Below are positions 1 to 64,000 of a stretch of DNA of 64,000 nucleotides, one piece after another. How positions within the stretch are numbered: the stretch's first letter is position 1; every line of letters starts with the position of its first letter. The stretch lies in the NCBI GenBank assembly GCA_016938685.1, contig JAFGUD010000510.1, positions 10,568 to 74,567 of the forward strand, written 5' to 3'. The notes beneath the pieces are model-generated. The model worked only from the letters and a program-made list of their open reading frames with translations, did no database searches and was not told where the DNA came from. Both the position numbers and the translations under genes were made by a program. This stretch comes from Bacteroidales bacterium (GTDB lineage Bacteria > Bacteroidota > Bacteroidia > Bacteroidales > JAFGUD01).

Positions 1-2
1 AC

Positions 3-1121
3 TTAGTTAGAGCTCAAAAAGATGCTGATTTAAGGCAAATTGAAAACACACAAAGAAACTGGGCTTCGCAAGGTATTGCGGTATTCAATGAGGTAATACG
101 AGACACAAGTAATAATCTGGAAGAACTTACAGATGCTGTTATTGAAAAATTAGTTAATTATACCGAATCCAATATTGGTGGACTTTTTATTGTTAACGAA
201 GATGAATATGATGAAAAATATCTTGAACTAAAATCTTTCTATGCATACGATAGACATAAATATATCCAACAAATAGTAAAACCCGGAGAGACTTTGGTCG
301 GACAATGTTATGTTGAAAATGACACAATTTATGTTTCAGAAGTACCAGAAGACTATATTGCTATTACATCGGGACTAGGTTCTGACAAACCAAGAAGCAT
401 TCTTATTGTTCCTCTTCAATTTAACGAAATAACATACGGTGTAGTTGAATTAGCAGCTTTTACACAATTTGAAGAATACAAAAAAGATTTCGTTGAAAAA
501 ATCAGTGAAACTATTGCATCTGCTATTTCTACTGCAAAAATCAACGCCAGAACATCTAAACTTCTTGAAGAATCAAATGAAAAATCAAAACGTCTAGAAC
601 AACAAGAAGTAGAAGCAAGAGAAAATATTTCGAGAGTAGAGGCAAATTTAAAGGATCTGCAAAACAAATATAAAATCAGTTTAGAAAGTAATGAATTGCT
701 TTCTGACGAAAAAGATGAAGTTTTAAAACAACTAGATAATTTCAAAAAAGAAACTAAAATTAAAATTGAGGAAGAAAAAGAAAGATTCACTATCTTGCAA
801 AGTGCAATCAATCAAACAATTCCTTATTATGAAATGAATGCGAACGGAGATATCCTTTATGCAAATCCGCTTTACATACAACTTCTGAACTTACCCGAAG
901 ATGAAGTATTCGATCACAGACATATCAGTTTTATTAGTCGTGATTACATTAACACCGGAAATTACAAACAAATTTGGGATGATTTAAAAGAACTCAAGAT
1001 TGTCAACACTTCTATTCAATATATGATTGATGGCAAAAGCAAATTCATTACAGAAAACATTATTCCAATATCTAACAAAAAGGACAAATTAGAAAAAATA
1101 ATAGTTTTCTGTTCAATTTAA
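3..1121 (+). CDS. GAF + coiled-coil + PAS sensory protein, 5' end outside the window
   Basis: Frame 3 is open from nt 3 (LVRAQKDADLRQIENTQ...), so the listed TTG at 294 is internal. GAF-like core (KPGETLVGQCY...ILIVPL...GVVELA), a ~110-aa charged heptad-like linker, and a PAS-like C-terminus. No output domain before the stop. Confidence 0.75.
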   Translation, partial: LVRAQKDADLRQIENTQRNWASQGIAVFNEVIRDTSNNLEELTDAVIEKLVNYTESNIGGLFIVNEDEYDEKYLELKSFYAYDRHKYIQQIVKPGETLVGQCYVENDTIYVSEVPEDYIAITSGLGSDKPRSILIVPLQFNEITYGVVELAAFTQFEEYKKDFVEKISETIASAISTAKINARTSKLLEESNEKSKRLEQQEVEARENISRVEANLKDLQNKYKISLESNELLSDEKDEVLKQLDNFKKETKIKIEEEKERFTILQSAINQTIPYYEMNANGDILYANPLYIQLLNLPEDEVFDHRHISFISRDYINTGNYKQIWDDLKELKIVNTSIQYMIDGKSKFITENIIPISNKKDKLEKIIVFCSI

Positions 1122-1145
1122 TTTTTTTGAAAAAAATCAAATCCT

Positions 1146-1739
1146 ATGAAAGTATGTTTTTTCTGTGCTTCAAGCGAAGCATTAGAACCCAAATTTTATT
1201 CTATTGCTAAAACCTTTGGCGAAAGTATTGTTGAAAAAAACTGGGAGCTTGTAACCGGCGGTTCAAACGTTGGTCTAATGAAAACTCTTGCACAAACCGT
1301 AAAATCATCTGGAGGTAGAAGTATTGGAATTATTCCTAAAATGTTTGATGATAAAAACCTGACTTGTTTAGATAATACAGAAATAATATTTACCAAAGAC
1401 ATGCAAGAACGCAAAAAGATGCTTTTTGATGTTTCTGATGCTTTTGTAATTTTACCTGGAGGTTTTGGCACATTAGATGAAATGCTTGAAATTATAACAT
1501 TGAAACAACTTGGACAATATAAAAAAGCTATTGTAATTTACAATCAAGACGGATTTTATGATAATATGCTAAAACAATTTAATGTGATTTTTGAAAGCAA
1601 TTTTGCAAAACCTCAAAATAAAAATGTTTATGTAGTCACACAAAACGTAGAAGAAACTTTAAACTATATTGAAAATTATCAAGAAGTAGAAATTGATTCT
1701 TATTGGTTTGACGTCACAAAAGACGCTTTTGAAGAATAA
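1146..1739 (+). CDS. LOG family protein (cytokinin riboside 5'-monophosphate phosphoribohydrolase-like, TIGR00730 type)
   Basis: GGSNVGLM and PGGFGTLDE motifs; ~197 aa, typical for the family. Confidence 0.85.
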   Translation: MKVCFFCASSEALEPKFYSIAKTFGESIVEKNWELVTGGSNVGLMKTLAQTVKSSGGRSIGIIPKMFDDKNLTCLDNTEIIFTKDMQERKKMLFDVSDAFVILPGGFGTLDEMLEIITLKQLGQYKKAIVIYNQDGFYDNMLKQFNVIFESNFAKPQNKNVYVVTQNVEETLNYIENYQEVEIDSYWFDVTKDAFEE

Positions 1740-1740
1740 A

Positions 1741-1770
1741 AAAAAACCGACTTTATGTCGGTTTTATATT
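1741..1770. terminator. Bidirectional rho-independent terminator between LOG (+) and proS (-)
   Basis: Stem aaccgac (1745-1751) / gtcggtt (1757-1763), 5-nt loop. A-run on the 5' side and T-rich tract on the 3' side. Confidence 0.75.
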
Positions 1771-1817
1771 TTTAACCCTGATTATTAGACCTGAATAAAA
1801 TTCATAAATTATATGGG

Positions 1818-3290
1818 TTAATATGACTTAGCAAATAATACTCGTCGCATTGAAGGCTTTCCTGAAAAAACACATTTCCCTTCTTCTTCAGGTGCATCTG
1901 TAGGAATAACTCTAATTGTAGCTCTTGTTTCTTCCTGTATTCTTTCTTCGGTTTCTTTTGTTCCGTCCCAATGTGCAAGTACAAAACCGCCTTTGTTTTC
2001 AATTACATCTTTAAATTCGTCCCAAGTTTCTACTTTTCTTGTGTTTTCTTCCCTGAATTTCAAAGCTTTATCAAAAATATTTTGTTGAATATCATCTAAT
2101 AATTTAGCTATATCTTCAACTATATTATCCTGAGAATATATTTTCTTTTCCAAAGTGTCTCTACGCACAACTTCAACGGAATTATTCTCAATATCACGCT
2201 GACCAATTGCCAATCTTACAGGAACACCTTTAAGTTCGTATTCAGCAAATTTCCATCCAGGAGATTGTTTAGAATCTTCGTCAAATTTAACAACCAAACC
2301 TTTTGCCTGCAATCCTTCTATTATTGGGTTTACTTTTTCTTTAATAATTTCAAGCTGTTCAGGTTTACGGAAAATCGGAACAATAACTACGTGAATTGGA
2401 GCAAGTTTTGGAGGAAGAACAAGTCCTTTATCGTCGGAATGAGACATAACTAATGCTCCCATCAAACGAGTAGAAACACCCCAAGATGTAGCCCAAACAT
2501 ATTCCTGTCTGCCATTTCTATCAAGATATTTAACATCAAATGCTTTTGCAAAATTTTGACCCAAAAAGTGAGAAGTTCCGGCTTGAAGTGCTTTTCCATC
2601 TTGCATCAATGCCTCGATAGCATAAGTTTCATCAGCTCCGGCAAATCTTTCTCCCTCTGATTTTACTCCGGTATGAACAGGAATTGCCAAAAAGTTTTCT
2701 GCGAAATTCTTATATATATCTAACATAAGTTCTGCTTCTTGTATTGCATCTTCTTTTGTTTCATGAGCAGTATGCCCCTCTTGCCACAAAAACTCTGCAG
2801 TACGAAGAAATAAACGGGTTCGCATTTCCCATCTTACAACATTTGCCCATTGATTAATAAGCAATGGTAAGTCGCGGTATGATTGAATCCAATTTTTGTA
2901 TGTGTTCCAAATAATAGTTTCAGAAGTTGGTCTAACAATCAACTCTTCTTCTAATTTTGCTTCCGGATCTACCATTAAACCACTGCCATCGGGTTTTGCT
3001 TTTAATCTGTAATGTGTAACAACTGCAGCTTCTTTTGCAAATCCTTCTACGTGTTTTGCTTCTTTTTCAAAAAACGATTTTGGGATAAAAAGAGGAAAAT
3101 AAGCATTTTGATGACCAGTTGCTTTAAATTGTTTGTCTAGTTCATCTCTCATTTTTTCCCAAATGCTAAATCCGTATGGTTTAATTACCATACAACCTCT
3201 AACTGCTGATGTTTCAGCTAATCCGGCTTTTACCACTAATTCATTGTACCATTTTGAATAATCTTCTAATCTTGTTGTTAGATTTGCCAT
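1818..3290 (-). CDS. proS: Proline--tRNA ligase (archaeal/eukaryote-like class II form typical of Bacteroidota)
   Basis: Start chosen at the internal ATG 3290 ([26 protein letters not shown]...), which matches the usual ProS N-terminus. The 15-codon extension to 3335 would overlap the predicted promoter box. Confidence 0.9.
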
Positions 3291-3343
3291 AACTAATTGA
3301 TTGTGATTTAGTATAATATTGTGTATTGTTTCCAAAAACTTTG

Positions 3344-3351
3344 CAAAAGTA
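3344..3351 (-). promoter_or_regulatory. Bacteroidota -7 box (TAnnTTTG) upstream of proS
   Basis: Minus-strand tacttttg, 54 nt upstream of ATG 3290. Confidence 0.45.
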
Positions 3352-3439
3352 GTTTATAAAATTTAAAATAGAAAAAAGCAACTGTAAATATAGCCTATCA
3401 AAATAAAATATATTAAATAAAAAACTGATTTAAAGCAGA

Positions 3440-4855
3440 TTACCCATTCCACTCAAATGCAAGAATAGTCACATCATCTAACTGACGGTGAGTTCCTTTC
3501 CATTCAAAAAAATATTTTAGCATCACATTTTTTTGTTCATCAAAGCTTTTGGGAGCTACTTCTTGAAGAATTTCAACAAAACGACGTTTAGTCAATTTTC
3601 TTCTTTTTTCTCCTCCTATTTGATCAAAAAAACCATCGCTGGAAAGATATATTTTATCTCCTTTTTGTAATGTTATTTCATTATTCACAAATGGAATTTC
3701 TTTGTAAAAATATCCTACCGGATTTTTTACTGCGTCATACTGTATAACCTCATTATTTCTGTATAAAAACAATGGAATATTAGCACCGGAATATTGCAAA
3801 TTATTTGTTTTGGTATCTATTGCACACAAAGCCAAATCAAGACCATGTAAATCTTTTGTACTAAAAAAAGTAAAAGTAGCTTTTACTCTTTCTCTAAGTG
3901 CGTCCAAAACTTTATTAGCAGAATTAACTTCGTCTCTGTGAATAATATCATGCAACAATGAAATTGACAAAACAGAAAGTAAAGCCCCGGGAATACCGTG
4001 TCCGGTACAATCTCCAACGGCAAAAATCATGTACTCATTTAGCTGATTAACGTAATAAAAATCACCACTAACTTTTGATAAAGGCATAAAAATCAGGAAA
4101 TAATTTTTCAAGGTAGTTTGCAAAAGATCATTGCTTGGGAATAATTTTGACTGGATAATTTTTGCATACTCTATACTTTCATCAAGATTTTGGTTTACTT
4201 CCTGCAAGTCCATCTGACTAATCATTAGCTCATTATGGGCTTCTTTTAATTGCACATTAAATTTCTCAATCTTTTTAATGTGTTTTTCGTTTTCCTGAAT
4301 TAAATTATTGTAGTCTGTTCTTGTTTTTTCGGCTACAAATTCAAAAATAAAAGACAAAATCCAAACAAAAAAATACCCTGTAAAAAATCTTGTTAAAAAA
4401 TATGGTGTGAACCTAACACGAACTTCAAAAAGCTGATATCTTATAATGACAATTGTTGAAATGATAAGTAGAAAAGTTAAAATTGTTCCTTTCCACTTTC
4501 CTAAAACAGTTATTGCTAAAAGAGGAAATGCAAAATACCAAAAGAAACCGTAAGCATTTTTAGTTAACTCAAAAAACAAAAAATATTCAAATAAAAAAGT
4601 AATTAAAACAATGCTCCAACTTCCAAATCTAATATTTTTAGTGTTCTTAAATAATAGGAACGAAACTAATGTTACAAGTAGAAATGTTCCAACAAAAATA
4701 TAATTATTTGTTTTTAAAGTGCCTAGTTCTATAATAGTAAACAAAGACAATATAAAAATAGCTCCAGTAAAAAACATTGTAACAAGAGCATTTGTTCTAA
4801 CGTAATAATCGTTAAAATTAAGTTCTTTAATGTTTTTTATTTGTTTTAATAGCAT
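3440..4855 (-). CDS. Membrane-anchored PP2C/SpoIIE-family serine/threonine phosphatase (SiaA/RsbU-like)
   Basis: N-terminal ~170 aa with about 6-7 hydrophobic helices, then a coiled-coil linker. C-terminal PP2C signature (GDFYY...GDCTGHGIPGA...SSDGFFDQ...DDVTILAF). Confidence 0.85.
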   Translation of the reverse strand: MLLKQIKNIKELNFNDYYVRTNALVTMFFTGAIFILSLFTIIELGTLKTNNYIFVGTFLLVTLVSFLLFKNTKNIRFGSWSIVLITFLFEYFLFFELTKNAYGFFWYFAFPLLAITVLGKWKGTILTFLLIISTIVIIRYQLFEVRVRFTPYFLTRFFTGYFFVWILSFIFEFVAEKTRTDYNNLIQENEKHIKKIEKFNVQLKEAHNELMISQMDLQEVNQNLDESIEYAKIIQSKLFPSNDLLQTTLKNYFLIFMPLSKVSGDFYYVNQLNEYMIFAVGDCTGHGIPGALLSVLSISLLHDIIHRDEVNSANKVLDALRERVKATFTFFSTKDLHGLDLALCAIDTKTNNLQYSGANIPLFLYRNNEVIQYDAVKNPVGYFYKEIPFVNNEITLQKGDKIYLSSDGFFDQIGGEKRRKLTKRRFVEILQEVAPKSFDEQKNVMLKYFFEWKGTHRQLDDVTILAFEWNG

Positions 4856-4889
4856 TTCCGATTTTTATTTTTAAAAACTAAAATAAAGT

Positions 4890-4897
4890 CAAATATA
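4890..4897 (-). promoter_or_regulatory. -7 box TATATTTG upstream of the PP2C phosphatase gene
   Basis: Plus-strand caaatata, 35 nt upstream of start 4855 and just downstream of a terminator. Confidence 0.5.
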
Positions 4898-4912
4898 TAA
4901 TTTTTTTTGGGC

Positions 4913-4943
4913 ATAAAAAAAACAAAGCGATTAACTTTGTTTT
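4913..4943 (-). terminator. Rho-independent terminator after the SiaB/SiaC-like bicistron
   Basis: Stem aacaaag (4921-4927) / ctttgtt (4935-4941). On the minus strand it is followed by T8 (A-run 4915-4922 on the plus strand). Confidence 0.75.
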
Positions 4944-4968
4944 TAATTTTTTAAATAACAGAAAGCTA

Positions 4969-5352
4969 TTATTCTTCTATTTCAATCATTTTAAAAGGTA
5001 TTTTCAGGATAGACTGATAGTCCTCGCCAGCTTCTAACATATCTTCATCGTCTTCTTCATAATACCAGTTAATAACAACGTCCTTTTCATCTTGTTTATT
5101 TATTGACTCTAGCTTTTTAAATATATCTAAAATACATTTTGAAGAACTTGTGTTAAAATATTCAAGTTGAATATTAGCCTGAGTAAGTTGTTTACACTGT
5201 TTTGAGTAATCTTCCAACCAATCAACAAGAGGCTTAAAAAACTCAATTGCGTTTTCTGGAATTGATCGACCTTTCATCTCTAAAACACCTGAATCCGGTT
5301 CAAATTTTATTGTTGGTGTTTTTGCTGTTCCTGTTATTTCAAGTTTATCCAT
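4969..5352 (-). CDS. DUF1987 / SiaC-family regulatory phosphoprotein
   Basis: 127 aa with the family hallmarks PTIKF..., GRSIPEN, FFKPLVDWLEDY and the YFNTSSSK motif (Thr68). Confidence 0.85.
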   Translation of the reverse strand: MDKLEITGTAKTPTIKFEPDSGVLEMKGRSIPENAIEFFKPLVDWLEDYSKQCKQLTQANIQLEYFNTSSSKCILDIFKKLESINKQDEKDVVINWYYEEDDEDMLEAGEDYQSILKIPFKMIEIEE

Positions 5353-5355
5353 AGA

Positions 5356-5898
5356 CTAATTTTTATGTTCCAAAAATATAGAAAAATTGAAAAAATACAA
5401 ATTTTTATTAAAAATTAAATGTTTGTATTCGAGCTTTTGTTGCGATTTCCTTTTAATATCAATCATTCCAAGACCACCTCCTCCTTTCTCGCTAAACTCA
5501 TTATTATTAAGTACTGTTTTATATAAGTGCTTTATTTCGTCTTCGCTTAACAGATTTAACTGCTCTATTCGGCTGACTAAAGTATTAAATTTGGTTCGGT
5601 TTACAAAATTAGCTGCACTTATTTTATATATTTTATCTGAAATTCTATTTATGACAAAATGAAAATACCCAAGTGGCAAATTATCAACTATTATTTTTGA
5701 CGCGTGATGATGAATATTCTGCAAAAGCTCCACAGAAATAAAAAAAAGTTTTCTTCTTATTTTACGTTCATCACATTCAATATCATCAACGGCATGCAAT
5801 AATTTTTGCAATACATCCTCAGTATATTCTCCTTTGTAATTGATGATTGTTTCGCCTTCATCTATTAAACTTTCATAAAATAAGTCAACATCAACCAT
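5356..5898 (-). CDS. SiaB-family protein kinase (GHKL/anti-sigma-kinase-like)
   Basis: 180 aa. N-box-like ELLQNIHHH and G-box GGGGLGMIDIKR. Its stop is separated from the DUF1987 start by a 3-nt gap. Confidence 0.8.
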   Translation of the reverse strand: MVDVDLFYESLIDEGETIINYKGEYTEDVLQKLLHAVDDIECDERKIRRKLFFISVELLQNIHHHASKIIVDNLPLGYFHFVINRISDKIYKISAANFVNRTKFNTLVSRIEQLNLLSEDEIKHLYKTVLNNNEFSEKGGGGLGMIDIKRKSQQKLEYKHLIFNKNLYFFNFSIFLEHKN

Positions 5899-5928
5899 TC
5901 TTAAATTAAATTAAGATTAAAATTTCGA

Positions 5929-5936
5929 CAAATATA
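5929..5936 (-). promoter_or_regulatory. -7 box TATATTTG upstream of the SiaB-like gene
   Basis: Plus-strand caaatata, 31 nt upstream of start 5898. Confidence 0.5.
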
Positions 5937-5987
5937 ATTAAAATCTGTTTAAATATTTTCTTTTTTTGACAAAAGACTTAATAAAAT

Positions 5988-6015
5988 AAAGGTTGCAAAT
6001 AATTCAGCAACCTTT
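5988..6015 (-). terminator. Terminator hairpin downstream of the thiolase gene
   Basis: 9-bp stem aaaggttgc (5988-5996) / gcaaccttt (6007-6015), followed on the minus strand by ATTTTATT. Confidence 0.6.
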
Positions 6016-6026
6016 ATGTTTTTTTA

Positions 6027-7271
6027 TTATATTGTTTTTTTGTAAACAATTGCAATTAGAGTTTTATCATCACCGCCCATATTTACTGATAGTCCATAAG
6101 GTTTGTCTTTACTAATTACAATCTGTGCATCACCTGCTTTTCCGGTCATCTGTTGCCAAATTGTTACTGCCATGTGAATGCCGGTTGCTCCTGTCGGATG
6201 TCCCCAGCCAATTAGTCCTCCTGTTGTATTCATTGGTATTTTTCCGTCACGAGCAGTATGCCCTTCAAATACAAAGTCTGCTCCTTTTCCTGGTTCTGCT
6301 AAACCAAGAGCTTCTACAGCCAAAATTCCGGCAATAGTAAAGCAGTCATGAGTTTCAACTGTTCCAATGTCATTCATTGTAATTCCGGCGTCTCTCAATG
6401 CTTCTTCTACTGCTTTTTTATAAGTTGTTAATTCTAAAAGATTTTCAGGCAATTTTGTAATGTCATCAATTGCTTGTCCATAAGCAACAACTTCAACTGC
6501 ATCTGAAAAAGGTATTCCCATTTTATCTAATCCTTCTTTTGATGCTACAATAATTGCAGAAGCTCCATCGGAAACTTTTGAACAATCAAAAACATTAAGA
6601 TTATCGACAAAAGCACTTCCGTTTGGTTTTACTTTGTGATAAAGTGCCTCCAAATCCGGTGTATCGTTGTGATATTCTTGGGAAGTGGGGTCTAAACGAG
6701 CATTTTCAATCATGTTTTTAAACCAACGTCCAAACCCTTTTCTTGAATAATCATATCCATAAGCATCAAAATATGCTCCGGCTCTGTCGCTAAATTGTCC
6801 GGGAAAGAAATATGCGTGTCCTTCTTTTCTCATTCCTACCCAACCGGCTTGCGCTAAAATATCTGCTCCGTAAATAGCTTTATAAGTATTTTGAACCTCT
6901 ACTCCCAAAGTTAAAACAACATCTGCTACGTCTGCCAACACAGAACGAAAAGCAGTTGCTAATCCCATTGCTCCGGAACCACAAGCTCCTTCGACTCTTG
7001 TGCCGGGTTTAAATCGCAATCCTTCGTCGATATATGGAAGAAATGCGGCCAAATTTGCCTGATGATTGTACCGTGAAGCAATAAAGTTAGAAACTACTCC
7101 TTCGTCAACATTTTTTGCTCCGCCAATTTGTTTTAAAACACCCTGACCGGCTTCTTTGATGTATTCTTCTAATCCGGGTCTTGCTTTTTTGGGATTAAAT
7201 TCTTTTCGGCCTGATCCCATGGCTACCGTATTGTAACCGGCTGTTAAATATATTTTTTTTCTTAATTTCAT
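6027..7271 (-). CDS. Thiolase-family acetyl-CoA C-acyltransferase (SCP-x/archaeal-like subtype)
   Basis: VEGACGSG (nucleophilic Cys), HDCF, GHPTGATG and NMGG motifs; 414 aa. Confidence 0.85.
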   Translation of the reverse strand: MKLRKKIYLTAGYNTVAMGSGRKEFNPKKARPGLEEYIKEAGQGVLKQIGGAKNVDEGVVSNFIASRYNHQANLAAFLPYIDEGLRFKPGTRVEGACGSGAMGLATAFRSVLADVADVVLTLGVEVQNTYKAIYGADILAQAGWVGMRKEGHAYFFPGQFSDRAGAYFDAYGYDYSRKGFGRWFKNMIENARLDPTSQEYHNDTPDLEALYHKVKPNGSAFVDNLNVFDCSKVSDGASAIIVASKEGLDKMGIPFSDAVEVVAYGQAIDDITKLPENLLELTTYKKAVEEALRDAGITMNDIGTVETHDCFTIAGILAVEALGLAEPGKGADFVFEGHTARDGKIPMNTTGGLIGWGHPTGATGIHMAVTIWQQMTGKAGDAQIVISKDKPYGLSVNMGGDDKTLIAIVYKKTI

Positions 7272-7283
7272 CTGTTTAAATTT

Positions 7284-7318
7284 TGAATAATGAATAATGA
7301 ATATCGAATAATGAAGTG
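7284..7318. repeat. Heptamer tandem block (5 units: tgaataa tgaataa tgaatat cgaataa tgaagtg)
   Basis: Read directly. Begins 13 nt from the thiolase start codon. Confidence 0.9.
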
Positions 7319-7395
7319 AAATTTAATCATTTCCTTGTGTGTAAATAATTATTTTTACATGTTCGTTTCATCTGTTTATTTTTTTAATTAAAGAA

Positions 7396-7427
7396 GTTTT
7401 CGAGTTTACCAGTTTTCGAGTTTGATT
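7396..7427. repeat. Octamer tandem block (gttttcga gtttacca gttttcga gtttgatt)
   Basis: Read directly. Same GTT..C.A word family as 17830-17965 and 24445-24532. Confidence 0.9.
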
Positions 7428-7453
7428 TATTTGAACAATCAATTATTAACCAT

Positions 7454-7495
7454 TAATTATTAATTCTTAGTTCTTAGCTCTTAATTATTTAATTA
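7454..7495. repeat. Heptamer tandem block (taattat taattct tagttct tagctct taattat ttaatta)
   Basis: Read directly. Ends at the base before the HADH stop codon (7496-7498). Confidence 0.85.
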
Positions 7496-8836
7496 TTAGT
7501 TTTTCAAAAAGTCATTTATTGGACCATAAGCGTGGAAAAATCCGGTCATTAGAACAGTATTTACATCATCTACGCTAAATGCAACTTTTGTATCAACTAA
7601 TTTTTGTCCAATTTTTCTTGAGCATTCCATATATCTCTTAGTTAAATCAGCTCCGAGAGTTTTCATACCTGAAACTTCATTAAACATTTCGCCTAAAACC
7701 TCCATTTTGTTTTTCATTCTAAGAGTAGATTTCCAAGCAACAGTTTTTTCAGGAAGATTTCCTATTCTCTTATCTGCATTTTCTTGAAAGCTTTCAAACA
7801 TTACATATTGTTTAGAATTAATGTCGTAAATAGCAATCGGTCTGCCTCTATCGTATTTAAGGAAACCATCTTTTTGAGAACCGTCGGAATTTTGTCCACC
7901 TTTAACACCTATTTCCATCATTTTGTCTAACAAATCACTATGTAAATCTTCATCAGCAAGATAAGGGTTCATAACACTCATAATATACTGACAAACATCA
8001 ACCCCCACATAATCAATAAGTTGAAAAATACCCATTGGGCGAACCATAAATTCCTGCGAAACTCTGTTTACTGTATAAAGTGCTTCTGCATATGGCATTT
8101 CTGCGGTAAGTCTTTGTACTTCATTTATTCCATGAATAGCATCGCGCATAAAATGTCCATTTCCAATAAATCCTGCGAAATCATTAGAAGGAACAACTAC
8201 TTTACCTAGATTTTTTGCATATTCTACGGCAAAAGTTTCTATTTCGGGCAATGTGTTTTCGCCTTTTATTAGCTCCACAAGTTTTTGAATAGCCGGTGGA
8301 TTATAAAAATGGAATCCTATCACTTTTCCGCCTAATTGTGCACTTTTGTCAAGATTTGAAATTGGAATTGAAGAAGTATTTGAAAAAAACCAGGTTTCTG
8401 CTGCACAATTTTCACGAACCTGAGTTAAAAGTTTTGTTTTAAGAGCGGGATTTTCAATAACAGCTTCAAAAACAATATTTGAATCATAAGCAGATTCTAA
8501 TCTTGTAGTTGGTCTTACAATTTTTAGCACATCCCAAACATATTGTTCAATAATGTCAAAATTTTCAACTAAATCAGCTCTATCTGCATATAAACCTCTA
8601 AGGGAAACCATCTTTTTTTCACCAATTTTTTTGGCTTGTACCCTTAAATAATCCATTAAACCGGTTAAACACTCCGAACAAACATCTATTGCGTTTAAAA
8701 CATAATGTTTGTTTTTATTTTCAGGTTTGAGGCTTAAATCAGCCATTTCAATTGCTGTTAAAAGTAAAATACCACTCCCCATTTTACCGGCAGCCCCAAT
8801 TACTGAAACTTTTTGTAAACGTTCTGAATATTCCAT
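7496..8836 (-). CDS. 3-hydroxyacyl-CoA dehydrogenase family protein
   Basis: N-terminal Rossmann VSVIGAAGKMGSGI; HFYNP and IGNGHF-type motifs of the HADH family; 446 aa. Confidence 0.85.
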   Translation of the reverse strand: MEYSERLQKVSVIGAAGKMGSGILLLTAIEMADLSLKPENKNKHYVLNAIDVCSECLTGLMDYLRVQAKKIGEKKMVSLRGLYADRADLVENFDIIEQYVWDVLKIVRPTTRLESAYDSNIVFEAVIENPALKTKLLTQVRENCAAETWFFSNTSSIPISNLDKSAQLGGKVIGFHFYNPPAIQKLVELIKGENTLPEIETFAVEYAKNLGKVVVPSNDFAGFIGNGHFMRDAIHGINEVQRLTAEMPYAEALYTVNRVSQEFMVRPMGIFQLIDYVGVDVCQYIMSVMNPYLADEDLHSDLLDKMMEIGVKGGQNSDGSQKDGFLKYDRGRPIAIYDINSKQYVMFESFQENADKRIGNLPEKTVAWKSTLRMKNKMEVLGEMFNEVSGMKTLGADLTKRYMECSRKIGQKLVDTKVAFSVDDVNTVLMTGFFHAYGPINDFLKN

Positions 8837-8872
8837 AATTTCTGAATTTTTATATATCTAATTAAACTAATA

Positions 8873-8880
8873 CAAATATA
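8873..8880 (-). promoter_or_regulatory. -7 box TATATTTG upstream of the HADH gene
   Basis: Plus-strand caaatata, 37 nt upstream of start 8836. Confidence 0.5.
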
Positions 8881-8949
8881 GTAAACTTATTGTATTCAAA
8901 AAATTAATTATTATGGTTGAAAAAAAAATGTGATTTTTGCAGGAAAAAA

Positions 8950-9642
8950 ATGATTGACCCGATAAGATACCTATACGAAAATTATAGTTTTGAAAAGTCC
9001 CAAATAAGAGAATTAATTACCGGATTAAGATATTTAGCTGTTTTGCTAAAAAATGGGGAAATTGGTGTTTGCGCAACTTTGAGCAACGATTTTGATCTTT
9101 CCCTTGATGATTTTGACAAGCCCAATTTGAATGACTTTCGGCATCGAATTTTATTAAACGCGTACTATAATGCCATTTTTAATACTGAAAAAAATGACTA
9201 TAAATACGGAGATATTACTGAAATTATTGATTTTAAGAACATTAAAGATCTGGTTATGATTGGTTATTTCAGACCGGTTGTTGAAAAATTTCAAAAAGCA
9301 GGTATTAATGTTCATATTTTTGATTTAAAAAATAAAGAGGTAACCGTTCCAATGGAATTTCAAAAAAATTACCTAAAAAAATGCGATGCCGCAATAGTTA
9401 CGGCAACTACTTTTTATAACAATACTTTTTTGGATATTACTGAAAATTGCTCCGGCGACATCTACATTTTAGGACCTTCTACAATTATGCATCCCTATAT
9501 CTTTGAATTTAGTAATGTTAAATATTTATTTGGAAGCTTATTTGAAAGAAATGACAATAGAGTTCTTGATATTATTGGCCAAGACCTGGGAACAAGACAC
9601 TTTTTAAAATTAGGGAAGAAAGTTTTTTTGAATCAAGAATGA
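8950..9642 (+). CDS. DUF4213/DUF364 Rossmann-like protein (putative heavy-metal or cofactor chelation domain family)
   Basis: Family-like layout: N-terminal LITGLRYLAVLLKNGEIGVCATL, C-terminal Rossmann-like IGYF...AAIVTATT. The first ATG is at 8950; the ORF-track TTG at 8917 is less likely. Confidence 0.6.
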   Translation: MIDPIRYLYENYSFEKSQIRELITGLRYLAVLLKNGEIGVCATLSNDFDLSLDDFDKPNLNDFRHRILLNAYYNAIFNTEKNDYKYGDITEIIDFKNIKDLVMIGYFRPVVEKFQKAGINVHIFDLKNKEVTVPMEFQKNYLKKCDAAIVTATTFYNNTFLDITENCSGDIYILGPSTIMHPYIFEFSNVKYLFGSLFERNDNRVLDIIGQDLGTRHFLKLGKKVFLNQE

Positions 9643-9852
9643 GTGAATGCTTGAATGATAGAATGAGTGAATGCTTGAATGATAAAATGATAAAATGATA
9701 AAATGATAGAATGATAGAATGATAGAATGATAGAATGATTAAATGATAAAATGATAGAATGAAGTCGGAAGTCAGCAGTAGACAGTTGGCAGTTTGTTGA
9801 AGACTGAGAACTGAAGACTGAAAGACTGAAAGACTGAAAGACTGAGAGATTG
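9637..9852. repeat. 27 phase-locked octamers (gaatgagt/gaatgctt/gaatgata/aaatgata ... gaagactg/aaagactg)
   Basis: Counted unit by unit: 216 nt = 27 x 8 with no indel. The first unit contains the TGA stop (9640-9642) of the upstream gene. The first 24 nt are duplicated exactly (9637-9660 and 9661-9684). Confidence 0.95.
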
Positions 9853-9853
9853 G

Positions 9854-10056
9854 GAACTCGAAACTCGGAACTGGGAACTCGGAACTCGAAACTCGAAACT
9901 GGGAACTCGGAACTGGGAACTCGGAACTCGAAACTCGAAACTCGAAACTCGGAACTCGGAACTGGGAACTGGGAACTCGGAACTCGGAACTCGGAACTGG
10001 GAACTCGAAACTCGAAACTCGGAACTCGGAACTCGGAACTGAGGACTGAAAGACTA
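9854..10056. repeat. 29 phase-locked heptamers (gaactcg/aaactcg/gaactgg ... gaactga ggactga aagacta)
   Basis: Counted unit by unit: 203 nt = 29 x 7. Ends 6 nt before ATG 10063. Confidence 0.95.
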
Positions 10057-10062
10057 AAAAAA

Positions 10063-11757
10063 ATGGAATTATATAAAAATAAAACAAAAACAATTTGGTA
10101 TAAAGCCGCTGCTTTGGGAAGTATTTGGGCGAGTTTTGAAATTGTACTCGGAAGTTTTTTGCACAATGTTCGTTTTCCTCTCTCCGGAACGTTATTAGCT
10201 ACTTTAGGAGTGATTTTAATGATAACTTTTGCTCAACTTTGGAACGAAAAAGGACTTTTTATTAAAGCTGGTCTTATTGCTGCGCTTATGAAATCAATTT
10301 CTCCAAGTGCAATTCTTATAGGACCAATGACAGGCATTTTTATCGAAGCTTTATTCGTTGAAATAAGCATTTTCCTAATCGGTAGAAATATATTTGGATA
10401 TTTAATAGCCGGAATTACAGCCCTGTACAGTGTTGTTATTCATAAAGTTGCAACATTACTTATTTTGTACGGCTTTGACATTGTCAGAATTACCGAAAAC
10501 TTGTATTTTTTCCTATCTAAACAACTAAACATAAACAATTTAAGTTTTTTAAACGCTCTCTTAATTTTAAGTTTTGCTTATGTAATATTAGGATTTTTTG
10601 CTGCTTTAATAGGCTTCTACACTGGAAAAATAACAAAACAAAGTAACAAAAACAATTTAGAGTTTAATGTAAAAGGATTCAAAAAAGATTTTTTAGACAT
10701 CAAAACAACTCAAAAATTTTCAGTTTATTTTTTGATATTACACCTGATAACTATCACGTCTATTTTTATTATAATCAGCAACTTAGCATTAGAATTTTCT
10801 GTAATAATCAGCGTAATTTACTTGATTTTTTGTTTTTTTAGATACAAGTCAACTTTTAGACATTTTAAAAAGGTTGGTTTTTGGATACAAATTCTAATAA
10901 TACTAATTATTTCAGTACTTTTTTACAGCGGAGTTCAAAATCTTTCGTTATTAAATAAAGATGGCTTAATAGCTGGTTTGACAATGATTTTAAGAATGTT
11001 TGTACTTGTTGTTGGATTTGCAGCAATAAGTGTTGAATTAAGAAATCCGTTTGTAAAAGCTGTTTTATTCAGAAACGGTTTCGGCAATCTGTATCATTCT
11101 TTGGGACTTGCTTTTTCAATTTTGCCGGTATTAATGGAAAAAACGACAAATCCTAAAGTTCTTGTCAAACAGCCAAGAAAAAGCATAGTTTCAATAGTCC
11201 AAAATGCAAATTCAATATATGAAAATTTTGTTGAAAATATTAAGCAAAGAAAAGTTATCATAATAACCGGAGAAAGAGGCGAAGGGAAAAGCACATACTT
11301 GCTAAATCTGACTAAAATTCTGAAAGAAAAAGATGTTTCAATTGGTGGTTTTATTGCAAAAGGACACGTAAAAGAAGGAAAAAGAAGTGGCTTCTCTATT
11401 GTGGACTTACATTCAGGCAAAGAAATGTTGCTAAGTTCTGTTGAAAAAATAGGAGAAACAAAAATCGGAAAATTCTATTTTGATTCAAACGCATTAGAAT
11501 TTGGCAAAAATATTACTTCTTATGAAAACATTTCCAAAGACAGATTTGTTGTAATTGACGAAATTGGTCCATTGGAGTTAAAAAGTCAAGGTTGGTCTTC
11601 TGTTGTCGAACAAATTTTTGAATCGCCTGAAATAATGCAAATATGGGCAGTACGAAAAGATTTAGTAAACAGTGTTTTAAGAAGATTTGCTGTTTCGGAA
11701 GCTACAATTTTTGACATTAAAAATGATGATATTGAGTCGGTAATAGAAATAATTTAA
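10063..11757 (+). CDS. Polytopic membrane protein fused to a C-terminal P-loop NTPase (THEP1/DUF2478-like)
   Basis: Start placed at the first ATG (MELYKNK...); the 71 codons upstream merely translate the heptamer repeat. About 10 hydrophobic segments over ~400 aa. Walker A GERGEGKS and Walker B FVVIDEIGPLEL. Confidence 0.75.
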   Translation: MELYKNKTKTIWYKAAALGSIWASFEIVLGSFLHNVRFPLSGTLLATLGVILMITFAQLWNEKGLFIKAGLIAALMKSISPSAILIGPMTGIFIEALFVEISIFLIGRNIFGYLIAGITALYSVVIHKVATLLILYGFDIVRITENLYFFLSKQLNINNLSFLNALLILSFAYVILGFFAALIGFYTGKITKQSNKNNLEFNVKGFKKDFLDIKTTQKFSVYFLILHLITITSIFIIISNLALEFSVIISVIYLIFCFFRYKSTFRHFKKVGFWIQILIILIISVLFYSGVQNLSLLNKDGLIAGLTMILRMFVLVVGFAAISVELRNPFVKAVLFRNGFGNLYHSLGLAFSILPVLMEKTTNPKVLVKQPRKSIVSIVQNANSIYENFVENIKQRKVIIITGERGEGKSTYLLNLTKILKEKDVSIGGFIAKGHVKEGKRSGFSIVDLHSGKEMLLSSVEKIGETKIGKFYFDSNALEFGKNITSYENISKDRFVVIDEIGPLELKSQGWSSVVEQIFESPEIMQIWAVRKDLVNSVLRRFAVSEATIFDIKNDDIESVIEII

Positions 11758-11790
11758 TTTGTATTATGCTACTATTTTTTCAACTTTAAT

Positions 11791-12123
11791 TTAGCTGGAA
11801 TCACGATTATATTCTACAAATGTATATTTCCCACAAACAGGACATAAAAATTCTCCAAAAGTATCATCAACTCCCATATCATAAGGCTGATAATGATACC
11901 AAAGACATTTAATCTCTTTGCTGGCGCAATCTTCATTGCCACATTCAAATTGATCTGCAATCCACCGAAAATAAATTAAATCACCTTGCCTTTTTAGGTA
12001 ATCCTGATAACTAAAAGGAGTTTGACGCTCATTTTCAGGTGATTGAGGCGTATCATTAACCCAAATTTTAGCTCCTTTTCTAACAAAATGATTTCCGGGA
12101 TTTTTTAAATAAAAATACTTCAT
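11791..12123 (-). CDS. Hypothetical Cys-rich protein (possible zinc-ribbon, CPVCG near the C-terminus)
   Basis: 110-aa ORF with normal-looking composition and no recognisable family. Confidence 0.5.
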   Translation of the reverse strand: MKYFYLKNPGNHFVRKGAKIWVNDTPQSPENERQTPFSYQDYLKRQGDLIYFRWIADQFECGNEDCASKEIKCLWYHYQPYDMGVDDTFGEFLCPVCGKYTFVEYNRDSS

Positions 12124-12249
12124 AATTTTTTATTAAAACCATAACTACAGGTTACGAATAATTTACAGTCAAAATTACAGATTTTTTCAAATTTAGTGAT
12201 ATAAAAACGGCAACAAGGTTACCTTTAAAAAACAACTCTGAATTGTAAG

Positions 12250-12663
12250 CTATTTTAAAAACTTATCTTTAAACAAAACATAATGTTCGTCCATTATTTT
12301 ATCAGCCTCATAAGAATATTTAGCCCCATTTTCGTATATAAATTCTCCAGATATTTCAAATCCATTTTCTGAGATCATACCGGAAAAACTTAAAATTAAA
12401 TCATTTACCGAAAAAGAAACATTTTCATCACTAATTTTAACATCATTCATTTCATAAATTACTTCATATTTTCCCTTCTCTAAAATTGCAAAAGAGCCAG
12501 AATATTTATTTTTTTTTATTGTCTTAAACTGTAAGACATGTACTTTTGTCAAACTATCAGATAATTTTTCAACCCAAAAAGCAGCGTGCGTATCTTCATT
12601 GACTTCTGTGCCACAGCTTAAAAATAAGAAAAAAGTGAGCGTTAAAAACAATATTGATTTCAT
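12250..12663 (-). CDS. Hypothetical lipoprotein
   Basis: Signal peptide with lipobox (FLFLSCGTE); 137 aa. Confidence 0.6.
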   Translation of the reverse strand: MKSILFLTLTFFLFLSCGTEVNEDTHAAFWVEKLSDSLTKVHVLQFKTIKKNKYSGSFAILEKGKYEVIYEMNDVKISDENVSFSVNDLILSFSGMISENGFEISGEFIYENGAKYSYEADKIMDEHYVLFKDKFLK

Positions 12664-12814
12664 AGCTTATTCTTTTGATTTTTGTAAAATTAAGCAAAAA
12701 ACATTCAAAAATCACCATTATTTTACGAGAAGATAAACAAACTTTCGGCCATAACAGTCATAACAATTTCCAAACCTCCAATTGCTGTGGTGTTATGTTT
12801 TTTTAATTAATTTG

Positions 12815-13267
12815 TTAAATTTCCTGCAAACTATTCAAAACGCTTAATGTTATTCGTTCTACTTCTTGTTTATCCATTTCTTCCTGACTTTCAATTCCAT
12901 AAACAACATAAATACCTGAATTTAATTTAAAAATCCCTGTTTCTAACATAATAGGTTTTGGAATAGTTTTGTTAATTATTTGAGATTGAATTTCCTTACC
13001 TAAAATTGCTCTTTTTTTAATAGAATCAGGATTTTTACCGGTTGCAAAAAACACATTTTTAGCATACTCAAGAAACTCTTCAGGTGTCATTTGCATTTCT
13101 TCCATTGCTTTTTTTGTGTATTCAACAAAATTCAACGAAATAAGCTCTTCTCCAATGTTAGCTTTATCAGGATAAATCATGGTATAAGCATCTAAACCTA
13201 GTTTTTGCGGTTCTGAAAACAATACGTCGGTTTCAAACTGAAGATTAACAATGTGATATTTTTTCAT
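12815..13267 (-). CDS. Hypothetical protein
   Basis: 150-aa ORF with no recognisable motif. Confidence 0.5.
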   Translation of the reverse strand: MKKYHIVNLQFETDVLFSEPQKLGLDAYTMIYPDKANIGEELISLNFVEYTKKAMEEMQMTPEEFLEYAKNVFFATGKNPDSIKKRAILGKEIQSQIINKTIPKPIMLETGIFKLNSGIYVVYGIESQEEMDKQEVERITLSVLNSLQEI

Positions 13268-13454
13268 ATACGTGTTTTTAAAAGTTGTATTGTGTTTTTT
13301 ATGTTCAATTTTTTATGTTAGCTAGCATTTTTCTCACATAAGATATCTAAATGTCAAAGTTAAATATTTTTCCCGAAAAATCATATATCAAAAACCACTT
13401 TTATGACATAATTCGCGAAAATTATTCAGTTTTTATTCCCTAAACCTGCATCAA

Positions 13455-13492
13455 AACAAAACCCGCCAAATTACATTTTGTCGGGTTTTGTT
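13455..13492 (-). terminator. Terminator-like hairpin downstream of pepC
   Basis: 11-bp stem aacaaaacccg (13455-13465) / cgggttttgtt (13482-13492). The U-rich stretch lies partly inside the 3' arm. Confidence 0.5.
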
Positions 13493-13517
13493 CATTTCTT
13501 ATGTAATTATCCATTTT

Positions 13518-14900
13518 CTATTTGTCACTACTAAAAGCAGGATTAAAATAAGGTACAGGCTCCGGTTTTTGTTTTAGTACATCTAGTATTTTTGTGTTCA
13601 AATACTTCTTATTTATCACTAAACGGAAAAAATATTCGGTAAACCATTCATCGGTCATTGTTAAGTAACCGCTGTTTCCATAATCGCCACCCCAACTATT
13701 TTCGAGCTTCCATTTTGTTGGTTTTCCTTCGGCGTTTAAATCAACTCCGCAAAGAGCCATTCCGTGTGAAGAACCGCTTTGATGAGTTAACATTCTTTGC
13801 TCGCGGGTCATGTTAAATTCTACTCCAAAAAGACTTTCGTAATCGTAATTATTCAAATCCAAAGTTCCGTTTGTTTTTGAAAGTTGTTTGCCAACATCAC
13901 ACGAAAAATACATAATTTCTCCGGCTTTAATCGACTCAATTGCAATTGCTTTCAAATCGGCAGAAGGAACATTTACAAAAGTCCAGTCGATTCCTTCGTA
14001 AACATTTTTGTCGTTTTCTTTTGTGTAAAGTTTGTAATATTCTCGTGTTGGGTCGTCTATAAACATCACATAATCATCAACATTTGCATTTACATTTTCT
14101 TCCCAGAATGTAAGCGGGGTGTATGTTTTGTAATCTGATATTTTTCCGTCTTCGTCTTTGTAACGCCACTGAAATTCTGTTGGTGGTTCGCCAAGACTAA
14201 TTGCAAGTATTCTATATACATCTTTCAAAATCGCTAATTTAGTAGCCTGAATTTCTTTTTTTGATGCTTTTTTGCTTATCAAATCTCTAATCTTTAATCC
14301 ACCTTCTCTCAATTTTTCATTAATTAGAAAAATCATTTTGCCGGTACTTTTACTTTGAGTACTCTCAGGCATAATATCTTTGGGAACAACTCCATATTTA
14401 ACAACAAGATTTGTAAACGAATTCCACGCTCCACCATCTCCAACAGGTGAATCAAATAATGTAAAAACTTCTCTTGAATAAATATCTTCAGACCCCGAAG
14501 CAATTACTCTTTCAAGAAAAATATTGGATTTTTCAAGAATATCCCAAAAATATAGATACGATTCTGAAAATTCAAAATTACTAATATTCAACTTTTCCAT
14601 TACAACCGGTCTGAAAACATTCAAACTTGTAAACATCCAACATCTGCCGGAACTATTTTGATTTGTTATGCTACCGGATTTTACTTCGTACTCAAAATAA
14701 TGATCTTCTTTGTCTGCAAAATCTCTATTAAATGCTAAATCGTTGATACTATTATTAGTAACAGCATTTCTTATTGCGAGGTCTTTTGCATCGGGTTTAT
14801 ACGAAGATTTTAATTGCTCAACCATTTCAGAATTAAGATTTTGACTAAATAAATTTCCCATAACAACTAAAAGTGTTAAAGTTAAAACGATTTTTTTCAT
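13518..14900 (-). CDS. pepC: Aminopeptidase C / bleomycin-hydrolase-like C1-family cysteine peptidase, with signal peptide
   Basis: NSSGRCWMF (catalytic Cys), SSHGMALCG (His) and ENSWG (Asn); 460 aa. Confidence 0.85.
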   Translation of the reverse strand: MKKIVLTLTLLVVMGNLFSQNLNSEMVEQLKSSYKPDAKDLAIRNAVTNNSINDLAFNRDFADKEDHYFEYEVKSGSITNQNSSGRCWMFTSLNVFRPVVMEKLNISNFEFSESYLYFWDILEKSNIFLERVIASGSEDIYSREVFTLFDSPVGDGGAWNSFTNLVVKYGVVPKDIMPESTQSKSTGKMIFLINEKLREGGLKIRDLISKKASKKEIQATKLAILKDVYRILAISLGEPPTEFQWRYKDEDGKISDYKTYTPLTFWEENVNANVDDYVMFIDDPTREYYKLYTKENDKNVYEGIDWTFVNVPSADLKAIAIESIKAGEIMYFSCDVGKQLSKTNGTLDLNNYDYESLFGVEFNMTREQRMLTHQSGSSHGMALCGVDLNAEGKPTKWKLENSWGGDYGNSGYLTMTDEWFTEYFFRLVINKKYLNTKILDVLKQKPEPVPYFNPAFSSDK

Positions 14901-15085
14901 TTGATATATTTTTACAATTTACATTAAAAAACTAAAACAATTTACATTTTTAAGAAAAACTAGGATTACTAATTTGATTACAATTTTAATCAAAAATTTT
15001 TAGTTATATTATTAACAAAATATATTTTAGCAATTGAATACTCCAAAAATAAAAAATTGTTTGAAATTTCAAAAAATTAAATAAA

Positions 15086-17830
15086 ATGCCAAGTTATTTT
15101 AAAGTCTTAATTTTCATATTATTATGTTCGTCAGAATTCTCCATTTTTGCACAAGATGATATAATTTCTGTTTCGTCCGACAATCAATATATTGCAATTT
15201 TACAAAAACAAAAACGACTTAGAGATACTATTTATATAAAAGACACAACAAACTACAATACATCTACAATGCTACTGTACGACGCTTCAATAGAGATTTA
15301 TGAACCTTCGACAGGAAATAATATTCAAATTCTTCAACTTAAAACTAAAAGAAAAAATAAAGTTACAAGTGCTTTTTTTAGTAAAAATAAATTTATTTTT
15401 TGCGTAAACGATCAGGGAACTAAACATGTTTGGAATGTTCCGTCCGGCAAAAAAATTAAAACCGTTGAAGCTGACACAATTATACTTTCAAATATTGCAA
15501 ATTCTTTTTATGCACAAAAAAACAACCGCATAATTAAACATTCTTATTATTACAACACAAGCAAAGAATACAAAATCCCGGAAGATAATCCAATCACTAA
15601 AATAGGAATTACTTCTGATGATAAATTTTTATTAGCAAAAGGCAACGAAGATAAAATTTACATTTGGAATATTCGTTCTTCAAATGATGAAATAACAACT
15701 ATTTTCGGCGAGGATTTTTCTACAGATGATCAAGGTAATTTTTTCATTAGCAAATATTATAAAGGAACTGTAAATATTTCAAAATTTAATGCGGAAACTA
15801 ATGATTTAGAGTACAATAAAGAAAGAAATATCAACAGCAAAACGTATGTAAAACCAAGTAAAGTAATCAAAAGAAAGGTAAAAAAAGACCAATCGGAGTT
15901 TAGTCCTGACGGAAAATATTACACTTACACTTGGCGTCAAGGATTTTCTAAAAACATTACAACTATTAATCTACAGACCGGAACAAAGGTTTACGAAACA
16001 AAAAAAGACTTCAAAAAATATAACAAAACAACTCCATATTTCTACAACGACTCTATTTGTATGCTTCAAAAAGACGACAAAACTGTTAGTATTTTTGATT
16101 TAAACACTAATAAAGTAATTGACGAAGTTTCTTACTCTAAAAAAATTGAACCATCACAAATATTATTTGACCAAAAAGCTGTTGCAATTATTGATGAAAA
16201 CAGAAAAATTCTGGCTGTAAAAGATGAGGAAAACATTAAAGAAATTGAAGGTTATATTCCAATAAAAGGTTTAAACAATACAAACGAATTTTATTTTGCA
16301 AAAAACAAAAAAAACGAACTTGAATACTTTCCTGTTAAAAATATAATGAACGATAGTTCAAATTTAGTTCTCGAAGAACCGAAAAAGAAAAATCTGAAAA
16401 TTAAACAAGAATTTCAAAAATTCAGACTTGACACAAATTCTTATGTTTCAATCAACGATTTATCGCATGTTTCCAAAGCAAAAGACACAACAACTCATTT
16501 GGTTGTAAAATCAGTTCAAATTGGCGAAGATTTTACCGGTTTGCAGTTTTACGTTCTTGATGACAATAATAATTTCTACTACGGAATTTCAGAAGAAAAC
16601 TGGCAAAATGTTATTTGCGGAGTAACTATTGAAAATGAATACGGAGAAATTATGCCGATTGACGACTATCAAATAATGGAATATAGCGAAAAACAAGGAA
16701 CTCCGGTAGCAATGTGTTTTGTGCTCGATCACAGCGGTTCAATGGGAACTACAAACGCAACTCTTATGCAACAAGGTCTTTTGAGTTTGGCTAACAAAGT
16801 TAAAGGAAACGAAGGTATTGCAATTGTTAAGTTTGATGAAGACATTGAAACTACTGTAGAAATGACAGGAAAAACATCAACAGTTGCCAAAGAATTTGAG
16901 GTAAAAGGACTTGACGGTTTTGGTGGTGCCACTGCCCTACTCGATGGTATTAATCAAGGATTAGATGTTTTAATAGAAAGCGACAAATATCAAAATAAAG
17001 CTCTTGTTGTACTTACCGACGGCTACGAAAATTCTTCATCTTCAACAAAAAATCAGGTTTTGCTCAAAGCAATGCAAAATAACATTGGAATATACGCAAT
17101 TGGTTATGGTTCTAATATTGACGTTGAATTTTTGAAATCTATTTCGACAAATACAAGTGGTGGTTATTACTGGATTAACAACAACAACATGTTTGATGAC
17201 GTATTTGAAGATGTGTACAAAAACATGAAAAACTATTACACTATCAATTTCAACACGCCTTATCCGGGTTTGTACAAAATAAAACTTGAACTTTGCCTTG
17301 AAGATTCTTACGATAGTGTTGTTTATTACTTCGACAATTATGTGCCAAACATATTATTTACAAACGAGCGCAACGAATATGATTCTTTGTTTGAAGTAAT
17401 TACAGGGATTGGCGACACAATTACTCTCGATAATTTTAATTCTTATAAAATATACAAAGACATTCAATTTGTTGAGTACAAAAAAGAATTTGACTCTATT
17501 ATTTTTCCCGACATAAAATTTTATTTTGATGAAACCAGAATTGTTGAAGGTACTGATAAAGAGCTTATAAACGTGATCAATTTCATGAAAAAATATCCGC
17601 AATTACGCATTGAAATACAAGGACATACTGACAGTAAAGGAGGTTTATTATACAACGAAAAACTGTCGCAAGCCAGAGCCGAAAAAGTTCGTCAAATTAT
17701 GGTTGATGCGGGAATTGAAGCTCAAAGAATTAGAACAATAGGTTACGGCGAAACAAAACCGATAGACACAAATGACACAGACGAAGGACGACAAGAAAAC
17801 CGAAGAGTTGAGTTTTTGCTGATAAAATAG
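15086..17830 (+). CDS. Secreted beta-propeller-like + VWA + OmpA-C-terminal domain protein
   Basis: Signal peptide; MIDAS motif VLDHSGSMG; C-terminal OmpA peptidoglycan-binding motif (IEIQGHTDSKG...NEKLSQARA...NRRVEF). Confidence 0.8.
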   Translation: MPSYFKVLIFILLCSSEFSIFAQDDIISVSSDNQYIAILQKQKRLRDTIYIKDTTNYNTSTMLLYDASIEIYEPSTGNNIQILQLKTKRKNKVTSAFFSKNKFIFCVNDQGTKHVWNVPSGKKIKTVEADTIILSNIANSFYAQKNNRIIKHSYYYNTSKEYKIPEDNPITKIGITSDDKFLLAKGNEDKIYIWNIRSSNDEITTIFGEDFSTDDQGNFFISKYYKGTVNISKFNAETNDLEYNKERNINSKTYVKPSKVIKRKVKKDQSEFSPDGKYYTYTWRQGFSKNITTINLQTGTKVYETKKDFKKYNKTTPYFYNDSICMLQKDDKTVSIFDLNTNKVIDEVSYSKKIEPSQILFDQKAVAIIDENRKILAVKDEENIKEIEGYIPIKGLNNTNEFYFAKNKKNELEYFPVKNIMNDSSNLVLEEPKKKNLKIKQEFQKFRLDTNSYVSINDLSHVSKAKDTTTHLVVKSVQIGEDFTGLQFYVLDDNNNFYYGISEENWQNVICGVTIENEYGEIMPIDDYQIMEYSEKQGTPVAMCFVLDHSGSMGTTNATLMQQGLLSLANKVKGNEGIAIVKFDEDIETTVEMTGKTSTVAKEFEVKGLDGFGGATALLDGINQGLDVLIESDKYQNKALVVLTDGYENSSSSTKNQVLLKAMQNNIGIYAIGYGSNIDVEFLKSISTNTSGGYYWINNNNMFDDVFEDVYKNMKNYYTINFNTPYPGLYKIKLELCLEDSYDSVVYYFDNYVPNILFTNERNEYDSLFEVITGIGDTITLDNFNSYKIYKDIQFVEYKKEFDSIIFPDIKFYFDETRIVEGTDKELINVINFMKKYPQLRIEIQGHTDSKGGLLYNEKLSQARAEKVRQIMVDAGIEAQRIRTIGYGETKPIDTNDTDEGRQENRRVEFLLIK

Positions 17831-17965
17831 TTGGTGAGTTATCGAGTTGTTGAGTTATCGTGTTATCGAGTGGTCGAGTTATCGGGTTATCGAATTGTCG
17901 GGTTGTCGAGTTATTGAGTTATTGAGTTGTCGAGTTGTCGAGTTGTCGAGTTGTCGAGTAGACAG
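17830..17965. repeat. 17 phase-locked octamers (gttatcga/gttgtcga/gttattga family)
   Basis: Counted unit by unit: 136 nt. The first unit starts on the G of the TAG stop (17828-17830). Ends with gtagacag. Confidence 0.95.
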
Positions 17966-18026
17966 CAATCAATCAAATATTTGCAAAAAAAACATCAGTA
18001 TTAACTAAAAATCATTCAATTCACTA

Positions 18027-20081
18027 CTAATTGATAATAAGCTTTTTGCAAACATTCTTCGATTCGTTTTCTATCGTAACAAAATATATTCCCTGAGAAA
18101 AACCGTCTGTTGTAATTGTAATATTATCTGACTGATTTTCAAACAATTGATTAAAAACAATTCTCCCCGAAATATCTAAAATTGATATAAAAACATCTCC
18201 ATCTAACACTTCATCAAAATTAAGAATAAAATAGCCCAAATTTGTAGGGTTTGGATAAATAATTATTTTTTCTGCTAAATTTTCTTTATTTGAAATTGGT
18301 AATTCCGGGTCGGGTAAATTCAAATCTAACCATTCCAACCTGTCAACAATCCATGATTGCAAATTTTCAATTTCTTCATCGTAAGTATTTGCCAAAGGAC
18401 TTGGATTTGGCCAAACATATCTGCCCAAAATATTCCATTTTTCAAAATTCCGATATTGAGCTTCGTAAATCTCATTGCTAAAAGAATCAATAACTCCCAA
18501 TATGTTTTCGTCAGAAAGAACATTTTCCCTGAAAAAAGTCCACCGATTGTGCATATCGTAACAATAAATAGTATCCGTAAAAAACTTTTCCCACCAAAAA
18601 GGCGGCTGGTATCCGTCATTATCACACGGAAATTGAAAAGCCCAGCCAGAAACTGCTTCGGCATCGCAATAATTTGCATTGTGCCAAGCTATGTCAAAAT
18701 CCCAAACCGGTCCCATAATTATTTTTCCTCCATTGCTAAATTTATCTTTATGCAAAAATGTGCTAATTCTGTAACCGTCAACGTTTTTACTAATTTCATT
18801 AATAAAAAAATAATCCATAAAAGACTTATCGTCGGCATATTTCCTGAAACCAATTTCTGGATCAGCGTAATAAGTTGAATTTAAGGCTGTTTCAAAGCTA
18901 TCAACAACATAATTTTTGATATAATCTTTTTGTTCCTGAACAATGTCTATGCCTTTTGGATATTCGTATTGATAATAAATTATTTGTCCGTAAGGATGAT
19001 TTATAGGAAAAAAAGGAGAAACAAATCCACCTTCATCGCCGCCTGTTGTTTTGTCAATTTTAAGAATATAACCACCTGTAAGCTCATCGCCTGTTATTTC
19101 ATCGGGATTAAGTTTTGCAATATCAACTCTTCCTGCATCTCGTTTTATTTTTTCGGCAAACATATAAACACCTCTATAATGTCCATTAATAAACACTTCC
19201 ACAAATTTTGTTCTTGAAGCATAATTTCCCATTTGTCGGGATAATTCGTAAGAAAGAGCATTTCTCATCAAAGATTTATCAGAAAAATTGGCAATTAAGA
19301 CCCAATCTTCTTCCGCAGGCATTCCAAAAATAGAAACGCTCGTATCAACTCCAAATTCCTTGTAAGTTTCAATTCCATAACTCTTTTTCAACGAAACCCA
19401 TTGCGAACTGGAACCTCTTGTTTCAATACCTATATTTCCTTCAAAAGCCGGAATATCAGATAAATAATTCAAGTTTCCGTTTCCATTGTGGATTATTTGC
19501 ATAAAAGCATAAATTTTTGGTTCATCAGGAATTGTTTGTCCCAAAGTATTTATTAAAATAATAGGCAAATTAGAAGACTCAAAATTTACGGATCTAGATG
19601 GATTATCACTAAAATTTAAGCTCAAATCACTCAAAGAACCTGCGTTTCCGCTATGATTGACAATTTTCAAAGTCCAAATTCCGTTTCCTATTTGACCGTT
19701 GTTTAAATCTCCAATATTTTCGTCGGGTCTAAAATAATCAGAATATTCTCCCCACCCTTCATTTATATAAAAATATGCCTGATCATAGAAATAAGTATCG
19801 GTAAAAGCAGAACTATTTGTGCAACGATTTGCAAGAATAATTTCATTTCCATCGGGAGCCACTAAAAACAAAGTTAAATTGTAAGTATTATCGCAATTTA
19901 AGGATATTTTTAACCATTCTAAACCAAAAACAGTGTCGATTGTTGCAGGACTTAACCCGGAAACATCAATGCTAAAAAAAGACGTATCGGAAGGTGAAAT
20001 TGTTCCGGTATTTCCATTGAAAGTCTGACTATTCAACAGAATAGGAAGAAAAACAAATATCGCAAAAATTATTTTTTTCAT
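18027..20081 (-). CDS. CotH-family kinase-like protein with N-terminal P-domain-like module and T9SS C-terminal sorting domain
   Basis: Signal peptide; CotH-like core (FVEVFINGHYRGVYMFAEKIKRD...GPVWDFDIAW); C-terminal IIIYPNPTN...GIYFVTIENESKNVCKKLIIN. Confidence 0.75.
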   Translation of the reverse strand: MKKIIFAIFVFLPILLNSQTFNGNTGTISPSDTSFFSIDVSGLSPATIDTVFGLEWLKISLNCDNTYNLTLFLVAPDGNEIILANRCTNSSAFTDTYFYDQAYFYINEGWGEYSDYFRPDENIGDLNNGQIGNGIWTLKIVNHSGNAGSLSDLSLNFSDNPSRSVNFESSNLPIILINTLGQTIPDEPKIYAFMQIIHNGNGNLNYLSDIPAFEGNIGIETRGSSSQWVSLKKSYGIETYKEFGVDTSVSIFGMPAEEDWVLIANFSDKSLMRNALSYELSRQMGNYASRTKFVEVFINGHYRGVYMFAEKIKRDAGRVDIAKLNPDEITGDELTGGYILKIDKTTGGDEGGFVSPFFPINHPYGQIIYYQYEYPKGIDIVQEQKDYIKNYVVDSFETALNSTYYADPEIGFRKYADDKSFMDYFFINEISKNVDGYRISTFLHKDKFSNGGKIIMGPVWDFDIAWHNANYCDAEAVSGWAFQFPCDNDGYQPPFWWEKFFTDTIYCYDMHNRWTFFRENVLSDENILGVIDSFSNEIYEAQYRNFEKWNILGRYVWPNPSPLANTYDEEIENLQSWIVDRLEWLDLNLPDPELPISNKENLAEKIIIYPNPTNLGYFILNFDEVLDGDVFISILDISGRIVFNQLFENQSDNITITTDGFSQGIYFVTIENESKNVCKKLIIN

Positions 20082-20135
20082 ATTCTCATTTTTGACGTTT
20101 CAATGTTTTACGGAAGAAGAAAAATCTTCTATTTA

Positions 20136-21077
20136 TTAGCCTCTTTTTAACAAATTATCAAAATATTCAATAGTTTTAACCAAACCTTCGGCTAATTTTA
20201 TTTTAGGTTCCCAGTTAAGTTTTTCTTTTGCTAAATCAATATTTGGTTTACGTTGCAATGGATCGTCCTGAGGCAATGGGAAATAAACAATTTTTGATTT
20301 AGAATTTGTCATTTGAATCACTTTATCAGCTAATTCAATTATTTGAAATTCTTCTGGATTACCAAGATTAACAGGTCCGGTAAAATCATCAGGAGAACCC
20401 ATCATTTTTGTCATTCCTGCAACTAAATCATCTACATATTGAAAACTACGCGTTTGTGAGCCATCGCCATAAATCGTAATATCTTTATTTTGAAGTGCTT
20501 GCACAATAAAATTAGAAACAACACGTCCATCATGCGGGTGCATTCTTGGTCCGTAAGTATTAAAAATTCGTATTACTTTTATTTTCACGTTATTCTGACG
20601 ATGATAATCAAAAAAAACTGTTTCCGCAGCACGTTTTCCTTCGTCGTAACAAGCTCGCGGTCCAATTGGATTTACATTTCCACGATAAGACTCCGGTTGC
20701 GGATGAACCTCCGGGTCTCCATAAACTTCACTTGTTGATGCTTGTAGAATTTTAGCATTTATTCGTTTGGCAAGCCCAAGCATATTTATAGAACCCATTA
20801 ACGATGTTTTCAGGGTTTTTATTGGATTATACTGATAATGAATAGGAGAAGCAGGACAAGCTAAATTGTAGATTTCATCAACTTCGGCATAATAAGACGT
20901 TATAATATCGTGCCTCACAACTTCAAAGTAGTGATTATCAAGCAAATGCACAATATTTTGTTTACTCCCTGTAAAATAATTATCAAGGCAAATAACATCA
21001 TTTCCCTGTTTTAAAAGAGTTTCGCATAAATGTGAACCTATAAAACCTGCGCCACCAGTTACCAGTATTCTTTTCAT
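20136..21077 (-). CDS. UDP-glucuronate decarboxylase (UDP-xylose synthase), SDR family
   Basis: [17 protein letters not shown]...DNYFTGSK...YDEGKR, typical of the UXS subfamily; 313 aa. Confidence 0.85.
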
Positions 21078-21251
21078 AATTTTGTAGTAAATAATTTTGT
21101 GATAAGTTGAAAGTTAAACAGATGCGTATAACCTTATAAATTTTTAAACTTGAGAACTTTCTAACTGCCATGCAAAGTTAAAAAAAAAACGGAAGCTTGA
21201 TTGTTTGAAAATGATTTTATATTTTTATCTCAAAATTCAAACTTATAATCA

Positions 21252-21629
21252 ATGAATTTAAGAACCCAAACAAAATATGCCGTTTATACTATTTCAGTTT
21301 TGATAGCTTCATTTATGAGATTGGTTGTTGGAAAAATTATAAGTCGGTACATAAACGAAGCTTCGTATTTGTCAGTTCTGATAGACATGTTGGTAATAAT
21401 TCTGGTTTTTATCCCCGTCATAAGAATATTTGAAAAATTCACGATGAAGGCAACAAAAACCTATTTAGATTCAGCAAAAAAAATCTCAAAAAACAAAAGA
21501 AAAGGACTTTGGTGGGCATTATTTTTTGCATTTTTTGTAATGTTTATACTTTTTGCAATAGTGAAATATAATCTAAATTTCATCAAAGATGCTTTTGAAT
21601 ACTTTAAACTGTTATTTGGGCAAACTTAA
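21252..21629 (+). CDS. Hypothetical small membrane protein (about 3 TM helices)
   Basis: 125-aa ORF with hydrophobic segments; no recognised family. Confidence 0.45.
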   Translation: MNLRTQTKYAVYTISVLIASFMRLVVGKIISRYINEASYLSVLIDMLVIILVFIPVIRIFEKFTMKATKTYLDSAKKISKNKRKGLWWALFFAFFVMFILFAIVKYNLNFIKDAFEYFKLLFGQT

Positions 21630-21728
21630 TTTTTCATAATTCAGACTCAATATTTAACATAAAAAAATCAAATTTGAAAAATTAAGTGATTTTAATGCAA
21701 CAATTACCTAAGAAGACAATAATTTTCT

Positions 21729-22928
21729 CTATTTAAAATCTAAAAGAAAATTTTCTAATATGATATGCTTAACCCCTTTATATGTATTTGGAGTTTGAAA
21801 ATCATCATAAGAAATTACATATTTAGGATAATTATCTTTGATTTCCAACAAGTTTCCAAATTCACGTTTTATTGTAGAGTCATCATTGAGTAAATATGCT
21901 ACTTGAAAGTATGATGTTTCATTATCTTTTTGAGCGATAAAGTCAATTTCTTTTTTTTGATTTTGTCCTACAAACACTTCATAACCTAAAATTAAAAGGT
22001 GATTATAAACAGCATTTTCAATATTCTTATTTATTTGATTAGGCTTAAAACCTGTTAAGGCATTTCTTATTCCTAAATCCTCGAAATATAATTTTTCTCC
22101 AATTTCAAAGATTCGTTTCCCTTGAATATCATATCTTTTAGCATTATTAATAAAAAACGCCTCCAAAAGATAATTGATATAAGAAGATACAACAGGAACT
22201 GATTTTTTCATGTTCTGAGATTTTAAAAAATCACTGATATTTTTAACAGAAAATAAACAGCCTGTGTTGTCTGCTAAAAATTCAATTAGATTCTCCAAAA
22301 AAGTAACATCTCTTATTTTGTGTCTCGTAATTATATCTCTAAATAAAATTGTAGCATAAATATTTTTTAGATATTCTGAAACAACAAGTTTTTCACTCTG
22401 TAAGTTTATTAAAAAAGGTAAACCGCCATAAGTCAAATAATTAAACAAATTTTCTTTTGAGCTTTTCTTATCATGAAATATTAAATATTCTGAATAAGAT
22501 AATGGATGTATTCTAATTAAAATTTGACGACCACTTAGTAATGTTGCAAACTCGCCAGAAAGCACAGTAGCATTACTCCCTGTACAATAAATATCAAAAT
22601 CTTCACGTCTTAGCAAACTTCTAAGAGCTTTTTCAAAATCGTCAATCTCCTGAATTTCATCTATAAATAAATAGTTCATTCCATTTTTTTGTTGGCTCTC
22701 AACATACAACATCAAGTCATCATAAGTTTTTATCTTATCAAATTCATGCAATTCTTTATCAATTAGTATAAAATTTGCTTCCGGATTCTGTTCTTTCAAA
22801 AATTCTAAAATCTGTTTTAGCATAAAACTTTTCCCAACTCTTCTTTGCCCTATCAACACTTTTATCAATTGTTTGTTTACAAAAGGTACGATTCTATCTA
22901 GATATATTGGACGAATTATGTTTTTCAT
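21729..22928 (-). CDS. AAA-family ATPase with DUF4143 C-terminal domain (COG1373 type)
   Basis: Walker A GQRRVGKS and Walker B YLFIDEIQ; C-terminal region with a nuclease-fold-like EIDFI motif; 399 aa. Confidence 0.8.
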   Translation of the reverse strand: MKNIIRPIYLDRIVPFVNKQLIKVLIGQRRVGKSFMLKQILEFLKEQNPEANFILIDKELHEFDKIKTYDDLMLYVESQQKNGMNYLFIDEIQEIDDFEKALRSLLRREDFDIYCTGSNATVLSGEFATLLSGRQILIRIHPLSYSEYLIFHDKKSSKENLFNYLTYGGLPFLINLQSEKLVVSEYLKNIYATILFRDIITRHKIRDVTFLENLIEFLADNTGCLFSVKNISDFLKSQNMKKSVPVVSSYINYLLEAFFINNAKRYDIQGKRIFEIGEKLYFEDLGIRNALTGFKPNQINKNIENAVYNHLLILGYEVFVGQNQKKEIDFIAQKDNETSYFQVAYLLNDDSTIKREFGNLLEIKDNYPKYVISYDDFQTPNTYKGVKHIILENFLLDFK

Positions 22929-22956
22929 TTTTCTTAATTTATATTTTAATCTTTTG

Positions 22957-22964
22957 CAAATATA
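22957..22964 (-). promoter_or_regulatory. -7 box TATATTTG upstream of the AAA ATPase gene
   Basis: Plus-strand caaatata, 29 nt upstream of start 22928. Confidence 0.5.
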
Positions 22965-23027
22965 TTAAAAGTTTAAAATATACTATAAACTTTTTTAAAA
23001 AATTATTTTCCTTAAAATATAAGCAGA

Positions 23028-23058
23028 TAAAAAAAGCCTATTGAAAAATCAACAGGCT
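23028..23058 (-). terminator. Rho-independent terminator after ugd
   Basis: Stem gcctattga (23036-23044) / tcaacaggc (23049-23057) with one mismatch, followed on the minus strand by a T-run (A-run 23028-23035 on the plus strand). Confidence 0.7.
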
Positions 23059-23098
23059 ATCATTATTTAATTACGAAGAGACTTAAGTATTTTATTAA

Positions 23099-24418
23099 TT
23101 ATATTCTCCTACCAATTCCATAATAAACAAAACCATTTTCCATTACTTCTTTGGGTTCATAAATATTTCTACCATCAAAAATAACTTTTTCTTTTACAAT
23201 TTTAGATAAAATGTTGTAATTCAACATCTTAAACTCATTCCACTCTGTTACCAACAAAACCGCATCGGCATCATTTGCAGCATCGTACTGGTCTTTTGAA
23301 TATTCAATAACATCACCAATTCTACGTTTAGTTTCTGGCATAGAAACAGGATCGTAACCTTTTACTTTTGCTCCGGCTTCGATAAGTTTTTCAATAATAA
23401 CTAACGCCGGTGCTTCGCGCATATCGTCTGTGTTTGGTTTAAAAGCTAAACCCCAAAGTGCAATTGTTTTTCCTTTTATATCACCATTAAAATGAACTAA
23501 AAGTTTGTCAACAAGAATGCTTTTTTGAGCATCATTTACGTCTTCAACAGATTGAATAACATTCATTGGAACTCCATTTTCATTACCTGTTCTGATAAGA
23601 GCTTTTACGTCTTTTGGAAAACAAGATCCGCCATAACCAGTACCTGCGTACAAAAATTTGCTTCCAATACGAGTATCAGAGCCAATTCCGCGACGAACAC
23701 TGTTTACATCTGCTCCAACTTTTTCACACAACTGAGCAATTTCGTTCATGAAACTGATTCTGGTTGCCAACATTGCATTTGCAGCGTATTTTGTTAGTTC
23801 AGCCGAAGGAATATCCATGAATAAAATCGGATGATTATTCAACAAAAATGGTTTGTAAAGCTTTCGCATTACCTCTGTTGCTTGTTCTGTATCAGTTCCA
23901 ATTACAATTCTGTCGGGTTTCATAAAATCAAGAATTGCGTCACCTTCTTTTAAAAATTCAGGATTTGAGGCAACATCAAATTTATAATCAACACCTCTTT
24001 TGTCTAATTCTGCCTGCAAAGCTCCACGAACTTTCTCTGCTGTGCCAACAGGAACTGTACTTTTAGTTACAACAACCATATAATGATCCATTGTTTTTCC
24101 TATGCTTCGGGCAACTTCAAGAACATATTTTAGGTCAGCACTTCCGTCTTCGTCAGGAGGTGTACCAACGGAAATAAAAGCAACATCAGCACCAACAATG
24201 CTTTCATTAATATCTGTTGAGAACCAAAGTCTTTTTTTCTCAACATTTTTTTCGATCATGGCATCTAAACCGGGTTCGTAAATAGGAACGATTCCGTTTT
24301 TTAAATTGTCAATTTTTTGTTGGTCAATATCAACACAACATACATTAACTCCTGTTTCGGCAAAACATGTGCCCGTAACAAGTCCAACGTATCCTGTTCC
24401 AACTACTGAAATTTTCAT
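23099..24418 (-). CDS. ugd: UDP-glucose 6-dehydrogenase
   Basis: MKISVVGTGYVGLVTG (NAD fold) and catalytic GGSCFPKD; 439 aa. Confidence 0.92.
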   Translation of the reverse strand: MKISVVGTGYVGLVTGTCFAETGVNVCCVDIDQQKIDNLKNGIVPIYEPGLDAMIEKNVEKKRLWFSTDINESIVGADVAFISVGTPPDEDGSADLKYVLEVARSIGKTMDHYMVVVTKSTVPVGTAEKVRGALQAELDKRGVDYKFDVASNPEFLKEGDAILDFMKPDRIVIGTDTEQATEVMRKLYKPFLLNNHPILFMDIPSAELTKYAANAMLATRISFMNEIAQLCEKVGADVNSVRRGIGSDTRIGSKFLYAGTGYGGSCFPKDVKALIRTGNENGVPMNVIQSVEDVNDAQKSILVDKLLVHFNGDIKGKTIALWGLAFKPNTDDMREAPALVIIEKLIEAGAKVKGYDPVSMPETKRRIGDVIEYSKDQYDAANDADAVLLVTEWNEFKMLNYNILSKIVKEKVIFDGRNIYEPKEVMENGFVYYGIGRRI

Positions 24419-24420
24419 AT

Positions 24421-24588
24421 TATTAAGTTTATTAAGTTTATAAAGTTATCGAGTTAATCAGTTATCGAGTTAACCAGTTTGCCAGTTAACCAGTTATCGA
24501 GTTAACCAGTTTACCAGTTTACCAGTTAACCGGTGTTTAGTTTATAGTTAATTTTCAAATCACCAAATTTTCAAATCATCAAATCAAA
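24421..24588. repeat. Tandem mosaic: 2 nonamers (gtttattaa gtttataaa), about 12 GTT-anchored octamers (gttatcga/gttaacca/gtttacca...), 4 CAAAT-anchored octamers
   Basis: Read directly. Starts 3 nt from the ugd start codon (24416-24418) and extends to the distal -7-like box. Confidence 0.9.
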
Positions 24589-24592
24589 AATA
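24585..24592 (-). promoter_or_regulatory. -7-like box TATTTTTG at the distal edge of the repeat array upstream of ugd
   Basis: Plus-strand caaaaata. If used, the whole array would be a ~165-nt 5' leader. Confidence 0.35.
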
Positions 24593-24721
24593 TAGTATTT
24601 GAAAACCATTAATTTAAACTATTCTACAAAAATGGTTAAATTTTATTTTTTAACAAATTTGCGATAAATAATTAAACTTAAAAATGACAAAAATCGTATT
24701 GATAATTGCGAAAAATCAGGT

Positions 24722-24757
24722 ATAAAAAAACCCGCAACTTTTTAGAAGCGGGTTTTA
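24722..24757 (-). terminator. Rho-independent terminator after the COG2403/CPGS-like gene
   Basis: Stem cccgc (24731-24735) / gcggg (24748-24752), extended by A/T pairs. T-run follows on the minus strand. Confidence 0.8.
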
Positions 24758-24780
24758 AATTATAAATTATCAACTGTAAT

Positions 24781-26115
24781 TTATTTTACATATTTTGCAA
24801 CAAATTCGTCAATAACTTGTGTTAAATTAGGCTCACCAATTTCTTGAAGATCATAATATACACGTGTATTTGGTTTGTTGATTTTAATAATACGGTTCAA
24901 GTCAATTGGAGTACCAATAACTACTGAGTCACAATCTGTATTGTTGATTGATTTTTCAAGGTCAGCAACTTGTTGGTCACCATAACCCATTGCAGGAAGA
25001 AGAGTTCCAATATTTGGATAAATTTTGAAAGTTTCTGCCAATTTTCCAACAACAAAAGGACGAGGATCTACTAATTCAGCAGCACCGAATTTTTTAGCAG
25101 CAACAGTACCTGCCCCAATTTTCATTTCGCCGTGAGTTAGAGTTGGTCCGTCTTCTACAACTAATACGCGTTTTCCTTTAATAAGCTCAGGATTATCAAC
25201 TTTAATAGGAGAAGCTCCGTCGATTACAATTGCATTTGGATTAATTTTAGCGATATTGTCACGAACTTTTTGGATTTTTTTAGGAGCAGCAGTTTCCATT
25301 TTGTTGATAACTATTACGTCAGAAATACGCATCATTGTTTCACCAGGGTAATAAGAAACTTCGTGTCCCGGTCTGTGTGGGTCAGCAACACAAACAGTTA
25401 AATCAGGTTTGTAGAATGGGAAGTCGTTATTTCCACCGTCCCAAAGAACAACATCACAACCATCAGGATCGTTTTCAGCAGCGCGAACGATTGCTTCATA
25501 ATCAACACCAGCATAAATTACGTTTCCACGAACTACGTGTGGTTCATACTCTTCCATTTCTTCGATTGTACATTTGTGAAGTTTTAAATCTTCAACAGTT
25601 GCAAAACGTTGAACTTTTTGAGCTACTAAATCACCATAAGGCATTGGGTGACGAACAGCAACAACTTTTAGTCCTTTTTCCATCAATAATTCGATGATTC
25701 TACGAGAAGTTTGGCTTTTGCCACAACCTGTACGAACAGCACCAACAGCAATAACAGGTTTTGTGCTTTTTACCATAGTTTCTTTTGTACCAAGAAGAAT
25801 AAAATCAGCTCCGGCAGCATTAACTTGTGCACTAATATTCATTACTCTTTTGTAAGGAACATCACTGTATGAAAATACACATTGGTCAACATCATGTTCT
25901 TTGATTATTTTTTCCAAATCACCTTGATCGAAAATTGGAATACCTGCAGGATATAATTTTCCGGCTAATTCAGCAGGATATTTACGACCATCAATGTCAG
26001 GAATTTGAGCAGCTGTAAAAGCAACTACGTTGAATGCTTCGTTATCTCTGTAATAAGTGTTAAAATTGTGGAAATCTCTACCGGCTGCGCCGATAATAAC
26101 TACATTTTTTTTCAT
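24781..26115 (-). CDS. Cyclic 2,3-diphosphoglycerate synthetase-like protein / COG2403 predicted P-loop NTPase
   Basis: N-terminal Rossmann-like VVIIGAAGRDFHNFN; P-loop VRTGCGKSQT; 444 aa. Family assignment is from memory of this architecture. Confidence 0.65.
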   Translation of the reverse strand: MKKNVVIIGAAGRDFHNFNTYYRDNEAFNVVAFTAAQIPDIDGRKYPAELAGKLYPAGIPIFDQGDLEKIIKEHDVDQCVFSYSDVPYKRVMNISAQVNAAGADFILLGTKETMVKSTKPVIAVGAVRTGCGKSQTSRRIIELLMEKGLKVVAVRHPMPYGDLVAQKVQRFATVEDLKLHKCTIEEMEEYEPHVVRGNVIYAGVDYEAIVRAAENDPDGCDVVLWDGGNNDFPFYKPDLTVCVADPHRPGHEVSYYPGETMMRISDVIVINKMETAAPKKIQKVRDNIAKINPNAIVIDGASPIKVDNPELIKGKRVLVVEDGPTLTHGEMKIGAGTVAAKKFGAAELVDPRPFVVGKLAETFKIYPNIGTLLPAMGYGDQQVADLEKSINNTDCDSVVIGTPIDLNRIIKINKPNTRVYYDLQEIGEPNLTQVIDEFVAKYVK

Positions 26116-26375
26116 AATTATTAAATTAAAAAGTTATTAATGTTTGTAAAGCTTGTAAAGAATATAATTCTACTTTTCCATTCTTCAACGTTATACTTTA
26201 CAAACTTCCAACTATGTTTCATGACAAAATTAAAGATTTTAAACAAATTCCAAATTTTATTAAATATTTTTAAAATAAAAACAAATAAAATACTGATAAT
26301 CAATAGATTAAATTAAAATGTTTTTAAGCTATTTAATACATGAGTAAAGTCATTTATCAATTTGGCAATAAGCTG

Positions 26376-26415
26376 ATTTGACGATTTTATAATTTGATGA
26401 TTTTAAAATTTAACA
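26376..26415. repeat. Short degenerate octamer run (atttgacg attttata atttgatg attttaaa atttaaca)
   Basis: Read directly. Five ATTT-anchored units. Confidence 0.6.
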
Positions 26416-26466
26416 AACGGAAAAATCAATTTTATATTAAGGAAGAAAATTATTGGTAAACTTTTC

Positions 26467-26474
26467 TACATTTG
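26467..26474 (+). promoter_or_regulatory. -7 box TACATTTG upstream of the MFS transporter gene
   Basis: 19 nt upstream of ATG 26493. Argues against the ORF-track TTG start at 26472. Confidence 0.5.
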
Positions 26475-26492
26475 CGGCGAAAATTTAACCGC

Positions 26493-27773
26493 ATGTTTTC
26501 AGCAAAAAACCTTACACCGGAGGAGAGCAAAACTTTCAAACTGCATGTCATTTATTCAATAATCGACGGAATTTTGTACGGAATACTGGCATTAAATGAA
26601 TTTATTTTGTTAAAAAGTCTGAAAGGAGCTGATTATCAAGTAGGTTTTTTGTTTATGTTACCTAATGTAGTATTACTTTTTGCTATTGTTTTTAATGAAC
26701 TCATAAAACGTACAGCACAGAAAAAAAAATTTCTAAATATTTTTACTGTTGTTACTCGCCTTCCTCTGCTGCTTGTGCTGTTTTTTCCAAATGATTTGAA
26801 AGAAATTACTGTTTTTCACCAATATACTTTTCTATTCATTTTGTTGATTTATTATTTTTCGACACCTGTTATTTTGCCAATGATAAACCTTTTTCTGAAA
26901 CAGGTTTACACACACAAAAACTTCGGAAAAATGTACAGTATTGCAACTTCGATAAGCAAAATTGCAGCTCTATTCAGCACTTTTTTTGCAGGTTTGATTC
27001 TGGATATTAACCAAATGTATTTTAGGCAATTATATATTGTTATGGCTGTCGGCGGAATAGCTTCTATTTTTATTCTAACACGTATTGATTTTCAAGACAG
27101 AACTCCTATTATCAAAAACACCATTTTAAAATCAATTGGTAAGTCTCTGAAAAGAATGAAGGATATTCTGGTGTCAAACAAACCTTTTTTACACTTTGAA
27201 ATAGGTTTTATGTTATATGGTCTTGCCTTTTTGACCACGAGCGGTGTAATTTCAGTTTTTCTAAATTCTCTTGACTTAAATTATTCATCTTTAGCTTTTT
27301 ACAAAAACGGGTACAATACAATAAACATTTTACTTTTGCCATTTTTCGGGAGACTAATCGGCAGAATTGACCCGAGAAAATTTGGAATTATTACATTTTC
27401 GTCACTTGCCGGATTTTTATTCTTTTTGTTTGTAACTACTTTTTTTGACGCTTATTTTGAGGTATGGAAAATTAAAGTCTATTATTCATTGCTGATTTCT
27501 TATGCATTCTATGGCGTTTTTTCTGCCACAATGGGACTTTTGTGGTTTATAGGTTCGGCATATTTCTCCAAAAACGAAGAAGCTGCCGATTATCAATCAA
27601 TTCATCTTTCGCTAACAGGAGTCAGAGGAACTTTTGCTCCGCTTGTTGGAATTTATTTTTACTTATTAATTGATTTTGGCGGTGTTTTTTTGATGGGTAT
27701 AGGATTTTTGAGTCTTGCTATACTAACATTGTTTATTTCTTTGAAACAAAGCAATCGAGTGTATAGTAATTAA
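26493..27773 (+). CDS. MFS-type transporter
   Basis: About 12 hydrophobic segments; ~426 aa from the first ATG. Confidence 0.7.
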   Translation: MFSAKNLTPEESKTFKLHVIYSIIDGILYGILALNEFILLKSLKGADYQVGFLFMLPNVVLLFAIVFNELIKRTAQKKKFLNIFTVVTRLPLLLVLFFPNDLKEITVFHQYTFLFILLIYYFSTPVILPMINLFLKQVYTHKNFGKMYSIATSISKIAALFSTFFAGLILDINQMYFRQLYIVMAVGGIASIFILTRIDFQDRTPIIKNTILKSIGKSLKRMKDILVSNKPFLHFEIGFMLYGLAFLTTSGVISVFLNSLDLNYSSLAFYKNGYNTINILLLPFFGRLIGRIDPRKFGIITFSSLAGFLFFLFVTTFFDAYFEVWKIKVYYSLLISYAFYGVFSATMGLLWFIGSAYFSKNEEAADYQSIHLSLTGVRGTFAPLVGIYFYLLIDFGGVFLMGIGFLSLAILTLFISLKQSNRVYSN

Positions 27774-27802
27774 GTTGTCGATTTGTTGAAATCAATGCTA
27801 GT

Positions 27803-27897
27803 TTATACTTGGAGAAATGTGGTGTTTTATTAGAGATTTCTCCAATAATAAAAAATTATACTTGGAGAAATGTAGTAACTTTAACCACATTTCTCCA
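27803..27897. repeat. Tandem pair of related stem-loops sharing an 18-nt direct repeat (ttatacttggagaaatgt)
   Basis: Direct repeat at 27803-27820 and 27856-27873. Hairpin 1: 27809-27818 / 27836-27845 (10 bp). Hairpin 2: 27863-27873 / 27887-27897 (11 bp). Alternative long-range pairing: 27811-27823 / 27884-27896 (13 bp). Lies between convergent genes. Confidence 0.8.
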
Positions 27898-27910
27898 GAT
27901 ATAGCTCAAT

Positions 27911-28951
27911 TTATCTCTTTAATTTTTCAACAATATCTGGCAATTTACTGATTATAAAATTCACATTTTCGTCTGTTATATCTTTATGTGTAACAAAACG
28001 ATACCAACCTAATTCTTTTGGATATGTAAGAATTCCATGACTGCCTAAAATTTTAAGGAAATCTGTTCTTTCCCCGATTTTAAGCTTCAAGAAAAACATA
28101 TTTGTTTTCACTTTTTCAATATTTACATCAAAGACATCATCGTATTTTGCGAATGCTTCGGCTAATTTACTAGCATTTTCATGGTCTTTATGTAATCGTT
28201 TGGTCATTTCTTGCAGAGAAATAAGTCCGGGAGCGGCCAAAACACCAACCTGACGCATTGCTCCGCCCATAATTTTTCTTTTGTATCTTGCTTTTGCAAT
28301 AAATTCTTTTGTTCCAACCAACATTGAACCAATTGGAGCAGCTAAACCTTTTGATAAACAAAACATTACAGAATCAGAATATTTTGCGATTTCTTTTGCT
28401 TCAACATTTAAGTATGTAGCAGCATTAAAAATTCTGGCTCCATCAAGATGAACAGAAAAACCAAATTTTTGTGCGTTTTCGTATATTTTTCGCATTTCGT
28501 CCAATGGCCAAACATCACCATTTCCGAGTGAATTTTGCACCCAAATCAGACTTGTTTTTGGGAAATGCAAATCCTCTTCAAATCTAATAAATTGTGTTAT
28601 TTCATCCCACGAAAACCATTGTTTTTCGGTTGTAACAATCCGCATGTTTACACCGGCAATAATAGCCGGAGCGCCTGCTTCGTGCTGAACAGGATGCGAA
28701 TCGTTTGAAATAACAACTTCATCACCACGATTGCAATGTGTAAACAAAGCAAGCTGATTTCCAAAAACTCCTGAAGGAACAAACAAAGCATCTTCTTTAC
28801 CGAGCATTTCGGCAGAAAGTTTTTGTAGTTCATTCACTGTTGGATCTTCTTGCATCATATCGTCACCAACTACTGCGTTTGCCATTGCTTGACGCATTTC
28901 GTTTGTTGGATGAGTTACTGTATCCGAACGTAAATCTATGTATGGAAGCAT
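27911..28951 (-). CDS. ltaE: Low-specificity L-threonine aldolase (PLP-dependent, beta-eliminating lyase fold)
   Basis: DLRSDTVT...DDMMQEDPTV...FCLSKGL (PLP lysine); 346 aa. Confidence 0.85.
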   Translation of the reverse strand: MLPYIDLRSDTVTHPTNEMRQAMANAVVGDDMMQEDPTVNELQKLSAEMLGKEDALFVPSGVFGNQLALFTHCNRGDEVVISNDSHPVQHEAGAPAIIAGVNMRIVTTEKQWFSWDEITQFIRFEEDLHFPKTSLIWVQNSLGNGDVWPLDEMRKIYENAQKFGFSVHLDGARIFNAATYLNVEAKEIAKYSDSVMFCLSKGLAAPIGSMLVGTKEFIAKARYKRKIMGGAMRQVGVLAAPGLISLQEMTKRLHKDHENASKLAEAFAKYDDVFDVNIEKVKTNMFFLKLKIGERTDFLKILGSHGILTYPKELGWYRFVTHKDITDENVNFIISKLPDIVEKLKR

Positions 28952-28963
28952 AATTAGTAAAAA

Positions 28964-29006
28964 GTTATAAAGTTGAAAGTTTGTTGTGCATTGTTAATTG
29001 TTCTTT
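28964..29006. repeat. Short degenerate GTT-anchored run (gttataaa gttgaaa gtttgtt gtgcatt gttaatt gttcttt)
   Basis: Read directly. Fills most of the 58-nt spacer between the folD stop and the ltaE start. Confidence 0.55.
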
Positions 29007-29009
29007 GAT

Positions 29010-29885
29010 TTAATTCTTGCTTTTATAAGCTTTAAGCGTATTTGCAAGTAACGAAGCAATTGTCATAGGTCCTACCCCACCCGGAACAGGCGTAATAAAG
29101 CTTGCTTTTTCAGAAACTTCATCAAATTTTACGTCGCCTTTTAATTTCCAGCCTGATTTTGTTTGGTCACTTTTAATGCGAGTTGTACCAACATCAATTA
29201 CAACGACACCATCTTTTACCATATCCGCTGTTACATATTCAGGAATGCCAATTGCAGCAATCAAAATATCAGCTTGTTGGGTTATTTCTTTTAGGTTTGG
29301 AGTTCGGCTATGACAAACAGTTACAGTAGCATTGCCATGTTCTGTTTTTTGTGACAATAAAATAGAAACCGGACGACCAACAATGTTACTTCTGCCAAGA
29401 ACAACAACATGTTTACCGGCAGTCTGAATATTATATCTTTTTATAATTTCAACAATTCCAAATGGAGTAGCAGAAACAAATCCTGGCAGTCCAATTGTAA
29501 GTTTACCGATATTTACAGGATGAAAACCGTCAACATCTTTTGAATGGTCGATTGCTTCAATAATTTTTTGTTCAGAAATATGTTTTGGCAAAGGAAGTTG
29601 AACAATAAAGCCGTCTAATTCAGAGTCATTGTTTAGTTCTTGAACCCTTTTTAAAAGTTCTTCTTCGGTTGTGCTTTCAGGAAGTTCAATATGAGTTGAT
29701 TTGAAGCCCACAAACTCGCAGGCTTTTATTTTATTATTAACATAAACCTGACTTCCACCATCTTCTCCAACAATAATAACAGCAAGATGAGGAGCTCTTT
29801 TGCCGGTTGAGGTAATTTGCAGAACTTCATTTGCTATTTCTTCCTTAAGTTTTGTAGAAATTAATTTTCCGTCGATTATTTGCAT
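29010..29885 (-). CDS. folD: Bifunctional methylenetetrahydrofolate dehydrogenase / methenyl-THF cyclohydrolase
   Basis: Typical FolD sequence (IIDGK...[13 protein letters not shown]...GRSNIVGRP...[10 protein letters not shown]); 291 aa. Confidence 0.92.
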
Positions 29886-29927
29886 TGTTTTTTGCTACAA
29901 GTTTAAAAATAATTTGGAAGAATTAAC

Positions 29928-29949
29928 CCGAATTATTCACATAATTCGG
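29928..29949 (-). promoter_or_regulatory. Perfect 9-bp stem-loop upstream of folD, of unknown role
   Basis: ccgaattat (29928-29936) / ataattcgg (29941-29949) with a 4-nt loop. No clear T-run. Confidence 0.3.
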
Positions 29950-30138
29950 CAGCAATAAAGTTAAATGTTTAAAATCCAGGAATTTATGTGAAATTAATTT
30001 TTATTTTGCAAGTTATGCAGAACCAAATTTCTAAAAAACATATCTACAAAAAACATACTATTTTCTAAATAAAAGTTGTCCAATCTTTCGGGAAAAACTT
30101 AGAGGATAAGGGAGGTGTCGTTTTACTATTACTACGAT

Positions 30139-30474
30139 TTATTTTTCTAAAAGAATTTCTACTTCTTTTTTTAATGTTGGAATATGGTTTATTACTATTC
30201 CCCATACTTGTACATTTTCTATTTCATCATATCCATGAATAATTTTATTTCGAGCATCAACAACTCTTCTTGAATTAGTAATATCAATGTCAGGGTCCAT
30301 TATCAATAAACTATTCATAGCTTCGCCTATAATTTCAATATTACGTTCAACAGCATCTTGTAACATTGGTGATTTTTCGTAATTTTCAAAAATCTTTTGC
30401 TCCCCTATGTAGTTGTCAATATTGTTTATTGCAGTTAAAATATCAAAAAGTAATTTTTTCGCTTTATTATCCAT
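30139..30474 (-). CDS. hepT: HepT-like (DUF86) ribonuclease toxin
   Basis: Rx4HxY motif (RNKIIHGY); 111 aa. Overlaps the upstream MNT gene by 8 nt (ATGGATAA). Confidence 0.85.
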   Translation of the reverse strand: MDNKAKKLLFDILTAINNIDNYIGEQKIFENYEKSPMLQDAVERNIEIIGEAMNSLLIMDPDIDITNSRRVVDARNKIIHGYDEIENVQVWGIVINHIPTLKKEVEILLEK

Positions 30475-30784
30475 AAATAAGAACTTTTGTTTGGTCTAAT
30501 TCTTTAATAAAATATGGGTTTTTTAAGGAATTTTCGGTTACAATATCTATTTCCCGTCTAAATAAATCTCTAAGGCTATCGTGCAAATTCCACCATAATT
30601 CTCCTTTTTCAAGCGGTTCAATACCATCTTCAAACTTTACCAAAAAATCTAAATCGCTTTCATCGTTAAAACTGTCTGTAAGCAAAGAACCAAATACATA
30701 AGCCTTTTCAATCTTATGGTTCTTGAAAATATTGTTGGTTTGTGTTTTATCTATAATTTGAGCAATATTCATAATCTTAGGCAT
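30467..30784 (-). CDS. mntA: MNT-type nucleotidyltransferase antitoxin
   Basis: GS-x10-DxD motif (VFGSLLTDSFNDESDLDFLV); 105 aa. Confidence 0.85.
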   Translation of the reverse strand: MPKIMNIAQIIDKTQTNNIFKNHKIEKAYVFGSLLTDSFNDESDLDFLVKFEDGIEPLEKGELWWNLHDSLRDLFRREIDIVTENSLKNPYFIKELDQTKVLIYG

Positions 30785-30789
30785 TTCTA

Positions 30790-30797
30790 CAAATATA
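30790..30797 (-). promoter_or_regulatory. -7 box TATATTTG immediately upstream of the MNT start (near-leaderless transcript implied)
   Basis: Plus-strand caaatata, ending 5 nt from the start codon (30782-30784). Confidence 0.45.
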
Positions 30798-30924
30798 AAA
30801 CTTTTTCAAAAAGAAGCACACGAATTCAGAATATTTTTGTTAGCACTTTACTATAATATAGATATATAAACGTTGTTTTTCTGAAATTTCAATTCGTTTT
30901 TTTTTGATTAAAACAGAATGGAAA

Positions 30925-31668
30925 TTACTTATTTTCCGTCAACCTTTGTTTTACAGCTTCGTAAACAATAACAGAAGTAGCGTTGGCAACGTTTAGTGAC
31001 TCAATTTCACCTAAAATTGGAATTTTAACCGTAAAATCGGACATTTTTAATAAATCTACTGAAACACCAACATCTTCGGCTCCCATAATTATTGCTGTCG
31101 GCAATGTGTAATCAACCTCAAAATAGTTTACAGAACCTTTTTCGGTAGCAGAAACAATTCTAAAACCGCTATCTTTTAAAAATCTAATCAATTTAGTAAA
31201 ACTAAAAACTCTGGCTACAGGTATTTTAAAAAGTGCTCCGGCAGAAGTTTTAATTGCATCTTCGTTAATTTGAGCGCTACCTTTTTCTTTGATTACAATA
31301 GCATGAACACCCGCACATTCAGCAGTTCTGGCAATAGAACCAAAATTTCTAACATCGGTAATTCCATCAAGAAATAAAAACAAAGGAACTTTTCCTTCTT
31401 CGATGACCATTTGAGTTAACTGTTCGATATCAGTATATTCAATTAATGAAATAAAAGCTATTACTCCTTGATGATTTTTCTGACTCAATCTGTTGATTTT
31501 TTCAGCAGGAACAAACTGAAAAGGAATATTATTATTCTTAACAATGGCAAATAATTCATTAAAAAGTTGTCCATTAAGATCTTTTCTAAATAATATTTTT
31601 TCAATTATTTGTCCTGAGTCAATAGCTTCAATAACTGTTCTAATTCCGTAGATATAATTTTTTTTCAT
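30925..31668 (-). CDS. rlmB: 23S rRNA (guanosine-2'-O)-methyltransferase, SpoU/TrmH family
   Basis: N-terminal substrate-binding domain plus SpoU motifs (DGITDVRNFGSIARTA...IIMGAEDVGVS...ESLNVA). Confidence 0.85.
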   Translation of the reverse strand: MKKNYIYGIRTVIEAIDSGQIIEKILFRKDLNGQLFNELFAIVKNNNIPFQFVPAEKINRLSQKNHQGVIAFISLIEYTDIEQLTQMVIEEGKVPLFLFLDGITDVRNFGSIARTAECAGVHAIVIKEKGSAQINEDAIKTSAGALFKIPVARVFSFTKLIRFLKDSGFRIVSATEKGSVNYFEVDYTLPTAIIMGAEDVGVSVDLLKMSDFTVKIPILGEIESLNVANATSVIVYEAVKQRLTENK

Positions 31669-31760
31669 GTGCGTATTTTTTTATTACTAATATCTCATAA
31701 ACAATCATCTAACAATTTGTCTGTGATTTTTTAAAATGCAATGTTCTTTTTAATTTAGAA

Positions 31761-33080
31761 TTATTGTTTATCTGTTATTGTTATTTTAACTTTCTCTATT
31801 CTTCTATTATTCAATGATATAATCTTAAATTCGATATTACTATAAGTAATTTTTTGATTAATTGCAGGAAAATCTCCAAGTATTTCAAGTATTAGTCCGG
31901 CAATTGTTTCCGCATCACCTTTAACTTCGTCAAAAAAGTTGTCAGTTAAATTTACCATTCTTTGAAAATCTTTCATTAAAAGTTTTCCATCCATAAGAAA
32001 TTGATTATCTGAAATTTTACTAAATAGATTTTCCGGAATATCAAATTCATCGTTTATTTCACCAACAATTTCTTCTATAGTATCTTCAAGACTAACAATT
32101 CCGCTAAAACCACCATATTCGTCAGACACAATAGCCAAATGAATTTTTTTAGCTCTAAATTCTTGTAATAAATCGTCAATTTTTTTGTTTTCAGGCACAA
32201 AATAAGCCGGTCTTATATAATTCTGCCATTCAAAATAATTGTCTTTATTCAAATATTTAATTAAATCTTTAATATACAAAACCCCAACAATGCTATCAAG
32301 CTCATCTTCGTATACAGGGATTCTAGAAAATCCACTTTCAGTAATAATTTTTTTAAGAACAGAAAGTTTATAATTTTTATTTAGAGTGACAACATCAACC
32401 CTAGGAGTCATAATTTCACGAACTTCAATATTGCTAAAATTCACAACTCTTTTAAGTATTTTCTTTTCATTCTGAGTCGGTCCTGATGTAATATCAATGG
32501 CATGAGACAAGTCACTCATTGACAAGGCATTAGTCCCTTGTATCCTTTTGTTTACAATATTTGTAGATTTAACAAGAATAGTTGCAAAAGGATATAAAAT
32601 TTTGCCAAAAGCAGTAAGCGGGACAGACATAATAAGCGCAAAAGACTTATTATATCTATTAGCGTATATTTTAGGAATTATTTCTCCAAATAATAAAATT
32701 ATAAAAGTAACGACAACTGCTTCGACAACAAATTTCAGCCAGAGCACTTCACCAAAATTAATTAAAGAAGCTGTAATATATGTAGCTAAGACAACAATAG
32801 CAATATTTACAAAATTATTTGTTATAAGTATTGTTGCTAAAAGCCTGTCAGGTTCTCTGATTAATTTTAAAACTTTTTTATCCGCTTTTGAAGTACTATT
32901 TTCGAGAGAATGAATAATTCTGGGAGTCAATGAAAAATAAGCGACTTCAGAACCTGATATTAAAGCAGAGAGCAAAATAAGAAGTATAAAAAAAACTATT
33001 TCGATTAAACTGTTTAAATCCGGGGCATTAAAAGATATCAACGAATTAAGAGAAATAAAAAAATCCGTTATTGTTTCCAA
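31761..33080 (-). CDS. gldE: DUF21(CNNM)-CBS-CorC/HlyC family membrane protein, GldE-like
   Basis: Four N-terminal TM helices, a CBS pair and a CorC_HlyC C-terminus. Lies directly downstream of ssb, as I recall for Flavobacterium johnsoniae gldE. Confidence 0.6.
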   Translation of the reverse strand: METITDFFISLNSLISFNAPDLNSLIEIVFFILLILLSALISGSEVAYFSLTPRIIHSLENSTSKADKKVLKLIREPDRLLATILITNNFVNIAIVVLATYITASLINFGEVLWLKFVVEAVVVTFIILLFGEIIPKIYANRYNKSFALIMSVPLTAFGKILYPFATILVKSTNIVNKRIQGTNALSMSDLSHAIDITSGPTQNEKKILKRVVNFSNIEVREIMTPRVDVVTLNKNYKLSVLKKIITESGFSRIPVYEDELDSIVGVLYIKDLIKYLNKDNYFEWQNYIRPAYFVPENKKIDDLLQEFRAKKIHLAIVSDEYGGFSGIVSLEDTIEEIVGEINDEFDIPENLFSKISDNQFLMDGKLLMKDFQRMVNLTDNFFDEVKGDAETIAGLILEILGDFPAINQKITYSNIEFKIISLNNRRIEKVKITITDKQ

Positions 33081-33295
33081 GGTTATAAGGTTTATATTAT
33101 TGAAGCTAAAAACAACAAATTAGTCTGAAAAATTCATCCAACATTAGTATAAATAACACTAATTATTTTCTTGCTTCAAGATATTGTTATATGAACTAAA
33201 ATATGTTTTTTCACAAAAAACAAACGTAATCTCAACGAACATATTTCACTTCGAAGAGACTACGAAATAATTATTACAAAGTTTTCTCATTAATA

Positions 33296-33311
33296 TTGAC
33301 AAATTTGTCAA
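33296..33311. promoter_or_regulatory. Perfect 16-bp palindrome TTGACAAATTTGTCAA
   Basis: Read directly. 10 nt downstream of the ssb stop and upstream of gldE. Confidence 0.3.
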
Positions 33312-33320
33312 AAGACTTTT

Positions 33321-33749
33321 TTATTGAAAATCCATCATTTCCTCTTCGGGAAAACTATCTTCATCAAAATCATCTAAATTAACGTTATCATCAAAACCAA
33401 CCAAATCATCTCCTTTACCTCTAGGAGACAGCATAATCAGGTTACTGGCAACTATCTCTGTAGTTCGTCTAATGTTTCCGTCTCTATCTGTCCATGTTCT
33501 GGAATGAAGTTTTCCTTCAATATACAAAGGATCTCCTTTCTTTACGTATTTTTCCGCTAATTCAGCCAAACCTCTCCATAACACTATATTGTGCCATTCT
33601 GTAGAGGTTACTCTAGTTCCGTCTTTTCTACGATGAGTTTCACTTGTTGCCAAAGAGAAGGTTGTAACCGGCACTCCACTATCCAAAAGTTTGGTTTTGG
33701 TTTCTCTTCCGACGTTTCCAATTAATTGTACTTTGTTAATTCCGTGCAT
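33321..33749 (-). CDS. ssb: Single-stranded DNA-binding protein
   Basis: OB-fold signature (NKVQLIGNVG...TEWHNIVLW...YIEGKL..R.W) and an acidic C-terminal tail. ATG 33749 is preferred because a -7 box lies inside the longer ORF. Confidence 0.9.
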   Translation of the reverse strand: MHGINKVQLIGNVGRETKTKLLDSGVPVTTFSLATSETHRRKDGTRVTSTEWHNIVLWRGLAELAEKYVKKGDPLYIEGKLHSRTWTDRDGNIRRTTEIVASNLIMLSPRGKGDDLVGFDDNVNLDDFDEDSFPEEEMMDFQ

Positions 33750-33782
33750 TTCTCTATTTTTTAATTTAATTATTCTCAATTG

Positions 33783-33790
33783 CAAATTTA
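33783..33790 (-). promoter_or_regulatory. -7 box TAAATTTG upstream of ssb
   Basis: Plus-strand caaattta, 34 nt upstream of ATG 33749. Confidence 0.45.
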
Positions 33791-33833
33791 GAAATTTTTG
33801 AAATATAAAATATTTTAATTTCTATTTTTTTGC

Positions 33834-34634
33834 TCAAAATTTAAAAACCAGTTGATTTTTAAGATTATAAAACAATGGCTGCTCTACTAATTCCATTGGG
33901 GGTCTTGAATCATAAGCCAATTCGAAAACCGCTGAATATTCTAAGTTTTTAAGGATAACAAAAGATAATGATAATTCTGAGAACAGTCTAAAGTCTGTTA
34001 TTGCTTCAAAATTAGGTGATTTTGCCAAATCAAAAAAAGCAGGTTGATAATATGTAACATTTTTTAAAGAAACAGTTTCTGTAAAATTCAGCCCCAAAGA
34101 CCAATATAAATCACCTTTTATCATTTTAGTAGTTGTATTAAAGCTGTCACTCAAAATTTCGTTTTCGTACATTATTAGAGGAGCAATATAAAAAGAGATA
34201 ACTTTATTATCTATGATTCTAAATCTAAAACCGGCTCCTGCAAGAAAACGCAAATTAAGGTATTTAATTTTATTTTGTTGTCTTTGGACAAAAGTTTCAA
34301 AATTAATTTTGGTTGTATCAACTATCGAAAAATTATATCTAAAATGTTGAAAATTTTGATTAACCAAATCATAGTCATCAGCATCTTTTTTCACTTTCAT
34401 CAATGTATAATCATTAAGGATCAAAAAAGTATGTTTATTGTTAACATATTGAAGGTGGGCTGAATTGGAACCTTGAGTAATTTTACTGGTATTTTGAATA
34501 ATATTAAAAGCAAACGCAATATTTCCTTGAAAGCCTTGTTTGTAATCAATGCGTTTTTTCTCAATATTTACTAATTGGGCTGATGAAGAGAGGGTTATAA
34601 AAGAAAGAATAATTACAAATACTATCTTATTCAT
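33834..34634 (-). CDS. Outer-membrane beta-barrel protein (DUF481-like)
   Basis: Signal peptide, alternating-hydrophobicity strands and a C-terminal aromatic residue (LVFKF); 266 aa. Family name is tentative. Confidence 0.5.
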   Translation of the reverse strand: MNKIVFVIILSFITLSSSAQLVNIEKKRIDYKQGFQGNIAFAFNIIQNTSKITQGSNSAHLQYVNNKHTFLILNDYTLMKVKKDADDYDLVNQNFQHFRYNFSIVDTTKINFETFVQRQQNKIKYLNLRFLAGAGFRFRIIDNKVISFYIAPLIMYENEILSDSFNTTTKMIKGDLYWSLGLNFTETVSLKNVTYYQPAFFDLAKSPNFEAITDFRLFSELSLSFVILKNLEYSAVFELAYDSRPPMELVEQPLFYNLKNQLVFKF

Positions 34635-34643
34635 TACAAAATT

Positions 34644-35027
34644 TTACTCAATAACAATCTTATTAATATCTATTCCACTATCTATTATATAGTCGTCAAT
34701 TTCTTCGGACATGTCAATATCGTCGTGTAAGTAATACCAATTAACCTGAACTTTTCCTCCTTTGTCAGAATAAAATTTAAGAGTGTGGAGAATATTTAGA
34801 ATCCACTTTGAAGTGCTGGTGTTGAAATATGTTAATTTTATATTTAAAGATATTGGTTTTCCTGTTTCAACAAAATCATTCAGCCAATCAAGTAACGGAG
34901 AATAAAAATTTGATGTTTCTTCTAAAAAAGATTCACCTTCAAGTGTACATTCACCTGTTGCTGTTGAAAAATCTACTGCCGGAGCTATATATATGCCTCT
35001 AACTGCTTTGATGTGAATATCATCCAT
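34644..35027 (-). CDS. DUF1987 / SiaC-family protein (paralogue b)
   Basis: FYSPLLDWLNDF and YFNTSTSK (Thr70) motifs; 127 aa. Confidence 0.85.
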   Translation of the reverse strand: MDDIHIKAVRGIYIAPAVDFSTATGECTLEGESFLEETSNFYSPLLDWLNDFVETGKPISLNIKLTYFNTSTSKWILNILHTLKFYSDKGGKVQVNWYYLHDDIDMSEEIDDYIIDSGIDINKIVIE

Positions 35028-35029
35028 AG

Positions 35030-35428
35030 TTATTCGCTTTCAGGGATTAAGTTAATTTTCAGACCAGTATCTATCATGTAATCTTCGATATCTTCTTCCA
35101 TGTCAATATCATTTTCATCGTAATGCCAATTAACAACAACTTCGCCGTCTGATTCTTCGTATTCCTTAATAATATTTAAGATATCCAGCAAACATCTTGA
35201 AGTACTAGTGTTATAGTAAGTCAATTTAATAATGAATGCTAAAGGTCTTTTAATTTCATCAGTATAAACTTTCAGCCAATCGATAAGTGGTTGATAAAAC
35301 TCAACAGTGTTCTCTAAAAAAGACTCTCCCGAAATCTCACAAATACCTGTTTGGAGATTAAAATTTACGTTCGGCGTAAAAAAATTCTTATGAGATCCTT
35401 CAATTACAATATCTTCAAGTTCTGCCAT
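35030..35428 (-). CDS. DUF1987 / SiaC-family protein (paralogue a)
   Basis: FYQPLIDWLKVY and YYNTSTSR (Thr74) motifs; 132 aa. A 2-nt gap separates it from paralogue b. Confidence 0.85.
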   Translation of the reverse strand: MAELEDIVIEGSHKNFFTPNVNFNLQTGICEISGESFLENTVEFYQPLIDWLKVYTDEIKRPLAFIIKLTYYNTSTSRCLLDILNIIKEYEESDGEVVVNWHYDENDIDMEEDIEDYMIDTGLKINLIPESE

Positions 35429-35513
35429 GTTTATTATTTGTTTTCTTGTGCAAAATTAAAAATTTAATGAATAAAAAACAATTATGATACCAATTTTTCA
35501 ATCATTTGTCTTT

Positions 35514-36071
35514 TTATTTGATTTTTTCCTTTAATAATTTCACGTTTAATGTAAAAAAAGAAAAATCGTCATTTATTTCTCTTATTCTAAAATTAAGCTT
35601 TTCGCGAGTTGTAAGTGCAACCATAATAAGCCCAATATGAGCTCCTCCATTTGTTCCGGGTATTAAATTTCTTTGATGTCTTTTAAATTCTCTCAAAGAA
35701 TCTCTATCCATACTGTTTATTATTCTACATTTTCTATGTAAAACATTCAATGCTCCGGTATTAATTACATTGCCAATAATAAAACCAATATGATTTTCTT
35801 TTTCGTAGATAATTAAATGTCCTTTACCTACTTCTTTTATTCCATTTGTTGCTTTTTGATCCGAATAGAATCCTACATTTTGAGCTAATTCAACAAAAAC
35901 ATAAAATAATCGTCGTTGAGTAACATCAAAATCTTTTGTCAGCTTGCTCAATTTAAATGCAAAATCTTTTACATGGTCTTGGTCAAAAAAACCATCATAT
36001 TCATATATGATTTTTTCTTCGTCCAAAATCTGCTCCTTCAAAAACTCATTAAATTGCTCTGTATCAAACAT
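35514..36071 (-). CDS. SiaB-family protein kinase (second copy)
   Basis: VELAQNVGFYS (N-box-like) and GTNGGAHIGLIMVA (G-box-like). Same length class as 5356-5898. Confidence 0.7.
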   Translation of the reverse strand: MFDTEQFNEFLKEQILDEEKIIYEYDGFFDQDHVKDFAFKLSKLTKDFDVTQRRLFYVFVELAQNVGFYSDQKATNGIKEVGKGHLIIYEKENHIGFIIGNVINTGALNVLHRKCRIINSMDRDSLREFKRHQRNLIPGTNGGAHIGLIMVALTTREKLNFRIREINDDFSFFTLNVKLLKEKIK

Positions 36072-36147
36072 ATAATCTTCTTTTCAGACCCAAAAAACAG
36101 TTTAATTTGTTGCTAAATATAGAAAAAAAATCTTTTACAACAAAAAA

Positions 36148-36471
36148 TTAACTTGTAATTAAAAATTCTTCCTTAAAATAATCAACAAACCAAGAACTCT
36201 CTTTATGCTTTGCAATTATTGCTACTACTGCAATATGCTCATGGTGATTTTGATATATTTGCAAATCTTCAAAATTATCAAATTCTGAAATCAATAAAAA
36301 ATCCATAGCATTTGATTTTTCTGTTACATTTATAGAGACCTCATAAGATTTTATCTGTTCTATTTTTGAAGGAAGTTTTTCTAAAGCATCTACTATTTCT
36401 TTGATAGCGACTTCTTTCTCTTCTTTTTTATAATTTGAATTTACTTTGAAGGCGACAACATGTTTTATCAT
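36148..36471 (-). CDS. Dabb (stress-responsive alpha/beta barrel) family protein
   Basis: MIKHVVAFK...H..V pattern; 107 aa. Confidence 0.7.
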   Translation of the reverse strand: MIKHVVAFKVNSNYKKEEKEVAIKEIVDALEKLPSKIEQIKSYEVSINVTEKSNAMDFLLISEFDNFEDLQIYQNHHEHIAVVAIIAKHKESSWFVDYFKEEFLITS

Positions 36472-36509
36472 TTTTACACGTTTTAAAATTGTATTACAAA
36501 TGTGTTTAT

Positions 36510-37487
36510 TTATTTGAATCGTATTCTAATTTCTTCCAGAGTTCTAATTATTTCGTTGATATCTGTTGAGGTAACTAAAAGTAATTTATAATCTTTAAAA
36601 TTAGGCAATGCTTTAAAATAGTGAATCAAATGGCGCCTCATTTCAAAAACTCCTCTTGGAAAACCTTTCCATTCAACTGATTTTAATAAATGTTCTTTTG
36701 CTAAATCAACTTTTTCTGAAACACTCAATTCAGGCAATATTTCACCTGTTTTCAAATAATGTTTGATATCTCTAAAAACCTGAGGCTTGCCAATAGAAGC
36801 TCTTCCAATCATAATAGCATCTACACCATATTTATCAAACATTTCTTCTGCTTTTTGGGGCGAATCTACGTCTCCATTACCAATTATTGGAATTTTTATT
36901 TTTTGATTATTTTTAATTTTCCCAATCAAAGTCCAATCGGAAACACCTTTATAGAACTGCGAACGTGTCCGTCCGTGTATTGTCAAAGCTTGGATTCCAA
37001 CATCTTGTAGCCTTTCTGCTACTTCTTCTATTACAATTGTATCAGTATCCCAACCAAGACGGGTTTTTACGGTAACAGGTAATTTTACAGCATTAACAAC
37101 TTGTCGGGTCATTTCAACCATTTTAGGAATATCTTTCAGCATTCCCGCCCCAGCTCCACGACCTGCAATTTTTTTTACGGGGCAACCAAAATTTATATCA
37201 ATAAGTTCAGGTTTTGCTGCTTCTGCTATTTTTGCTGCTTCAACCATTGAATCAATCTGATGCCCGTATATTTGTATGCCAACCGGGCGTTCATAGTCAA
37301 GAACAGTTAGTTTTTTAAACGTTTTTTCTATATTTCTAATCAATGCTTCCGAGGCAACAAATTCAGTGTACATTAAATCTGCTCCAAATTTTTTGCACAA
37401 ATATCTAAACGAAGGCTCTGTAACATCTTCCATTGGTGCTAATAATAGCGGATTTTCTTTTATTTCAAAATTTCCTATTTTCAACAT
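36510..37487 (-). CDS. dusB: tRNA-dihydrouridine synthase B
   Basis: LAPMEDVTEPSFR, INFGCP, HGRTR and GNGD motifs; 325 aa. Confidence 0.9.
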   Translation of the reverse strand: MLKIGNFEIKENPLLLAPMEDVTEPSFRYLCKKFGADLMYTEFVASEALIRNIEKTFKKLTVLDYERPVGIQIYGHQIDSMVEAAKIAEAAKPELIDINFGCPVKKIAGRGAGAGMLKDIPKMVEMTRQVVNAVKLPVTVKTRLGWDTDTIVIEEVAERLQDVGIQALTIHGRTRSQFYKGVSDWTLIGKIKNNQKIKIPIIGNGDVDSPQKAEEMFDKYGVDAIMIGRASIGKPQVFRDIKHYLKTGEILPELSVSEKVDLAKEHLLKSVEWKGFPRGVFEMRRHLIHYFKALPNFKDYKLLLVTSTDINEIIRTLEEIRIRFK

Positions 37488-37488
37488 T

Positions 37489-38223
37489 TTATCTAATTAT
37501 TTGTCCAAATTCTTTTATTAAATCAGGATTTTCTTCAATTGCATTTCCTACAACTATCAAATCTGCACCTGCCTTTAAAACAGTTTCAAAATCGTATTTA
37601 GTTTTTATTCCACCGCCAACAATCAAAGGAATTGATATATTGTTTTTCACCTCAGAAATCATTTTTTCATTTATTGAAATTTCAGCTCCACTACCACCTT
37701 CTAAATAAATAATTTTCATGCCTAATAATTCTCCCGCAATAGCAGTAGAAACTGCAATTTCATAATTTTCTCCCGGAATTGGCTTTGTGTTTGTAATATA
37801 TTCGGTAGAACTAACTTTTGAGCCTTGAATAAGAATATATCCGGTAGAAATAACTTCTAAATTACTATTTTTTAATGCTTTAGCAGAAGAGACATGATGT
37901 CCTATCAAATATTCGGGATTTCTTCCGGAAAGTAAAGACAAAAACAAAATAGCATCAGCACTGTTTGATATTTGAGACGGATTTCCCGGGAAAAGCACAA
38001 CTTCAACATCAAGTAACGATTTTATACGTTTGACTAATTTATCAGTAGAATTATTTACAATGCTACCTCCAACAAAAATAAAGTCGAACATTTTTTGGTT
38101 CCCATATTCTATAATTTTTGCAAAATTTTGTTCTTCAACCTTGTCGGGGTCTATTAAAACTGCAAATAATTTACGTTTAGAATTTTGTATTTTTTTGTAT
38201 AATGTCATTAAAATTCCTATCAA
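37489..38223 (-). CDS. Geranylgeranylglyceryl/heptaprenylglyceryl phosphate synthase family protein (PcrB/GGGPS)
   Basis: TIM-barrel family motifs (LIDPDK, FVGGS, YLEGGSGA, IVGGGI); 244 aa. Its stop abuts the dusB start. Confidence 0.8.
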   Translation of the reverse strand: MIGILMTLYKKIQNSKRKLFAVLIDPDKVEEQNFAKIIEYGNQKMFDFIFVGGSIVNNSTDKLVKRIKSLLDVEVVLFPGNPSQISNSADAILFLSLLSGRNPEYLIGHHVSSAKALKNSNLEVISTGYILIQGSKVSSTEYITNTKPIPGENYEIAVSTAIAGELLGMKIIYLEGGSGAEISINEKMISEVKNNISIPLIVGGGIKTKYDFETVLKAGADLIVVGNAIEENPDLIKEFGQIIR

Positions 38224-38291
38224 CTATATCTAATAATACCACTTTATACTCATTAACGAGCTAATTGTTCACTTATCTCCTAAACAACTGG

Positions 38292-39539
38292 CTAACTTTT
38301 TTCTTTTCTAATTATATTAATCAAAAGATGCATTGCCGTGGCAGCTGCTCTTCTAATATTAATATCTCTTCTTGTTCCAAACCTGAAAACAAAAGCATTA
38401 ATTTCATCTTTTGAACCTATTGCTATCCAAGTTGTTCCAACTGTTTTGTCAACAGAACCACCTTCTGGTCCGGCAACACCAGAAACGGCAATAGAATAAT
38501 CAGTATTAAACAAATTTAAAGCACCTTGAGCCATTTCAATAACGGTTTCTTTACTTACAGCTCCAAAGTTTTCAATTGTCGATTCTTTTACACCAAGAGT
38601 TTGAATTTTAACTTGATTGCTATACGAAACAACACCTCCGCAAAAATAAGCAGAACTACCGGGAACCGAAGTAAGTTTATGTCCAACAAGACCTCCGGTA
38701 CAACTTTCGGCAGTGGATACTTTTTTATTTCCGGCAATTAATTCTTTCGCCAATACTTTTTCTAATGTGTCGTCACCAAAACCAAAAATATTGTTGCCAA
38801 GTATATTTTGCAATTTTTTTACTTGTTCCTCTATTAAATCACACAATCTTTTTTGATGTCCGCCAAACGAGAACAATTTTATTTTAATTCCTTCGGGCGA
38901 AGGCAAATAAGCTAGTTTCAAATTATCCGGTAATTCTTTTTCAAAATCCTCTAATCTTTCTGCCAGCATTGATTCAGGAATACCATATGTATGAACAATT
39001 TTAATACAAGAAGTTGGAAAATCCATGATTTTTTTCAACTCAGGAATAACTTTTTCTTCAAAAATTTGTTTCATTTCAAAAGGCACACCCGGCATTGACA
39101 CTAAAAAAGAATTATTTTTCTCAAACAACATAGCAGGAGCAGTTCCTAACGGATTTCTGATTACTTTACAGGAAGTAGGAACAAGCGCTTGTTTTCGATT
39201 CAAATCATTTAATTTAAAACCACGAGCTTCAACAAATTTTTTCACATCTGCCAACACCTCTTCATTTTCAACTAATTCTCCATCAAAATAATCAGCCAAA
39301 ACTTTTTTTGTAATATCATCAGAAGTAGGACCTAAACCACCGGTAATTAAAATCAAATTATATTTACCAACTGATAAGTCCAAAGTATTAACAATTGAAT
39401 GTTTTGTGTCGCCAATAGAGCATACTCTTTCGACTGTAAAAGACAAATCTGTCAACATTTTTGCAAGATAATTTGCATTTGTATCCAAGGTTTGACCCTG
39501 AAGTATCTCATCTCCAATAGTAATTATTTGGGCATTCAT
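38292..39539 (-). CDS. cinA: CinA-family protein (MoCF-binding domain + NMN deamidase PncC domain)
   Basis: MNAQIITIGDEILQGQTLDTNANYLA...TGGLGPTSDDIT, and a C-terminal ESCTGG motif. Start placed at ATG 39539. Confidence 0.88.
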   Translation of the reverse strand: MNAQIITIGDEILQGQTLDTNANYLAKMLTDLSFTVERVCSIGDTKHSIVNTLDLSVGKYNLILITGGLGPTSDDITKKVLADYFDGELVENEEVLADVKKFVEARGFKLNDLNRKQALVPTSCKVIRNPLGTAPAMLFEKNNSFLVSMPGVPFEMKQIFEEKVIPELKKIMDFPTSCIKIVHTYGIPESMLAERLEDFEKELPDNLKLAYLPSPEGIKIKLFSFGGHQKRLCDLIEEQVKKLQNILGNNIFGFGDDTLEKVLAKELIAGNKKVSTAESCTGGLVGHKLTSVPGSSAYFCGGVVSYSNQVKIQTLGVKESTIENFGAVSKETVIEMAQGALNLFNTDYSIAVSGVAGPEGGSVDKTVGTTWIAIGSKDEINAFVFRFGTRRDINIRRAAATAMHLLINIIRKEKS

Positions 39540-39704
39540 AAGTAAATATTTTAAGGTGCAATTATATAAATTTTTCTGCATTTTTTACAGATGAAAAAAA
39601 AATTGAAATAAAAACGCAAGTTTTTAAAATTTGATTTGTTTAAATAATAAATGAACAAAAACTCTCGCGAGAAAAAAATTTAGAAACCAAAAAAATCAAT
39701 AAAA

Positions 39705-40247
39705 ATGAAAACAAAAAAATTAAAACATTTAGGTTTTTTACTCATAATCATGTTACTATCAGTTAATTTTAGTTTTGCCCAAGAAAATACGCCACCTCCT
39801 CCTCCAAATGGACCAATGTGTATGAATTTCATACCAAATTTAACCGATGACCAAAACAATAAAATTGACGCATTACAATTAGATCTTCAAAAAACAACAA
39901 ATCCTCTAAAAGCAGAATTGGAAATTAAACATGCTGAGATGAAAGTTCTAAATGCTAGTGACGCTTCAATGGATAAAAAAGAAGCTAAATTGAAAGAAAT
40001 TAATGAATTACATTTTAAATTAGATTTAGCAAAAACAGAATATCATCATAATGTAAGGAATTTGCTTAGCGAAGAACAAAAAGTTGCATTCGACAATTGG
40101 ACTATAAATCATGATAACCACAGAGGCAATAAACATAACAAAGGAAATAAAAACATGAATGGCAAAGGTCAAAGAAACGGACCTGTTAATGGTCAATATC
40201 AAGGACAAGGTTATGGCAGAGGAAATAGACAATGTCCAAATAAATAA
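39705..40247 (+). CDS. Periplasmic Spy/CpxP-family (LTxxQ) protein with Gly/Asn/Gln-rich tail
   Basis: Signal peptide; LTDDQ and LSEEQ motifs; 180 aa. Confidence 0.65.
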   Translation: MKTKKLKHLGFLLIIMLLSVNFSFAQENTPPPPPNGPMCMNFIPNLTDDQNNKIDALQLDLQKTTNPLKAELEIKHAEMKVLNASDASMDKKEAKLKEINELHFKLDLAKTEYHHNVRNLLSEEQKVAFDNWTINHDNHRGNKHNKGNKNMNGKGQRNGPVNGQYQGQGYGRGNRQCPNK

Positions 40248-40274
40248 TTTTTTTAATAGTTAGTTTTGATTGAG

Positions 40275-40301
40275 AGACCGCTTTTGCGGTCTTTTTTTTT
40301 C
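40275..40301 (+). terminator. Rho-independent terminator
   Basis: agaccgc (40275-40281) / gcggtct (40286-40292) with a tttt loop, followed by T9. Confidence 0.9.
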
Positions 40302-40330
40302 TTCAGCTTTATTATTGTAAGCTTTATTTT

Positions 40331-40338
40331 TACCTTTG
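40331..40338 (+). promoter_or_regulatory. -7 box TACCTTTG upstream of mgtE
   Basis: 20 nt upstream of ATG 40358. Confidence 0.5.
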
Positions 40339-40357
40339 TACTGTTAAAACAATTCGC

Positions 40358-41719
40358 ATGCATTTTGAAATTACAAAACAATTTATCGACAACATTAAAG
40401 AGTCTATTGAGAAACAAGACGAATCTTTAGCTGTTGATCTTTTGGACGATTTACACCCTGCCGACATAGCTGAATTATACGATAACATAAGCATTGAAGA
40501 AGCAAAATTTCTTTTTCTATTACTGGATGGAGAACGAGCAGCTGATGTTTTAAGCGAGTTAGATGATGATGACAGAGAGCGTTTTTTGAAAGAACTACCT
40601 TCTGATGTTATTGCAAAAGTTTTCATAGAACACATGAATTCTGATGACGCGGCTGATGTTATTGCCGATTTACCGGAAGACAGGCAAGATGAAGTATTGT
40701 CACATGTAGAAGATATTGAACACGCCGGTGATATTGTTGATCTGCTGGATTATGAAGAGAACACAGCAGGAGGGCTAATGCAGAAAGAATACGTTTCTGT
40801 TAACATTACATGGGATGTTCAAAAATGTATCGAAGAAATTAGAAATCAATACGAAGAAGTTGATGAAATATTTTATATTTATGTAACAGATGAAGAAAAT
40901 ATTTTTAAAGGCGTACTTTCTTTAAAAAGATTAATTATAGCAAAACCTGAGAGAAAAATAAACTCTATTTATGACCCGGAAGCAATATACGTAAAAACAG
41001 GAACTGATTCGGAAGAGGTTGCAAACCTAATGGATAAATACGATATTGTTAGTTTGCCCGTTGTTGACACAATAGGACGTCTTGTTGGACAAATAACAAT
41101 TGACGATATTGTTGATGTATTACGTGAAGAAGCAGAAAGAGACTATCAAATGGCAACCGGACTTTCCGAAGACGTTGAAATCACCGACAGTGTATGGCGT
41201 TTGACAAGAGCAAGAATACCTTGGCTTATGTTTGGACTTTTTGGAGGAGTTTTGGCATCAAAAGTAATTGGATTATTTGAAGAAGACCTAACAAGATTAG
41301 CAGCAACAGCTTTTTTCTTGCCATTAATAGCTTCAACAGCAGGGAACGTTGGAATACAATCCTCTTCAATTGTGGTTCAATCCCTCGCCACTAATTCGAT
41401 GGGGTTTCATGGTTTTTGGAAAAAATTACTCAAAGAATTAAGCGTAGCTTTTATCAATGCAATCTCAATTTCTGCCATAATATTTTTATATAATACAATA
41501 TTTTCAGACTCATATGTAATAACATTTTCTGTGTCTGTTTCATTATTTATTGTAATTATTTTTGCATCTGTTTTCGGTTCTATTATCCCATTAGGGCTAG
41601 ATAAACTAAAAATAGACCCTGCAATTGCAACAGGACCTTTTATTACAATTACAAATGATTTAGCAGGAATGAGTATTTACTTGATAATATCCAGAATTTT
41701 CTACAATCTACTAGCATAA
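40358..41719 (+). CDS. mgtE: Magnesium transporter MgtE
   Basis: MgtE N-domain (acidic, LHPADIAEL), a CBS pair and a 5-TM C-terminal domain; 453 aa. Confidence 0.9.
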   Translation: MHFEITKQFIDNIKESIEKQDESLAVDLLDDLHPADIAELYDNISIEEAKFLFLLLDGERAADVLSELDDDDRERFLKELPSDVIAKVFIEHMNSDDAADVIADLPEDRQDEVLSHVEDIEHAGDIVDLLDYEENTAGGLMQKEYVSVNITWDVQKCIEEIRNQYEEVDEIFYIYVTDEENIFKGVLSLKRLIIAKPERKINSIYDPEAIYVKTGTDSEEVANLMDKYDIVSLPVVDTIGRLVGQITIDDIVDVLREEAERDYQMATGLSEDVEITDSVWRLTRARIPWLMFGLFGGVLASKVIGLFEEDLTRLAATAFFLPLIASTAGNVGIQSSSIVVQSLATNSMGFHGFWKKLLKELSVAFINAISISAIIFLYNTIFSDSYVITFSVSVSLFIVIIFASVFGSIIPLGLDKLKIDPAIATGPFITITNDLAGMSIYLIISRIFYNLLA

Positions 41720-41922
41720 TTTTCGTGCTCAATACTAATATAATCAAAACTCTTTTAAAAATACTTAAATCACAAAAACCTAATAATCAAGACATTACTA
41801 CAACAATAAAAACATAAAACAGGATTAATTATAAAATTCGTCAAAAAACATTCAATTTTAGTCCAAAAATAACGTCTTTTACATAATGAATTCACTAACT
41901 GAAACTAAAAAAATATAAACAG

Positions 41923-44025
41923 ATGAGAAAGTTAAGTTCTTTATTGCTAATTTTATTTTTCACATTGAACATTTTTGCTCAATCTAATATTCCAATTTTT
42001 ATTGAAGAAAATTTTGATAATAACGAGAATGATTGGGTTGTTGAAGATGACAGTGAAGCAGATTCCGAAATAATAAACGGTTATTATTTTATCTACAACA
42101 AAAGCACCGACTATGCGTACAGATTTTGGAATTCCTTTGATGTAGATGACACCAAAGATTTTATTATTGAAGTAAAAATCAGACAAGTATATGGAGATGA
42201 TAATCAAGGATATGGAATAATGTTTGCTTCAACCGGCGTTGAAAACAATTATAATTTTGAAATTACTTCAACGGGATATTATAGAAATTCTAATCAATTT
42301 GACGGAGAATATGACGACAACGATTGGGTAAAAACACCACATATTAAACCAATGAATGAATATAATATTCTTAAAGTCAAAAAAAACAACGGATATCTTT
42401 ATTATTATATCAACGGAAAAATGGTTGATGCCGTAAAATACGAAGGAGCGCTTGGAGATGACATAGGATTTATTTTGAGAACAAAAATGAAAGCTCAGGT
42501 TGATTACCTAAAAATTTATGCCGAAAAACCTGTGATAAACATAGTTGAAAATCCTATATCTAATCCTAAAGAAAACCTTGGCTCAAATGTAAATACTTCT
42601 TACTCAGAATTAATTCCTGTTATTGCACCTGACGGAAAAACAATATATTTTGTTAGAGATGATTACCCCGGCAATGTTGGTGACGACAAAGATCACAACG
42701 ATATTTGGTACACAAAAGTATCTGGCGATAATTGGTCAAAAGCCAAAAACATGGGCAGACCATTAAATAATGAAGGCCATAATTTTGTGATTTGTGTCAC
42801 TCCTGATAATAATTCTCTTATTCTTAACGGAACATATACAGCTTTTGGAGAAGACGGCGGAAACGGAATTTCTATTAGCAATCAACTTAAAGATGGTTCG
42901 TGGTCGATACCCAAAGAAATAGAAATTGATAATTTTTACAACGATGACGATTATCAAAACTTCACCTTTTCGTCTGATTTGCAAGTAATTATAATGTCTC
43001 TTGAACGGTCAGATGACACCAAAGGAGAAAGCGATTTATACGTTAGTTTTAGAAAATCAGACGGAACTTATACCGAACCTAAAAATTTGGGTGATGATGT
43101 AAATACTTTTACAGAAGAAGGAACTCCTTTTCTTGCAGCTGATGGAAAAACTTTGTATTTTTACTCAGAAGGACATAGAGGATACGGAAGTGCTGACGTT
43201 TTTGTATCAAAAAGACTAGATAATTCCTGGACAAAATGGAGTACTCCTCTTAATCTTGGTCCAAACATCAATACTGAAAGATGGGATGCTTATTTTACAC
43301 TTGATGCCAAAGGAGAATACGCATATTTTGTGTCTTCTTACAACTCAATTGGCGAAGAAGATATTTTCAGAGTAAAATTGCAAGAAGAATTACAGCCCGA
43401 CCCTGTTGTTCTAATTTATGGAAAAGTTTATGATAACAAAACTAAAAAACCTCTTAGTTCTCAAATTTTATACGATGATTTACAAACGAACAAAGAAGTT
43501 GGAATTGCGACATCAAATGCCGGAACCGGAGAGTACAAAATAATTCTTCCTTACGGTAAAAATTACGGTTTTTTCGCAAAAAAATCAGGCTATATGGCAC
43601 TTAGTGACAATATTGATTTAACCGATATTCAAGAATATACTGAAATTGAAAGAGATTTGTACCTTGTTCCAATTGAAGTAAATCAACAAATTGTTTTAAA
43701 TAATGTGTTTTTTCAAAAAGGAAAAGCAGATTTGTATTCATCATCATATCCTGAATTAGACAGATTAGTTGATATTATGAACGAAAACCCTGAGATTAAA
43801 ATTGAGGTTCAAGGTCATTCTAATAATTTAGGAGATAGGGATAAACTAATGGAATTATCTGAGCAAAGAGCTGAATCTGTGAAAAAATACATTGTTGAAA
43901 AAGGTGTTTCTCCTGACAGAATTACAACTGTTGGTTTTGGACCAGACAAACCAATTGCAACAAATGATACCGAAGCAGGGAGGAAGAAAAATCAACGGGT
44001 AGAGTTTAAAATTACTGACAAATAA
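41923..44025 (+). CDS. Secreted jelly-roll + TolB-like (PD40) beta-propeller + CarboxypepD_reg-like + OmpA-C-terminal domain protein
   Basis: Signal peptide; repeated P..DGKT.YF motifs; C-terminal IEVQGHSNNLG...LSEQRA...NQRVEF. Confidence 0.75.
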   Translation: MRKLSSLLLILFFTLNIFAQSNIPIFIEENFDNNENDWVVEDDSEADSEIINGYYFIYNKSTDYAYRFWNSFDVDDTKDFIIEVKIRQVYGDDNQGYGIMFASTGVENNYNFEITSTGYYRNSNQFDGEYDDNDWVKTPHIKPMNEYNILKVKKNNGYLYYYINGKMVDAVKYEGALGDDIGFILRTKMKAQVDYLKIYAEKPVINIVENPISNPKENLGSNVNTSYSELIPVIAPDGKTIYFVRDDYPGNVGDDKDHNDIWYTKVSGDNWSKAKNMGRPLNNEGHNFVICVTPDNNSLILNGTYTAFGEDGGNGISISNQLKDGSWSIPKEIEIDNFYNDDDYQNFTFSSDLQVIIMSLERSDDTKGESDLYVSFRKSDGTYTEPKNLGDDVNTFTEEGTPFLAADGKTLYFYSEGHRGYGSADVFVSKRLDNSWTKWSTPLNLGPNINTERWDAYFTLDAKGEYAYFVSSYNSIGEEDIFRVKLQEELQPDPVVLIYGKVYDNKTKKPLSSQILYDDLQTNKEVGIATSNAGTGEYKIILPYGKNYGFFAKKSGYMALSDNIDLTDIQEYTEIERDLYLVPIEVNQQIVLNNVFFQKGKADLYSSSYPELDRLVDIMNENPEIKIEVQGHSNNLGDRDKLMELSEQRAESVKKYIVEKGVSPDRITTVGFGPDKPIATNDTEAGRKKNQRVEFKITDK

Positions 44026-44031
44026 TAAGAA

Positions 44032-44055
44032 AGAGGCTTTATGCCTCTTTTTTTA
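44032..44055 (+). terminator. Rho-independent terminator
   Basis: agaggc (44032-44037) / gcctct (44043-44048) followed by T7. Confidence 0.9.
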
Positions 44056-44093
44056 TCAAATTTTTCGTTCCAATTCTGAAAAACTGTTGAACC

Positions 44094-44870
44094 ATGAAAA
44101 AACTAATAATAACAACTACAATTCTTATTTTAGGAGGAACAATTTTGGCTCAAAAAATGCGTGATTTTGGCTCATGTCCTTATGAAATCGAAATAAGAAC
44201 ACTAAATTTCATTGTTTTAGATATAAATTACGAAAAAAATGTTGTTGCATTTAAACACGTTTTTGAAATGCAAACTCAATATATTTACACTTCTGACGAA
44301 GATGAAGCTGAAAGGCATCCTGTAAATTGCAATTACGCAGGAATGGAAGAATATCCTTACGCAGGCGTTGTTCTTGGCATATATGACTTATCATCAGGCG
44401 AATACTTGAAGACATTTACTACTTATAAATCATGTTATTCTACTGAACAATGTTTTGATTACGAGACATCTGCTAAGAACCTTGATTCTGCAAAACAACT
44501 ATTTGCAAAATACAACTTGAACATCGAAAATAAACCAAAGCCGATTGATTTTACGCATACTTCTGATGATGAATTTAAAGTTTCAATATCAGGAATAGAT
44601 TTCTTTTCAAAATATGAGAATAATTATAACGAAGGGCATACAAAATCATATTTATACGCAAACGATAAATTATTGTATTGGATTGAACAGCAAGATTTTT
44701 TTATAATGGCAAGTAGAGGAGAGATTCGTTACATTTCTGCTTATTCTAATGGAAAAAAAATCGTTTTTTTAAATAAATTATTCCATGAAAATCACTTAGA
44801 AGGACCACCAAGCTATGAATTTTACCATTTTACACCAGTTTTTGATATTGAAACTTTGAAAAAGCCATAA
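44094..44870 (+). CDS. Hypothetical secreted protein
   Basis: Signal peptide; 258 aa; no recognised family. Confidence 0.55.
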   Translation: MKKLIITTTILILGGTILAQKMRDFGSCPYEIEIRTLNFIVLDINYEKNVVAFKHVFEMQTQYIYTSDEDEAERHPVNCNYAGMEEYPYAGVVLGIYDLSSGEYLKTFTTYKSCYSTEQCFDYETSAKNLDSAKQLFAKYNLNIENKPKPIDFTHTSDDEFKVSISGIDFFSKYENNYNEGHTKSYLYANDKLLYWIEQQDFFIMASRGEIRYISAYSNGKKIVFLNKLFHENHLEGPPSYEFYHFTPVFDIETLKKP

Positions 44871-44878
44871 ATTTTTTA

Positions 44879-44916
44879 CAAAAAAAGACTCTAATCCTCA
44901 AAAGAAAATTAGAGTC
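44879..44916 (-). terminator. Rho-independent terminator ending the T9SS cargo cluster
   Basis: 9-bp stem gactctaat (44887-44895) / attagagtc (44908-44916), followed on the minus strand by T7. Confidence 0.8.
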
Positions 44917-44936
44917 AAACCTAACCTAAACCATCT

Positions 44937-46802
44937 TTATTTAATTATAAAATTTTTATAAAAAATCCCTTTATGGGTTTTTGATAGCAGAATATAACTA
45001 TTTGAAGACAAATAAGAAACATCTATTTCAAAATAATTTTCGCCTATAAAATATTTGTTTTCTTCCGAAAACAACAATTTTCCATCAATTGAATATATCT
45101 CAAAACCAACTTTCCCTGTCTCTTTTGAATTAATTTCAATATTTAATTTATCAGTAGTAGGATTAGGAAACAAATTAACTCTTAAAACATCTGTTATAGG
45201 TTGATATTGAATCAAATTAGTTACAGCAGTAGTATCAATAGTTAATAACGAATCGGTAAAAACTTTTGCATAATATATTTCTAAATCAGTTCCATCTTCA
45301 ACATGTTGAGCCCAAAAAACATATACATTAGAATTTGTTACAGCAGGTCGGTAATACTCTCCAACACCCATTGAATTAACAATTTCGTTATAATTAAAAA
45401 AATTATCAGAAATATTTCTTTGCAAAAAAGTTTCACCTCCATCATAAGACACACCAACAAAAAAATCCGTATTATACACATCAGGAATTTGACCATATCT
45501 AGTATCGTACCAGCCAATTACAACTTTACCATCAGGAGAAACATTAATACTTGGTCTGTGATGAAATTTATAACTAGCAGGTGCGTCTGAATTTGCCATT
45601 ATCGGTTCCGACCAGTCTGCTCCATTATTATCTGAATAACTCAAATACACATTTACATTACTGAAAAAATTTGTGTCATTAGAATTCCAGACAACATAAA
45701 TTCTGCCATCATACATTCCTCCGCTAGTATCGGTAGCAATGTATGCACTTGAGTACAATCTTTCGTAAGCGTGAGTATTTGTATTATTATATTGTAATGC
45801 AGCCCCCATATTATTTACAAAAACTTTTGAAACGACAACTGTATCAGACCATGTAAGTCCATCATCAATAGAATTTTGATAGTATAATTTTTCATAAGCT
45901 ATTTCATCTTCTGGAGCAATTATTAGGGTTGTGTCATCATAAGCAGGATAAATAGCATGAAGCACACCTTTATTGTCATAAACAATTGCCCCCTGAGTAG
46001 AGGCAAACTGACTGGAATAAGGCACCAAAACATGACTTGTAACTACCTCTAAATTATCAGCCGGTTTTCTTCTAACACCCCAAATATCAGTGATTGAATC
46101 AGCATGATAAAATTCAGTAGAAGAAAAGAAAATATCATCAGTTTGAGGATTTATTGTCATCCATTGTTTATCAGGAGGCATTCCACTGTCCACTGCTGTA
46201 ATTCCTTCTCCTAAAACATAATCAAACACACCCCATGCAATAGTGTCGTTATCTGGTCTTATCCATGTTTCTCCTTTATCATCTGAATATGCATAATATA
46301 GTACCAAATCCATGTAAATTTCATTTAACGAAACAACATTTGCTACCAGATATAACCAAGAAAAATGAGCTCTTCCGTTTTTGTCAAAAACAATCACTGG
46401 ATCACCACCTCCTCCAACAGCTCTCGTTTGAGAGAGATTGTGAGGCTTAAAATCACTAGAAGAACTATTCCAAGTATTTCCTCCATCTTTTGTGTACATC
46501 ATTTCAAATAACAAAGGATTTGTTGCTGTTTGAGAAAAATCCAGACTCATCCACGACACAATAATATTATTTGTATCAGTAGGATTTGCTGCCGCAAACA
46601 GCTCTAAATCTTCTCTGCCATTTTCAGTAAATTGTTGTTCAATATCAGATTTTAATTCTTGTTCTACTATTTTTTCAGTAGGCAAAATGACTTTCTTCTC
46701 TAAAAGTTGAGACAATAAATTCTGAGAGAAAGAAATTTGACCTAAAAAAATCATAAACAAAAACAGGAATAATACTTTTTGATTAATATTTATTCTATTC
46801 AT
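44937..46802 (-). CDS. BNR/Asp-box repeat (sialidase-like beta-propeller) protein with T9SS C-terminal sorting domain
   Basis: Five Asp-boxes (TKDGGNTW, SDDKGETW, SIDDGLTW, SDNNGADW, SYDGGETF) and a C-terminal LFPNPTTDKLNIE...FYKNFIIK. Confidence 0.8.
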   Translation of the reverse strand: MNRININQKVLFLFLFMIFLGQISFSQNLLSQLLEKKVILPTEKIVEQELKSDIEQQFTENGREDLELFAAANPTDTNNIIVSWMSLDFSQTATNPLLFEMMYTKDGGNTWNSSSSDFKPHNLSQTRAVGGGGDPVIVFDKNGRAHFSWLYLVANVVSLNEIYMDLVLYYAYSDDKGETWIRPDNDTIAWGVFDYVLGEGITAVDSGMPPDKQWMTINPQTDDIFFSSTEFYHADSITDIWGVRRKPADNLEVVTSHVLVPYSSQFASTQGAIVYDNKGVLHAIYPAYDDTTLIIAPEDEIAYEKLYYQNSIDDGLTWSDTVVVSKVFVNNMGAALQYNNTNTHAYERLYSSAYIATDTSGGMYDGRIYVVWNSNDTNFFSNVNVYLSYSDNNGADWSEPIMANSDAPASYKFHHRPSINVSPDGKVVIGWYDTRYGQIPDVYNTDFFVGVSYDGGETFLQRNISDNFFNYNEIVNSMGVGEYYRPAVTNSNVYVFWAQHVEDGTDLEIYYAKVFTDSLLTIDTTAVTNLIQYQPITDVLRVNLFPNPTTDKLNIEINSKETGKVGFEIYSIDGKLLFSEENKYFIGENYFEIDVSYLSSNSYILLSKTHKGIFYKNFIIK

Positions 46803-46823
46803 CTATTTATTTTGTTTTTTAAA

Positions 46824-46871
46824 AAGAATGTTTGATTATTTTTTATTGTAAAAAACATCAAACATTCTTTC
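46824..46871 (-). promoter_or_regulatory. 14-bp intercistronic stem-loop between the PKD-protein and BNR-protein genes
   Basis: aaagaatgtttgat (46824-46837) / atcaaacattcttt (46858-46871). No T-run on either strand. Confidence 0.45.
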
Positions 46872-46899
46872 GGTTATATAAAAATACTATGCATTAATT

Positions 46900-49248
46900 T
46901 TATTTAATAATAATTTTTTGATACATAGTTTTTCCATTGAGTTCATAATTAATAAAATACAATCCTTTTGAGTAGCTTCTCATATCTATCTGTCCATTAG
47001 AAACGATTTCTCCTTGATAAACGATTACTCCACTTGGACTAATAATACGAATAGTAGTAGGACTCATAGAAACAATATTAATAATTCCTGTAGAAGGATT
47101 TGGATAAATCAATAACGACACATTGTTTTCTGTTAAGCTTAAAGGTGTCATAACCACATCAACATTATCGTCTATTCCGTCAACAGTAAATGAACTAGAA
47201 TAATTATTAAACCCGGTTGCAGTAACATCAAAATCATAGTCTCCATTAACTAAATCTATTGTTGCGTTTCCATCAACATCTGTGGTTATTGCAGAATATC
47301 CATCAACTGTAATTGTCGCCAAATTAATAGCATCAGAACCGTCTGTTACATTAAATGTAATTGTATATTCAGTTGCTGTTAGAGTTACAGGAATTGCTTC
47401 ATTTCCAGCACTAATAGTGAAGTTTCCATTAGCAGAATCGTAACCTGGGGCATCAACAGTATAGTCATAAGAACCATCATACAAACTAAAAGTAGCAACT
47501 CCTAAACCATCAGTAGTTTGAGTCCCCTCACCAGTAACAGTAACAGTAGCTCCAGAAACAGGATTTGTTCCGTCAGTAACAGTAAACACTGCGTCATAAG
47601 CAAGTATTTCGACCAAAGTCACATCAACCGGAACGTTTGCATCACTAACAGTAAATGAATTATTATTTGTTTCATAACCACTTGCAGACACACTGTAATT
47701 ATAAGTTCCGTTATATAAATCAAAAGTAGCAACTCCTGAAGAATTGGTTGTAGCAGAACCTTGTCCTGTTATTGATACAATTGCGCCTGAAATAGGATTT
47801 GTTCCGTCAGTAACAGTAAATGTAACAGTATAATTACTTCCACATCCACCGCCAGCACTAATATAATTCATTTTTGTAATAGTAACAGGGCTATTTGAAT
47901 ACGTACTGTTTGTGGCAATCATTTGAATACTATAGCACCCTGCCTGATAAAACTGAATAGAAGGATTTTCAGAAGTATTTGAAGTAAAATTAACAAACCC
48001 CCAATGAACTCCGCTAGTACCTGGACTTACAGCCCACTGATATGTTGTAGTTCCTTGAAGAGGATCCCCAGTTGAAACTGTAATATCACTTGTGAAATCA
48101 ACAATTCCGTTAGTTGCAACAGAGGTATTATCAGCTATGAAGTCAGCAACTAGTTCAGGAGCTGCAGTAACTGTAATATAGTCCACTTTTGTTTCTGTAT
48201 CAGATCCTAGTGTGGTATTTGTGGCCGTTAAAGCTACCGTATATGTGCCGGGTTGAGTAAATTTAACTTGTGGTTCAACAGAAGTAGAGCTAGTAGCGTT
48301 TTCATAAGTAACATTATTTGGTGAAAAAGACCAAGTCCAAGTATTATTATTTAAAGGTTCTGTTTCATTATAAAAAGTAAAAACATCATCTGTTGTTCCA
48401 GTTGTGATATCAGCAGAAAAGTCGGCAACAACATTCGTGTAATCCGGACGATACCATTTCAAAGAGTATGTAGTACCCTTGCCATCTTTTGATGTTGTTT
48501 CAGAAGATTCAACATAAGACATAACAGGGCCTTCAACGCCTTCAACGAACCAATAATAAGCAATATCTTCTATTACAGCAGTTGACATAACCGTATTTCC
48601 TGCCCCAAAATCTGCCCACAGTTTTAAGTCAAATGTTTCTGTAACTTTTACTCTTAAAGCATCATGATATGTTTTATGAGGTAACATAAGTGTTCCATAA
48701 CCATCTACTTTAAATTGATAAGAACCACTTTCAACAGTAACATCAGTTTCAACACCGTATCCGGCGTCCCAAGCTCCTGCACCAACAAATGAATAATTAA
48801 GTGCTGACGAACCGCCAGTCCAAGTGAAAGGATAAGGATTAAGGTTAATTGAAGTTGGATCATAAGCTACCCACATTTCAACACCTCCTTCATTTGCATA
48901 AAACCCTGAACGCCTCCAACCGTCACCGCCATCTTTATCATAATAAAAATAACCATTTGTAGCTCCATCTATTTGTTCTGCGACATCTACATTAGGCATA
49001 AAACCAACCATTGGTAATCCTGTCGTATCAATATACGAAACGGTTTGACTATTTGTTTCTGCTTTATCAGTAAAATCCCAAACAACATTTGCACCTTCAG
49101 CTCCAGGATCAAAAGCATCAGCACCAAATACATTTCTGTAGATTATTTCATCTCCTAAATCAAAAGCATTGTCACTAGTGATAGTAATCTGTGAAAAACC
49201 GGCTACTGAAAATAACAGTACCATAAAAAATAAACCTAATTTCTTCAT
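46900..49248 (-). CDS. PKD-domain + three CarboxypepD_reg-like repeats protein with T9SS C-terminal sorting domain
   Basis: Signal peptide; two PKD-like modules; three ~85-aa repeats (FTVTDGTNP.SGA.V...G.ATF.LY.G.Y.Y); C-terminal LLIYPNPSTGIINI...MYQKIIIK. Confidence 0.8.
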   Translation of the reverse strand: MKKLGLFFMVLLFSVAGFSQITITSDNAFDLGDEIIYRNVFGADAFDPGAEGANVVWDFTDKAETNSQTVSYIDTTGLPMVGFMPNVDVAEQIDGATNGYFYYDKDGGDGWRRSGFYANEGGVEMWVAYDPTSINLNPYPFTWTGGSSALNYSFVGAGAWDAGYGVETDVTVESGSYQFKVDGYGTLMLPHKTYHDALRVKVTETFDLKLWADFGAGNTVMSTAVIEDIAYYWFVEGVEGPVMSYVESSETTSKDGKGTTYSLKWYRPDYTNVVADFSADITTGTTDDVFTFYNETEPLNNNTWTWSFSPNNVTYENATSSTSVEPQVKFTQPGTYTVALTATNTTLGSDTETKVDYITVTAAPELVADFIADNTSVATNGIVDFTSDITVSTGDPLQGTTTYQWAVSPGTSGVHWGFVNFTSNTSENPSIQFYQAGCYSIQMIATNSTYSNSPVTITKMNYISAGGGCGSNYTVTFTVTDGTNPISGAIVSITGQGSATTNSSGVATFDLYNGTYNYSVSASGYETNNNSFTVSDANVPVDVTLVEILAYDAVFTVTDGTNPVSGATVTVTGEGTQTTDGLGVATFSLYDGSYDYTVDAPGYDSANGNFTISAGNEAIPVTLTATEYTITFNVTDGSDAINLATITVDGYSAITTDVDGNATIDLVNGDYDFDVTATGFNNYSSSFTVDGIDDNVDVVMTPLSLTENNVSLLIYPNPSTGIINIVSMSPTTIRIISPSGVIVYQGEIVSNGQIDMRSYSKGLYFINYELNGKTMYQKIIIK

Positions 49249-49268
49249 AATTTTAAAATTTTAAAGTT

Positions 49269-52200
49269 TTAATTGTGCAATATTATCTTTTTTGTGTATA
49301 TTTTATCATTAATATATACAATTATAGTGTACATTCCTTCTGAAACATAATACAAATCATATATATTATATCTCAATGAAGGATGATGTTCTTCAATAAG
49401 TCTCCCCGACACATCAAAAATACTAATTTTTGTGTTATTATCAGGTATTTCTTTTGTGTTTATGAAAACCTTCATCAAATCACTATAAATTACCACATCT
49501 TGTTCTTCTTGAGTTTTATTTGCTTCTATAGTTTGTTCTAATTTATTGAACCAAATAACAAAACGATCTCTAAAAACACCTGGTTCTGAATGGAAAACAT
49601 ATTGATTTTCAGGACTTAACTTAACACTTACATTTCTATAATTATCTCTTAAGTATGCACTTGTAGAATCGGGCAAATTTATTTGATTTGAAATTATTGA
49701 ATACTGTCCGCTCGTACCTACTTTTATTCCCAAAGGAACAATTGTATTATCTTCAATATTTGGACAACTAGCTATAGAAAGGTTTAAGTTATCGTCACTA
49801 ATTGAAAACAGATACGGTACTTCATCAGAATATCCAACAAGTTTTATAGCGTCCAATTGCCCATCGAAGTTATTTGTTGCATTAGGAATAAAACGCAAAA
49901 CTACCTCATCTTCAATTAGTTCATTATCAATAGACAATCTTATTGTTGGAGGTTCAGCAACGGGAGATTTATAAAAAGCAGTAGGATTATGAATTCTGGA
50001 ATCATTTGTTACCTGAATTGAAGCACCTGGAGCATTTGCTCTTACAAAAAATGATTGACCAATCGGAATGCAACCAGACACACGGTTTATAACAATTGAA
50101 GGATACGGATTCAAATTAGATTCAGGTAAAAAATAAGAATAATTATTATAAGAACCTGAGCCGTCATCTTTGTAAAAATATATAGCTCCATCTATGTTTA
50201 TTTTGGAAATATTATCATTATCATACCAATTTAATGTCGAAGGATAAGGATTCCCAACAAGATTCCAACCATCAAAAACAGCATTGCCGTGTGTGCCAGT
50301 ATTATCTGTATATGTTAGATTATATAGAATATTTCCATCGTTAAATTCACCTTCGTAATTAATTGTATCTTCCAATTGGTAAGTAATGTACCCTTGCATA
50401 ACGTTCAATATTCCTGTAGCATTTGTCCAGCCCATTAAACCACCCGTGAAATTATCCATACTCCATGAATCCGATAGACTTTCATCGTACCAATAGAAAT
50501 TTGGAGCAAAAAACAATCCAGCGTCAGCATCTACAATTGGACTTGAAATATAATGCCACATTGCCTCACTAATATAACTTTGCACAGTTGTTGTGCCAGC
50601 TCCGTAATTTATTACTCCTTTGTTAATAAAAGAACCTGTTCCTGTTGGATCAGATTGAACAACAAAATCTCCGTTTTGATTCATATTTCCCCAAACTGTT
50701 AAATATTTATTTGGAGCAATATATAAATGCGCGCCTGCCTGAATTGTCAAATTTTTAGTTTCTGCAAGGTTATCTATATTGCTGTTAGTTTCAGGGAAAT
50801 AGCCTCCAACCGGAGTAGTAGGAATTACAACATTTGTAGCATTTGAAACATAAGTATTAGGTAACCAGTTTGTTACTATATTCCAATCGTTACTAGTGTT
50901 TCCAGTCCAAATAACGCTTCCGAGATATTCGTCGGCTCCAATATATGGTGGATTTTGACGAGTTTCTCCGTCTAAGTCAATTGTTATTCCGGTAGAATTA
51001 TCTCCAACTTGCAATCCTGCATTTTCTGTATGCAAATTGGTTATAGACAAATAAACTGGGTTAATTGTTATCGAATTTGCTCCTTTTCCTACAAAATCAG
51101 GCAAGAAATTATTGAAATTTTCGATTGAATTTATTAAACTTGTAACATCATAACTAATTGCAGAAGCTGATATAAAATTATTGTTTTTTATATTTAAAAA
51201 TTCAGCCGTATTAATTCTTATTCCGCTACCATTTGGACTTAAAACATTGGTACTATTGAATAAAACATTGATGTATTCACTACTTCCTGTACTACTCTCG
51301 ATGTTTATACCGTAGCTTGTTGCAGAATTTCCAATAGCCAGCATGTTGTTAATTAATTGAGCTTCATTACCCAAAGAACAAGCAACATCATCTAAAAACA
51401 AACCATAACCATCAGCAGACGAAGAAGATATGATGTTACCAATCAAATAAAATTCGGTATTTGCAGTTATACAAGATATTCCTCTAAAATCGTTTCGTGT
51501 TGAATTTGTTGAAAAATCATTATTTAAAATAAATGGAGAACTAATATTTTGAAGCCATAATCCACCAGCCGACTGATTTTTAAACACATTATTAATTAAA
51601 TAAAGACTATCTATATTTTGACTAGAATTTTTACCAGTTATATTAAGAGCAAAACTTCCGTTATTAAATTCACAATTATTAAAATTGATATTTCCGGAAT
51701 TTGTAATTGTATCCTTTGTATAAACTAAAGCAAAATCATTAGTATTTAAGGCAGTTGAAATCCCATTAAATTCACAATCGACAAAATTAATATGATGTGT
51801 ATTTTCTGAAATTTCAAGAACTCTGCCATTTGTTGCACCTAAAGCTCTAAAATCGAAATTTTTAAAAGTAATATATTTTGTTCTATACAACTTTAGAGTA
51901 TAGTTCTCATCAATATCAGAATCGTATTGAAGAACTGCACTTCCACAGTCATCACACCAAGTTTCAAAAGTAATTGTATTAGTTTCACTTGCACCGCATA
52001 TAGTTCCAATTTGGATTTGCTCATCAAAAGCAATATCAGCCACATTAAAATGAACAGGTCCACTAATACCAAATAGTTCCAGACTATCTATTGCTGATTG
52101 AAAATCAGGAAAACTTCCGGTTCCATCAATTATTCTGTCTCCTTCCATCGCATCAACAGGATTAAAGGCAACATTTCCTTCAAGCAAAATCTGAAAATCA

Positions 52201-55200
52201 CAAGTATTTCCTGCTACACCATCGATTGTAATATAATACTGAGTTTCGGGCAACAAATCCAATGGATTCCACACAATATCATTTTCATTTCCGGGATAAG
52301 CACAAAAAACCTCAGTATGATTATCGGGTTCGCATGCTGGTTCTGCGTCTAATCGTGTTATTGCTACCTGAAGTCCAGTACCTCCAGGAGAGCAAACAAT
52401 ATTGTCAAAAGTTACCGAAACTTCTCCGCCCCTACAATTTGTTGTAAAATAATACCACGAAGTATTTTCAAGTGTAACACCAGAGCATGGGGTTGTAGAA
52501 AAATCAGGATCTTCAAAAAGATTTACAGTTGCATTATCGTTACTTGTTGCACTTGTTGTTGCATTTATGAGTTCAATTGCTGCAACGCAATTATCATTAC
52601 AATGCGGAAATTCATCAACTCGTGCATAAATTGTGTCATTAATAGGAATTTCGTCAATCATTCCATTTGGATTTTGTATCCAAACTACTAGAGAACTAGG
52701 TCTTGGATCAATATTGTACATTTGTAATTCGGTAACATGGATACCATTTGATGCTTCGCCATAAGTATTGTACATTCTATAATAACGATAAGAGACAGTA
52801 TTATCAAAATAAAAATTCTGCCAAGTATTCATGCTTAGATTTCCATAATAAATATTATCCAAAACATCCCAATTAGAACCATCATTTGAACCTTGAAATT
52901 GCCAAGTTCCGGGGTTATAAATTTCATTTCCACTATATCCGGGTGTTTCAGAAGAACTACAATAAATTCTGTATGTATTAACAGAAGCTTCATTTCCAGC
53001 ACCTAAATCATACTGCAACCAACATGGCATTACGTAGGTATTAGACCAGCCTGAGGTTGAAATATTTCCATCAAATGCTCTGCTTGGAGAACTTCCGGAA
53101 TATGTATGACTTGCAGAAGCAGTACCACCTGTGCAAATATTATTGCCTAATGACAACCCATTTGGAATTGTAATATTTGGAATTATGATGGTTTCAAACT
53201 GACCGGCTTCAATATTAACAGGATAAGTATTACAAGTTAATGAACCATCTATATCATAACAAACATCAATAGAAGTAATTGTATTTGGATCAGTAGCAAC
53301 TCCATTATTATCAACAGCACTTGTAGAACCAATCCAACACGTATTAATATCCATATTTACAAGAGTTCCATCATGTCCATTTCCGGTAACGTCGGTTAAA
53401 ACTGAGCTTCCGGCGCCATCTTCCATTTGATAATAGGCAACTAAACCTCCTTCTGATCCAAGTAAAGTATTACAAATATTAGATCTTAATTCATCTCCTG
53501 ACAATGCATAGTCCCAAATCCTAACTTCATCAAGAGCTGCATTTGTTGGGTAAGAACTATTATTACGTGCTCCTAAATACCAATTAGAAGCAGCTATAGA
53601 ATAATTTCCACTTCGAGTATATATTTCTTCTCCATTTAGAAAAACTTTTAATTCTACACCATCAGAAGTAACTGCAACGTGTGACCAATCACCTACAGGC
53701 AAATATCTTCCGGTATTTATCCAAGAACCAATTGCCGGAATATAAAAATACAAAAGGCCACTGTTCATTTTAACAATTTCAAATCTATTGCTTTCTGCTA
53801 CAACGGACATTCTATAATCTCCAACTCCATCTGCAGGATTAAGTATCCAATATTCAGCTGTAAAGTTTGATAATTCAGGAAATGCTCCTAGTTCAATTCT
53901 GTCATTTGAGTTATCAAATTGAATAGCAGTTTGCCCCTCAAAAGGACATGGATCAAACAACTGACAGAAATTATTTCGATTTGCAATATCTACTTCAAGC
54001 TGATATTCTGTTCCATAACAACCTGAAACACTTACTAACTCAGCATCTAAATCTGTATCTGTAATTGTAATATTATCAAAAGCAAAAAAGTTTCTAGAAC
54101 GATAGTCTGTGGTCCCTGAAACGCCATAATAAGCATAACCGGAAATTCTTAATTTAACACATGATTGTCCTTTCAGATTACATAAATTATGCTCTACATA
54201 AGTCCAATCATCAAACGGATTTTGTTGATTATTATACCAATAATTTGTATTGCCGGCATACCAATCAGGATCAGCATCAGTTCCGAGCTGAGTCCAAGTA
54301 GTACCACCATTTATAGAATATTCAACATGAAAATAAGAATAGTAATTATAAAGCTGATATTTAATTTGAAAAGATAAAATCGGATTTTCTACTTCAGTAA
54401 AATCAAAAACAGGACTTTCAACCCATAACAATTCATACGATCCATGTGTCGAAACATCAACATACCATGAATCTCCATTAGTTTCATTTCCATTAAGATA
54501 ATCAAATTGTCCGTGAACAAAGTTTCTGGTAGGAGTTGCTGAATTATTACCAGTTCTCCAATATTCTGTTCCATTATTAAAGTCAGCATAATAAGGAAAT
54601 GTATTAATCAAGGTATCAAGAGTTGTTATAGACTGATGAATAGTATCATTCGATGGAAAGTCATCTGGAATTAAATCTGTATATGCTGTAAAATTATAAG
54701 TACCTACACTTCTCAAGTCAACAGAAGTAGGAAATGTGTATATTACGCTAGTATTTGCCGGAATATTAACTGTTCCTGACAAATTATAAATAATACCCCC
54801 AGGACCTTCAATATCACAATAAACAGGAACATTAACCAAATCATGACAAGAAGCACTTTTAACTCTTACTGTTACTTCTTTTGTCTCATCAAAAGTACAA
54901 GGTGCTTCATTATTGATAGGGGTAATAAAATCACTAACTGAGGCATCTTGAAATCCATCAATAATTCTAAAATTATCAAAACCGAAATAATTTCGATCTC
55001 GATAATCTGTTACTCCGGAAATGCCATAATAAGCGTAACCTAAAACTCTAAATTTTACGCATGACTCGCCTGCAAAAGAACATAAATTATGAAAAACTGT
55101 TGTCCAATCATTTACCTCATTTGGATAATTTCCGTACCACCAATTTGTATTACCTTCGTACCAATCTGGATCTGAATTATTTCCAAGTTGAGACCAAGTA

Positions 55201-58200
55201 TTTCCACCATTTAAAGAATATTCAACATGAAAGTATGAATAATATGTAGAAAGTTCATATTTTATATCCATTAATAAAAAAGGATCAGTAACAGCTGAGA
55301 AATCAAAAACAGGACTTTCTGCCCAAATTTTATAATATTCTGCATGACGCGTTACATCTACATACCAACTTTCTCCTTCTCCTTCAGCCCCATCAAGATA
55401 TGGTATATTTCCCCATACAAATTCCCTTCCTCTATCTAAATCAGGCAATGTAGGCTCGTCACCACCTGCCAGCCAATAATCATTATCTCCGTTAAAATCT
55501 GCGACATAAGGATATGTTGTTATTCGCGGGAATGGCACAAAAATGCTCATTTGAGTATCATCATTATCCAGATTTGCATCAGGAACAAGACTTGTATAAG
55601 CATCGAAATGATAATTACCAATAGGCAACATATCAAAAGTTCCCGAAAAAGTATAATCAACAGAAGAGCCTGGAGCAATACTTGCAACTGTTCCAGAAAA
55701 AGAAGCTAATGGAGTTCCATTAAACGTAACATCAACATTAACAGGGACATCAACTGCTTCTGTACAACTCCAATTATAAACTGTAACAGTAACTATTTGA
55801 GCATCAGAATATAAACAACCAACATCGTTTGGGTCGGGATCAATAATTGCCGTAACTCCCACGTCTTGTGCATCGATAATCTGAAAATTATCCATAGCAA
55901 AATAATTTCTTTCGCTATAATCAGTTTGGTCTGTTAAGGTATTATTTGATTGCTGTGGTCCGTAATACGCATAACCATAAATTCTAAATTTAACACAAGA
56001 TTGTCCCGTTAGTTCACATAATTTCCGTTGATAAGAGGTCCAAGAATCAACACTATTTGGATAATTTCCATACCACCAATTTGTACTTCCTTCATACCAA
56101 CCGGGATCTGCGCTCGAACCAAGTTGTGTCCAACTAGTGCCACCGTTTATTGAATACTCTACATGAAAATAAGAATAGTAAGTTGATAGTTCGTACTTTA
56201 AATCAAGTTTAAGAATTGGGTCAACAGCACCGGATAAATCAAAAACAGGCGATTCAACTCCAATCATTGTTGTGTTACCATTTGTAGTTGTCTCAACATA
56301 CCAACTATCTCCTTGTCCGTCAGCTCCATTCAGATAAGGTACTTCTCCGCGTCTAAAATGCCTTGTTCCATCAACATTTGAATTTACTCGAGAAACCCAA
56401 CCACCATTTCCGGAGTTAAAATCTTCAAGATAGTTATTTCCGGGAGAAACAGCAATTGGCGAATTATTTATTCTAATTTCGGAATAAGAATCATTAGAAT
56501 TATCCATGTCAGTCGGGAGGCTTGTTGTAACTGTAATCGTGTGATTTCCAATAGCCGACAAATCTGCAGTAGCTGTAAATGTGTATAAATAACTTCCAAA
56601 ACGAGGAACAGGTCCAGGCATAACTTCTGTGGCAATGTCTGTACCATCAACATTTAAAGTAATTGGAACATCATATAATGGTCGGCATAGATTATTATTT
56701 ACTACAACCTGTATTGTTTCATTAGAAGAAGAAGAACCGCAAACACCTGAATTATTGAGAGTTATAGCAATAGGTTCTGCGTCATCGCTTGTTCCTCCAT
56801 CTATTCTAAAATTATCAATTGCAAAATAATTTCTGTCTCGATAATCGGTTGTTCCTGAAATACCATAATAAGCATAACCATATATTTGAAATTTCACACA
56901 CGGTTCACCGGATAATTCACATAAATCTCGTTCGAAATTAGTCCAATCTGTAACAGGAGTTGCGTAATTTCCATACCAATAATTTGTGTTTCCCTGATAC
57001 CAATTAGGATCTGCATTTGTTCCAAGTTGATACCAAGTAATTCCTCCATCTTTTGAATATCGTACCTGAAAATAAGAATAATATGTAGAAAGTTGATATT
57101 TTAAATCCATAGAAAGAACAGGATTAGAGACATCAGAAAAGTCAAAAACCGGACTTTCAACCCAAATTAACTCATAAGAACCATGAGTTGTAACATCAAC
57201 ATACCAAGAATTACCTTCTCCTTCATGACCATCAAGATAAGGTAAAGTACCCCAGACAAATTCCCTGCCACTCGGCTGATTGTTTCCTCCGGCAATCCAA
57301 TATCCATCATTTGAATTAAAATCTTCAACATACGGATAAGTAGTTATTTTTGGAAAATCTACGGAAATAGATACTCTTGCAGTATCGTTATCATGACTAA
57401 TATCACCAGGCATTTCAGTCCAGGAAGTAAAATTATAAATCCCCATTGGGGTCATATCAAATGTGGCTGGAAAAGCATAACTTGTTGTTCCATTAGCTGT
57501 TACAACAGGTACTGTTCCTGAAAATAATAAAGGAGAAAAAGCATAATCGGGATGACCAACAGGTAATTCAACCAGACATTTTACCGGCGCATTATATACT
57601 TCACCACAACCATAATTTCTAACTGAAATTGTAACTGTTTGATTTTGACTGTATAAACAACCGGATGCTGATGAATTTGGGTCTGTAATAGCAAATACTC
57701 CAACTTCAGGACTATCTATTATTTTAAAATTATCAAAAGCAAAGTAATCTCTTTCACTGTAATCAGTTTGTGGCATCAAATAATTATTATCAGCTTGAGG
57801 TCCATAATAAGCATAACCATAAACTCTGAATTTTACGCATGATTTTTCGGAAGGATCTAATGAAACAATATTACACAAACTATGCTGAACTGTTGTCCAT
57901 TCATCTATTTCGTCAGGATAATTTCCGTACCACCAATTTGTGTTTCCTTCGTACCAACTTGGGTCAGCATTTGTGCCAAGTTGTGTCCAGTTTGATCCAC
58001 CATTGATAGAATATTCAACATGAAAATAAGAATAATAAGTAGATAAACTGTATTTTATATCCATAAAAAGAACCGGATCTGATGCTCCATTAAGATCAAA
58101 AACTGGCGATTCAGCCCAAATAAGAGTTGTGTTTCCATGAGTCTTTGTTTCAACATACCAACTTTCTCCTTCTCCTTCAGCTCCGTTCAAATAAGGAACT

Positions 58201-61200
58201 TCGCCGAGTCTAAAATGCCTTGACCCTTCTGTATTAGAGTTTATCCTTGAAACCCAACCATTATTACCGCTTATAAAATTCTCTTCATACGGATTTAATC
58301 CATCTACTAAGATTTTGTTATTAATCCTTAATTCGGTTAAAATATCATTAGAATTATCACCATCAGTAGGTAGATTTGTAGTTGCAACAATGGTATGATT
58401 TCCTGGAGTACTCAAATCAGCAGTTACTGAAAAAGTATAAAGATAACTTGCATTTCCGGGTATTGGTCCTGCTACTATTTCATTTATTACAGCCCCTCCA
58501 TCAACCTGAATAGAAACAGGCACATTAGACAATAGACGACAAGTGTTGTTATTTATCAAGACTTGCATTGTTTCCGCATTTGAAAAAGAGCCACAAGTAC
58601 TTGAATTAGTTAAAGTTAACGCAACTGGTTGAATGTCATCAGGAATCCCTTCTGAAATATAAAAATTATCTACTGCAAAATAATTCCTGTCTCTATAGTC
58701 TGTTGTCCCGGAAATTCCGTAGTAGGCATAGCCGGAAATTCTAAATTTCACACAAGGTTCACCTGAAAGCTTACAAAGTTGATGTTCAACATGTGTCCAA
58801 TCAGTAACAGGTGTTGCTTGGTTTCCGTACCACCAGTTAGTGTTCCCTTCATACCAGTAGGGATCTGCATCACTACCGATATAATACCAATTTGCTCCAT
58901 CATTTATTGAATATTCAACATGAAAATATGAATAATAAGTTGACAATTGATATTTTAGATCCATTGAAAGAACAGGATTATTAAGAGTTGAGAAGTCAAA
59001 AACAGGACTTTCAAGCCAAATCAAATCATAACTGCCTTGAGTTGTTGCTTTTATGTACCAACTATTACCCTCTCCCTCGGGACCGCCCAAATATGGTAAT
59101 TCTCCATAAGCAAACTCTCGTCCATGATGATTCGGGATAGCTGTATTCGGGGGTTGATGGTCGGGTCCTTCTTGACGCCAACCTGCTCGTGAAATATTAA
59201 AATCTTCAGAATAAGGATATGTTTGAACTAGCTGACGGCGACCTTCTTTTAATGTATTATTTGTTAAATTTCCATCAATTGCAGGTAATTGTGGTTCTGC
59301 ATTTAAAATAAAGTGATACACGTCATCTGCCGACATATCAATTGTAGCAACTGTTACATCAACATAACTATTTGCAGGAATAGTAGCAATTGAACCGGAG
59401 TAAGTTCCTGTAAAACCACCCGAAATATCGCATGTCCAGTCAATATCGGTAACATCATCAAAACTATAATTGTAAACTCTGATTGTTACAGATTCGGAGT
59501 TTGTATATGTCTCTCCACAATTCAAATATTCAGGAGTTACAAGTTGAGAAACACCAACATCATTTCCCCCAAAAATATTAATATCATCAATATACCAATA
59601 ACGACCTACAGCACTAACTTCTTTATACCGAAACCTCACAATAACAGATGAATATCCAGACAAATAAGGAGTTAGATCAATAATTGTTTTAACTGGAGCT
59701 GTTAAATCGCCGACAGGAATCTCAGAATTTGTATTTACAATTATCCAAGTATTTCCTCCATCTGTACTAATTTCAACATAACCATAAGTATTTTCAACGC
59801 CATACCAATATTCGTAGTAACTTAGATAAACAGAACTCAAATTACAAAAATAAACTTCGGGAGATCTAATCCAAGCTTCATTTGGTGTAACACCAGAACC
59901 CAAAGCCCAATCATCAAAAACAGCATAATATCCTCCACTAGCGCTAGATAAACCAGGAGTATTTTGAATTTTCCAATTATTTGTTCCTTGTAAATATCCT
60001 ACTGACCAACCTGTTGGTAAAGCTGACGTTGGAAAAGTTTGGTATAAAAACCCATTGTTTTCTTCACAAATTATTTCTTGACCTGCACCCGAAAACACAG
60101 AGCCATTTAAAGGACAAGTAATTGTTGTTAATGGTGAAGTTGCAATTTCAACATTTCCTGTGCCAGCAGTTGAAGGATATGACGTCCAAACACCTGTTGA
60201 GTTCCTAACTGCCAAAATATTAGCAACATTTCCATTTACATCATCAGGGTCAATATAATCATAATTTAACTGATAATTATATGATGTCATAGTTGAACTA
60301 AAAGACCAGTATCGACTTAAAAAATCTGAATAGGAAGTAATAGTAGGATGGGCACCATCAGTAAGATTTACACCCACATAACCAGCTGAGTTAGTAAAAA
60401 AAGATAATCGAGCCGGTGTATATTCAATTGTTCCTATATTATCTCCAACAGGAAAAACAAATTCAATGGTAGAATTTGTACCAAAGTATTTTCGTAATTG
60501 TCCTATTCCGCTAGAAACAACCATATTAGAAACCGTCGGAACCCCGTCATAAGCTGTTAAATTATTAACATTAGAAAGAGTTAAGTCAAAATCAGATAAC
60601 TCGAACAATCCATCGATTAAATGCAGTGTAGTAGAAACAGTTGCATTTGCAGAAAGTGTTACTCCATTATTGTTGTTAATTGATAATTCTCTTGCTCCTA
60701 CAAAACCCGAACCGGTTATTTGAGCAACAAGACCGTCATATATGTAATTTGCAGCAGTTCCATACGTTCTGATACCTGAAACCTGAATATTTCCAGATGC
60801 TTCGCCAGCCAAAGAAATTCCAGCTGAATTACCAATGTAAAGATAAGCAGAAGAAGTACTTATATTTGAAAATCCACCTGAGCCACTAATGATTTTATCA
60901 TAAAGAAAAAAATTGCCATAATTCTGAATATCTGAAGATGATGAAATATTGATATTCAAATAAACTGAACCGCCTGAATTATTTCTAAAATATCCTAAAC
61001 CTAAAAACCCTGCATTCAAATAAACCTGAGCAAGATTTTGCACATAAAAATATCGTCCTGTGCCTATTTCAAAATTATTATTCAAATTTAAAATTGTATT
61101 TGAATTTGCATAAACATCAATACCATCGCCTTTGTATGTCCCTCCTGTTTTAGTGTAATCTTTTGGTATTCCGGCACTTTGGAAATAAATAGTTTGAATT

Positions 61201-62180
61201 CCCGTACTTTTTCCTCTTTGAAAAACTCCTGCGTTCTGAATAAAATTTCCGGCAAGGTAAAGTCTTGTGTAATATGAAGTTGTGTTATTAAAATTTATCA
61301 CACCATCATTGATAATAAAATCGCCATTAACATAAATTGTACGATAAGAATTTCCTAGAACTAAAGTATCTGTACCTGTTGATACTATTGTAAAATCTCC
61401 ATTGCAGGTTACCGTACCCAATGCAAAATTAATATTAGCAGCTTGATTTGGATTATCCCATAAAACATTTCCAAAAGTTTGATTTATTCCAGTTGGACTG
61501 GTTATCGTAATACCTACAATATTCAGTAACGAGTTAGCATTCCACGTTGCAGTTGGAATATTGCCACCATCTCGATTATGCAAATATTCTGAACCACTTA
61601 GAAACTGTAAACGAGTTGCCGCTCCTGTTATAACTCCACCATTATTGGTGATTTTTCCACCATTATTAACAGAAGTAATTGTTGTGGAATAAGTTGTTGT
61701 GTACCAATTACTAAAAGCATCATTGGGATTTATAATAAATTCACCCGAAATATCTGCCAACTGACCTCCAACATTGTTAAATGTTATTCCTAATCGATTG
61801 GTTCCTGTACTTCCAATTTTTAATACTGAACCTGATTCCACAAGTAAATTAACTATAGCAGCAAGCCCTCTAATTGTCAATGTTTTGTCGCCTGATGATT
61901 CTAAATTAATATTTGTATTGTTTATTACTAATAGCCTTCTAATTGATTCTGTTGGAACATTTGTAATTGTTATTGTTCGTCCATCATTAAACTGTAAAAT
62001 ATCAGTACTTGCAGGGGTCAACCTTTCTGGATCCCAGTTAGAAGAAACTGTCCAGTCAGCGTTATCTGCGCCAATCCAAGAATATGTTGTTTGAGCTTTT
62101 GTTGCAAAAGAAAAAGAGACAAAAAATAAAACAAGAAGTATATTCTTAGTTCTAGTTATTAAAGCGCATATTGAAATCAT
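49269..62180 (-). CDS. Giant (4303 aa) T9SS-secreted multidomain surface protein
   Basis: Signal peptide (...FSFATKAQ); ~650-aa Gly/Asn/Thr-rich region; 7 MAM / choice-of-anchor-J-like jelly-roll modules; LamG-like (LVAYYQMEDGAGSSVLTDVTGNGHDGTL); F5/8-type-C-like (AFDGNISTSGW); a Cys-rich module; parallel-beta-helix-type repeats (NFVDCEFNG, NFNNCEFNNG); C-terminal sorting domain (ISIFDVSGRLI...YTKKIILHN). Confidence 0.85.
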   Translation of the reverse strand: MISICALITRTKNILLVLFFVSFSFATKAQTTYSWIGADNADWTVSSNWDPERLTPASTDILQFNDGRTITITNVPTESIRRLLVINNTNINLESSGDKTLTIRGLAAIVNLLVESGSVLKIGSTGTNRLGITFNNVGGQLADISGEFIINPNDAFSNWYTTTYSTTITSVNNGGKITNNGGVITGAATRLQFLSGSEYLHNRDGGNIPTATWNANSLLNIVGITITSPTGINQTFGNVLWDNPNQAANINFALGTVTCNGDFTIVSTGTDTLVLGNSYRTIYVNGDFIINDGVINFNNTTSYYTRLYLAGNFIQNAGVFQRGKSTGIQTIYFQSAGIPKDYTKTGGTYKGDGIDVYANSNTILNLNNNFEIGTGRYFYVQNLAQVYLNAGFLGLGYFRNNSGGSVYLNINISSSSDIQNYGNFFLYDKIISGSGGFSNISTSSAYLYIGNSAGISLAGEASGNIQVSGIRTYGTAANYIYDGLVAQITGSGFVGARELSINNNNGVTLSANATVSTTLHLIDGLFELSDFDLTLSNVNNLTAYDGVPTVSNMVVSSGIGQLRKYFGTNSTIEFVFPVGDNIGTIEYTPARLSFFTNSAGYVGVNLTDGAHPTITSYSDFLSRYWSFSSTMTSYNYQLNYDYIDPDDVNGNVANILAVRNSTGVWTSYPSTAGTGNVEIATSPLTTITCPLNGSVFSGAGQEIICEENNGFLYQTFPTSALPTGWSVGYLQGTNNWKIQNTPGLSSASGGYYAVFDDWALGSGVTPNEAWIRSPEVYFCNLSSVYLSYYEYWYGVENTYGYVEISTDGGNTWIIVNTNSEIPVGDLTAPVKTIIDLTPYLSGYSSVIVRFRYKEVSAVGRYWYIDDINIFGGNDVGVSQLVTPEYLNCGETYTNSESVTIRVYNYSFDDVTDIDWTCDISGGFTGTYSGSIATIPANSYVDVTVATIDMSADDVYHFILNAEPQLPAIDGNLTNNTLKEGRRQLVQTYPYSEDFNISRAGWRQEGPDHQPPNTAIPNHHGREFAYGELPYLGGPEGEGNSWYIKATTQGSYDLIWLESPVFDFSTLNNPVLSMDLKYQLSTYYSYFHVEYSINDGANWYYIGSDADPYWYEGNTNWWYGNQATPVTDWTHVEHQLCKLSGEPCVKFRISGYAYYGISGTTDYRDRNYFAVDNFYISEGIPDDIQPVALTLTNSSTCGSFSNAETMQVLINNNTCRLLSNVPVSIQVDGGAVINEIVAGPIPGNASYLYTFSVTADLSTPGNHTIVATTNLPTDGDNSNDILTELRINNKILVDGLNPYEENFISGNNGWVSRINSNTEGSRHFRLGEVPYLNGAEGEGESWYVETKTHGNTTLIWAESPVFDLNGASDPVLFMDIKYSLSTYYSYFHVEYSINGGSNWTQLGTNADPSWYEGNTNWWYGNYPDEIDEWTTVQHSLCNIVSLDPSEKSCVKFRVYGYAYYGPQADNNYLMPQTDYSERDYFAFDNFKIIDSPEVGVFAITDPNSSASGCLYSQNQTVTISVRNYGCGEVYNAPVKCLVELPVGHPDYAFSPLLFSGTVPVVTANGTTSYAFPATFDMTPMGIYNFTSWTEMPGDISHDNDTARVSISVDFPKITTYPYVEDFNSNDGYWIAGGNNQPSGREFVWGTLPYLDGHEGEGNSWYVDVTTHGSYELIWVESPVFDFSDVSNPVLSMDLKYQLSTYYSYFQVRYSKDGGITWYQLGTNADPNWYQGNTNYWYGNYATPVTDWTNFERDLCELSGEPCVKFQIYGYAYYGISGTTDYRDRNYFAIDNFRIDGGTSDDAEPIAITLNNSGVCGSSSSNETIQVVVNNNLCRPLYDVPITLNVDGTDIATEVMPGPVPRFGSYLYTFTATADLSAIGNHTITVTTSLPTDMDNSNDSYSEIRINNSPIAVSPGNNYLEDFNSGNGGWVSRVNSNVDGTRHFRRGEVPYLNGADGQGDSWYVETTTNGNTTMIGVESPVFDLSGAVDPILKLDLKYELSTYYSYFHVEYSINGGTSWTQLGSSADPGWYEGSTNWWYGNYPNSVDSWTSYQRKLCELTGQSCVKFRIYGYAYYGPQQSNNTLTDQTDYSERNYFAMDNFQIIDAQDVGVTAIIDPDPNDVGCLYSDAQIVTVTVYNWSCTEAVDVPVNVDVTFNGTPLASFSGTVASIAPGSSVDYTFSGTFDMLPIGNYHFDAYTSLVPDANLDNDDTQMSIFVPFPRITTYPYVADFNGDNDYWLAGGDEPTLPDLDRGREFVWGNIPYLDGAEGEGESWYVDVTRHAEYYKIWAESPVFDFSAVTDPFLLMDIKYELSTYYSYFHVEYSLNGGNTWSQLGNNSDPDWYEGNTNWWYGNYPNEVNDWTTVFHNLCSFAGESCVKFRVLGYAYYGISGVTDYRDRNYFGFDNFRIIDGFQDASVSDFITPINNEAPCTFDETKEVTVRVKSASCHDLVNVPVYCDIEGPGGIIYNLSGTVNIPANTSVIYTFPTSVDLRSVGTYNFTAYTDLIPDDFPSNDTIHQSITTLDTLINTFPYYADFNNGTEYWRTGNNSATPTRNFVHGQFDYLNGNETNGDSWYVDVSTHGSYELLWVESPVFDFTEVENPILSFQIKYQLYNYYSYFHVEYSINGGTTWTQLGTDADPDWYAGNTNYWYNNQQNPFDDWTYVEHNLCNLKGQSCVKLRISGYAYYGVSGTTDYRSRNFFAFDNITITDTDLDAELVSVSGCYGTEYQLEVDIANRNNFCQLFDPCPFEGQTAIQFDNSNDRIELGAFPELSNFTAEYWILNPADGVGDYRMSVVAESNRFEIVKMNSGLLYFYIPAIGSWINTGRYLPVGDWSHVAVTSDGVELKVFLNGEEIYTRSGNYSIAASNWYLGARNNSSYPTNAALDEVRIWDYALSGDELRSNICNTLLGSEGGLVAYYQMEDGAGSSVLTDVTGNGHDGTLVNMDINTCWIGSTSAVDNNGVATDPNTITSIDVCYDIDGSLTCNTYPVNIEAGQFETIIIPNITIPNGLSLGNNICTGGTASASHTYSGSSPSRAFDGNISTSGWSNTYVMPCWLQYDLGAGNEASVNTYRIYCSSSETPGYSGNEIYNPGTWQFQGSNDGSNWDVLDNIYYGNLSMNTWQNFYFDNTVSYRYYRMYNTYGEASNGIHVTELQMYNIDPRPSSLVVWIQNPNGMIDEIPINDTIYARVDEFPHCNDNCVAAIELINATTSATSNDNATVNLFEDPDFSTTPCSGVTLENTSWYYFTTNCRGGEVSVTFDNIVCSPGGTGLQVAITRLDAEPACEPDNHTEVFCAYPGNENDIVWNPLDLLPETQYYITIDGVAGNTCDFQILLEGNVAFNPVDAMEGDRIIDGTGSFPDFQSAIDSLELFGISGPVHFNVADIAFDEQIQIGTICGASETNTITFETWCDDCGSAVLQYDSDIDENYTLKLYRTKYITFKNFDFRALGATNGRVLEISENTHHINFVDCEFNGISTALNTNDFALVYTKDTITNSGNINFNNCEFNNGSFALNITGKNSSQNIDSLYLINNVFKNQSAGGLWLQNISSPFILNNDFSTNSTRNDFRGISCITANTEFYLIGNIISSSSADGYGLFLDDVACSLGNEAQLINNMLAIGNSATSYGINIESSTGSSEYINVLFNSTNVLSPNGSGIRINTAEFLNIKNNNFISASAISYDVTSLINSIENFNNFLPDFVGKGANSITINPVYLSITNLHTENAGLQVGDNSTGITIDLDGETRQNPPYIGADEYLGSVIWTGNTSNDWNIVTNWLPNTYVSNATNVVIPTTPVGGYFPETNSNIDNLAETKNLTIQAGAHLYIAPNKYLTVWGNMNQNGDFVVQSDPTGTGSFINKGVINYGAGTTTVQSYISEAMWHYISSPIVDADAGLFFAPNFYWYDESLSDSWSMDNFTGGLMGWTNATGILNVMQGYITYQLEDTINYEGEFNDGNILYNLTYTDNTGTHGNAVFDGWNLVGNPYPSTLNWYDNDNISKINIDGAIYFYKDDGSGSYNNYSYFLPESNLNPYPSIVINRVSGCIPIGQSFFVRANAPGASIQVTNDSRIHNPTAFYKSPVAEPPTIRLSIDNELIEDEVVLRFIPNATNNFDGQLDAIKLVGYSDEVPYLFSISDDNLNLSIASCPNIEDNTIVPLGIKVGTSGQYSIISNQINLPDSTSAYLRDNYRNVSVKLSPENQYVFHSEPGVFRDRFVIWFNKLEQTIEANKTQEEQDVVIYSDLMKVFINTKEIPDNNTKISIFDVSGRLIEEHHPSLRYNIYDLYYVSEGMYTIIVYINDKIYTKKIILHN
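54057..59219 (-). repeat. Six in-frame tandem ~300-318-aa modules inside the giant gene (jelly-roll + Ig-like spacer), subtype order A-B-A-B-A-A
   Basis: The conserved YYSYF(H/Q)V(E/R)YS codon block recurs at 58925, 58025, 57071, 56168, 55232 and 54332 (spacings 900, 954, 903, 936, 900 nt). Type A ends with ISGTTDYRDRNYF; type B ends with GPQ...TDYSERNYF. Confidence 0.9.
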
Positions 62181-62565
62181 AGTTCTTTGTTTATATATTT
62201 AAAAGTGAAATGATTTTTCTTCAACTTAATTTATTCAAAAAATTAAAAATCATTGAAAATAGTTATCATTCAAACCAGATTTGCTTCCTTCGACATTTAT
62301 TATAAAAACCGACATTTTATCCAGTAGGAAAGAGAACGGAGAATTGTTTAAAATTCAACTAAAACAATTAATAATATTCATCAGTGTGAACAATTATTAT
62401 TTGCAAAAAAACAAGTTTTAGAACTAGTATTATAATGACTAATTCAACTATCATAAAACACAGACAACAAATGACAAAGTGCGGTTGCGGATATAAAGCT
62501 AATTTTAAAAAAATAATAATATAATGAAAGAAAAAAATGATTCCATCTTTGGCACACTTTAGCAA

Positions 62566-62573
62566 CAAATATA
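62566..62573 (-). promoter_or_regulatory. -7 box TATATTTG ~386 nt upstream of the giant gene
   Basis: Plus-strand caaatata. This is the only consensus box I found in the 467-nt spacer and implies a long leader if used. Confidence 0.3.
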
Positions 62574-62647
62574 CGGAAATTAGAGCCGACTTAAAGAAAT
62601 AATGTGTCCGAATTTACAAATTTGGACTAAAAAGCATTGAGTTTCTA

Positions 62648-64000
62648 TTATCTGTGACTTTGAATTTGTTTTTTATAGAAAGAAGGAGTAACACCTGTAA
62701 TCCTCTTAAAAACAGAATAAAAAGAAGAACGACTTTTAAAACCAACTGTTTGAGCTATTCCGTCTAATGAGTAATTTTTATAATCGGGAGATTTTAGCAG
62801 TTTTTGGGCTTCTTTAATACGGTAAGCATTAATAAATGTGTTGAAATTTTTCTTGTATTCAATATTTATAAATTTAGACAAGTACAATTTATTTGTGTTC
62901 AAAATCCTACTCATTTTATCAAGTGTTATATCACTTTTCAGAAATATTTTTTCATTTATTAAATTTTCTACTCCTTTTCTCAATAATTCAATTTGCTCGG
63001 GTTTTAAAATACTCTCATCAGGATCATCAATATAATTTATTTTCGTTTCAGAACTAAATGAATTGTCATCTTGGTCTGTTTTACAGGTCTCTACAAGCTC
63101 AAGATTAATTTCCACTAATTTTGCATAAGAATAATTCAATTTTTTAAAGAAAAAAAGAATAAATCCTATAAGTACAACAAAAACAACCATTGCAATAATA
63201 AAATAAATAATAAGCTTTTGTTGCCTCGATATTTTTAATTTATTTAGTTGAATCTCTTTGTCTTTTTTTTCAGTTTCGTAATTAATCTTCAGTTGATTGA
63301 TTTTTAAACTGTTTTCAAGATTATACAAACTATCTTTTAAATCAGTGTATTTTTTAAAATAATCATACCCATTTTTATAATCACCCATTTCAATATACAT
63401 TGAAGAAAGGAATTTATAATTATCCTTTTCAAAATCTTTATTATTACTTGCCACCGAATATTTCAAACTCATCAATATATAACTCTGTGTTTTTTGTATA
63501 TTATTTTGTTCATTATACAAATTCCCATACAGATAATATACCGCAGCCAGATATGCAAATAACTGATATTTTTGAAAAACTTCTTCGCAATGAATTAGTA
63601 ATTTTTCAGCCTCAACAAAATCTTTCAATTGAATATATATTTCAGCCATATTTGTCTGACTTATAGCAATATAAATATCATCATTCAAGTCGGAAGAACA
63701 TTTTAAAGCTTGCTTAAAATAAGCCAAAGCCGAATCTGGTTTATTTAATGATGTGTAAATATTTCCAATATTATTAAAAACAGTTGCTAGTCCTTTTAAA
63801 TTTTCAAGACTTTCATATATTTTTAAGGCTTCTTTGTAATATTTCAATGAATTTAAAAAATCGCCATCTGTGGAATATGCCATTGCTATATTATTCCTGG
63901 AAGATGCTTGTGCTTCTTTAAAACTATTTTGTTCAGCTAATTTAAGCTCTATCAAAAAAAATTCGATAGCTTTTGAATAATTAGCTTTCATATAGTTTGT
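62648..64000 (-). CDS. TPR-repeat + single TM + AraC-type HTH transcriptional regulator, N-terminus probably outside the window
   Basis: TPR-like repeats, TM helix LIIYFIIAMVVFVVLIGFILFFF, and a C-terminal AraC HTH (IAQTVGFKSRSSFYSVFKRITGVTPSFY). The frame stays open through nt 64000. Confidence 0.8.
   Translation of the reverse strand, partial: TNYMKANYSKAIEFFLIELKLAEQNSFKEAQASSRNNIAMAYSTDGDFLNSLKYYKEALKIYESLENLKGLATVFNNIGNIYTSLNKPDSALAYFKQALKCSSDLNDDIYIAISQTNMAEIYIQLKDFVEAEKLLIHCEEVFQKYQLFAYLAAVYYLYGNLYNEQNNIQKTQSYILMSLKYSVASNNKDFEKDNYKFLSSMYIEMGDYKNGYDYFKKYTDLKDSLYNLENSLKINQLKINYETEKKDKEIQLNKLKISRQQKLIIYFIIAMVVFVVLIGFILFFFKKLNYSYAKLVEINLELVETCKTDQDDNSFSSETKINYIDDPDESILKPEQIELLRKGVENLINEKIFLKSDITLDKMSRILNTNKLYLSKFINIEYKKNFNTFINAYRIKEAQKLLKSPDYKNYSLDGIAQTVGFKSRSSFYSVFKRITGVTPSFYKKQIQSHR

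Follow-up and report, generated by a model that had tools for sequence, protein, structure and literature searches.

Tandem arrays of 7-9-nt units in the intergenic spacers of an uncultured Bacteroidales bacterium: probable slippage-type repeats with a shared, sense-oriented word

Tandem arrays of 7-9-nt units are among the few abundant patterned intergenic features of bacteria that have no accepted function. Arrays of this kind occupy several spacers in the genome of an uncultured low-GC Bacteroidales bacterium, which raises the question of whether they form an undescribed class of element, as an earlier note on this DNA had proposed, and of how unlinked loci come to share the same words. The analysis covered a window of 64,000 nt, this being the whole stretch of DNA considered here, and the array calls were based on TRF and on direct reading of the sequence. 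Phase-locked arrays with 7-, 8- and 9-nt units were observed in four spacers (7272-7495, 9643-10062, 17831-18026 and 24419-24780), while a fifth spacer in the window gave a weak 16-mer only (Table 1). The earlier note had counted at least seven array spacers; the four stand and the fifth is weak, while the runs at 27774-27805 and 28964-29006 were not reported by TRF and resemble the usual AT-rich spacer sequence. Its description of spacers composed almost wholly of arrays holds for 9643-10062 only (~98%), the other three being ~40-70% array. Octamers were the commonest unit (six of nine non-redundant arrays), and several unit lengths were joined within one spacer.

Table 1. Tandem arrays identified in the window, with their neighbouring genes (window positions)
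Positions	Strand	Array	Setting and remarks	Basis
7284-7315	-	Heptamers, sense TTATTCA-type, 7 nt x 4.6	Ends 12 nt upstream of the thiolase start codon (7271)	TRF, sequence, genes
7395-7423	-	Octamers, 8 nt x 3.6, AACTSG core	Sense strand AACTCGAA AACTGGTA AACTCGAA	TRF, sense-strand reading
7441-7498	-	AT-rich heptamers, 7 nt x 8	Abuts the 3-hydroxyacyl-CoA dehydrogenase stop codon (7496-7498)	TRF, sequence
9637-9762	+	Octamers GAATGAKW (GAATGATT) x 15.8	24-nt higher-order period; begins at the DUF364 gene stop codon	TRF, sequence
9763-9849	+	Degenerate octamers, then AAGACTGA x 6.5 (TRF 9800-9849)		TRF, sequence
9853-10056	+	Heptamers GRAACTS x 27-29 (TRF: GGAACTC x 26.9, 9853-10040)	AACTSG core on sense strand; ends 6 nt before the NTPase ATG (10063)	TRF, sequence
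17830-17965	-	Octamers x 15.5-17 (TRF 17836-17959, x 15.5)	Minus-strand reading AACTCGAY; convergent spacer, abutting the plus-strand OmpA-family stop codon, 61 nt downstream of the minus-strand CotH stop	TRF, sequence, Logan contig end
24420-24447	-	Nonamers AACTTAATA, 9 nt x 3.1	With the next array, ends 2 nt upstream of the UDP-glucose dehydrogenase ATG	TRF, sequence
24444-24528	-	Octamers AACTGGTT/AACTCGAT/AACTGGTA on sense strand, x 10.6	See previous row	TRF, sequence
24550-24586	-	16-nt unit x 2.2, sense GATTTGAA AATTTGGT	Word related to that of 26376-26411	TRF, sequence
26376-26411	+	Weak 16-nt unit x 2.2, GATTTGAC GATTTTAT...	~60 nt upstream of the MFS transporter gene and sense to it; marginal member	TRF score 58

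Every array lay between ORFs with Pfam-supported products, and the C-terminus of the DUF364 protein was intact. The arrays were found at two co-directional junctions, in one 5' leader and in one convergent 3' region, and divergent promoter-bearing spacers were avoided. The arrays at 24420-24528 were assigned to the 5' leader because the alignment with the relative L195 places them downstream of a conserved promoter-like block. Distances to start or stop codons were 0-12 nt, in agreement with the 0-13 nt noted earlier. The proposed confinement of arrays to 7-29 kb did not hold up: arrays were present in 4 of 20 spacers there and in 0 of 14 beyond, so that the clustering is not significant (P~0.10).

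Periodicity was defined as at least 32 of 40 self-matches at period 7-9; by this test 520 nt of the window passed, against none in 200 local shuffles. Phase was held while the units varied, as had been claimed, since TRF reported 0% indels in almost all arrays, and higher-order periods of 16, 24 and 32 nt were found. The block-wise drift of units described earlier was weakly significant in one array only. Variant units were interspersed rather than arranged in clean blocks, with neighbouring units barely more similar than expected by chance, which counts against an explanation by slippage. The heptamer array of 27 units varied at two unit positions and was constant at the other five; this is compatible with constraint but would also follow from only two mutational events.

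AACTSG best represents the shared word. It was present in four of the nine non-redundant arrays, compared with ~0.8% expected for a random unit. The reuse of words by unlinked loci was borne out, as GTTATCGA recurs at 17.8 and 24.4 kb and GTTTACCA at 7.4 and 24.5 kb. The 9-mer AGTAGACAG likewise occurs at 9777 and 17957 and nowhere else in the window, a single sharing between two arrays that chance could plausibly produce. The same mRNA-sense strand carried AACTSG in all three co-directional cases, which confirms the earlier strand observation (T-S-G-N-AAC, the same word read the other way). The 9.9-kb heptamer array appears reverse-complementary to the others because the genes on either side of it are encoded on the opposite strand, and opposite-strand arrays within 3 kb of window sequence each match the direction of their own genes. 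The sense strand of the arrays had an AT skew of +0.23 and a GC skew of +0.20, versus -0.03 and +0.05 in array-free spacers. The other arrays in the AACTSG spacers use unrelated words (GAATGATA, TTATTCA, AATTATT), and no consistent signature of structure was detected on either strand of the arrays.

Long simple-sequence repeats (LSSR) are tandem prokaryotic arrays of 5-11-nt units located in intergenic regions (Mrazek, Guo and Shah, 2007, as summarised in PMC4679880). As described in that summary, they are far longer than expected by chance, distributed patchily across lineages and attributed to polymerase slippage. The window arrays share with the LSSR summarised there the head-to-tail 7-9-nt units and the mainly intergenic location: they extend for 30-190 nt at period 7-9, beyond the random-model length that defines LSSR for tandem units of 1-11 nt, and their units lie outside coding sequence, as 5-11-nt LSSR units mostly do. 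They differ in that octamers predominate, whereas heptamers are the commonest unit reported in that account.

Within the Bacteroidetes, mosaic heptamer assemblies fill intergenic regions of Gramella, Aequorivita and Elizabethkingia and are missing from close relatives, and TAACTGA arrays lie in forward orientation a few nucleotides upstream of start codons (MacGregor, 2015; PMC4679880). The window arrays follow the latter placement, with sense arrays ending 12, 6 and 2 nt short of an ATG in three cases, and TAACTCGA and TAACTGGT equal TAACTGA plus one base. In contrast, units in the window are AACTSGNN (8 nt) or GRAACTS (7 nt), several arrays adjoin a stop codon instead of a start codon, and TAACTGA itself occurs in the window as nine scattered single copies (11.3 expected), none of them tandem. 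The GGGNATC/GGGGAYT heptamers of Xanthomonas and Nostoc favour aligned ORFs and are depleted where ORFs diverge; they are transcribed and occur on the sense strand no more than ~50 bp from a stop codon, their length varies extensively among close relatives, and their flanking genes have no functional theme (Rehm, 2015; PMC4692102). These repeats also contain G-tracts that could form quadruplexes, and arrays of four units are preferred (PMC4692102). The window arrays are similarly strand-biased, near ORF ends and more frequent between aligned than divergent ORFs, yet they lack G-tracts and run to 16-29 copies. A G-quadruplex heptamer repeat was rejected for them, given that GRAACTS, AACTSGNN and GAATGATA have no regular G3 tracts.

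The short tandemly repeated repetitive (STRR) heptamers of heterocystous cyanobacteria, with words such as CCCCAGT, TTGGTCA and CAACAGT, also reuse a few words in intergenic regions genome-wide. The window arrays were not assigned to STRR, as words, unit length and phylum all differ. Assignment to CRISPR was likewise rejected, since CRISPRs have 25-40-nt repeats with unique spacers and the array units are contiguous with no spacers. Checks of units, dyads and ORFs upheld the earlier exclusion of CRISPR, REP/BIME and coding sequence. The placement rules of LSSR, STRR, TAACTGA and GGGNATC repeats are matched, the window arrays are therefore of the same kind as described bacterial simple-sequence repeats, and the claim of an undescribed class was wrong. 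To this kind the window contributes an octamer-rich example, from an uncultured Bacteroidales.

Bacteroidales MAGs are the nearest relatives of the host, whose genes include some for T9SS-sorted proteins. The DUF364-NTPase junction, 420 nt in the window and 98% array, is shorter than ~15 nt in the distant relatives L193 and L194 and 114 nt in the family-level relative L125. The 3HCDH-thiolase spacer is 224 nt in the window versus 59-107 nt in three relatives; no array was found in this spacer of L122 and L123, and L125 has a short degenerate run of sense heptamers (GAACTCG AAACCCG...). At the UDP-glucose dehydrogenase gene, ~140 nt of array are inserted between a conserved block, consisting of a terminator and a promoter-like element, and the ATG, and the aligned upstream region of L195 has no array block. 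This is direct evidence, from comparison, that arrays can swell a co-directional junction from a few nucleotides to 420 nt and lengthen a 5' leader by ~140 nt. Closer relatives have no arrays at the same sites, and comparison with relatives identifies the arrays as lineage-specific expansions. In the relative MAG JAFGXO01, another locus carries ~30 sense units with AACTCGAW words, the last of them ending 9 nt ahead of an ATG. Words thus persist at non-orthologous sites in a relative with 52-76% protein identity, which is not an obvious outcome of purely neutral slippage starting from random seeds.

A survey of AACTSG octamer arrays (129, drawn from many phyla), with orientation taken from crude ORF calls in unannotated contigs, gave 38 sense to 15 antisense arrays in co-directional spacers (P=0.002) and 24 arrays in convergent to 9 in divergent spacers (P=0.014). 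Local GC skew showed no link with array orientation in the convergent and divergent spacers (16/33), and the surveyed arrays lay nearer to the preceding stop codon than to the following start codon. These counts hint that across phyla array orientation tracks transcription rather than replication. In viral contigs, AACTSG arrays were no commoner than octamer arrays of composition-matched control words; AACTSG is therefore lineage-specific and not universal.

We consider it probable, with appreciable doubt remaining, that the arrays are LSSR-type products of replication slippage, tolerated in transcribed spacers and filtered by orientation. Units of 7-9 nt would arise and change in number through slipped-strand mispairing during replication, and multi-unit slips would generate the 16-, 24- and 32-nt periods. 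Loops of this size exceed MutS-dependent mismatch repair, so that gain and loss of whole units would dominate. Such changes would keep phase, while point substitutions would accumulate and be copied along with the units. Expansion would occur where additional transcribed DNA is tolerated, and judging from their placement the arrays would be transcribed within mRNA. Only the A/G-rich AACTSG strand would tend to persist in the sense direction, and such one-orientation persistence points to a filter at the level of transcription or RNA. The words common to the window loci and the relative are most simply explained as a lineage-specific dispersed repeat family, kept alike by slippage or recombination. 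The arrays would be expected to be unstable in copy number and may affect expression through lost translational coupling, a longer leader or copy-number tuning. If the orientation rule and the lineage word hold genome-wide, an RNA-level filter or a binding factor would be worth seeking.

Tandem AACUSG units in leader or intercistronic RNA could alternatively act as a platform for a putative lineage-specific single-strand-binding protein that sets the translation or stability of the flanking genes, with the word conserved by selection for binding; we regard this as unlikely. The sense orientation in three of three co-directional spacers, with ends 2-12 nt from start codons, the bias across genomes (38:15), the recurrence of word and grammar at another locus in the relative, and an AACT..G core that is invariant while other positions vary all agree with such a role; upstream of Nostoc recO, moreover, deletion of heptamer repeats near the start codon is reported to have altered reporter output (preprint 10.1101/2022.06.06.494920). 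However, the orthologous spacers of closer relatives have no arrays, the flanking genes are functionally unrelated, neighbouring arrays in the same spacers use the unrelated words listed above, and neither strand has a consistent structural signature. Surveyed arrays also sit nearer the upstream stop than the downstream start, and such repeat families have no known binding protein; S1, cold-shock or CsrA-like proteins have been proposed as binders for TAACTGA repeats, for which a comparable post-transcriptional role has been speculated. The stronger proposal, that the AACTSG arrays form a selection-kept, copy-number-tunable post-transcriptional regulon of transcribed-strand platforms for a putative single-strand nucleic-acid-binding protein, is more doubtful still. 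If it were true, selection for binding would keep the word across genera at different loci and impose the sense-strand rule.

Contingency loci acting at the DNA level, where copy number would shift promoter geometry or spacing and thereby switch envelope genes, provide a quite improbable explanation. Units that are not multiples of three and a hypermutable tandem structure are typical of such loci, and three flanking genes are envelope- or surface-related (UDP-glucose dehydrogenase, CotH and OmpA-family), but the metabolic thiolase and NTPase genes are equally flanked. Copy number at contingency loci varies among cells or strains and thereby switches expression. Contingency repeats lie inside an ORF or between promoter elements, whereas these arrays lie outside ORFs and downstream of the promoter-like block; those of 15-29 units at co-directional junctions or after stop codons cannot work through promoter spacing, and divergent promoter spacers are avoided.

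It is very improbable that the arrays are remnants or cargo of MITE-like small mobile elements that spread words between spacers. Words common to unlinked loci and a 9-mer shared at the edge of two arrays would suit mobility, but that lone 9-mer fits chance. The array flanks in five spacers had no terminal inverted repeats, conserved flanks, target duplications or shared boundary sequence, and array edges coincide with stop and start codons rather than element ends. Three array spacers contained no inverted repeats and the others only weak, AT-rich ones, by which REP/BIME and MITE were rejected.

The presence of the arrays was also assessed in independent data. A short-read contig, Logan SRR13394436, matches the window exactly and enters the 17.9-kb and 24.5-kb arrays for 70-90 nt with identical sequence before stopping inside them, so the arrays are present in reads up to these break points. 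It is the only other assembly of the organism, and the copy numbers given here are provisional. An assembly artefact, with repeats collapsed or invented in a metagenome-assembled contig, is scarcely credible: the organism is uncultured and the breaks in the SRR13394436 de Bruijn assembly mark arrays that are hard to assemble, with exact copy numbers perhaps wrong, but besides the identical 70-90 nt, like arrays occur in isolate genomes and other assemblies of many phyla, including the relative MAG, and interspersed unit variants are unlike the product of collapse. In practice, the arrays break short-read assemblies. They also inflate ORF calls, one case being a false TTG start called at 9850 within the heptamer array.

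The window has a GC content of ~31% and belongs to an uncultured member of the Bacteroidota, with T9SS sorting domains among the encoded proteins; its nearest protein relatives are found in Bacteroidales MAGs, at no more than 81% identity. The phase-locked arrays of 7-, 8- and 9-nt units described in the earlier note were borne out by TRF and direct reading (Table). Phase was kept, as nearly all of the arrays showed 0% indels, and several displayed higher-order periods of 16, 24 or 32 nt. At a threshold of at least 32 of 40 self-matches at period 7–9, 520 nt of the real window passed the periodicity test, against 0 nt in 200 local shuffles. Two further runs claimed at 27774-27805 and 28964-29006 held no repeats detectable by TRF or direct inspection, and a proposed block-wise drift of unit variants was weakly supported.

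Table. Tandem arrays identified by TRF and direct reading, with the spacers that hold them (bounded by ORFs with Pfam support) and their AACTSG-type words
Array coordinates	Description	Spacer	Array share of spacer	AACTSG-type words
7284-7315, 7395-7423, 7441-7498	tandem arrays, 7-9-nt units	3HCDH-thiolase, 7272-7495	~52%	AACTCGAA and AACTGGTA (7.4 kb)
9637-9762, 9800-9849	tandem arrays, 7-9-nt units	DUF364-NTPase, 9643-10062	~98% (both rows)	
9853-10040 (to 10056 by reading)	tandem array	DUF364-NTPase, 9643-10062		GRAACTS (9.9 kb)
17836-17959	tandem array	OmpA-family/CotH, convergent, 17831-18026	~69%	AACTCGAY (17.9 kb)
24420-24447, 24444-24528, 24550-24586	tandem arrays	UDP-glucose dehydrogenase, 24419-24780	~40%	AACTGGTT, AACTCGAT, AACTGGTA (24.5 kb)
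26376-26411	weak array			

The claim that the arrays make up almost the whole of their spacers holds for the DUF364-NTPase spacer and fails for the other three. Measured against Pfam-supported ORFs, the arrays begin or end 0–12 nt from a start or stop codon. The C-terminus of DUF364 is intact, and the first unit of its downstream array is the DUF364 stop codon itself. A mechanical ORF list places the NTPase start 213 nt upstream, at a TTG within the heptamer array (9850-10062, plus strand), and two antisense ORFs of 173-177 aa traverse the arrays there; these calls are inflated because the tandem arrays contain no stop codons. A supposed confinement of the arrays to 7–29 kb was not upheld, and a domain effect was rejected, since 4 of 20 spacers carried arrays against 0 of 14 beyond 29 kb (P ~0.10, not significant).

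The unlinked loci share a word family, as had been proposed: AACTSG was found at four of them (Table), in 4 of the 9 non-redundant window arrays, where roughly 0.8% would be expected for a random unit. The word lies on the mRNA-sense strand in all three co-directional spacers (3/3), in line with the strand rule of the earlier note. The 9.9-kb array appears reverse-complemented only because its genes lie on the plus strand, and opposite-strand arrays 3 kb apart each follow the orientation of their own genes. On their sense strand the arrays are rich in A and G (AT skew +0.23, GC skew +0.20), compared with −0.03 and +0.05, respectively, in array-free co-directional spacers.

An independent Logan short-read contig (SRR13394436) is identical to the window and ends within the 17.9-kb and 24.5-kb arrays, which demonstrates that the arrays are real in the reads, with copy numbers being assembly values. 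Proteins of the organism itself are recorded in one short Logan contig only; relatives at ~50% identity were all that a scan of metagenomes with the NTPase protein recovered.

Comparison with relatives showed the arrays to be lineage-specific expansions and not conserved elements. The DUF364 and NTPase genes lie just a few nt apart (fewer than about 15) in L193 and L194, both distant relatives; the junction spans 114 nt in a family-level relative (L125) and 420 nt in the window. The 3HCDH-thiolase spacer measures 224 nt in the window; it is 59 and 98 nt long in L122 and L123, both without a 7-8-mer array, and 107 nt in L125, where a short degenerate sense heptamer run is present (GAACTCG AAACCCG AAACCAG TAACTCA). 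Upstream of the UDP-glucose dehydrogenase gene, alignment with the closest relative for this region (L195) showed that a terminator and a promoter-like block TTAACCATTTTTG are both conserved, and that ~140 nt of arrays are inserted between this block and the ATG, which locates them in the 5' leader. No arrays were found in the 8 kb of L195.

A pattern scan independently picked out the source MAG of L125 (GCA_016936595.1) as well. This MAG has, at another locus, a 320-nt co-directional spacer full of ~30 sense units (AAACTCAAT, AACTCGAA, AACTCGAT), and this array stops 9 nt before an ATG. Single arrays thus come and go, but the lineage keeps the word family and the rules of placement.

Several other features of the UDP-glucose dehydrogenase region were observed. 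A block ...ATTTG...ATAAAATTTAACCATTTTTG is conserved 5' of the gene (window 24630-24700, minus strand; L195 300-330) and is preceded by a conserved hairpin and T-run, and the neighbouring CotH protein of the same relative is 70% identical. The block is probably a Bacteroidetes-type promoter (TTTG / TAnnTTTG-like), and the hairpin the terminator of the upstream gene. An AAA_14/DUF4143 ATPase gene (21729-22928, minus strand) and a 125-aa ORF (21252-21629, plus strand) lie between the UDP-glucose dehydrogenase and epimerase genes; window 21252-22928 looks like an insertion, given a spacer of merely 351 nt in L195.

The wider distribution was surveyed with the pattern AACTSGNN x4 in one genome per GTDB species, which matched at least 120 stretches of many phyla. 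Among the matches listed were Bacteroidota, Acidobacteriota, Chloroflexota, Planctomycetota, Pseudoalteromonas, Vibrio, Actinobacteria and others, with 4-86 units per array; a single genome often repeated one word at several loci, and many 8-kb stretches held further unrelated 7-9-nt arrays. A universal AACTSG word across bacteria was nevertheless rejected, since the genome scan itself carried no control and, in viral contigs, the pattern occurred in 11 stretches against 17, 23 and 16 for three composition-matched control words. AACTSG thus does not stand out in viral contigs, octamer arrays built from many different words are common, and the sharing of a word is a property of single genomes or lineages.

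From the matches listed, 129 arrays were oriented with AACTSG on the top strand and classified by crude ORF calls. On this basis sense exceeded antisense in co-directional spacers (38:15, P=0.002), convergent spacers exceeded divergent ones (24:9, P=0.014), and arrays lay nearer the upstream stop codon than the downstream start codon. Array orientation in convergent and divergent spacers had no link to local GC skew (16/33), so that orientation by replication strand was rejected and the bias can be argued to be transcription-linked rather than replication-linked.

Other signatures were dismissed. Likeness to Myb, Chi or Rho rut sites would fit only some units. No MITE or inverted-repeat architecture was found in the array spacers, which agrees with the earlier exclusion of REP/BIME-type palindromes, and Rfam and tRNA scans of the window gave no matches. 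Sigma-70-like and terminator-like matches equalled shuffle expectation, Bacteroidetes-type promoters lying outside the tool's models, and promoter or terminator content was rejected as an array feature. MFE z-scores of sense and antisense arrays were inconsistent (−2.6 to +4.3), and neither RNA structure nor a lack of it was retained as a signature.

The arrays are a real feature and a member of an already described kind of repeat; the statement that no described class has this grammar was incorrect, as the long simple sequence repeat (LSSR), TAACTGA and GGGNATC families are published. A catalogue of LSSR with units of 5-11 nt dates from 2007 (summarised in PMC4679880). Arrays of the TAACTGA heptamer are found in forward orientation, a few nt 5' of start codons, and long assemblies of mixed heptamers take up spacers in Gramella, Aequorivita and Elizabethkingia whose counterparts in the closest relatives are short and free of repeats (PMC4679880). 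The GGGNATC repeats of Xanthomonas and Nostoc occur by preference between aligned ORFs and are avoided between divergent ones; they lie no more than 50 bp from an ORF end, show a strand preference, are transcribed and differ among close relatives, and their function is reported as unsettled (PMC4692102). Start-proximal heptamer repeats affect expression in Nostoc according to a preprint (10.1101/2022.06.06.494920), and a 2025 survey found a high short-tandem-repeat density in Bacteroidota (PMC12699852). The window arrays fall within the definition of LSSR and outside the sequence definitions of TAACTGA, STRR and G4-type repeats; their placement rules are common to the TAACTGA, GGGNATC and STRR families.

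The arrays were most likely generated by slipped-strand mispairing, to which several features point: phase is retained by whole units, periods of higher order occur, identical units stand in runs, arrays are gained and lost rapidly between relatives, and tiny junctions have grown. Loops of 7–9 nt are too large for MutS-dependent repair. Arrays that sit between co-directional genes, or between a conserved promoter-like block and an ATG, would by this placement be transcribed. They probably build up where extra transcribed DNA is tolerated, with divergent, promoter-bearing spacers avoided, and the retention of a single orientation, in which the sense strand is A/G-rich, suggests filtering at the transcription or RNA level. 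Alternatively, the arrays could be regulatory, either as a putative platform for a single-strand-binding protein, of the sort speculated on for TAACTGA repeats, or through copy-number tuning; word persistence across genera and the invariant AACT..G core favour this somewhat. The sense-strand rule and the lineage-level persistence of words are worth following up, as are these clear examples of arrays inflating a co-directional junction and a 5' leader.

Cultured Pseudoalteromonas and Vibrio europaeus offer systems in which copy-number dynamics and function could be tested. Pseudoalteromonas sp. A601 carries an 86-unit perfect octamer array GGCGAGTT (L019 4768-5459), related species have 9-15 units of near-identical words, and V. 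europaeus has AACTGGAT arrays at four or more loci; the other stretches concerned are L046, L072, L097 and L100 (V. europaeus). In L037 (690-745) and L051 (1166-1400), two same-word arrays stand head-to-head in opposite orientation within one spacer and could fold into a long hairpin or cruciform; the window holds no such pair. Octamer arrays of AACTCGTC lie within long sense ORFs, by crude calling, in Prevotellaceae / Bacteroidaceae MAGs (L013, L052, L071, L107); these may represent phase-variable genes of the frameshift type, or the ORFs may be artefacts of calling, since the unit has no stop codon in any frame.

Within the window, the convergent spacer after the MFS gene (27825-27905) contains a direct repeat TATACTTGGAGAAATGT(G/A)GT, in copies ~50 nt apart, and an inverted copy CCACATTTCTCCAG that makes a hairpin with the second direct repeat. 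It has no relation to the 7-9-nt arrays and could be either a terminator or a repeat element of small size. A single 4303-aa ORF (49269-62180, minus strand) with Laminin_G_3, F5/8 type C and MAM-like domains is followed downstream by the gene for a 782-aa T9SS-sorted PKD protein (46900-49248), and the giant product of the ORF is probably secreted, as an adhesin or lectin-like protein.

Follow-up and report, generated by a model that had tools for sequence, protein, structure and literature searches.

A tandem heptamer and octamer array occupies the whole spacer between a DUF364 gene and a THEP1-like NTPase gene in a Bacteroidales lineage

How the gap between two co-oriented genes came to consist of short tandem repeats only, and whether such an array has any bearing on the downstream gene, is the question raised by a 420-base spacer in an uncultured AT-rich Bacteroidales lineage. 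The DNA analyzed here, called the window throughout, is a contiguous stretch of 64,000 nt. Records of heptamer arrays in bacteria go back to the cyanobacterial STRRs, and neither a function nor a mechanism of dispersal has been established for these repeats. The spacer separates the following genes:

8950..9642, + strand: DUF364/DUF4213 gene, likely start ATG 8950, ORF open from TTG 8917, Pfam PF04016 at 2.8e-25
10063..11757, + strand: THEP1-like NTPase gene, 564 aa, C-terminal PF03266 (Pfam)

Tandem repeats fill positions 9637-10062; they begin at the stop codon of DUF364 and extend to the run of A in front of the NTPase ATG. That the spacer contains no unique sequence had been claimed in a sequence-only reading of the locus, and TRF as well as direct reading of the letters confirmed this, as they did the claim that the first octamer, gaaTGAgt, supplies the upstream stop (TGA at 9640-9642). 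The same reading had counted 27 octamers followed by 29 heptamers; upon recounting, this had to be replaced by 16 octamers, about five degenerate inverted heptamers and one 36-unit ACT-core array, arranged as follows:

9637..9764, + strand: block A, 16 GAATGATA-type octamers (unit parse; TRF 9637-9762, period 8/24)
9765..9799, + strand: block B, about five degenerate period-7 units, TCGGAAG TCAGCAG TAGACAG TTGGCAG TTTGTTG (lag-7 autocorrelation 0.52-0.60)
9763..9835, + strand: imperfect hairpin in which block B pairs with the start of block C (predicted RNA fold)
9800..9852, + strand: block C, GACTGAAA-type ACT-core units with spacings 7,7,8,8,8,8 (ACT/ATT core positions; TRF 9800-9849, period 8, 6.5 copies)
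9853..10041, + strand: block D, 27 sense heptamers, 3' end 22 nt before the NTPase ATG (TRF 9853-10040, period 7, 26.9 copies, 90% matches, score 278)
10042..10062, + strand: tail, AGGACTG AAAGACT AAAAAAA, the seven A being 10056-10062 (read from the sequence)

In block A an ATG recurs every 8 nt (15 successive spacings of 8), and its first 48 nt consist of two copies of a 24-nt higher-order unit (GAATGAGT GAATGCTT GAATGATA). Since every unit carries both ATG and TGA, block A contains stops in all frames; its base composition is extreme, with 48% A and 2% C. The units of block B run in the opposite orientation (CAGTNNN). Their reverse complements are ACTG/ACTT-core units, and block B is thus an inverted stretch of the family that makes up blocks C and D. 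For the region 9750-9860 a fold of -26.9 kcal/mol was predicted (z = -2.9, MFE and centroid identical), and the apex of the hairpin at 9771-9790 gave a weak terminator-like match with a poor T tail.

From 9800 onwards there is a single array of 36 ACT-core units whose length switches 7/8/7/8 and which includes the 27 GGAACTC-type heptamers. A change from period 8 to period 7 had been placed at 9853, and such a change is indeed present near this position; since the spacings from 9800 are 7,7,8,8,8,8, then 27 times 7, then 8, it is only one of several switches within one array and not a single boundary. Block D consists of 13 GGAACTC (a), 7 GAAACTC (b), 6 GGAACTG (c) and 1 GAAACTG (d) in the order abcaabdacaabbbaccaaacabbaac, and its predicted fold of -51.5 kcal/mol (z = -3.4) has CUSGG stems with AA/AA internal loops. 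Block C contains a 7-nt variant, GAACTGA, which is plausible from its sequence as an intermediate towards the block D heptamer. The tail, which forms an A-rich initiation region without a Shine-Dalgarno motif for the NTPase gene, is a remnant of block C units, which implies that block D expanded inside block C.

Block D is free of stop codons in all three frames on both strands; the frame that leads into ATG 10063 is open from 9838. The sequence-only reading had pointed to this open, in-frame block, and the description is correct; its significance is not, since the heptamer contains no TAA, TAG or TGA in any rotation and stop-free frames are therefore trivial. Among 514 NTPase homologues the best ones are 564-581 aa long and cover the protein to about 100% from ATG 10063, the nearest being 70% identical; the window's own protein was found on one contig only. 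The N-terminus following ATG 10063, MEL/YYKNKTK, is conserved in the relatives L001 and L002. Neither a shared N-terminal extension nor an upstream start was found among these homologues, whose N-termini align, and because they begin at ATG 10063 the open heptamer frame is not coding. That translation of this frame from TTG 9850 adds a stretch of LGTRNSE repeats to the N-terminus of the NTPase, with which it is continuous, is in our view very unlikely, and so is an origin of the array in faulty assembly. Assemblers have difficulty with tandem arrays, and a run of N interrupts one in the relative L003. On the other hand, the irregular order of the variants speaks against a collapsed or looped assembly, as does the fact that no exact internal repeat exceeds 39 nt; with k > 39 an assembly could resolve the copy number, and independently assembled relatives contain arrays of the same kind.

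As had been claimed, the spacer lacks a TAnnTTTG box (no TANNTTTG between 9505 and 10389), but this motif is not enriched across the window (130 vs 112+-10), which makes its absence weak evidence. Matches of a sigma-70 promoter scan stayed at chance level, and the terminator scan returned only the weak hairpin described above. The two copies of TATTTGCAAAAAAA in the window are no more than expected by chance. The proposal that both genes are co-transcribed through the array is supported indirectly, from sequence, by the same-strand arrangement of the pair, a 14-nt overlap of the genes in three relatives, the missing TAnnTTTG box and the single weak terminator-like hairpin. Upstream of 44 genes A peaks at -14..-10, and an SD-like motif precedes 2 of the 44.

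The heptamers had also been likened to the multi-GGA RNAs CsrB and RsmY/RsmZ. The count behind this idea, about 19 GGA-containing units, is exact, as 19 of the 27 heptamers carry GGA (13 GGAACTC and 6 GGAACTG), and about 20 GGA within 190 nt of the sense strand are a likeness to these RNAs, in which many GGA lie in a short stretch. The analogy itself failed. Unlike CsrB, RsmY and RsmZ, the spacer shows none of its 21 GGA in an A(N)GGA context (AGGA occurs once only), and in the predicted MFE fold they are paired in 5-bp CUSGG/CUSGG stems instead of being exposed in hairpin loops. Rfam gave no match, either at gathering score for the whole window or at E<=1 for 9400-10300. The scans described above gave no promoter match beyond chance and no terminator candidate besides the weak hairpin, and nothing in the sequence points to a separate sRNA gene. 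Sister arrays of the same genome lack GGA. CsrA is not known from Bacteroidota. That the heptamer block acts as a sponge sequestering a CsrA-type protein is thus extremely improbable, and this reading is close to refuted.

To place the array in its evolutionary context, the same junction was compared in related genomes. The DUF364-NTPase pair is kept on one strand; the genes overlap by 14 nt in L003, L004 and L005, L001 has a 156-nt unique spacer and L002 a short unique spacer. The conserved core of DUF364 ends with LGKKVF in an alignment with three orthologues, and here only four more residues follow it. No array was found at this junction in any of the relatives sampled (L001-L005). With overlapping genes or short unique spacers in the relatives, the array has to be regarded as an expansion of the operon junction that is specific to this lineage. 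The same two-gene operon hence exists in three states, with overlapping genes, with a short unique spacer and with a 420-nt repeat-only spacer, which makes it possible to test directly whether such arrays are inert filler, expression tuners or binding platforms.

The spacer is not the only one of its kind. Six spacers of the 64-kb window, five besides 9637-10062, carry period-7/8 arrays according to TRF, with octamers as common as heptamers. An autocorrelation scan found 3 lag-7 and 11 lag-8 runs in the window vs zero in 50 window shuffles. All 14 runs are intergenic, though 89% of the window is coding; the unit length of 7 or 8 is not a multiple of three, and the arrays are confined to non-coding DNA. 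AACT-core and GAAT-core unit families recur across the spacers, and three of the sister arrays are the following:

7272..7498, - strand: sister array in the 3HCDH-thiolase spacer, TAATAAT/TAAGAAC heptamers, then CGAAAACT octamers, then ATTATTC heptamers (TRF, autocorrelation scan)
17829..17959, + strand: sister array in a convergent spacer after the OmpA/VWA stop, 15.5 GAGTTGTC/GAGTTATC octamers, GACAACTC on the - strand (TRF)
24420..24586, - strand: sister array in the UDP-glucose dehydrogenase (UDPG-DH) 5' leader, about 11 CGATAACT/GGTTAACT octamers, sense, ending 25 nt before the ATG (TRF)

The first unit of the 7272-7498 array is the 3HCDH stop codon, and spacers filled with array from stop to start were also found at L003 13504-14015, which contains the assembly gap, and at L071 1453-1683. 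The unit of the 17829-17959 array recurs in the related L274 at 3897-3989. In the UDPG-DH leader a 16-nt repeat lies upstream of the octamers, and the array is situated downstream of a TATTTTTG box at 24592-24585. The orthologous leader holds 43 nonamers in L274 in place of the 11 octamers of the window, and four other relatives, at 88-90% identity, have no array there; turnover is therefore fast. Related MAGs contain AACT-core arrays at other loci too, and richness in arrays is patchy among relatives. Rich in arrays are the MAG of the window, the genome with L274, GCA_020722645.1 and GCA_973310575.1; in GCA_016936595.1 (L273) a sample of 16 kb contained none. Avoidance of Rho by a low C content (C<G on the mRNA) was considered and rejected; it fits the spacer but fails for the GACAACTC array, whose sense strand has C3:G1.

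Arrays that change this rapidly might serve as contingency loci, in which gain or loss of 7/8-nt units alters the distance or structure between the cistrons and gives heritable variation in NTPase expression within the population. With 27 near-identical heptamers and 16 octamers the predicted slippage potential of the spacer is very high, the orthologous UDPG-DH leader differs in unit number and length between two genomes, and assembly gaps lie inside such arrays in relatives. However, a similar array occupies the convergent 3' spacer, in which it could not act in this way, and the tract studied here is located outside any ORF and is not flanked by promoter elements, so that gain or loss of units can switch neither a reading frame nor a promoter. 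We regard this explanation as unlikely.

Several described repeat systems resemble these arrays. Cyanobacterial STRR heptamers and long SSRs with 5-11-nt units (Mazel 1990; Mrazek 2007, as cited in PMC4679880 and PMC4692102) are, as presented in these two papers, head-to-tail, non-coding and mostly heptameric, with few unit families per genome at many loci and a sporadic phylogeny, and polymerase slippage is proposed there as their generator. The arrays of the window are likewise head-to-tail, non-coding and patchily distributed, with few unit families at many loci; in the spacer itself, 16 plus about 36 units of periods 7 and 8 follow each other head-to-tail. They differ from STRRs in that octamers are as common as heptamers and in their host, an uncultured AT-rich Bacteroidales lineage. 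Patchy richness among relatives agrees with reports on long SSRs (Mrazek 2007, as cited in PMC4679880; PMC4692102). G-rich heptamer arrays were described by Rehm 2015 (PMC4692102) for GGGAATC in Xanthomonas and GGGGA(T/C)T in Nostoc, including a 26-unit array between pecE and pecF, with extensive variation in length and sequence in the same spacer of close relatives. Like these, the present array is long, largely heptameric and located within an operon between two cistrons; unlike these G-quadruplex-capable repeats it is composite with several unit families, and G-quadruplex formation is not expected and was rejected from sequence, as GGAACTC has only GG runs.

Another close counterpart is the TAACTGA direct repeat, described from Beggiatoaceae, Cyanobacteria and five Bacteroidetes (MacGregor 2015, PMC4679880). 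In the BOGUAY genome (orange Guaymas 'Maribeggiatoa') 147/170 sets point to a start codon. Gramella forsetii, Aequorivita sublithincola and Elizabethkingia anophelis have long TAACTGA arrays amid other heptamer repeats in their spacers, copy numbers reach 43 in several Bacteroidetes and Cyanobacteria, and the arrays are missing from the same spacer in close relatives (PMC4679880). The spacer studied here shares with them a sense array (block D) 22 nt before ATG 10063, a composite spacer and relatives without the array, and the hexamer TAACTG lies within units of the window array 24444-24528. Its own units GGAACTC, GAAACTC and GGAACTG have the AACT core alone in common with TAACTGA. Further differences are the unit length, which switches 7/8 here and is 9 in a relative, and the extent, as the array fills the whole operon spacer between two cistrons.

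The spacer array is a long example of a known, fast-evolving kind of bacterial simple-sequence array. More specifically, it is probably a composite array of the STRR, long-SSR or TAACTGA-repeat kind that was generated by slippage and is transcribed as an untranslated linker, a reading we hold with moderate confidence. Expansion is supported by the 24-nt higher-order units, repeated multi-unit motifs, degenerate edges with a homogeneous centre and a tail matching block C. The array would have originated in a formerly tight operon junction by repeated slipped-strand or unequal-exchange expansions, whose growth may have stopped at the only sequences under selection: on one side the last part of the DUF364 core, on the other the region, rich in A and devoid of an SD motif, in which the NTPase gene is initiated. 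Block D presumably expanded within an older GACTGAAA array, probably via GAACTGA; block A would have arisen in a separate expansion of GAATGATA and now supplies the stop codon, and block B would be a short inverted stretch. Most likely the array forms part of a transcript of both genes, in which it is an untranslated linker, long, purine-rich and weakly structured. It would have replaced translational coupling, so that initiation of the NTPase gene at ATG 10063 would have to be independent. The array, whose sequence is not conserved, would need no dedicated partner, and its effect may be to set downstream expression and to shift it via copy number. If the array is slippage debris only, it is ordinary, and warns of spurious ORFs and mis-assemblies at such sites. 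Arrays at unrelated loci of the lineage share the core S-G-N1-3-AACT at periods 7, 8 and 9, however, which pure local slippage does not explain.

To analyze whether AACT-core arrays are oriented with respect to genes, AACT[CG]G arrays from 198 public loci were compared with the nearest ORF start or stop, the ORFs being called crudely. Upstream of an ORF start the sense orientation prevailed, by 36:8 for arrays up to 40 nt away and by 82:32 for those up to 150 nt away, whereas stop-proximal arrays gave 21:24. Control arrays oriented by their A-rich strand gave 30:25, so that A/T skew does not explain the bias of AACT arrays. Per-genome tests agreed (40:19 and 20:5). Significance was reached by the start-proximal comparison alone; on co-oriented gene pairs the orientation was not significant (23:16 and 17:11), and the sets of viral contigs were too small to give the test any power. 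Four AACT-core arrays of the lineage lie in sense orientation with 21-40 nt between their 3' end and an ATG; these are block D, window 24444-24528 and two loci of L274. Single-copy AACTT is overrepresented in the sense strand of the remaining 42 leaders of the window (12 vs 3.8+-1.9; reverse complement 2 vs 3.4). A sense bias close to starts points to selection or to some function of the RNA, and the 36:8 ratio hints at a constraint on such arrays, or a role for them, in the transcript.

The ACT/AACT-core part of the spacer (9800-10056) could accordingly be a selected cis-acting leader element, an amplified form of a native AACU-containing 5'-leader motif. It would offer the mRNA a pad for ribosome standby or translation enhancement, or an array of sites for a putative single-strand RNA-binding protein, and permit or regulate independent downstream initiation; this extends the hypothesis put forward for TAACTGA repeats (MacGregor 2015, PMC4679880) to AACT-core arrays. 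The orientation data, including those of BOGUAY, the start-proximal arrays of the lineage and the AACTT leaders are in line with it, as is an array kept at the orthologous UDPG-DH leader in two genomes. Yet arrays are missing from the DUF364-NTPase junction in all sampled relatives and from the UDPG-DH leader in four of five, the bias is partial (~70-80%) and depends on crude ORF calls, the tests on tandem pairs were not significant, the sets of viral contigs were too small to bear on it, no candidate binding protein was found, and blocks A and B stand outside the AACT family. We consider such an element possible but rather doubtful. Slightly more doubtful, and put forward tentatively from sequence comparison, is the wider idea that AACT-core arrays (7-9 nt, S-G-N1-3-AACT), TAACTGA included, form a cross-phylum class of sense 5' leaders whose amplified AACU motif recruits ribosomes or a dedicated single-strand RNA-binding factor; here, a 36-unit landing pad would replace translational coupling and set the DUF364:NTPase ratio. 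The orientation data also give a generalisation that can be tested, namely that in many phyla AACT[CG]G-core arrays tend to face start codons in sense and other arrays in the same loci do not.

GRAACTS in four copies forms at least 120 stretches in many phyla. A global preference for the AACT-core heptamer as a unit was rejected by a comparison restricted to viral contigs, in which GRAACTS x4 occurred 17 times vs 15, 16, 78 and 19 for four permuted controls. As a minor observation, GAAT-type units followed by AACT-type units after a stop codon are an order common to the spacer and L071, which may be coincidental since L071 was selected for its AACT array.

The 420 nt from the stop codon of the DUF364 gene to the start of the NTPase gene consist of tandem repeats throughout. 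The DUF364 reading frame ends with TGA at 9640-9642, within the unit gaaTGAgt, and the NTPase gene starts with ATG at 10063, directly preceded by seven A. That the spacer is entirely repetitive had been claimed in the sequence-only reading, and this was upheld, while its division into octamers followed by heptamers was not: the spacer has more parts, among them an inverted block B and a 36-unit array with an ACT core.

Repeat features of the spacer (both flanking genes on the plus strand)
9637-9762: TRF repeat of period 8 with a 24-nt higher-order period
9637-9764: block A, 16 octamers of the GAATGATA type with an ATG every 8 nt
9765-9799: block B, about five degenerate heptamers; the reverse complement gives ACTG-core units
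9800-9849: TRF repeat of period 8
9800-10056: ACT-core array, one array of 36 units with spacings 7, 7, 8, 8, 8, 8, then 27 times 7, then 8
9853-10040: TRF repeat of period 7, 26.9 copies, 90% matches, score 278

Self-identity over 32-nt stretches (≥75%) was detected in three runs at lag 7 and 11 runs at lag 8 in the window, and in none at either lag in 50 shuffles of it. As its reverse complement reads as ACTG-core units, block B is an inverted stretch; with the start of block C it is predicted to fold into an imperfect hairpin (-26.9 kcal/mol, z = -2.9). The 27 heptamers at 9853-10041 comprise 13 GGAACTC, seven GAAACTC, six GGAACTG and one GAAACTG, and are bordered at both ends by GACTGAAA-type units. 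The heptamer block probably grew inside an older octamer array, with the 7-nt variant GAACTGA at 9808-9814 as its probable source. An assembly artefact, in which a loop would have produced the array, is unlikely, as the variant order is irregular and the longest exact repeat inside the spacer is 39 nt, both of which argue against it.

An ATG overlaps the DUF364 stop (gaATGAgt) and opens a mini-ORF of 19 codons, MSECLNDRMSECLNDKMIK, which extends across the first octamers (9639-9698). Block A holds 16 AUGs with a stop shortly after each; these could trap re-initiating ribosomes, but are probably meaningless.

The heptamer block was confirmed to lack stop codons and to run in frame into ATG 10063, as had been read from the sequence. 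All six frames are open because the heptamer unit contains no stop trinucleotide in any rotation. A coding extension of the NTPase from TTG 9850 is unlikely and was ruled out by homologue lengths and start positions: a database search returned 514 homologues of the protein, which carries a THEP1-type NTPase domain at its C-terminus, the best being 564-581 aa long at about 100% coverage, and the two closest orthologous loci start with MEYYKNKTK and VELYKNN, matching the position of ATG 10063.

It had also been proposed that the array resembles CsrB-type sponge RNAs. Although GGA does occur in 19 of the 27 heptamers, the likeness lies in the GGA count alone: none of 21 GGA stands in an A(N)GGA context, and Rfam gave no match to the spacer or the window. 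The heptamer RNA is predicted to form a slippery succession of CUSGG/CUSGG helices, each of 5 bp, interrupted by AA/AA internal loops (-51.5 kcal/mol, z = -3.4, MFE frequency 0.3%), in which GGA is paired. The sponge RNA was therefore rejected as unlikely.

On the upstream side, the conserved core of the DUF364/DUF4213 protein ends with LGKKVF in the alignment; beyond it, the tail is shortest in the window protein, with four residues up to the TGA of the array. On the downstream side, the degenerate tail of the array provides an A-rich stretch of the kind usual at start regions of this genome: among 44 ORFs of the window, A is strongly preferred at -14 to -10 with an 82% peak at -11, and SD-like motifs were found in two of the 44 start regions. 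This fits SD-less initiation, which is reported for Bacteroidota. The array thus fills everything between two selected boundaries.

Conservation extends to the DUF364-NTPase pair and its shared orientation. The overlap of the two genes is 14 nt in three loci of one relative (60% identity). L001 (69% identity) has 156 nt of unique, repeat-free sequence between them, and L002 (70% identity) a short, unique spacer. No relatives closer than these were found in the collections searched. As judged from these junctions, the array is a lineage-specific expansion at an operon junction and not a conserved element. Slippage would generate such a composite simple-sequence array, which would be transcribed as the untranslated linker of a bicistronic mRNA and would have replaced translational coupling of the two genes; the absence of a TAnnTTTG box from the spacer, noted earlier, was verified. 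We moderately favor this slippage-made linker, without a conserved sequence-specific role, whereas contingency-type tuning by the array is unlikely.

Period-7/8 arrays were detected in five further spacers of the window (7272-7498, 17829-17959, 24420-24528, 24550-24586 and 26374-26411), two of which begin with an array at or beside the upstream stop codon, and none were found in its coding DNA. Several arrays of this lineage, with units of 7, 8 and 9 nt, share the core S-G-N1-3-AACT (CGGAACT, CGAAAACT, CGACAACT, CGATAACT, GGTTAACT).

Repeat arrays elsewhere in the window and in relatives
Window 7272-7498, both genes on the minus strand: three arrays in the 3HCDH-thiolase spacer
Window 17829-17959, convergent spacer: 15.5 GAGTTGTC/GAGTTATC octamers directly after the OmpA/VWA stop codon
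Window 24419-24780, minus strand: 5' leader of the UDP-glucose dehydrogenase gene with about 11 CGATAACT/GGTTAACT octamers
L274 9386-10000: orthologous UDP-glucose dehydrogenase leader of a syntenic relative with 43 CGACAAACT nonamers
L003 13504-14015: 512-nt spacer of a related MAG, repeats from stop to start

Read along the sense strand, the TAATAAT/TAAGAAC heptamers open with the 3HCDH stop TAA (7498-7496) as their first unit and are followed by CGAAAACT octamers (7395-7423) and ATTATTC heptamers, the latter ending 12 nt upstream of the thiolase ATG. The unit GAGTTATC recurs identically (11.6 copies) at an unrelated locus of L274 (3897-3989), where it is in sense and stops about 40 nt short of a start codon. 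The UDP-glucose dehydrogenase of this relative is 88% identical to that of the window, whose best matches (88-90%) come from uncultured Bacteroidales and place the organism within that group. The two dehydrogenase leaders are clearly homologous in their flanks, include the same terminator of the gene upstream, and carry arrays ending 21-25 nt before the ATG; no array stands at this position in four other relatives. Another lineage, that of L003 and L271, has AACAATG and GAATNTT units. The L003 spacer combines GAATGTT/GAATATT heptamers with a 48-nt unit that joins AACAATGT octamers to a small hairpin, contains a run of N (scaffold gap) within the array, and its last repeat unit supplies the downstream ATG. 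About 40 kb sampled from three relatives held no arrays; array richness is patchy among relatives. As a side observation, TATTTGCAAAAAAA occurs exactly twice in long spacers of the window (17978-17991 and 62398-62411), not above chance (0.86 matches expected with one mismatch allowed).

Stretches of at least four tandem G[GA]AACT[CG] units numbered at least 120 in GTDB representative genomes, spanning Acidobacteriota, Planctomycetota, Desulfobacterota, Gemmatimonadota, Verrucomicrobiota, Bacteroidota, Gammaproteobacteria and Cyanobacteria; tandem repeats at these loci had period 7 in 238 cases versus period 8 in 23. Three copies of GA[CT]AACTC were found in 91 metagenome stretches of 30 to 70% G+C. 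In Ca. Pollutiaquabacter aromativorans (Bacteroidota, complete genome, 53% G+C), an intercistronic region (L071 1453-1683) has the same layout as the window spacer: stop, eight AGTGAAY, eight GAAACTC, a GC-rich hairpin, nine CCCTCGT, ATG. With six separate loci carrying G[GA]AACT[CG] arrays, the filamentous sulfate reducer Desulfonema magnum had more than any other genome scanned, which recalls how TAACTGA repeats are associated with large filaments among bacteria. In viral contigs, to which the permutation control was applied, the AACT heptamer was not commoner than four permuted controls (17 versus 15, 16, 78 and 19), giving no evidence of a global privilege of this unit. The control with 78 stretches, GRATCAS in four copies, was 4-5 times as frequent as other heptamers; ORFs spanning it were sense in 27:0, which suggests a coding 7-aa repeat.

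As the main alternative, to which we assign a low probability, the ACT/AACT part may be a selected leader element, serving either as a pad (ribosome standby or enhancer) or as an array bound by protein. At 198 non-redundant loci, with arrays masked before ORFs were called crudely by a simple longest-ORF rule, AACT[CG]G arrays no more than 40 nt ahead of an ORF start were sense in 36:8 (p = 2.5e-5) and within 150 nt in 82:32, and stop-proximal ones in 21:24. Other period-7-9 arrays at these loci, oriented by their A-rich strand, gave 30:25 and 57:54. Counting per genome instead of per array, which partly controls kinship, gave 40:19 and 20:5; simple tests that used co-oriented gene pairs showed no significant bias (23:16 and 17:11). 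The sense bias agrees with MacGregor's table (PMC4679880), in which 147 of 170 TAACTGA sets point to a start codon. Single-copy AACTT occurred 12 times on the sense strand in the 40 nt upstream of 42 other window genes (3.8±1.9 in shuffles; 0 of 500 reached 12), AAGTT was not enriched there (2 versus 3.4), and AACT and AGTT were equal on coding strands (322 versus 337). These counts suggest that AACT-core arrays may be amplified leader sequence under RNA-level constraint.

The closest description is that of MacGregor 2015 (PMC4679880), who reported that spacers of Gramella, Aequorivita and Elizabethkingia contain long, composite arrays of heptamers, with close relatives lacking them. Heptamer over-representation and a slippage origin are attributed there and in PMC4692102 to Mrazek 2007 and work on cyanobacterial STRRs, and the latter mentions a heptamer array of 26 units separating pecE from pecF in Nostoc. 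The window locus is a new, unusually long and complete example of this known array type; units of mixed length, 7/8(/9) nt, and a sense bias that extends across phyla add modestly to what is known of it.

Elsewhere in the window, a 4303-aa ORF with Laminin_G_3, F5/8 type C and MAM-like domains (44937-62180, minus strand) adjoins two proteins with type IX secretion C-terminal sorting domains.

Follow-up and report, generated by a model that had tools for sequence, protein, structure and literature searches.

Short tandem repeats in the probable 5' leader of ugd in an uncultured Bacteroidales bacterium

Introduction

Intergenic arrays of short tandem repeats, among them the TAACTGA repeats and the cyanobacterial short tandemly repeated repetitive (STRR) heptamers, have been recognized for decades, and to our knowledge their function has never been established. 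The STRR heptamers were reportedly described by Mazel et al. in 1990, and the rotated GGGAACT units found in the window, that is, in the whole stretch of 64,000 nucleotides analysed here, resemble the reverse complement of STRR1 (ACTGGGG).

The system closest to the repeat array upstream of ugd in this window is the TAACTGA class of Beggiatoaceae, Cyanobacteria, and some Bacteroidetes (MacGregor 2015, PMC4679880), and the next closest are the STRR heptamers and the Nostoc recF/recO repeats. Like the TAACTGA repeats, the ugd array is built of short units in head-to-tail order with a TAACT core, and it lies in forward orientation in an intergenic region near a start codon, extending from 24531 right up to the nucleotide next to the ATG. 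In both cases many sets of repeats are mixed with other short-unit arrays (seven in the 64 kb covered here, four of them with an AACT core), and draft assemblies break inside the repeats (PMC4679880). However, the ugd units are 8-9 nt long (GGTTAACT, CGATAACT, and, in a related locus, CGACAAACT) instead of 7 nt, and TAACTGA itself occurs at ugd only once, within CGATAACTGATTAACT and not in tandem, the shared core being TAACT followed by G or C. The host also differs, being an uncultured Bacteroidales bacterium of 32% GC, and the heptamers of the window are of the GGAACTC type. By unit length and sequence, the ugd array falls outside the TAACTGA class taken strictly and is its sister, not a member.

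The STRR and Nostoc PCC 7120 recF/recO repeats also form dispersed families in noncoding spacers near promoters and starts, several per genome, as here (preprint 10.1101/2022.06.06.494920), but they come from another phylum and have other units (the ugd period is 8-9), and for Nostoc some reporter evidence of an effect exists. Since deletion of heptamer repeats in Nostoc changed reporter output (same preprint), such arrays are not always inert. Phase-variable simple sequence repeat loci of Haemophilus (PMC12721329) resemble the ugd locus in having a tandem repeat 5' of a surface-polysaccharide-related gene with a copy number that varies between lineages, and a tract placed in the 5' UTR can affect expression. 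In contrast to classic phase-variable tracts, which are near-perfect, have units of 1-7 nt, and are placed inside a reading frame or between the elements of a promoter, the ugd array is heterogeneous, lies between a conserved promoter block and the ATG, and has sisters at housekeeping and convergent genes. Similarly scattered noncoding tandem families common to several loci are the prokaryotic satellites (Subirana and Messeguer 2019, PMC6749651), but that survey deals mainly with longer units and does not cover the lineage of the window. Intergenic short tandem arrays are thus a known class, to which the ugd array adds a case with 8-9-nt units in an uncultured Bacteroidales bacterium.

Results

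The gene ugd encodes UDP-glucose 6-dehydrogenase, and all three UDP-glucose/GDP-mannose dehydrogenase domains are present in its product (Table 1). Direct reading, Tandem Repeats Finder, and autocorrelation all confirmed the array upstream of it as described in an earlier note on this DNA. The order given there, octamers and then two nonamers, also holds, although the octamers number 11 and not about 12: GGTTAACT occurs four times, CGATAACT three times, GGTAAACT twice, and GGCAAACT and GATTAACT once each. The intergenic region (24419-24780) is 362 nt long, and the repeats form its ATG-proximal 172 nt, not the entire upstream region as had been proposed. Tandem Repeats Finder detected periods of 8, 16, and 32 over 24444-24528 with 76%, 82%, and 93% matches, respectively (score 133 for period 32), and a period of 9 over 24420-24447. 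The lag-8 autocorrelation over 24421-24592 is 0.63, as against 0.30 +/- 0.034 for shuffled sequences (n=2000, maximum 0.40), so the repeats are real and far above chance level. The tract is heterogeneous, with five different octamers among the 11 units. The nonamers and the following TAATAAT (24443-24419) are AU-rich and contain no Shine-Dalgarno sequence. A small ORF within the array was considered and excluded; the array has neither an ATG nor an open frame, TAA being present in each unit on both strands. The sole other contig found to encode an identical Ugd (L081; Logan SRR13394436) comes from the same strain and begins inside the octamer array, its positions 1-93 being identical to the window over 93 nt, which fits the breaking of short-read assemblies at repeats.

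Table 1. Positions of the features discussed, in the window unless another locus is named
Feature	Position	Strand	Remarks
Arrays in the thiolase spacer	7284..7498	-	TTCATTA x4.6, CGAAAACT/GGTAAACT x3.6, AATAATT x8
Three abutting arrays	9637..10040	+	GAATGATA x16, AAGACTGA x6.5, GGAACTC x27
Sister array, 15.5 octamers	17836..17959	-	GACAACTC/GATAACTC, the CGATAACT unit rotated
ugd	23099..24418	-	UDP-glucose 6-dehydrogenase, 439 aa; Pfam PF03721, PF00984, PF03720, E 7e-70 to 8e-35
TAATAAT	24425-24419	-	abuts the ugd ATG at 24418
Two nonamers	24443-24426	-	TTATAAACT, TAATAAACT; directly 3' of the octamers
Octamer array, 11 units	24531-24444	-	read directly; higher-order structure of periods 16 and 32
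Unique spacer	24552-24532	-	ATTAACTATAAACTAAACACC; holds the likely seed motif ATAAACTAAACA
ATTTG ladder, five 8-nt units	24592-24553	-	TATTTTTG ATTTGATG ATTTGAAA ATTTGGTG ATTTGAAA
Best ugd promoter candidate	24657..24627	-	TTTG (24657-24654), 19 nt, CATTTTTG (24634-24627)
Conserved upstream box	24676..24695	-	GATTTTTGTCATTTTTAAGT; GATTTTT[G/A]TCATT... in six loci
Terminator-like hairpin and T-run	24724..24756	-	AAAACCCGC, 12-nt loop, GCGGGTTTT, then more T; ends the 444-aa gene
444-aa gene upstream of ugd	24781..26115		no Pfam or NCBIfam match
Second, inverted ladder copy	26374..26410	+	upstream of the MFS gene
TAnnTTTG box of the MFS gene	26467..26474	+	TACATTTG; 18 nt 5' of the MFS ATG (26493)
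ugd leader, L212	39 nt from block end to ATG		no repeats
ugd leader, L211	67 nt from block end to ATG		no repeats
ugd leader, L082	92 nt from block end to ATG		no repeats
ugd leader, window	208 nt from block end to ATG		ladder and 13 units
ugd leader, L085	469 nt from block end to ATG		short ladder and 45 units
AGTAAGT heptamer array	L011 4331-4404		
AACTAAA heptamer array	L012 4311-4388		
AACTGCT heptamer array	L015 4431-4498		

The gene upstream of ugd encodes a protein of 444 aa, for which an exact look-up gave no match. It ends in a hairpin and T-run, read by eye and missed by the terminator call of a sigma-70 promoter scan, a scan that is not applicable to Bacteroidota. The relative L085 shares both this gene and its terminator with the window, and in L211, L087, and L084 an analogous hairpin lies 5' of the promoter of ugd. 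Because the upstream gene ends in this way, ugd should have its own promoter. The best candidate agrees with the Bacteroidota sigma-A consensus of a -33 TTTG and a -7 TAnnTTTG (PMC7366714) in having TTTG, a spacing within 19-21 nt, a TAnnTTTG-like box, and conservation, the first base of the box being C and not T. TTTG-N19-CAT[T/A]TTTG was found with identical spacing in five of the seven ugd orthologue loci (the window, L085, L082, L211, and L212), and this block is shared even where the gene upstream of ugd differs. TTTG-N19-21-NANNTTTG is not significantly enriched in the window (17 observed vs 13.8 expected); our promoter calls therefore rest on conservation and not on motif matches. A further box, GATTTTT[G/A]TCATT(TTTAAGT), precedes the -33 TTTG by about 20 nt. 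It is present in the window, L085, L082, L087, L211, and L212 irrespective of the upstream gene and may serve as a site for a regulator or as an upstream promoter element.

In Bacteroidota the -7 box occupies positions -12 to -5 (PMC9723704). From this and the position of the block, transcription of ugd most likely starts near 24622, about 5 nt past CATTTTTG, and the ladder and the array would probably be transcribed within a 5' leader of about 204 nt. Such a leader is long, yet not exceptional, as the 5' UTRs of B. thetaiotaomicron have a median length of 32 nt with 13.5% exceeding 100 nt (PMC7366714). The earlier suggestion of a long leader containing the repeats is strengthened by a conserved promoter-like block upstream of both ladder and array, itself preceded by a conserved terminator hairpin.

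Relatives of Ugd with 86-90% identity were taken from a protein database and their contigs compared with the window; a scan of genome contigs with Ugd gave relatives of at most 70% identity, which are too distant for spacer comparison. From the end of the promoter block to the ATG, the surplus length in the window and L085 consists of repeats (Table 1). The array is absent from five of the seven orthologue loci (L211, L212, L082, L084, and L087), and the ladder from L211, L212, L082, and L087. Neither is present in L211, which is the nearest Ugd relative (90% identity) and has the same ugd-SDR-CotH order as the window. The unit number differs between species from 13 (window) to 45 (L085). The L085 array consists of CGACAAACT (25 units), CGATAACT (7), CGATAAACT (7), CGACAACT (4), and two end units, and is more homogeneous than that of the window, with 90% matches. 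Its leader ends with CGATAACT TTATAAACT AAATAAT before the ATG; as the window array also closes with CGATAACT TTATAAACT, the two represent one locus with fast turnover of units. In L084, which has no array, AATAAACTAAACAATAGCTCAACTAAAACAG is found at the place matching the unique spacer of the window. The motif there, AATAAACTAAACAATAGCTCAACT, that is, AATAAACTAAACA...CAACT, looks like the unexpanded seed of the window array. This comparison indicates that the promoter block is conserved, and that the ladder and the array, downstream of it, arose by recent expansion restricted to certain lineages and change rapidly.

The five units of the ladder gave a period of 16 over 24550-24584 (2.2 copies) in Tandem Repeats Finder. 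The mirror-image ladder reported earlier upstream of the MFS gene (ATG at 26493, 426-aa product confirmed as called) proved to form a 37-nt inverted pair with it (24550-24586 and 26374-26410), 86% complementary, for whose degenerate consensus 0 matches are expected by chance. The motif ATTTGAYGATTTKA is confined to the two ladders in the window and the ugd locus of L085. The units had been regarded as promoter-core motifs. Only the first unit, TATTTTTG (24592-24585), is an exact match to TAnnTTTG, and upstream of TATTTTTG no TTTG was found at 19-21 nt, only TTTA at 22 nt. As the -33 element is sometimes undetectable in Bacteroidota (PMC7366714), its absence weakens the case for this box without deciding it. 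The TATTTTTG box, which lies 35 nt downstream of the promoter block, is absent in L085, L211, L212, L082, and L087, the ladder of L085 being shortened and boxless. The ladder copy at the MFS gene is 57-93 nt upstream of a -7 box that is conserved in orthologues (TACTTTTG in L214 and TAAATTTG in L215), and no ladder was found at these two loci. The ladder is thus downstream of the conserved promoter at ugd and upstream of the conserved -7 box at the MFS gene. We also considered whether the 444-aa gene belongs to a mobile element with the two copies as its terminal inverted repeats, and rejected this because L085 and L084 keep the gene beside ugd with no second ladder.

In the window, array units 1-8 (24531-24468) are predicted to form a single hairpin with an MFE of -33.7 kcal/mol (z -3.4; centroid -27.4 kcal/mol), because GGUUAACU is self-complementary. 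This hairpin is not conserved: the L085 array is predicted to form only 4-bp UCGA helices, in a ladder of degenerate register, and its centroid is unpaired, and five orthologue loci have no array. The predicted centroids of the other window arrays are weak or partial. Rfam 15 gave no match at gathering score in the whole window, and only sub-threshold matches at 24300-24800, mostly on the terminator hairpin. The predicted structure is a by-product of the unit sequence and not a conserved feature.

The ugd array is one of seven arrays (period 6-10, at least 4 copies) in the 64 kb of the window, or 10.9 per 100 kb, as against 1.8 per 100 kb in 80 unrelated ugd loci, where most of the arrays belong to Bacteroidota MAGs. 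All seven lie in intergenic spacers, at most reaching the last bases of a gene, and four contain an AACT core, for which a rough chance expectation is about 0.1 per array. Units of the ugd array recur in two others, CGATAACT at 17836-17959 and GGTAAACT at 7395-7423. The former array begins 6 nt past the stop of an OmpA/VWA gene (17830) and lies between this gene and a convergent CotH/T9SS gene (stop 18027), and hence has no promoter or 5' leader role. The arrays at 9637-10040 make up nearly the whole 420-nt spacer from a DUF364 gene to an NTPase gene (ATG 10063) and produce spurious long ORFs (9850..11757, 9572..10093, and 9633..10166), and those at 7284-7498 lie between the genes for a 3-hydroxyacyl-CoA dehydrogenase and a thiolase. 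At 9763-9799, the arrays of the NTPase spacer are separated by a gaagtcggaagtcagc stretch. It is similar to a 27-nt element, GTTGTCAGACTGAGCGAAGTCGAAGTC, that occurs three times in L082 (6716-6940), interleaved with AACAATG arrays, and the two may represent a dispersed unit associated with arrays.

The AACT-type arrays located 5' of starts in the lineage (7395-7423, 9800-10040, and ugd) are all in sense orientation, which for three independent spacers corresponds to p ~0.125. In L082, six copies of ACAATGAA stop 5 nt short of the TilS ATG, AAACAATG arrays reach the UvrD ATG, and 17 copies of a 14-mer extend from an SDR stop codon onward. Arrays meet stop codons as often as start codons, as expected if repeats expand up to the coding sequence. 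An exact scan of metagenomes for three AACTSGNN units gave at least 120 stretches, with GC contents from 32% to 69% among the matches listed. For 86 arrays among the matches listed, from mixed taxa and with crude ORF calls, orientation 5' of starts was sense in 20 and antisense in 21, and 12 arrays lay between convergent ORFs. Among viral contigs, matches to the AACT core numbered 18, and those to two permuted-core controls 18 and 11. We therefore make no claim of a general AACT enrichment, only of recurrence of the core within this genome. Heptamer arrays of about 10 copies each were also seen at or just past the ugd stop in other Bacteroidales/Prevotellaceae MAGs (Table 1).

Discussion

We propose, with moderate confidence, that the repeats expanded by slippage and unequal exchange within the transcribed leader of ugd, that any effect on expression is incidental, and that they have no function dedicated to ugd. 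The repeats at 24419-24592 would be a local case of a class of short tandem repeats, hypervariable, intergenic, and built of 7-9-nt units, that is found throughout the lineage and many members of which appear to have a common AACT(C/G)G core. In this scenario, a short seed (ATAAACT/CAACT) in the 5' untranslated leader would have grown by these processes, downstream of a transcription start about 5 nt past TTTG-N19-CATTTTTG. The leader, about 35-90 nt in relatives without repeats, would thereby have reached about 204 nt. The array would be tolerated because the initiation of translation in Bacteroidota is independent of a Shine-Dalgarno sequence (PMC6847099) and the last 25 nt are still AU-rich. 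A longer leader and a hairpin based on GGUUAACU would be by-products that could vary with copy number. The better fit of periods 16 and 32 than of period 8 is expected of block duplication, and long arrays in Gramella and Aequorivita are also missing from the matching spacer of close relatives (PMC4679880). Several observations stand against an incidental origin of any effect: the sense orientation of all AACT arrays 5' of starts, which is a prediction of RNA-level function, the stable hairpin predicted in the window array, the two ladder copies upstream of two genes, and the reporter effect seen in Nostoc. Slippage and the absence of a dedicated function nevertheless seem probable.

Alternatively, the arrays may be a lineage-wide post-transcriptional signal with ugd as one member of the regulon, which we regard as unlikely. 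Sense AACU repeats at starts would be bound by S1, a cold-shock-type protein, or the ribosome, and would tune the translation of Bacteroidota mRNAs that have no Shine-Dalgarno sequence. In addition to the uniform orientation, this would explain why arrays stop 0-22 nt 5' of the starts of ugd, the NTPase gene (10063), the thiolase gene (7271), and TilS and UvrD in L082. The same has been proposed for the TAACTGA repeats (MacGregor, PMC4679880), and the Nostoc reporter data hint at effects (preprint 10.1101/2022.06.06.494920). However, most ugd orthologues manage without an array, and the units are so diverse (AACTCG, AATGATA, TTCATTA, and ACAATGAA) that one binder is unlikely. The arrays of L082 contain an AUG in each unit, a poor fit to a translation enhancer, and the nearly equal numbers of sense and antisense arrays in the crude metagenome survey give no support. 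The abutting of stops as often as starts, together with the array between convergent genes, fits spacers that fill with repeats.

A role at the DNA level is more doubtful. The ladder would be an operator for a regulator common to ugd and the MFS gene, or the array a contingency locus for phase variation. The two 86%-identical ladders, both in sense orientation upstream of nearby genes and with a motif found nowhere else in the window, could be a shared binding site, and the GTTAAC palindromes of the array could bind a dimeric protein; the copy number of the array also differs greatly between the window and L085. On the other hand, the array is downstream of the likely promoter, so that copy number leaves promoter spacing unaltered, and its units vary (76% matches at period 8), whereas phase-variable tracts are typically near-perfect. 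The ladder lies at about +30 to +70 from the likely ugd start but 5' of the MFS promoter, and no regulator gene is evident nearby. A shared protein-binding site is possible for the ladder, but conservation gives it no support, since neither the ugd nor the MFS orthologues conserve the ladder.

A bolder proposal, to which we likewise give little credence, joins the two preceding ones. Sense AACU arrays of 7-9-nt units at starts would be a genome-wide, copy-number-tunable signal for translation or mRNA stability, acting through an RNA-binding protein or the Shine-Dalgarno-independent ribosome; the ugd array would heritably set the supply of UDP-glucuronate and UDP-xylose, and the duplicated ladder would be a DNA-level operator of ugd and the MFS gene.

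Least probable of all is the scheme of the earlier note, in which the ladder is a set of overlapping sigma-A promoter cores in 8-nt register, or a binding platform, and the array a structured leader for UDP-glucuronate supply: in spite of the exact TATTTTTG match, the second ladder copy 5' of the MFS gene, and the predicted hairpin, a stack of working promoters is unlikely because one of the five units fits TAnnTTTG, with no -33 TTTG, and placement differs at the two genes, such matches being frequent by chance at 32% GC and a better-conserved promoter lying 35 nt upstream, while a leader dedicated to ugd is not supported in view of five of seven orthologue lineages without an array, including the closest, of the different 45 units with no stable predicted structure in the other array-bearing orthologue, and of like arrays at unrelated and convergent genes.

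The ugd locus offers an unusually clean natural comparison, in which one conserved promoter block is followed by leaders of 39 to 469 nt whose length is set only by repeat content. Because leader length varies behind one conserved promoter, the function of the array is directly testable with reporter fusions. There is also a lesson for annotation: such arrays yield false long ORFs (9850..11757 and 9572..10093) and break short-read assemblies, as in L081, and a TTTG-rich repeat unit should not be taken for a promoter.

Other observations in the window

GTTAAC occurs 11 times in the window, compared with about 22 expected from base composition. Four of these sites are inside the ugd array (24469-24525) and the others are at 192, 4563, 13786, 31415, 34440, 40799, and 58615, so that the rest of the window has about three-fold fewer of these palindromes than expected. 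This scarcity may reflect restriction avoidance or a general avoidance of palindromes.

Downstream of ugd, an AAA_14/DUF4143 ATPase gene and an opposite-strand 125-aa ORF (21252-22928) lie between ugd and an SDR gene similar to UDP-glucuronate decarboxylase (20136..21077). As ugd and the SDR gene are adjacent or nearly so in L084, L085, and L211, an insertion between them in the window is suggested. Elsewhere, a 4303-aa ORF at 49269-62180 with Laminin_G_3, F5/8 type C, and MAM-like domains probably encodes a giant surface or adhesin protein, and it is followed by two genes with T9SS C-terminal sorting domains.
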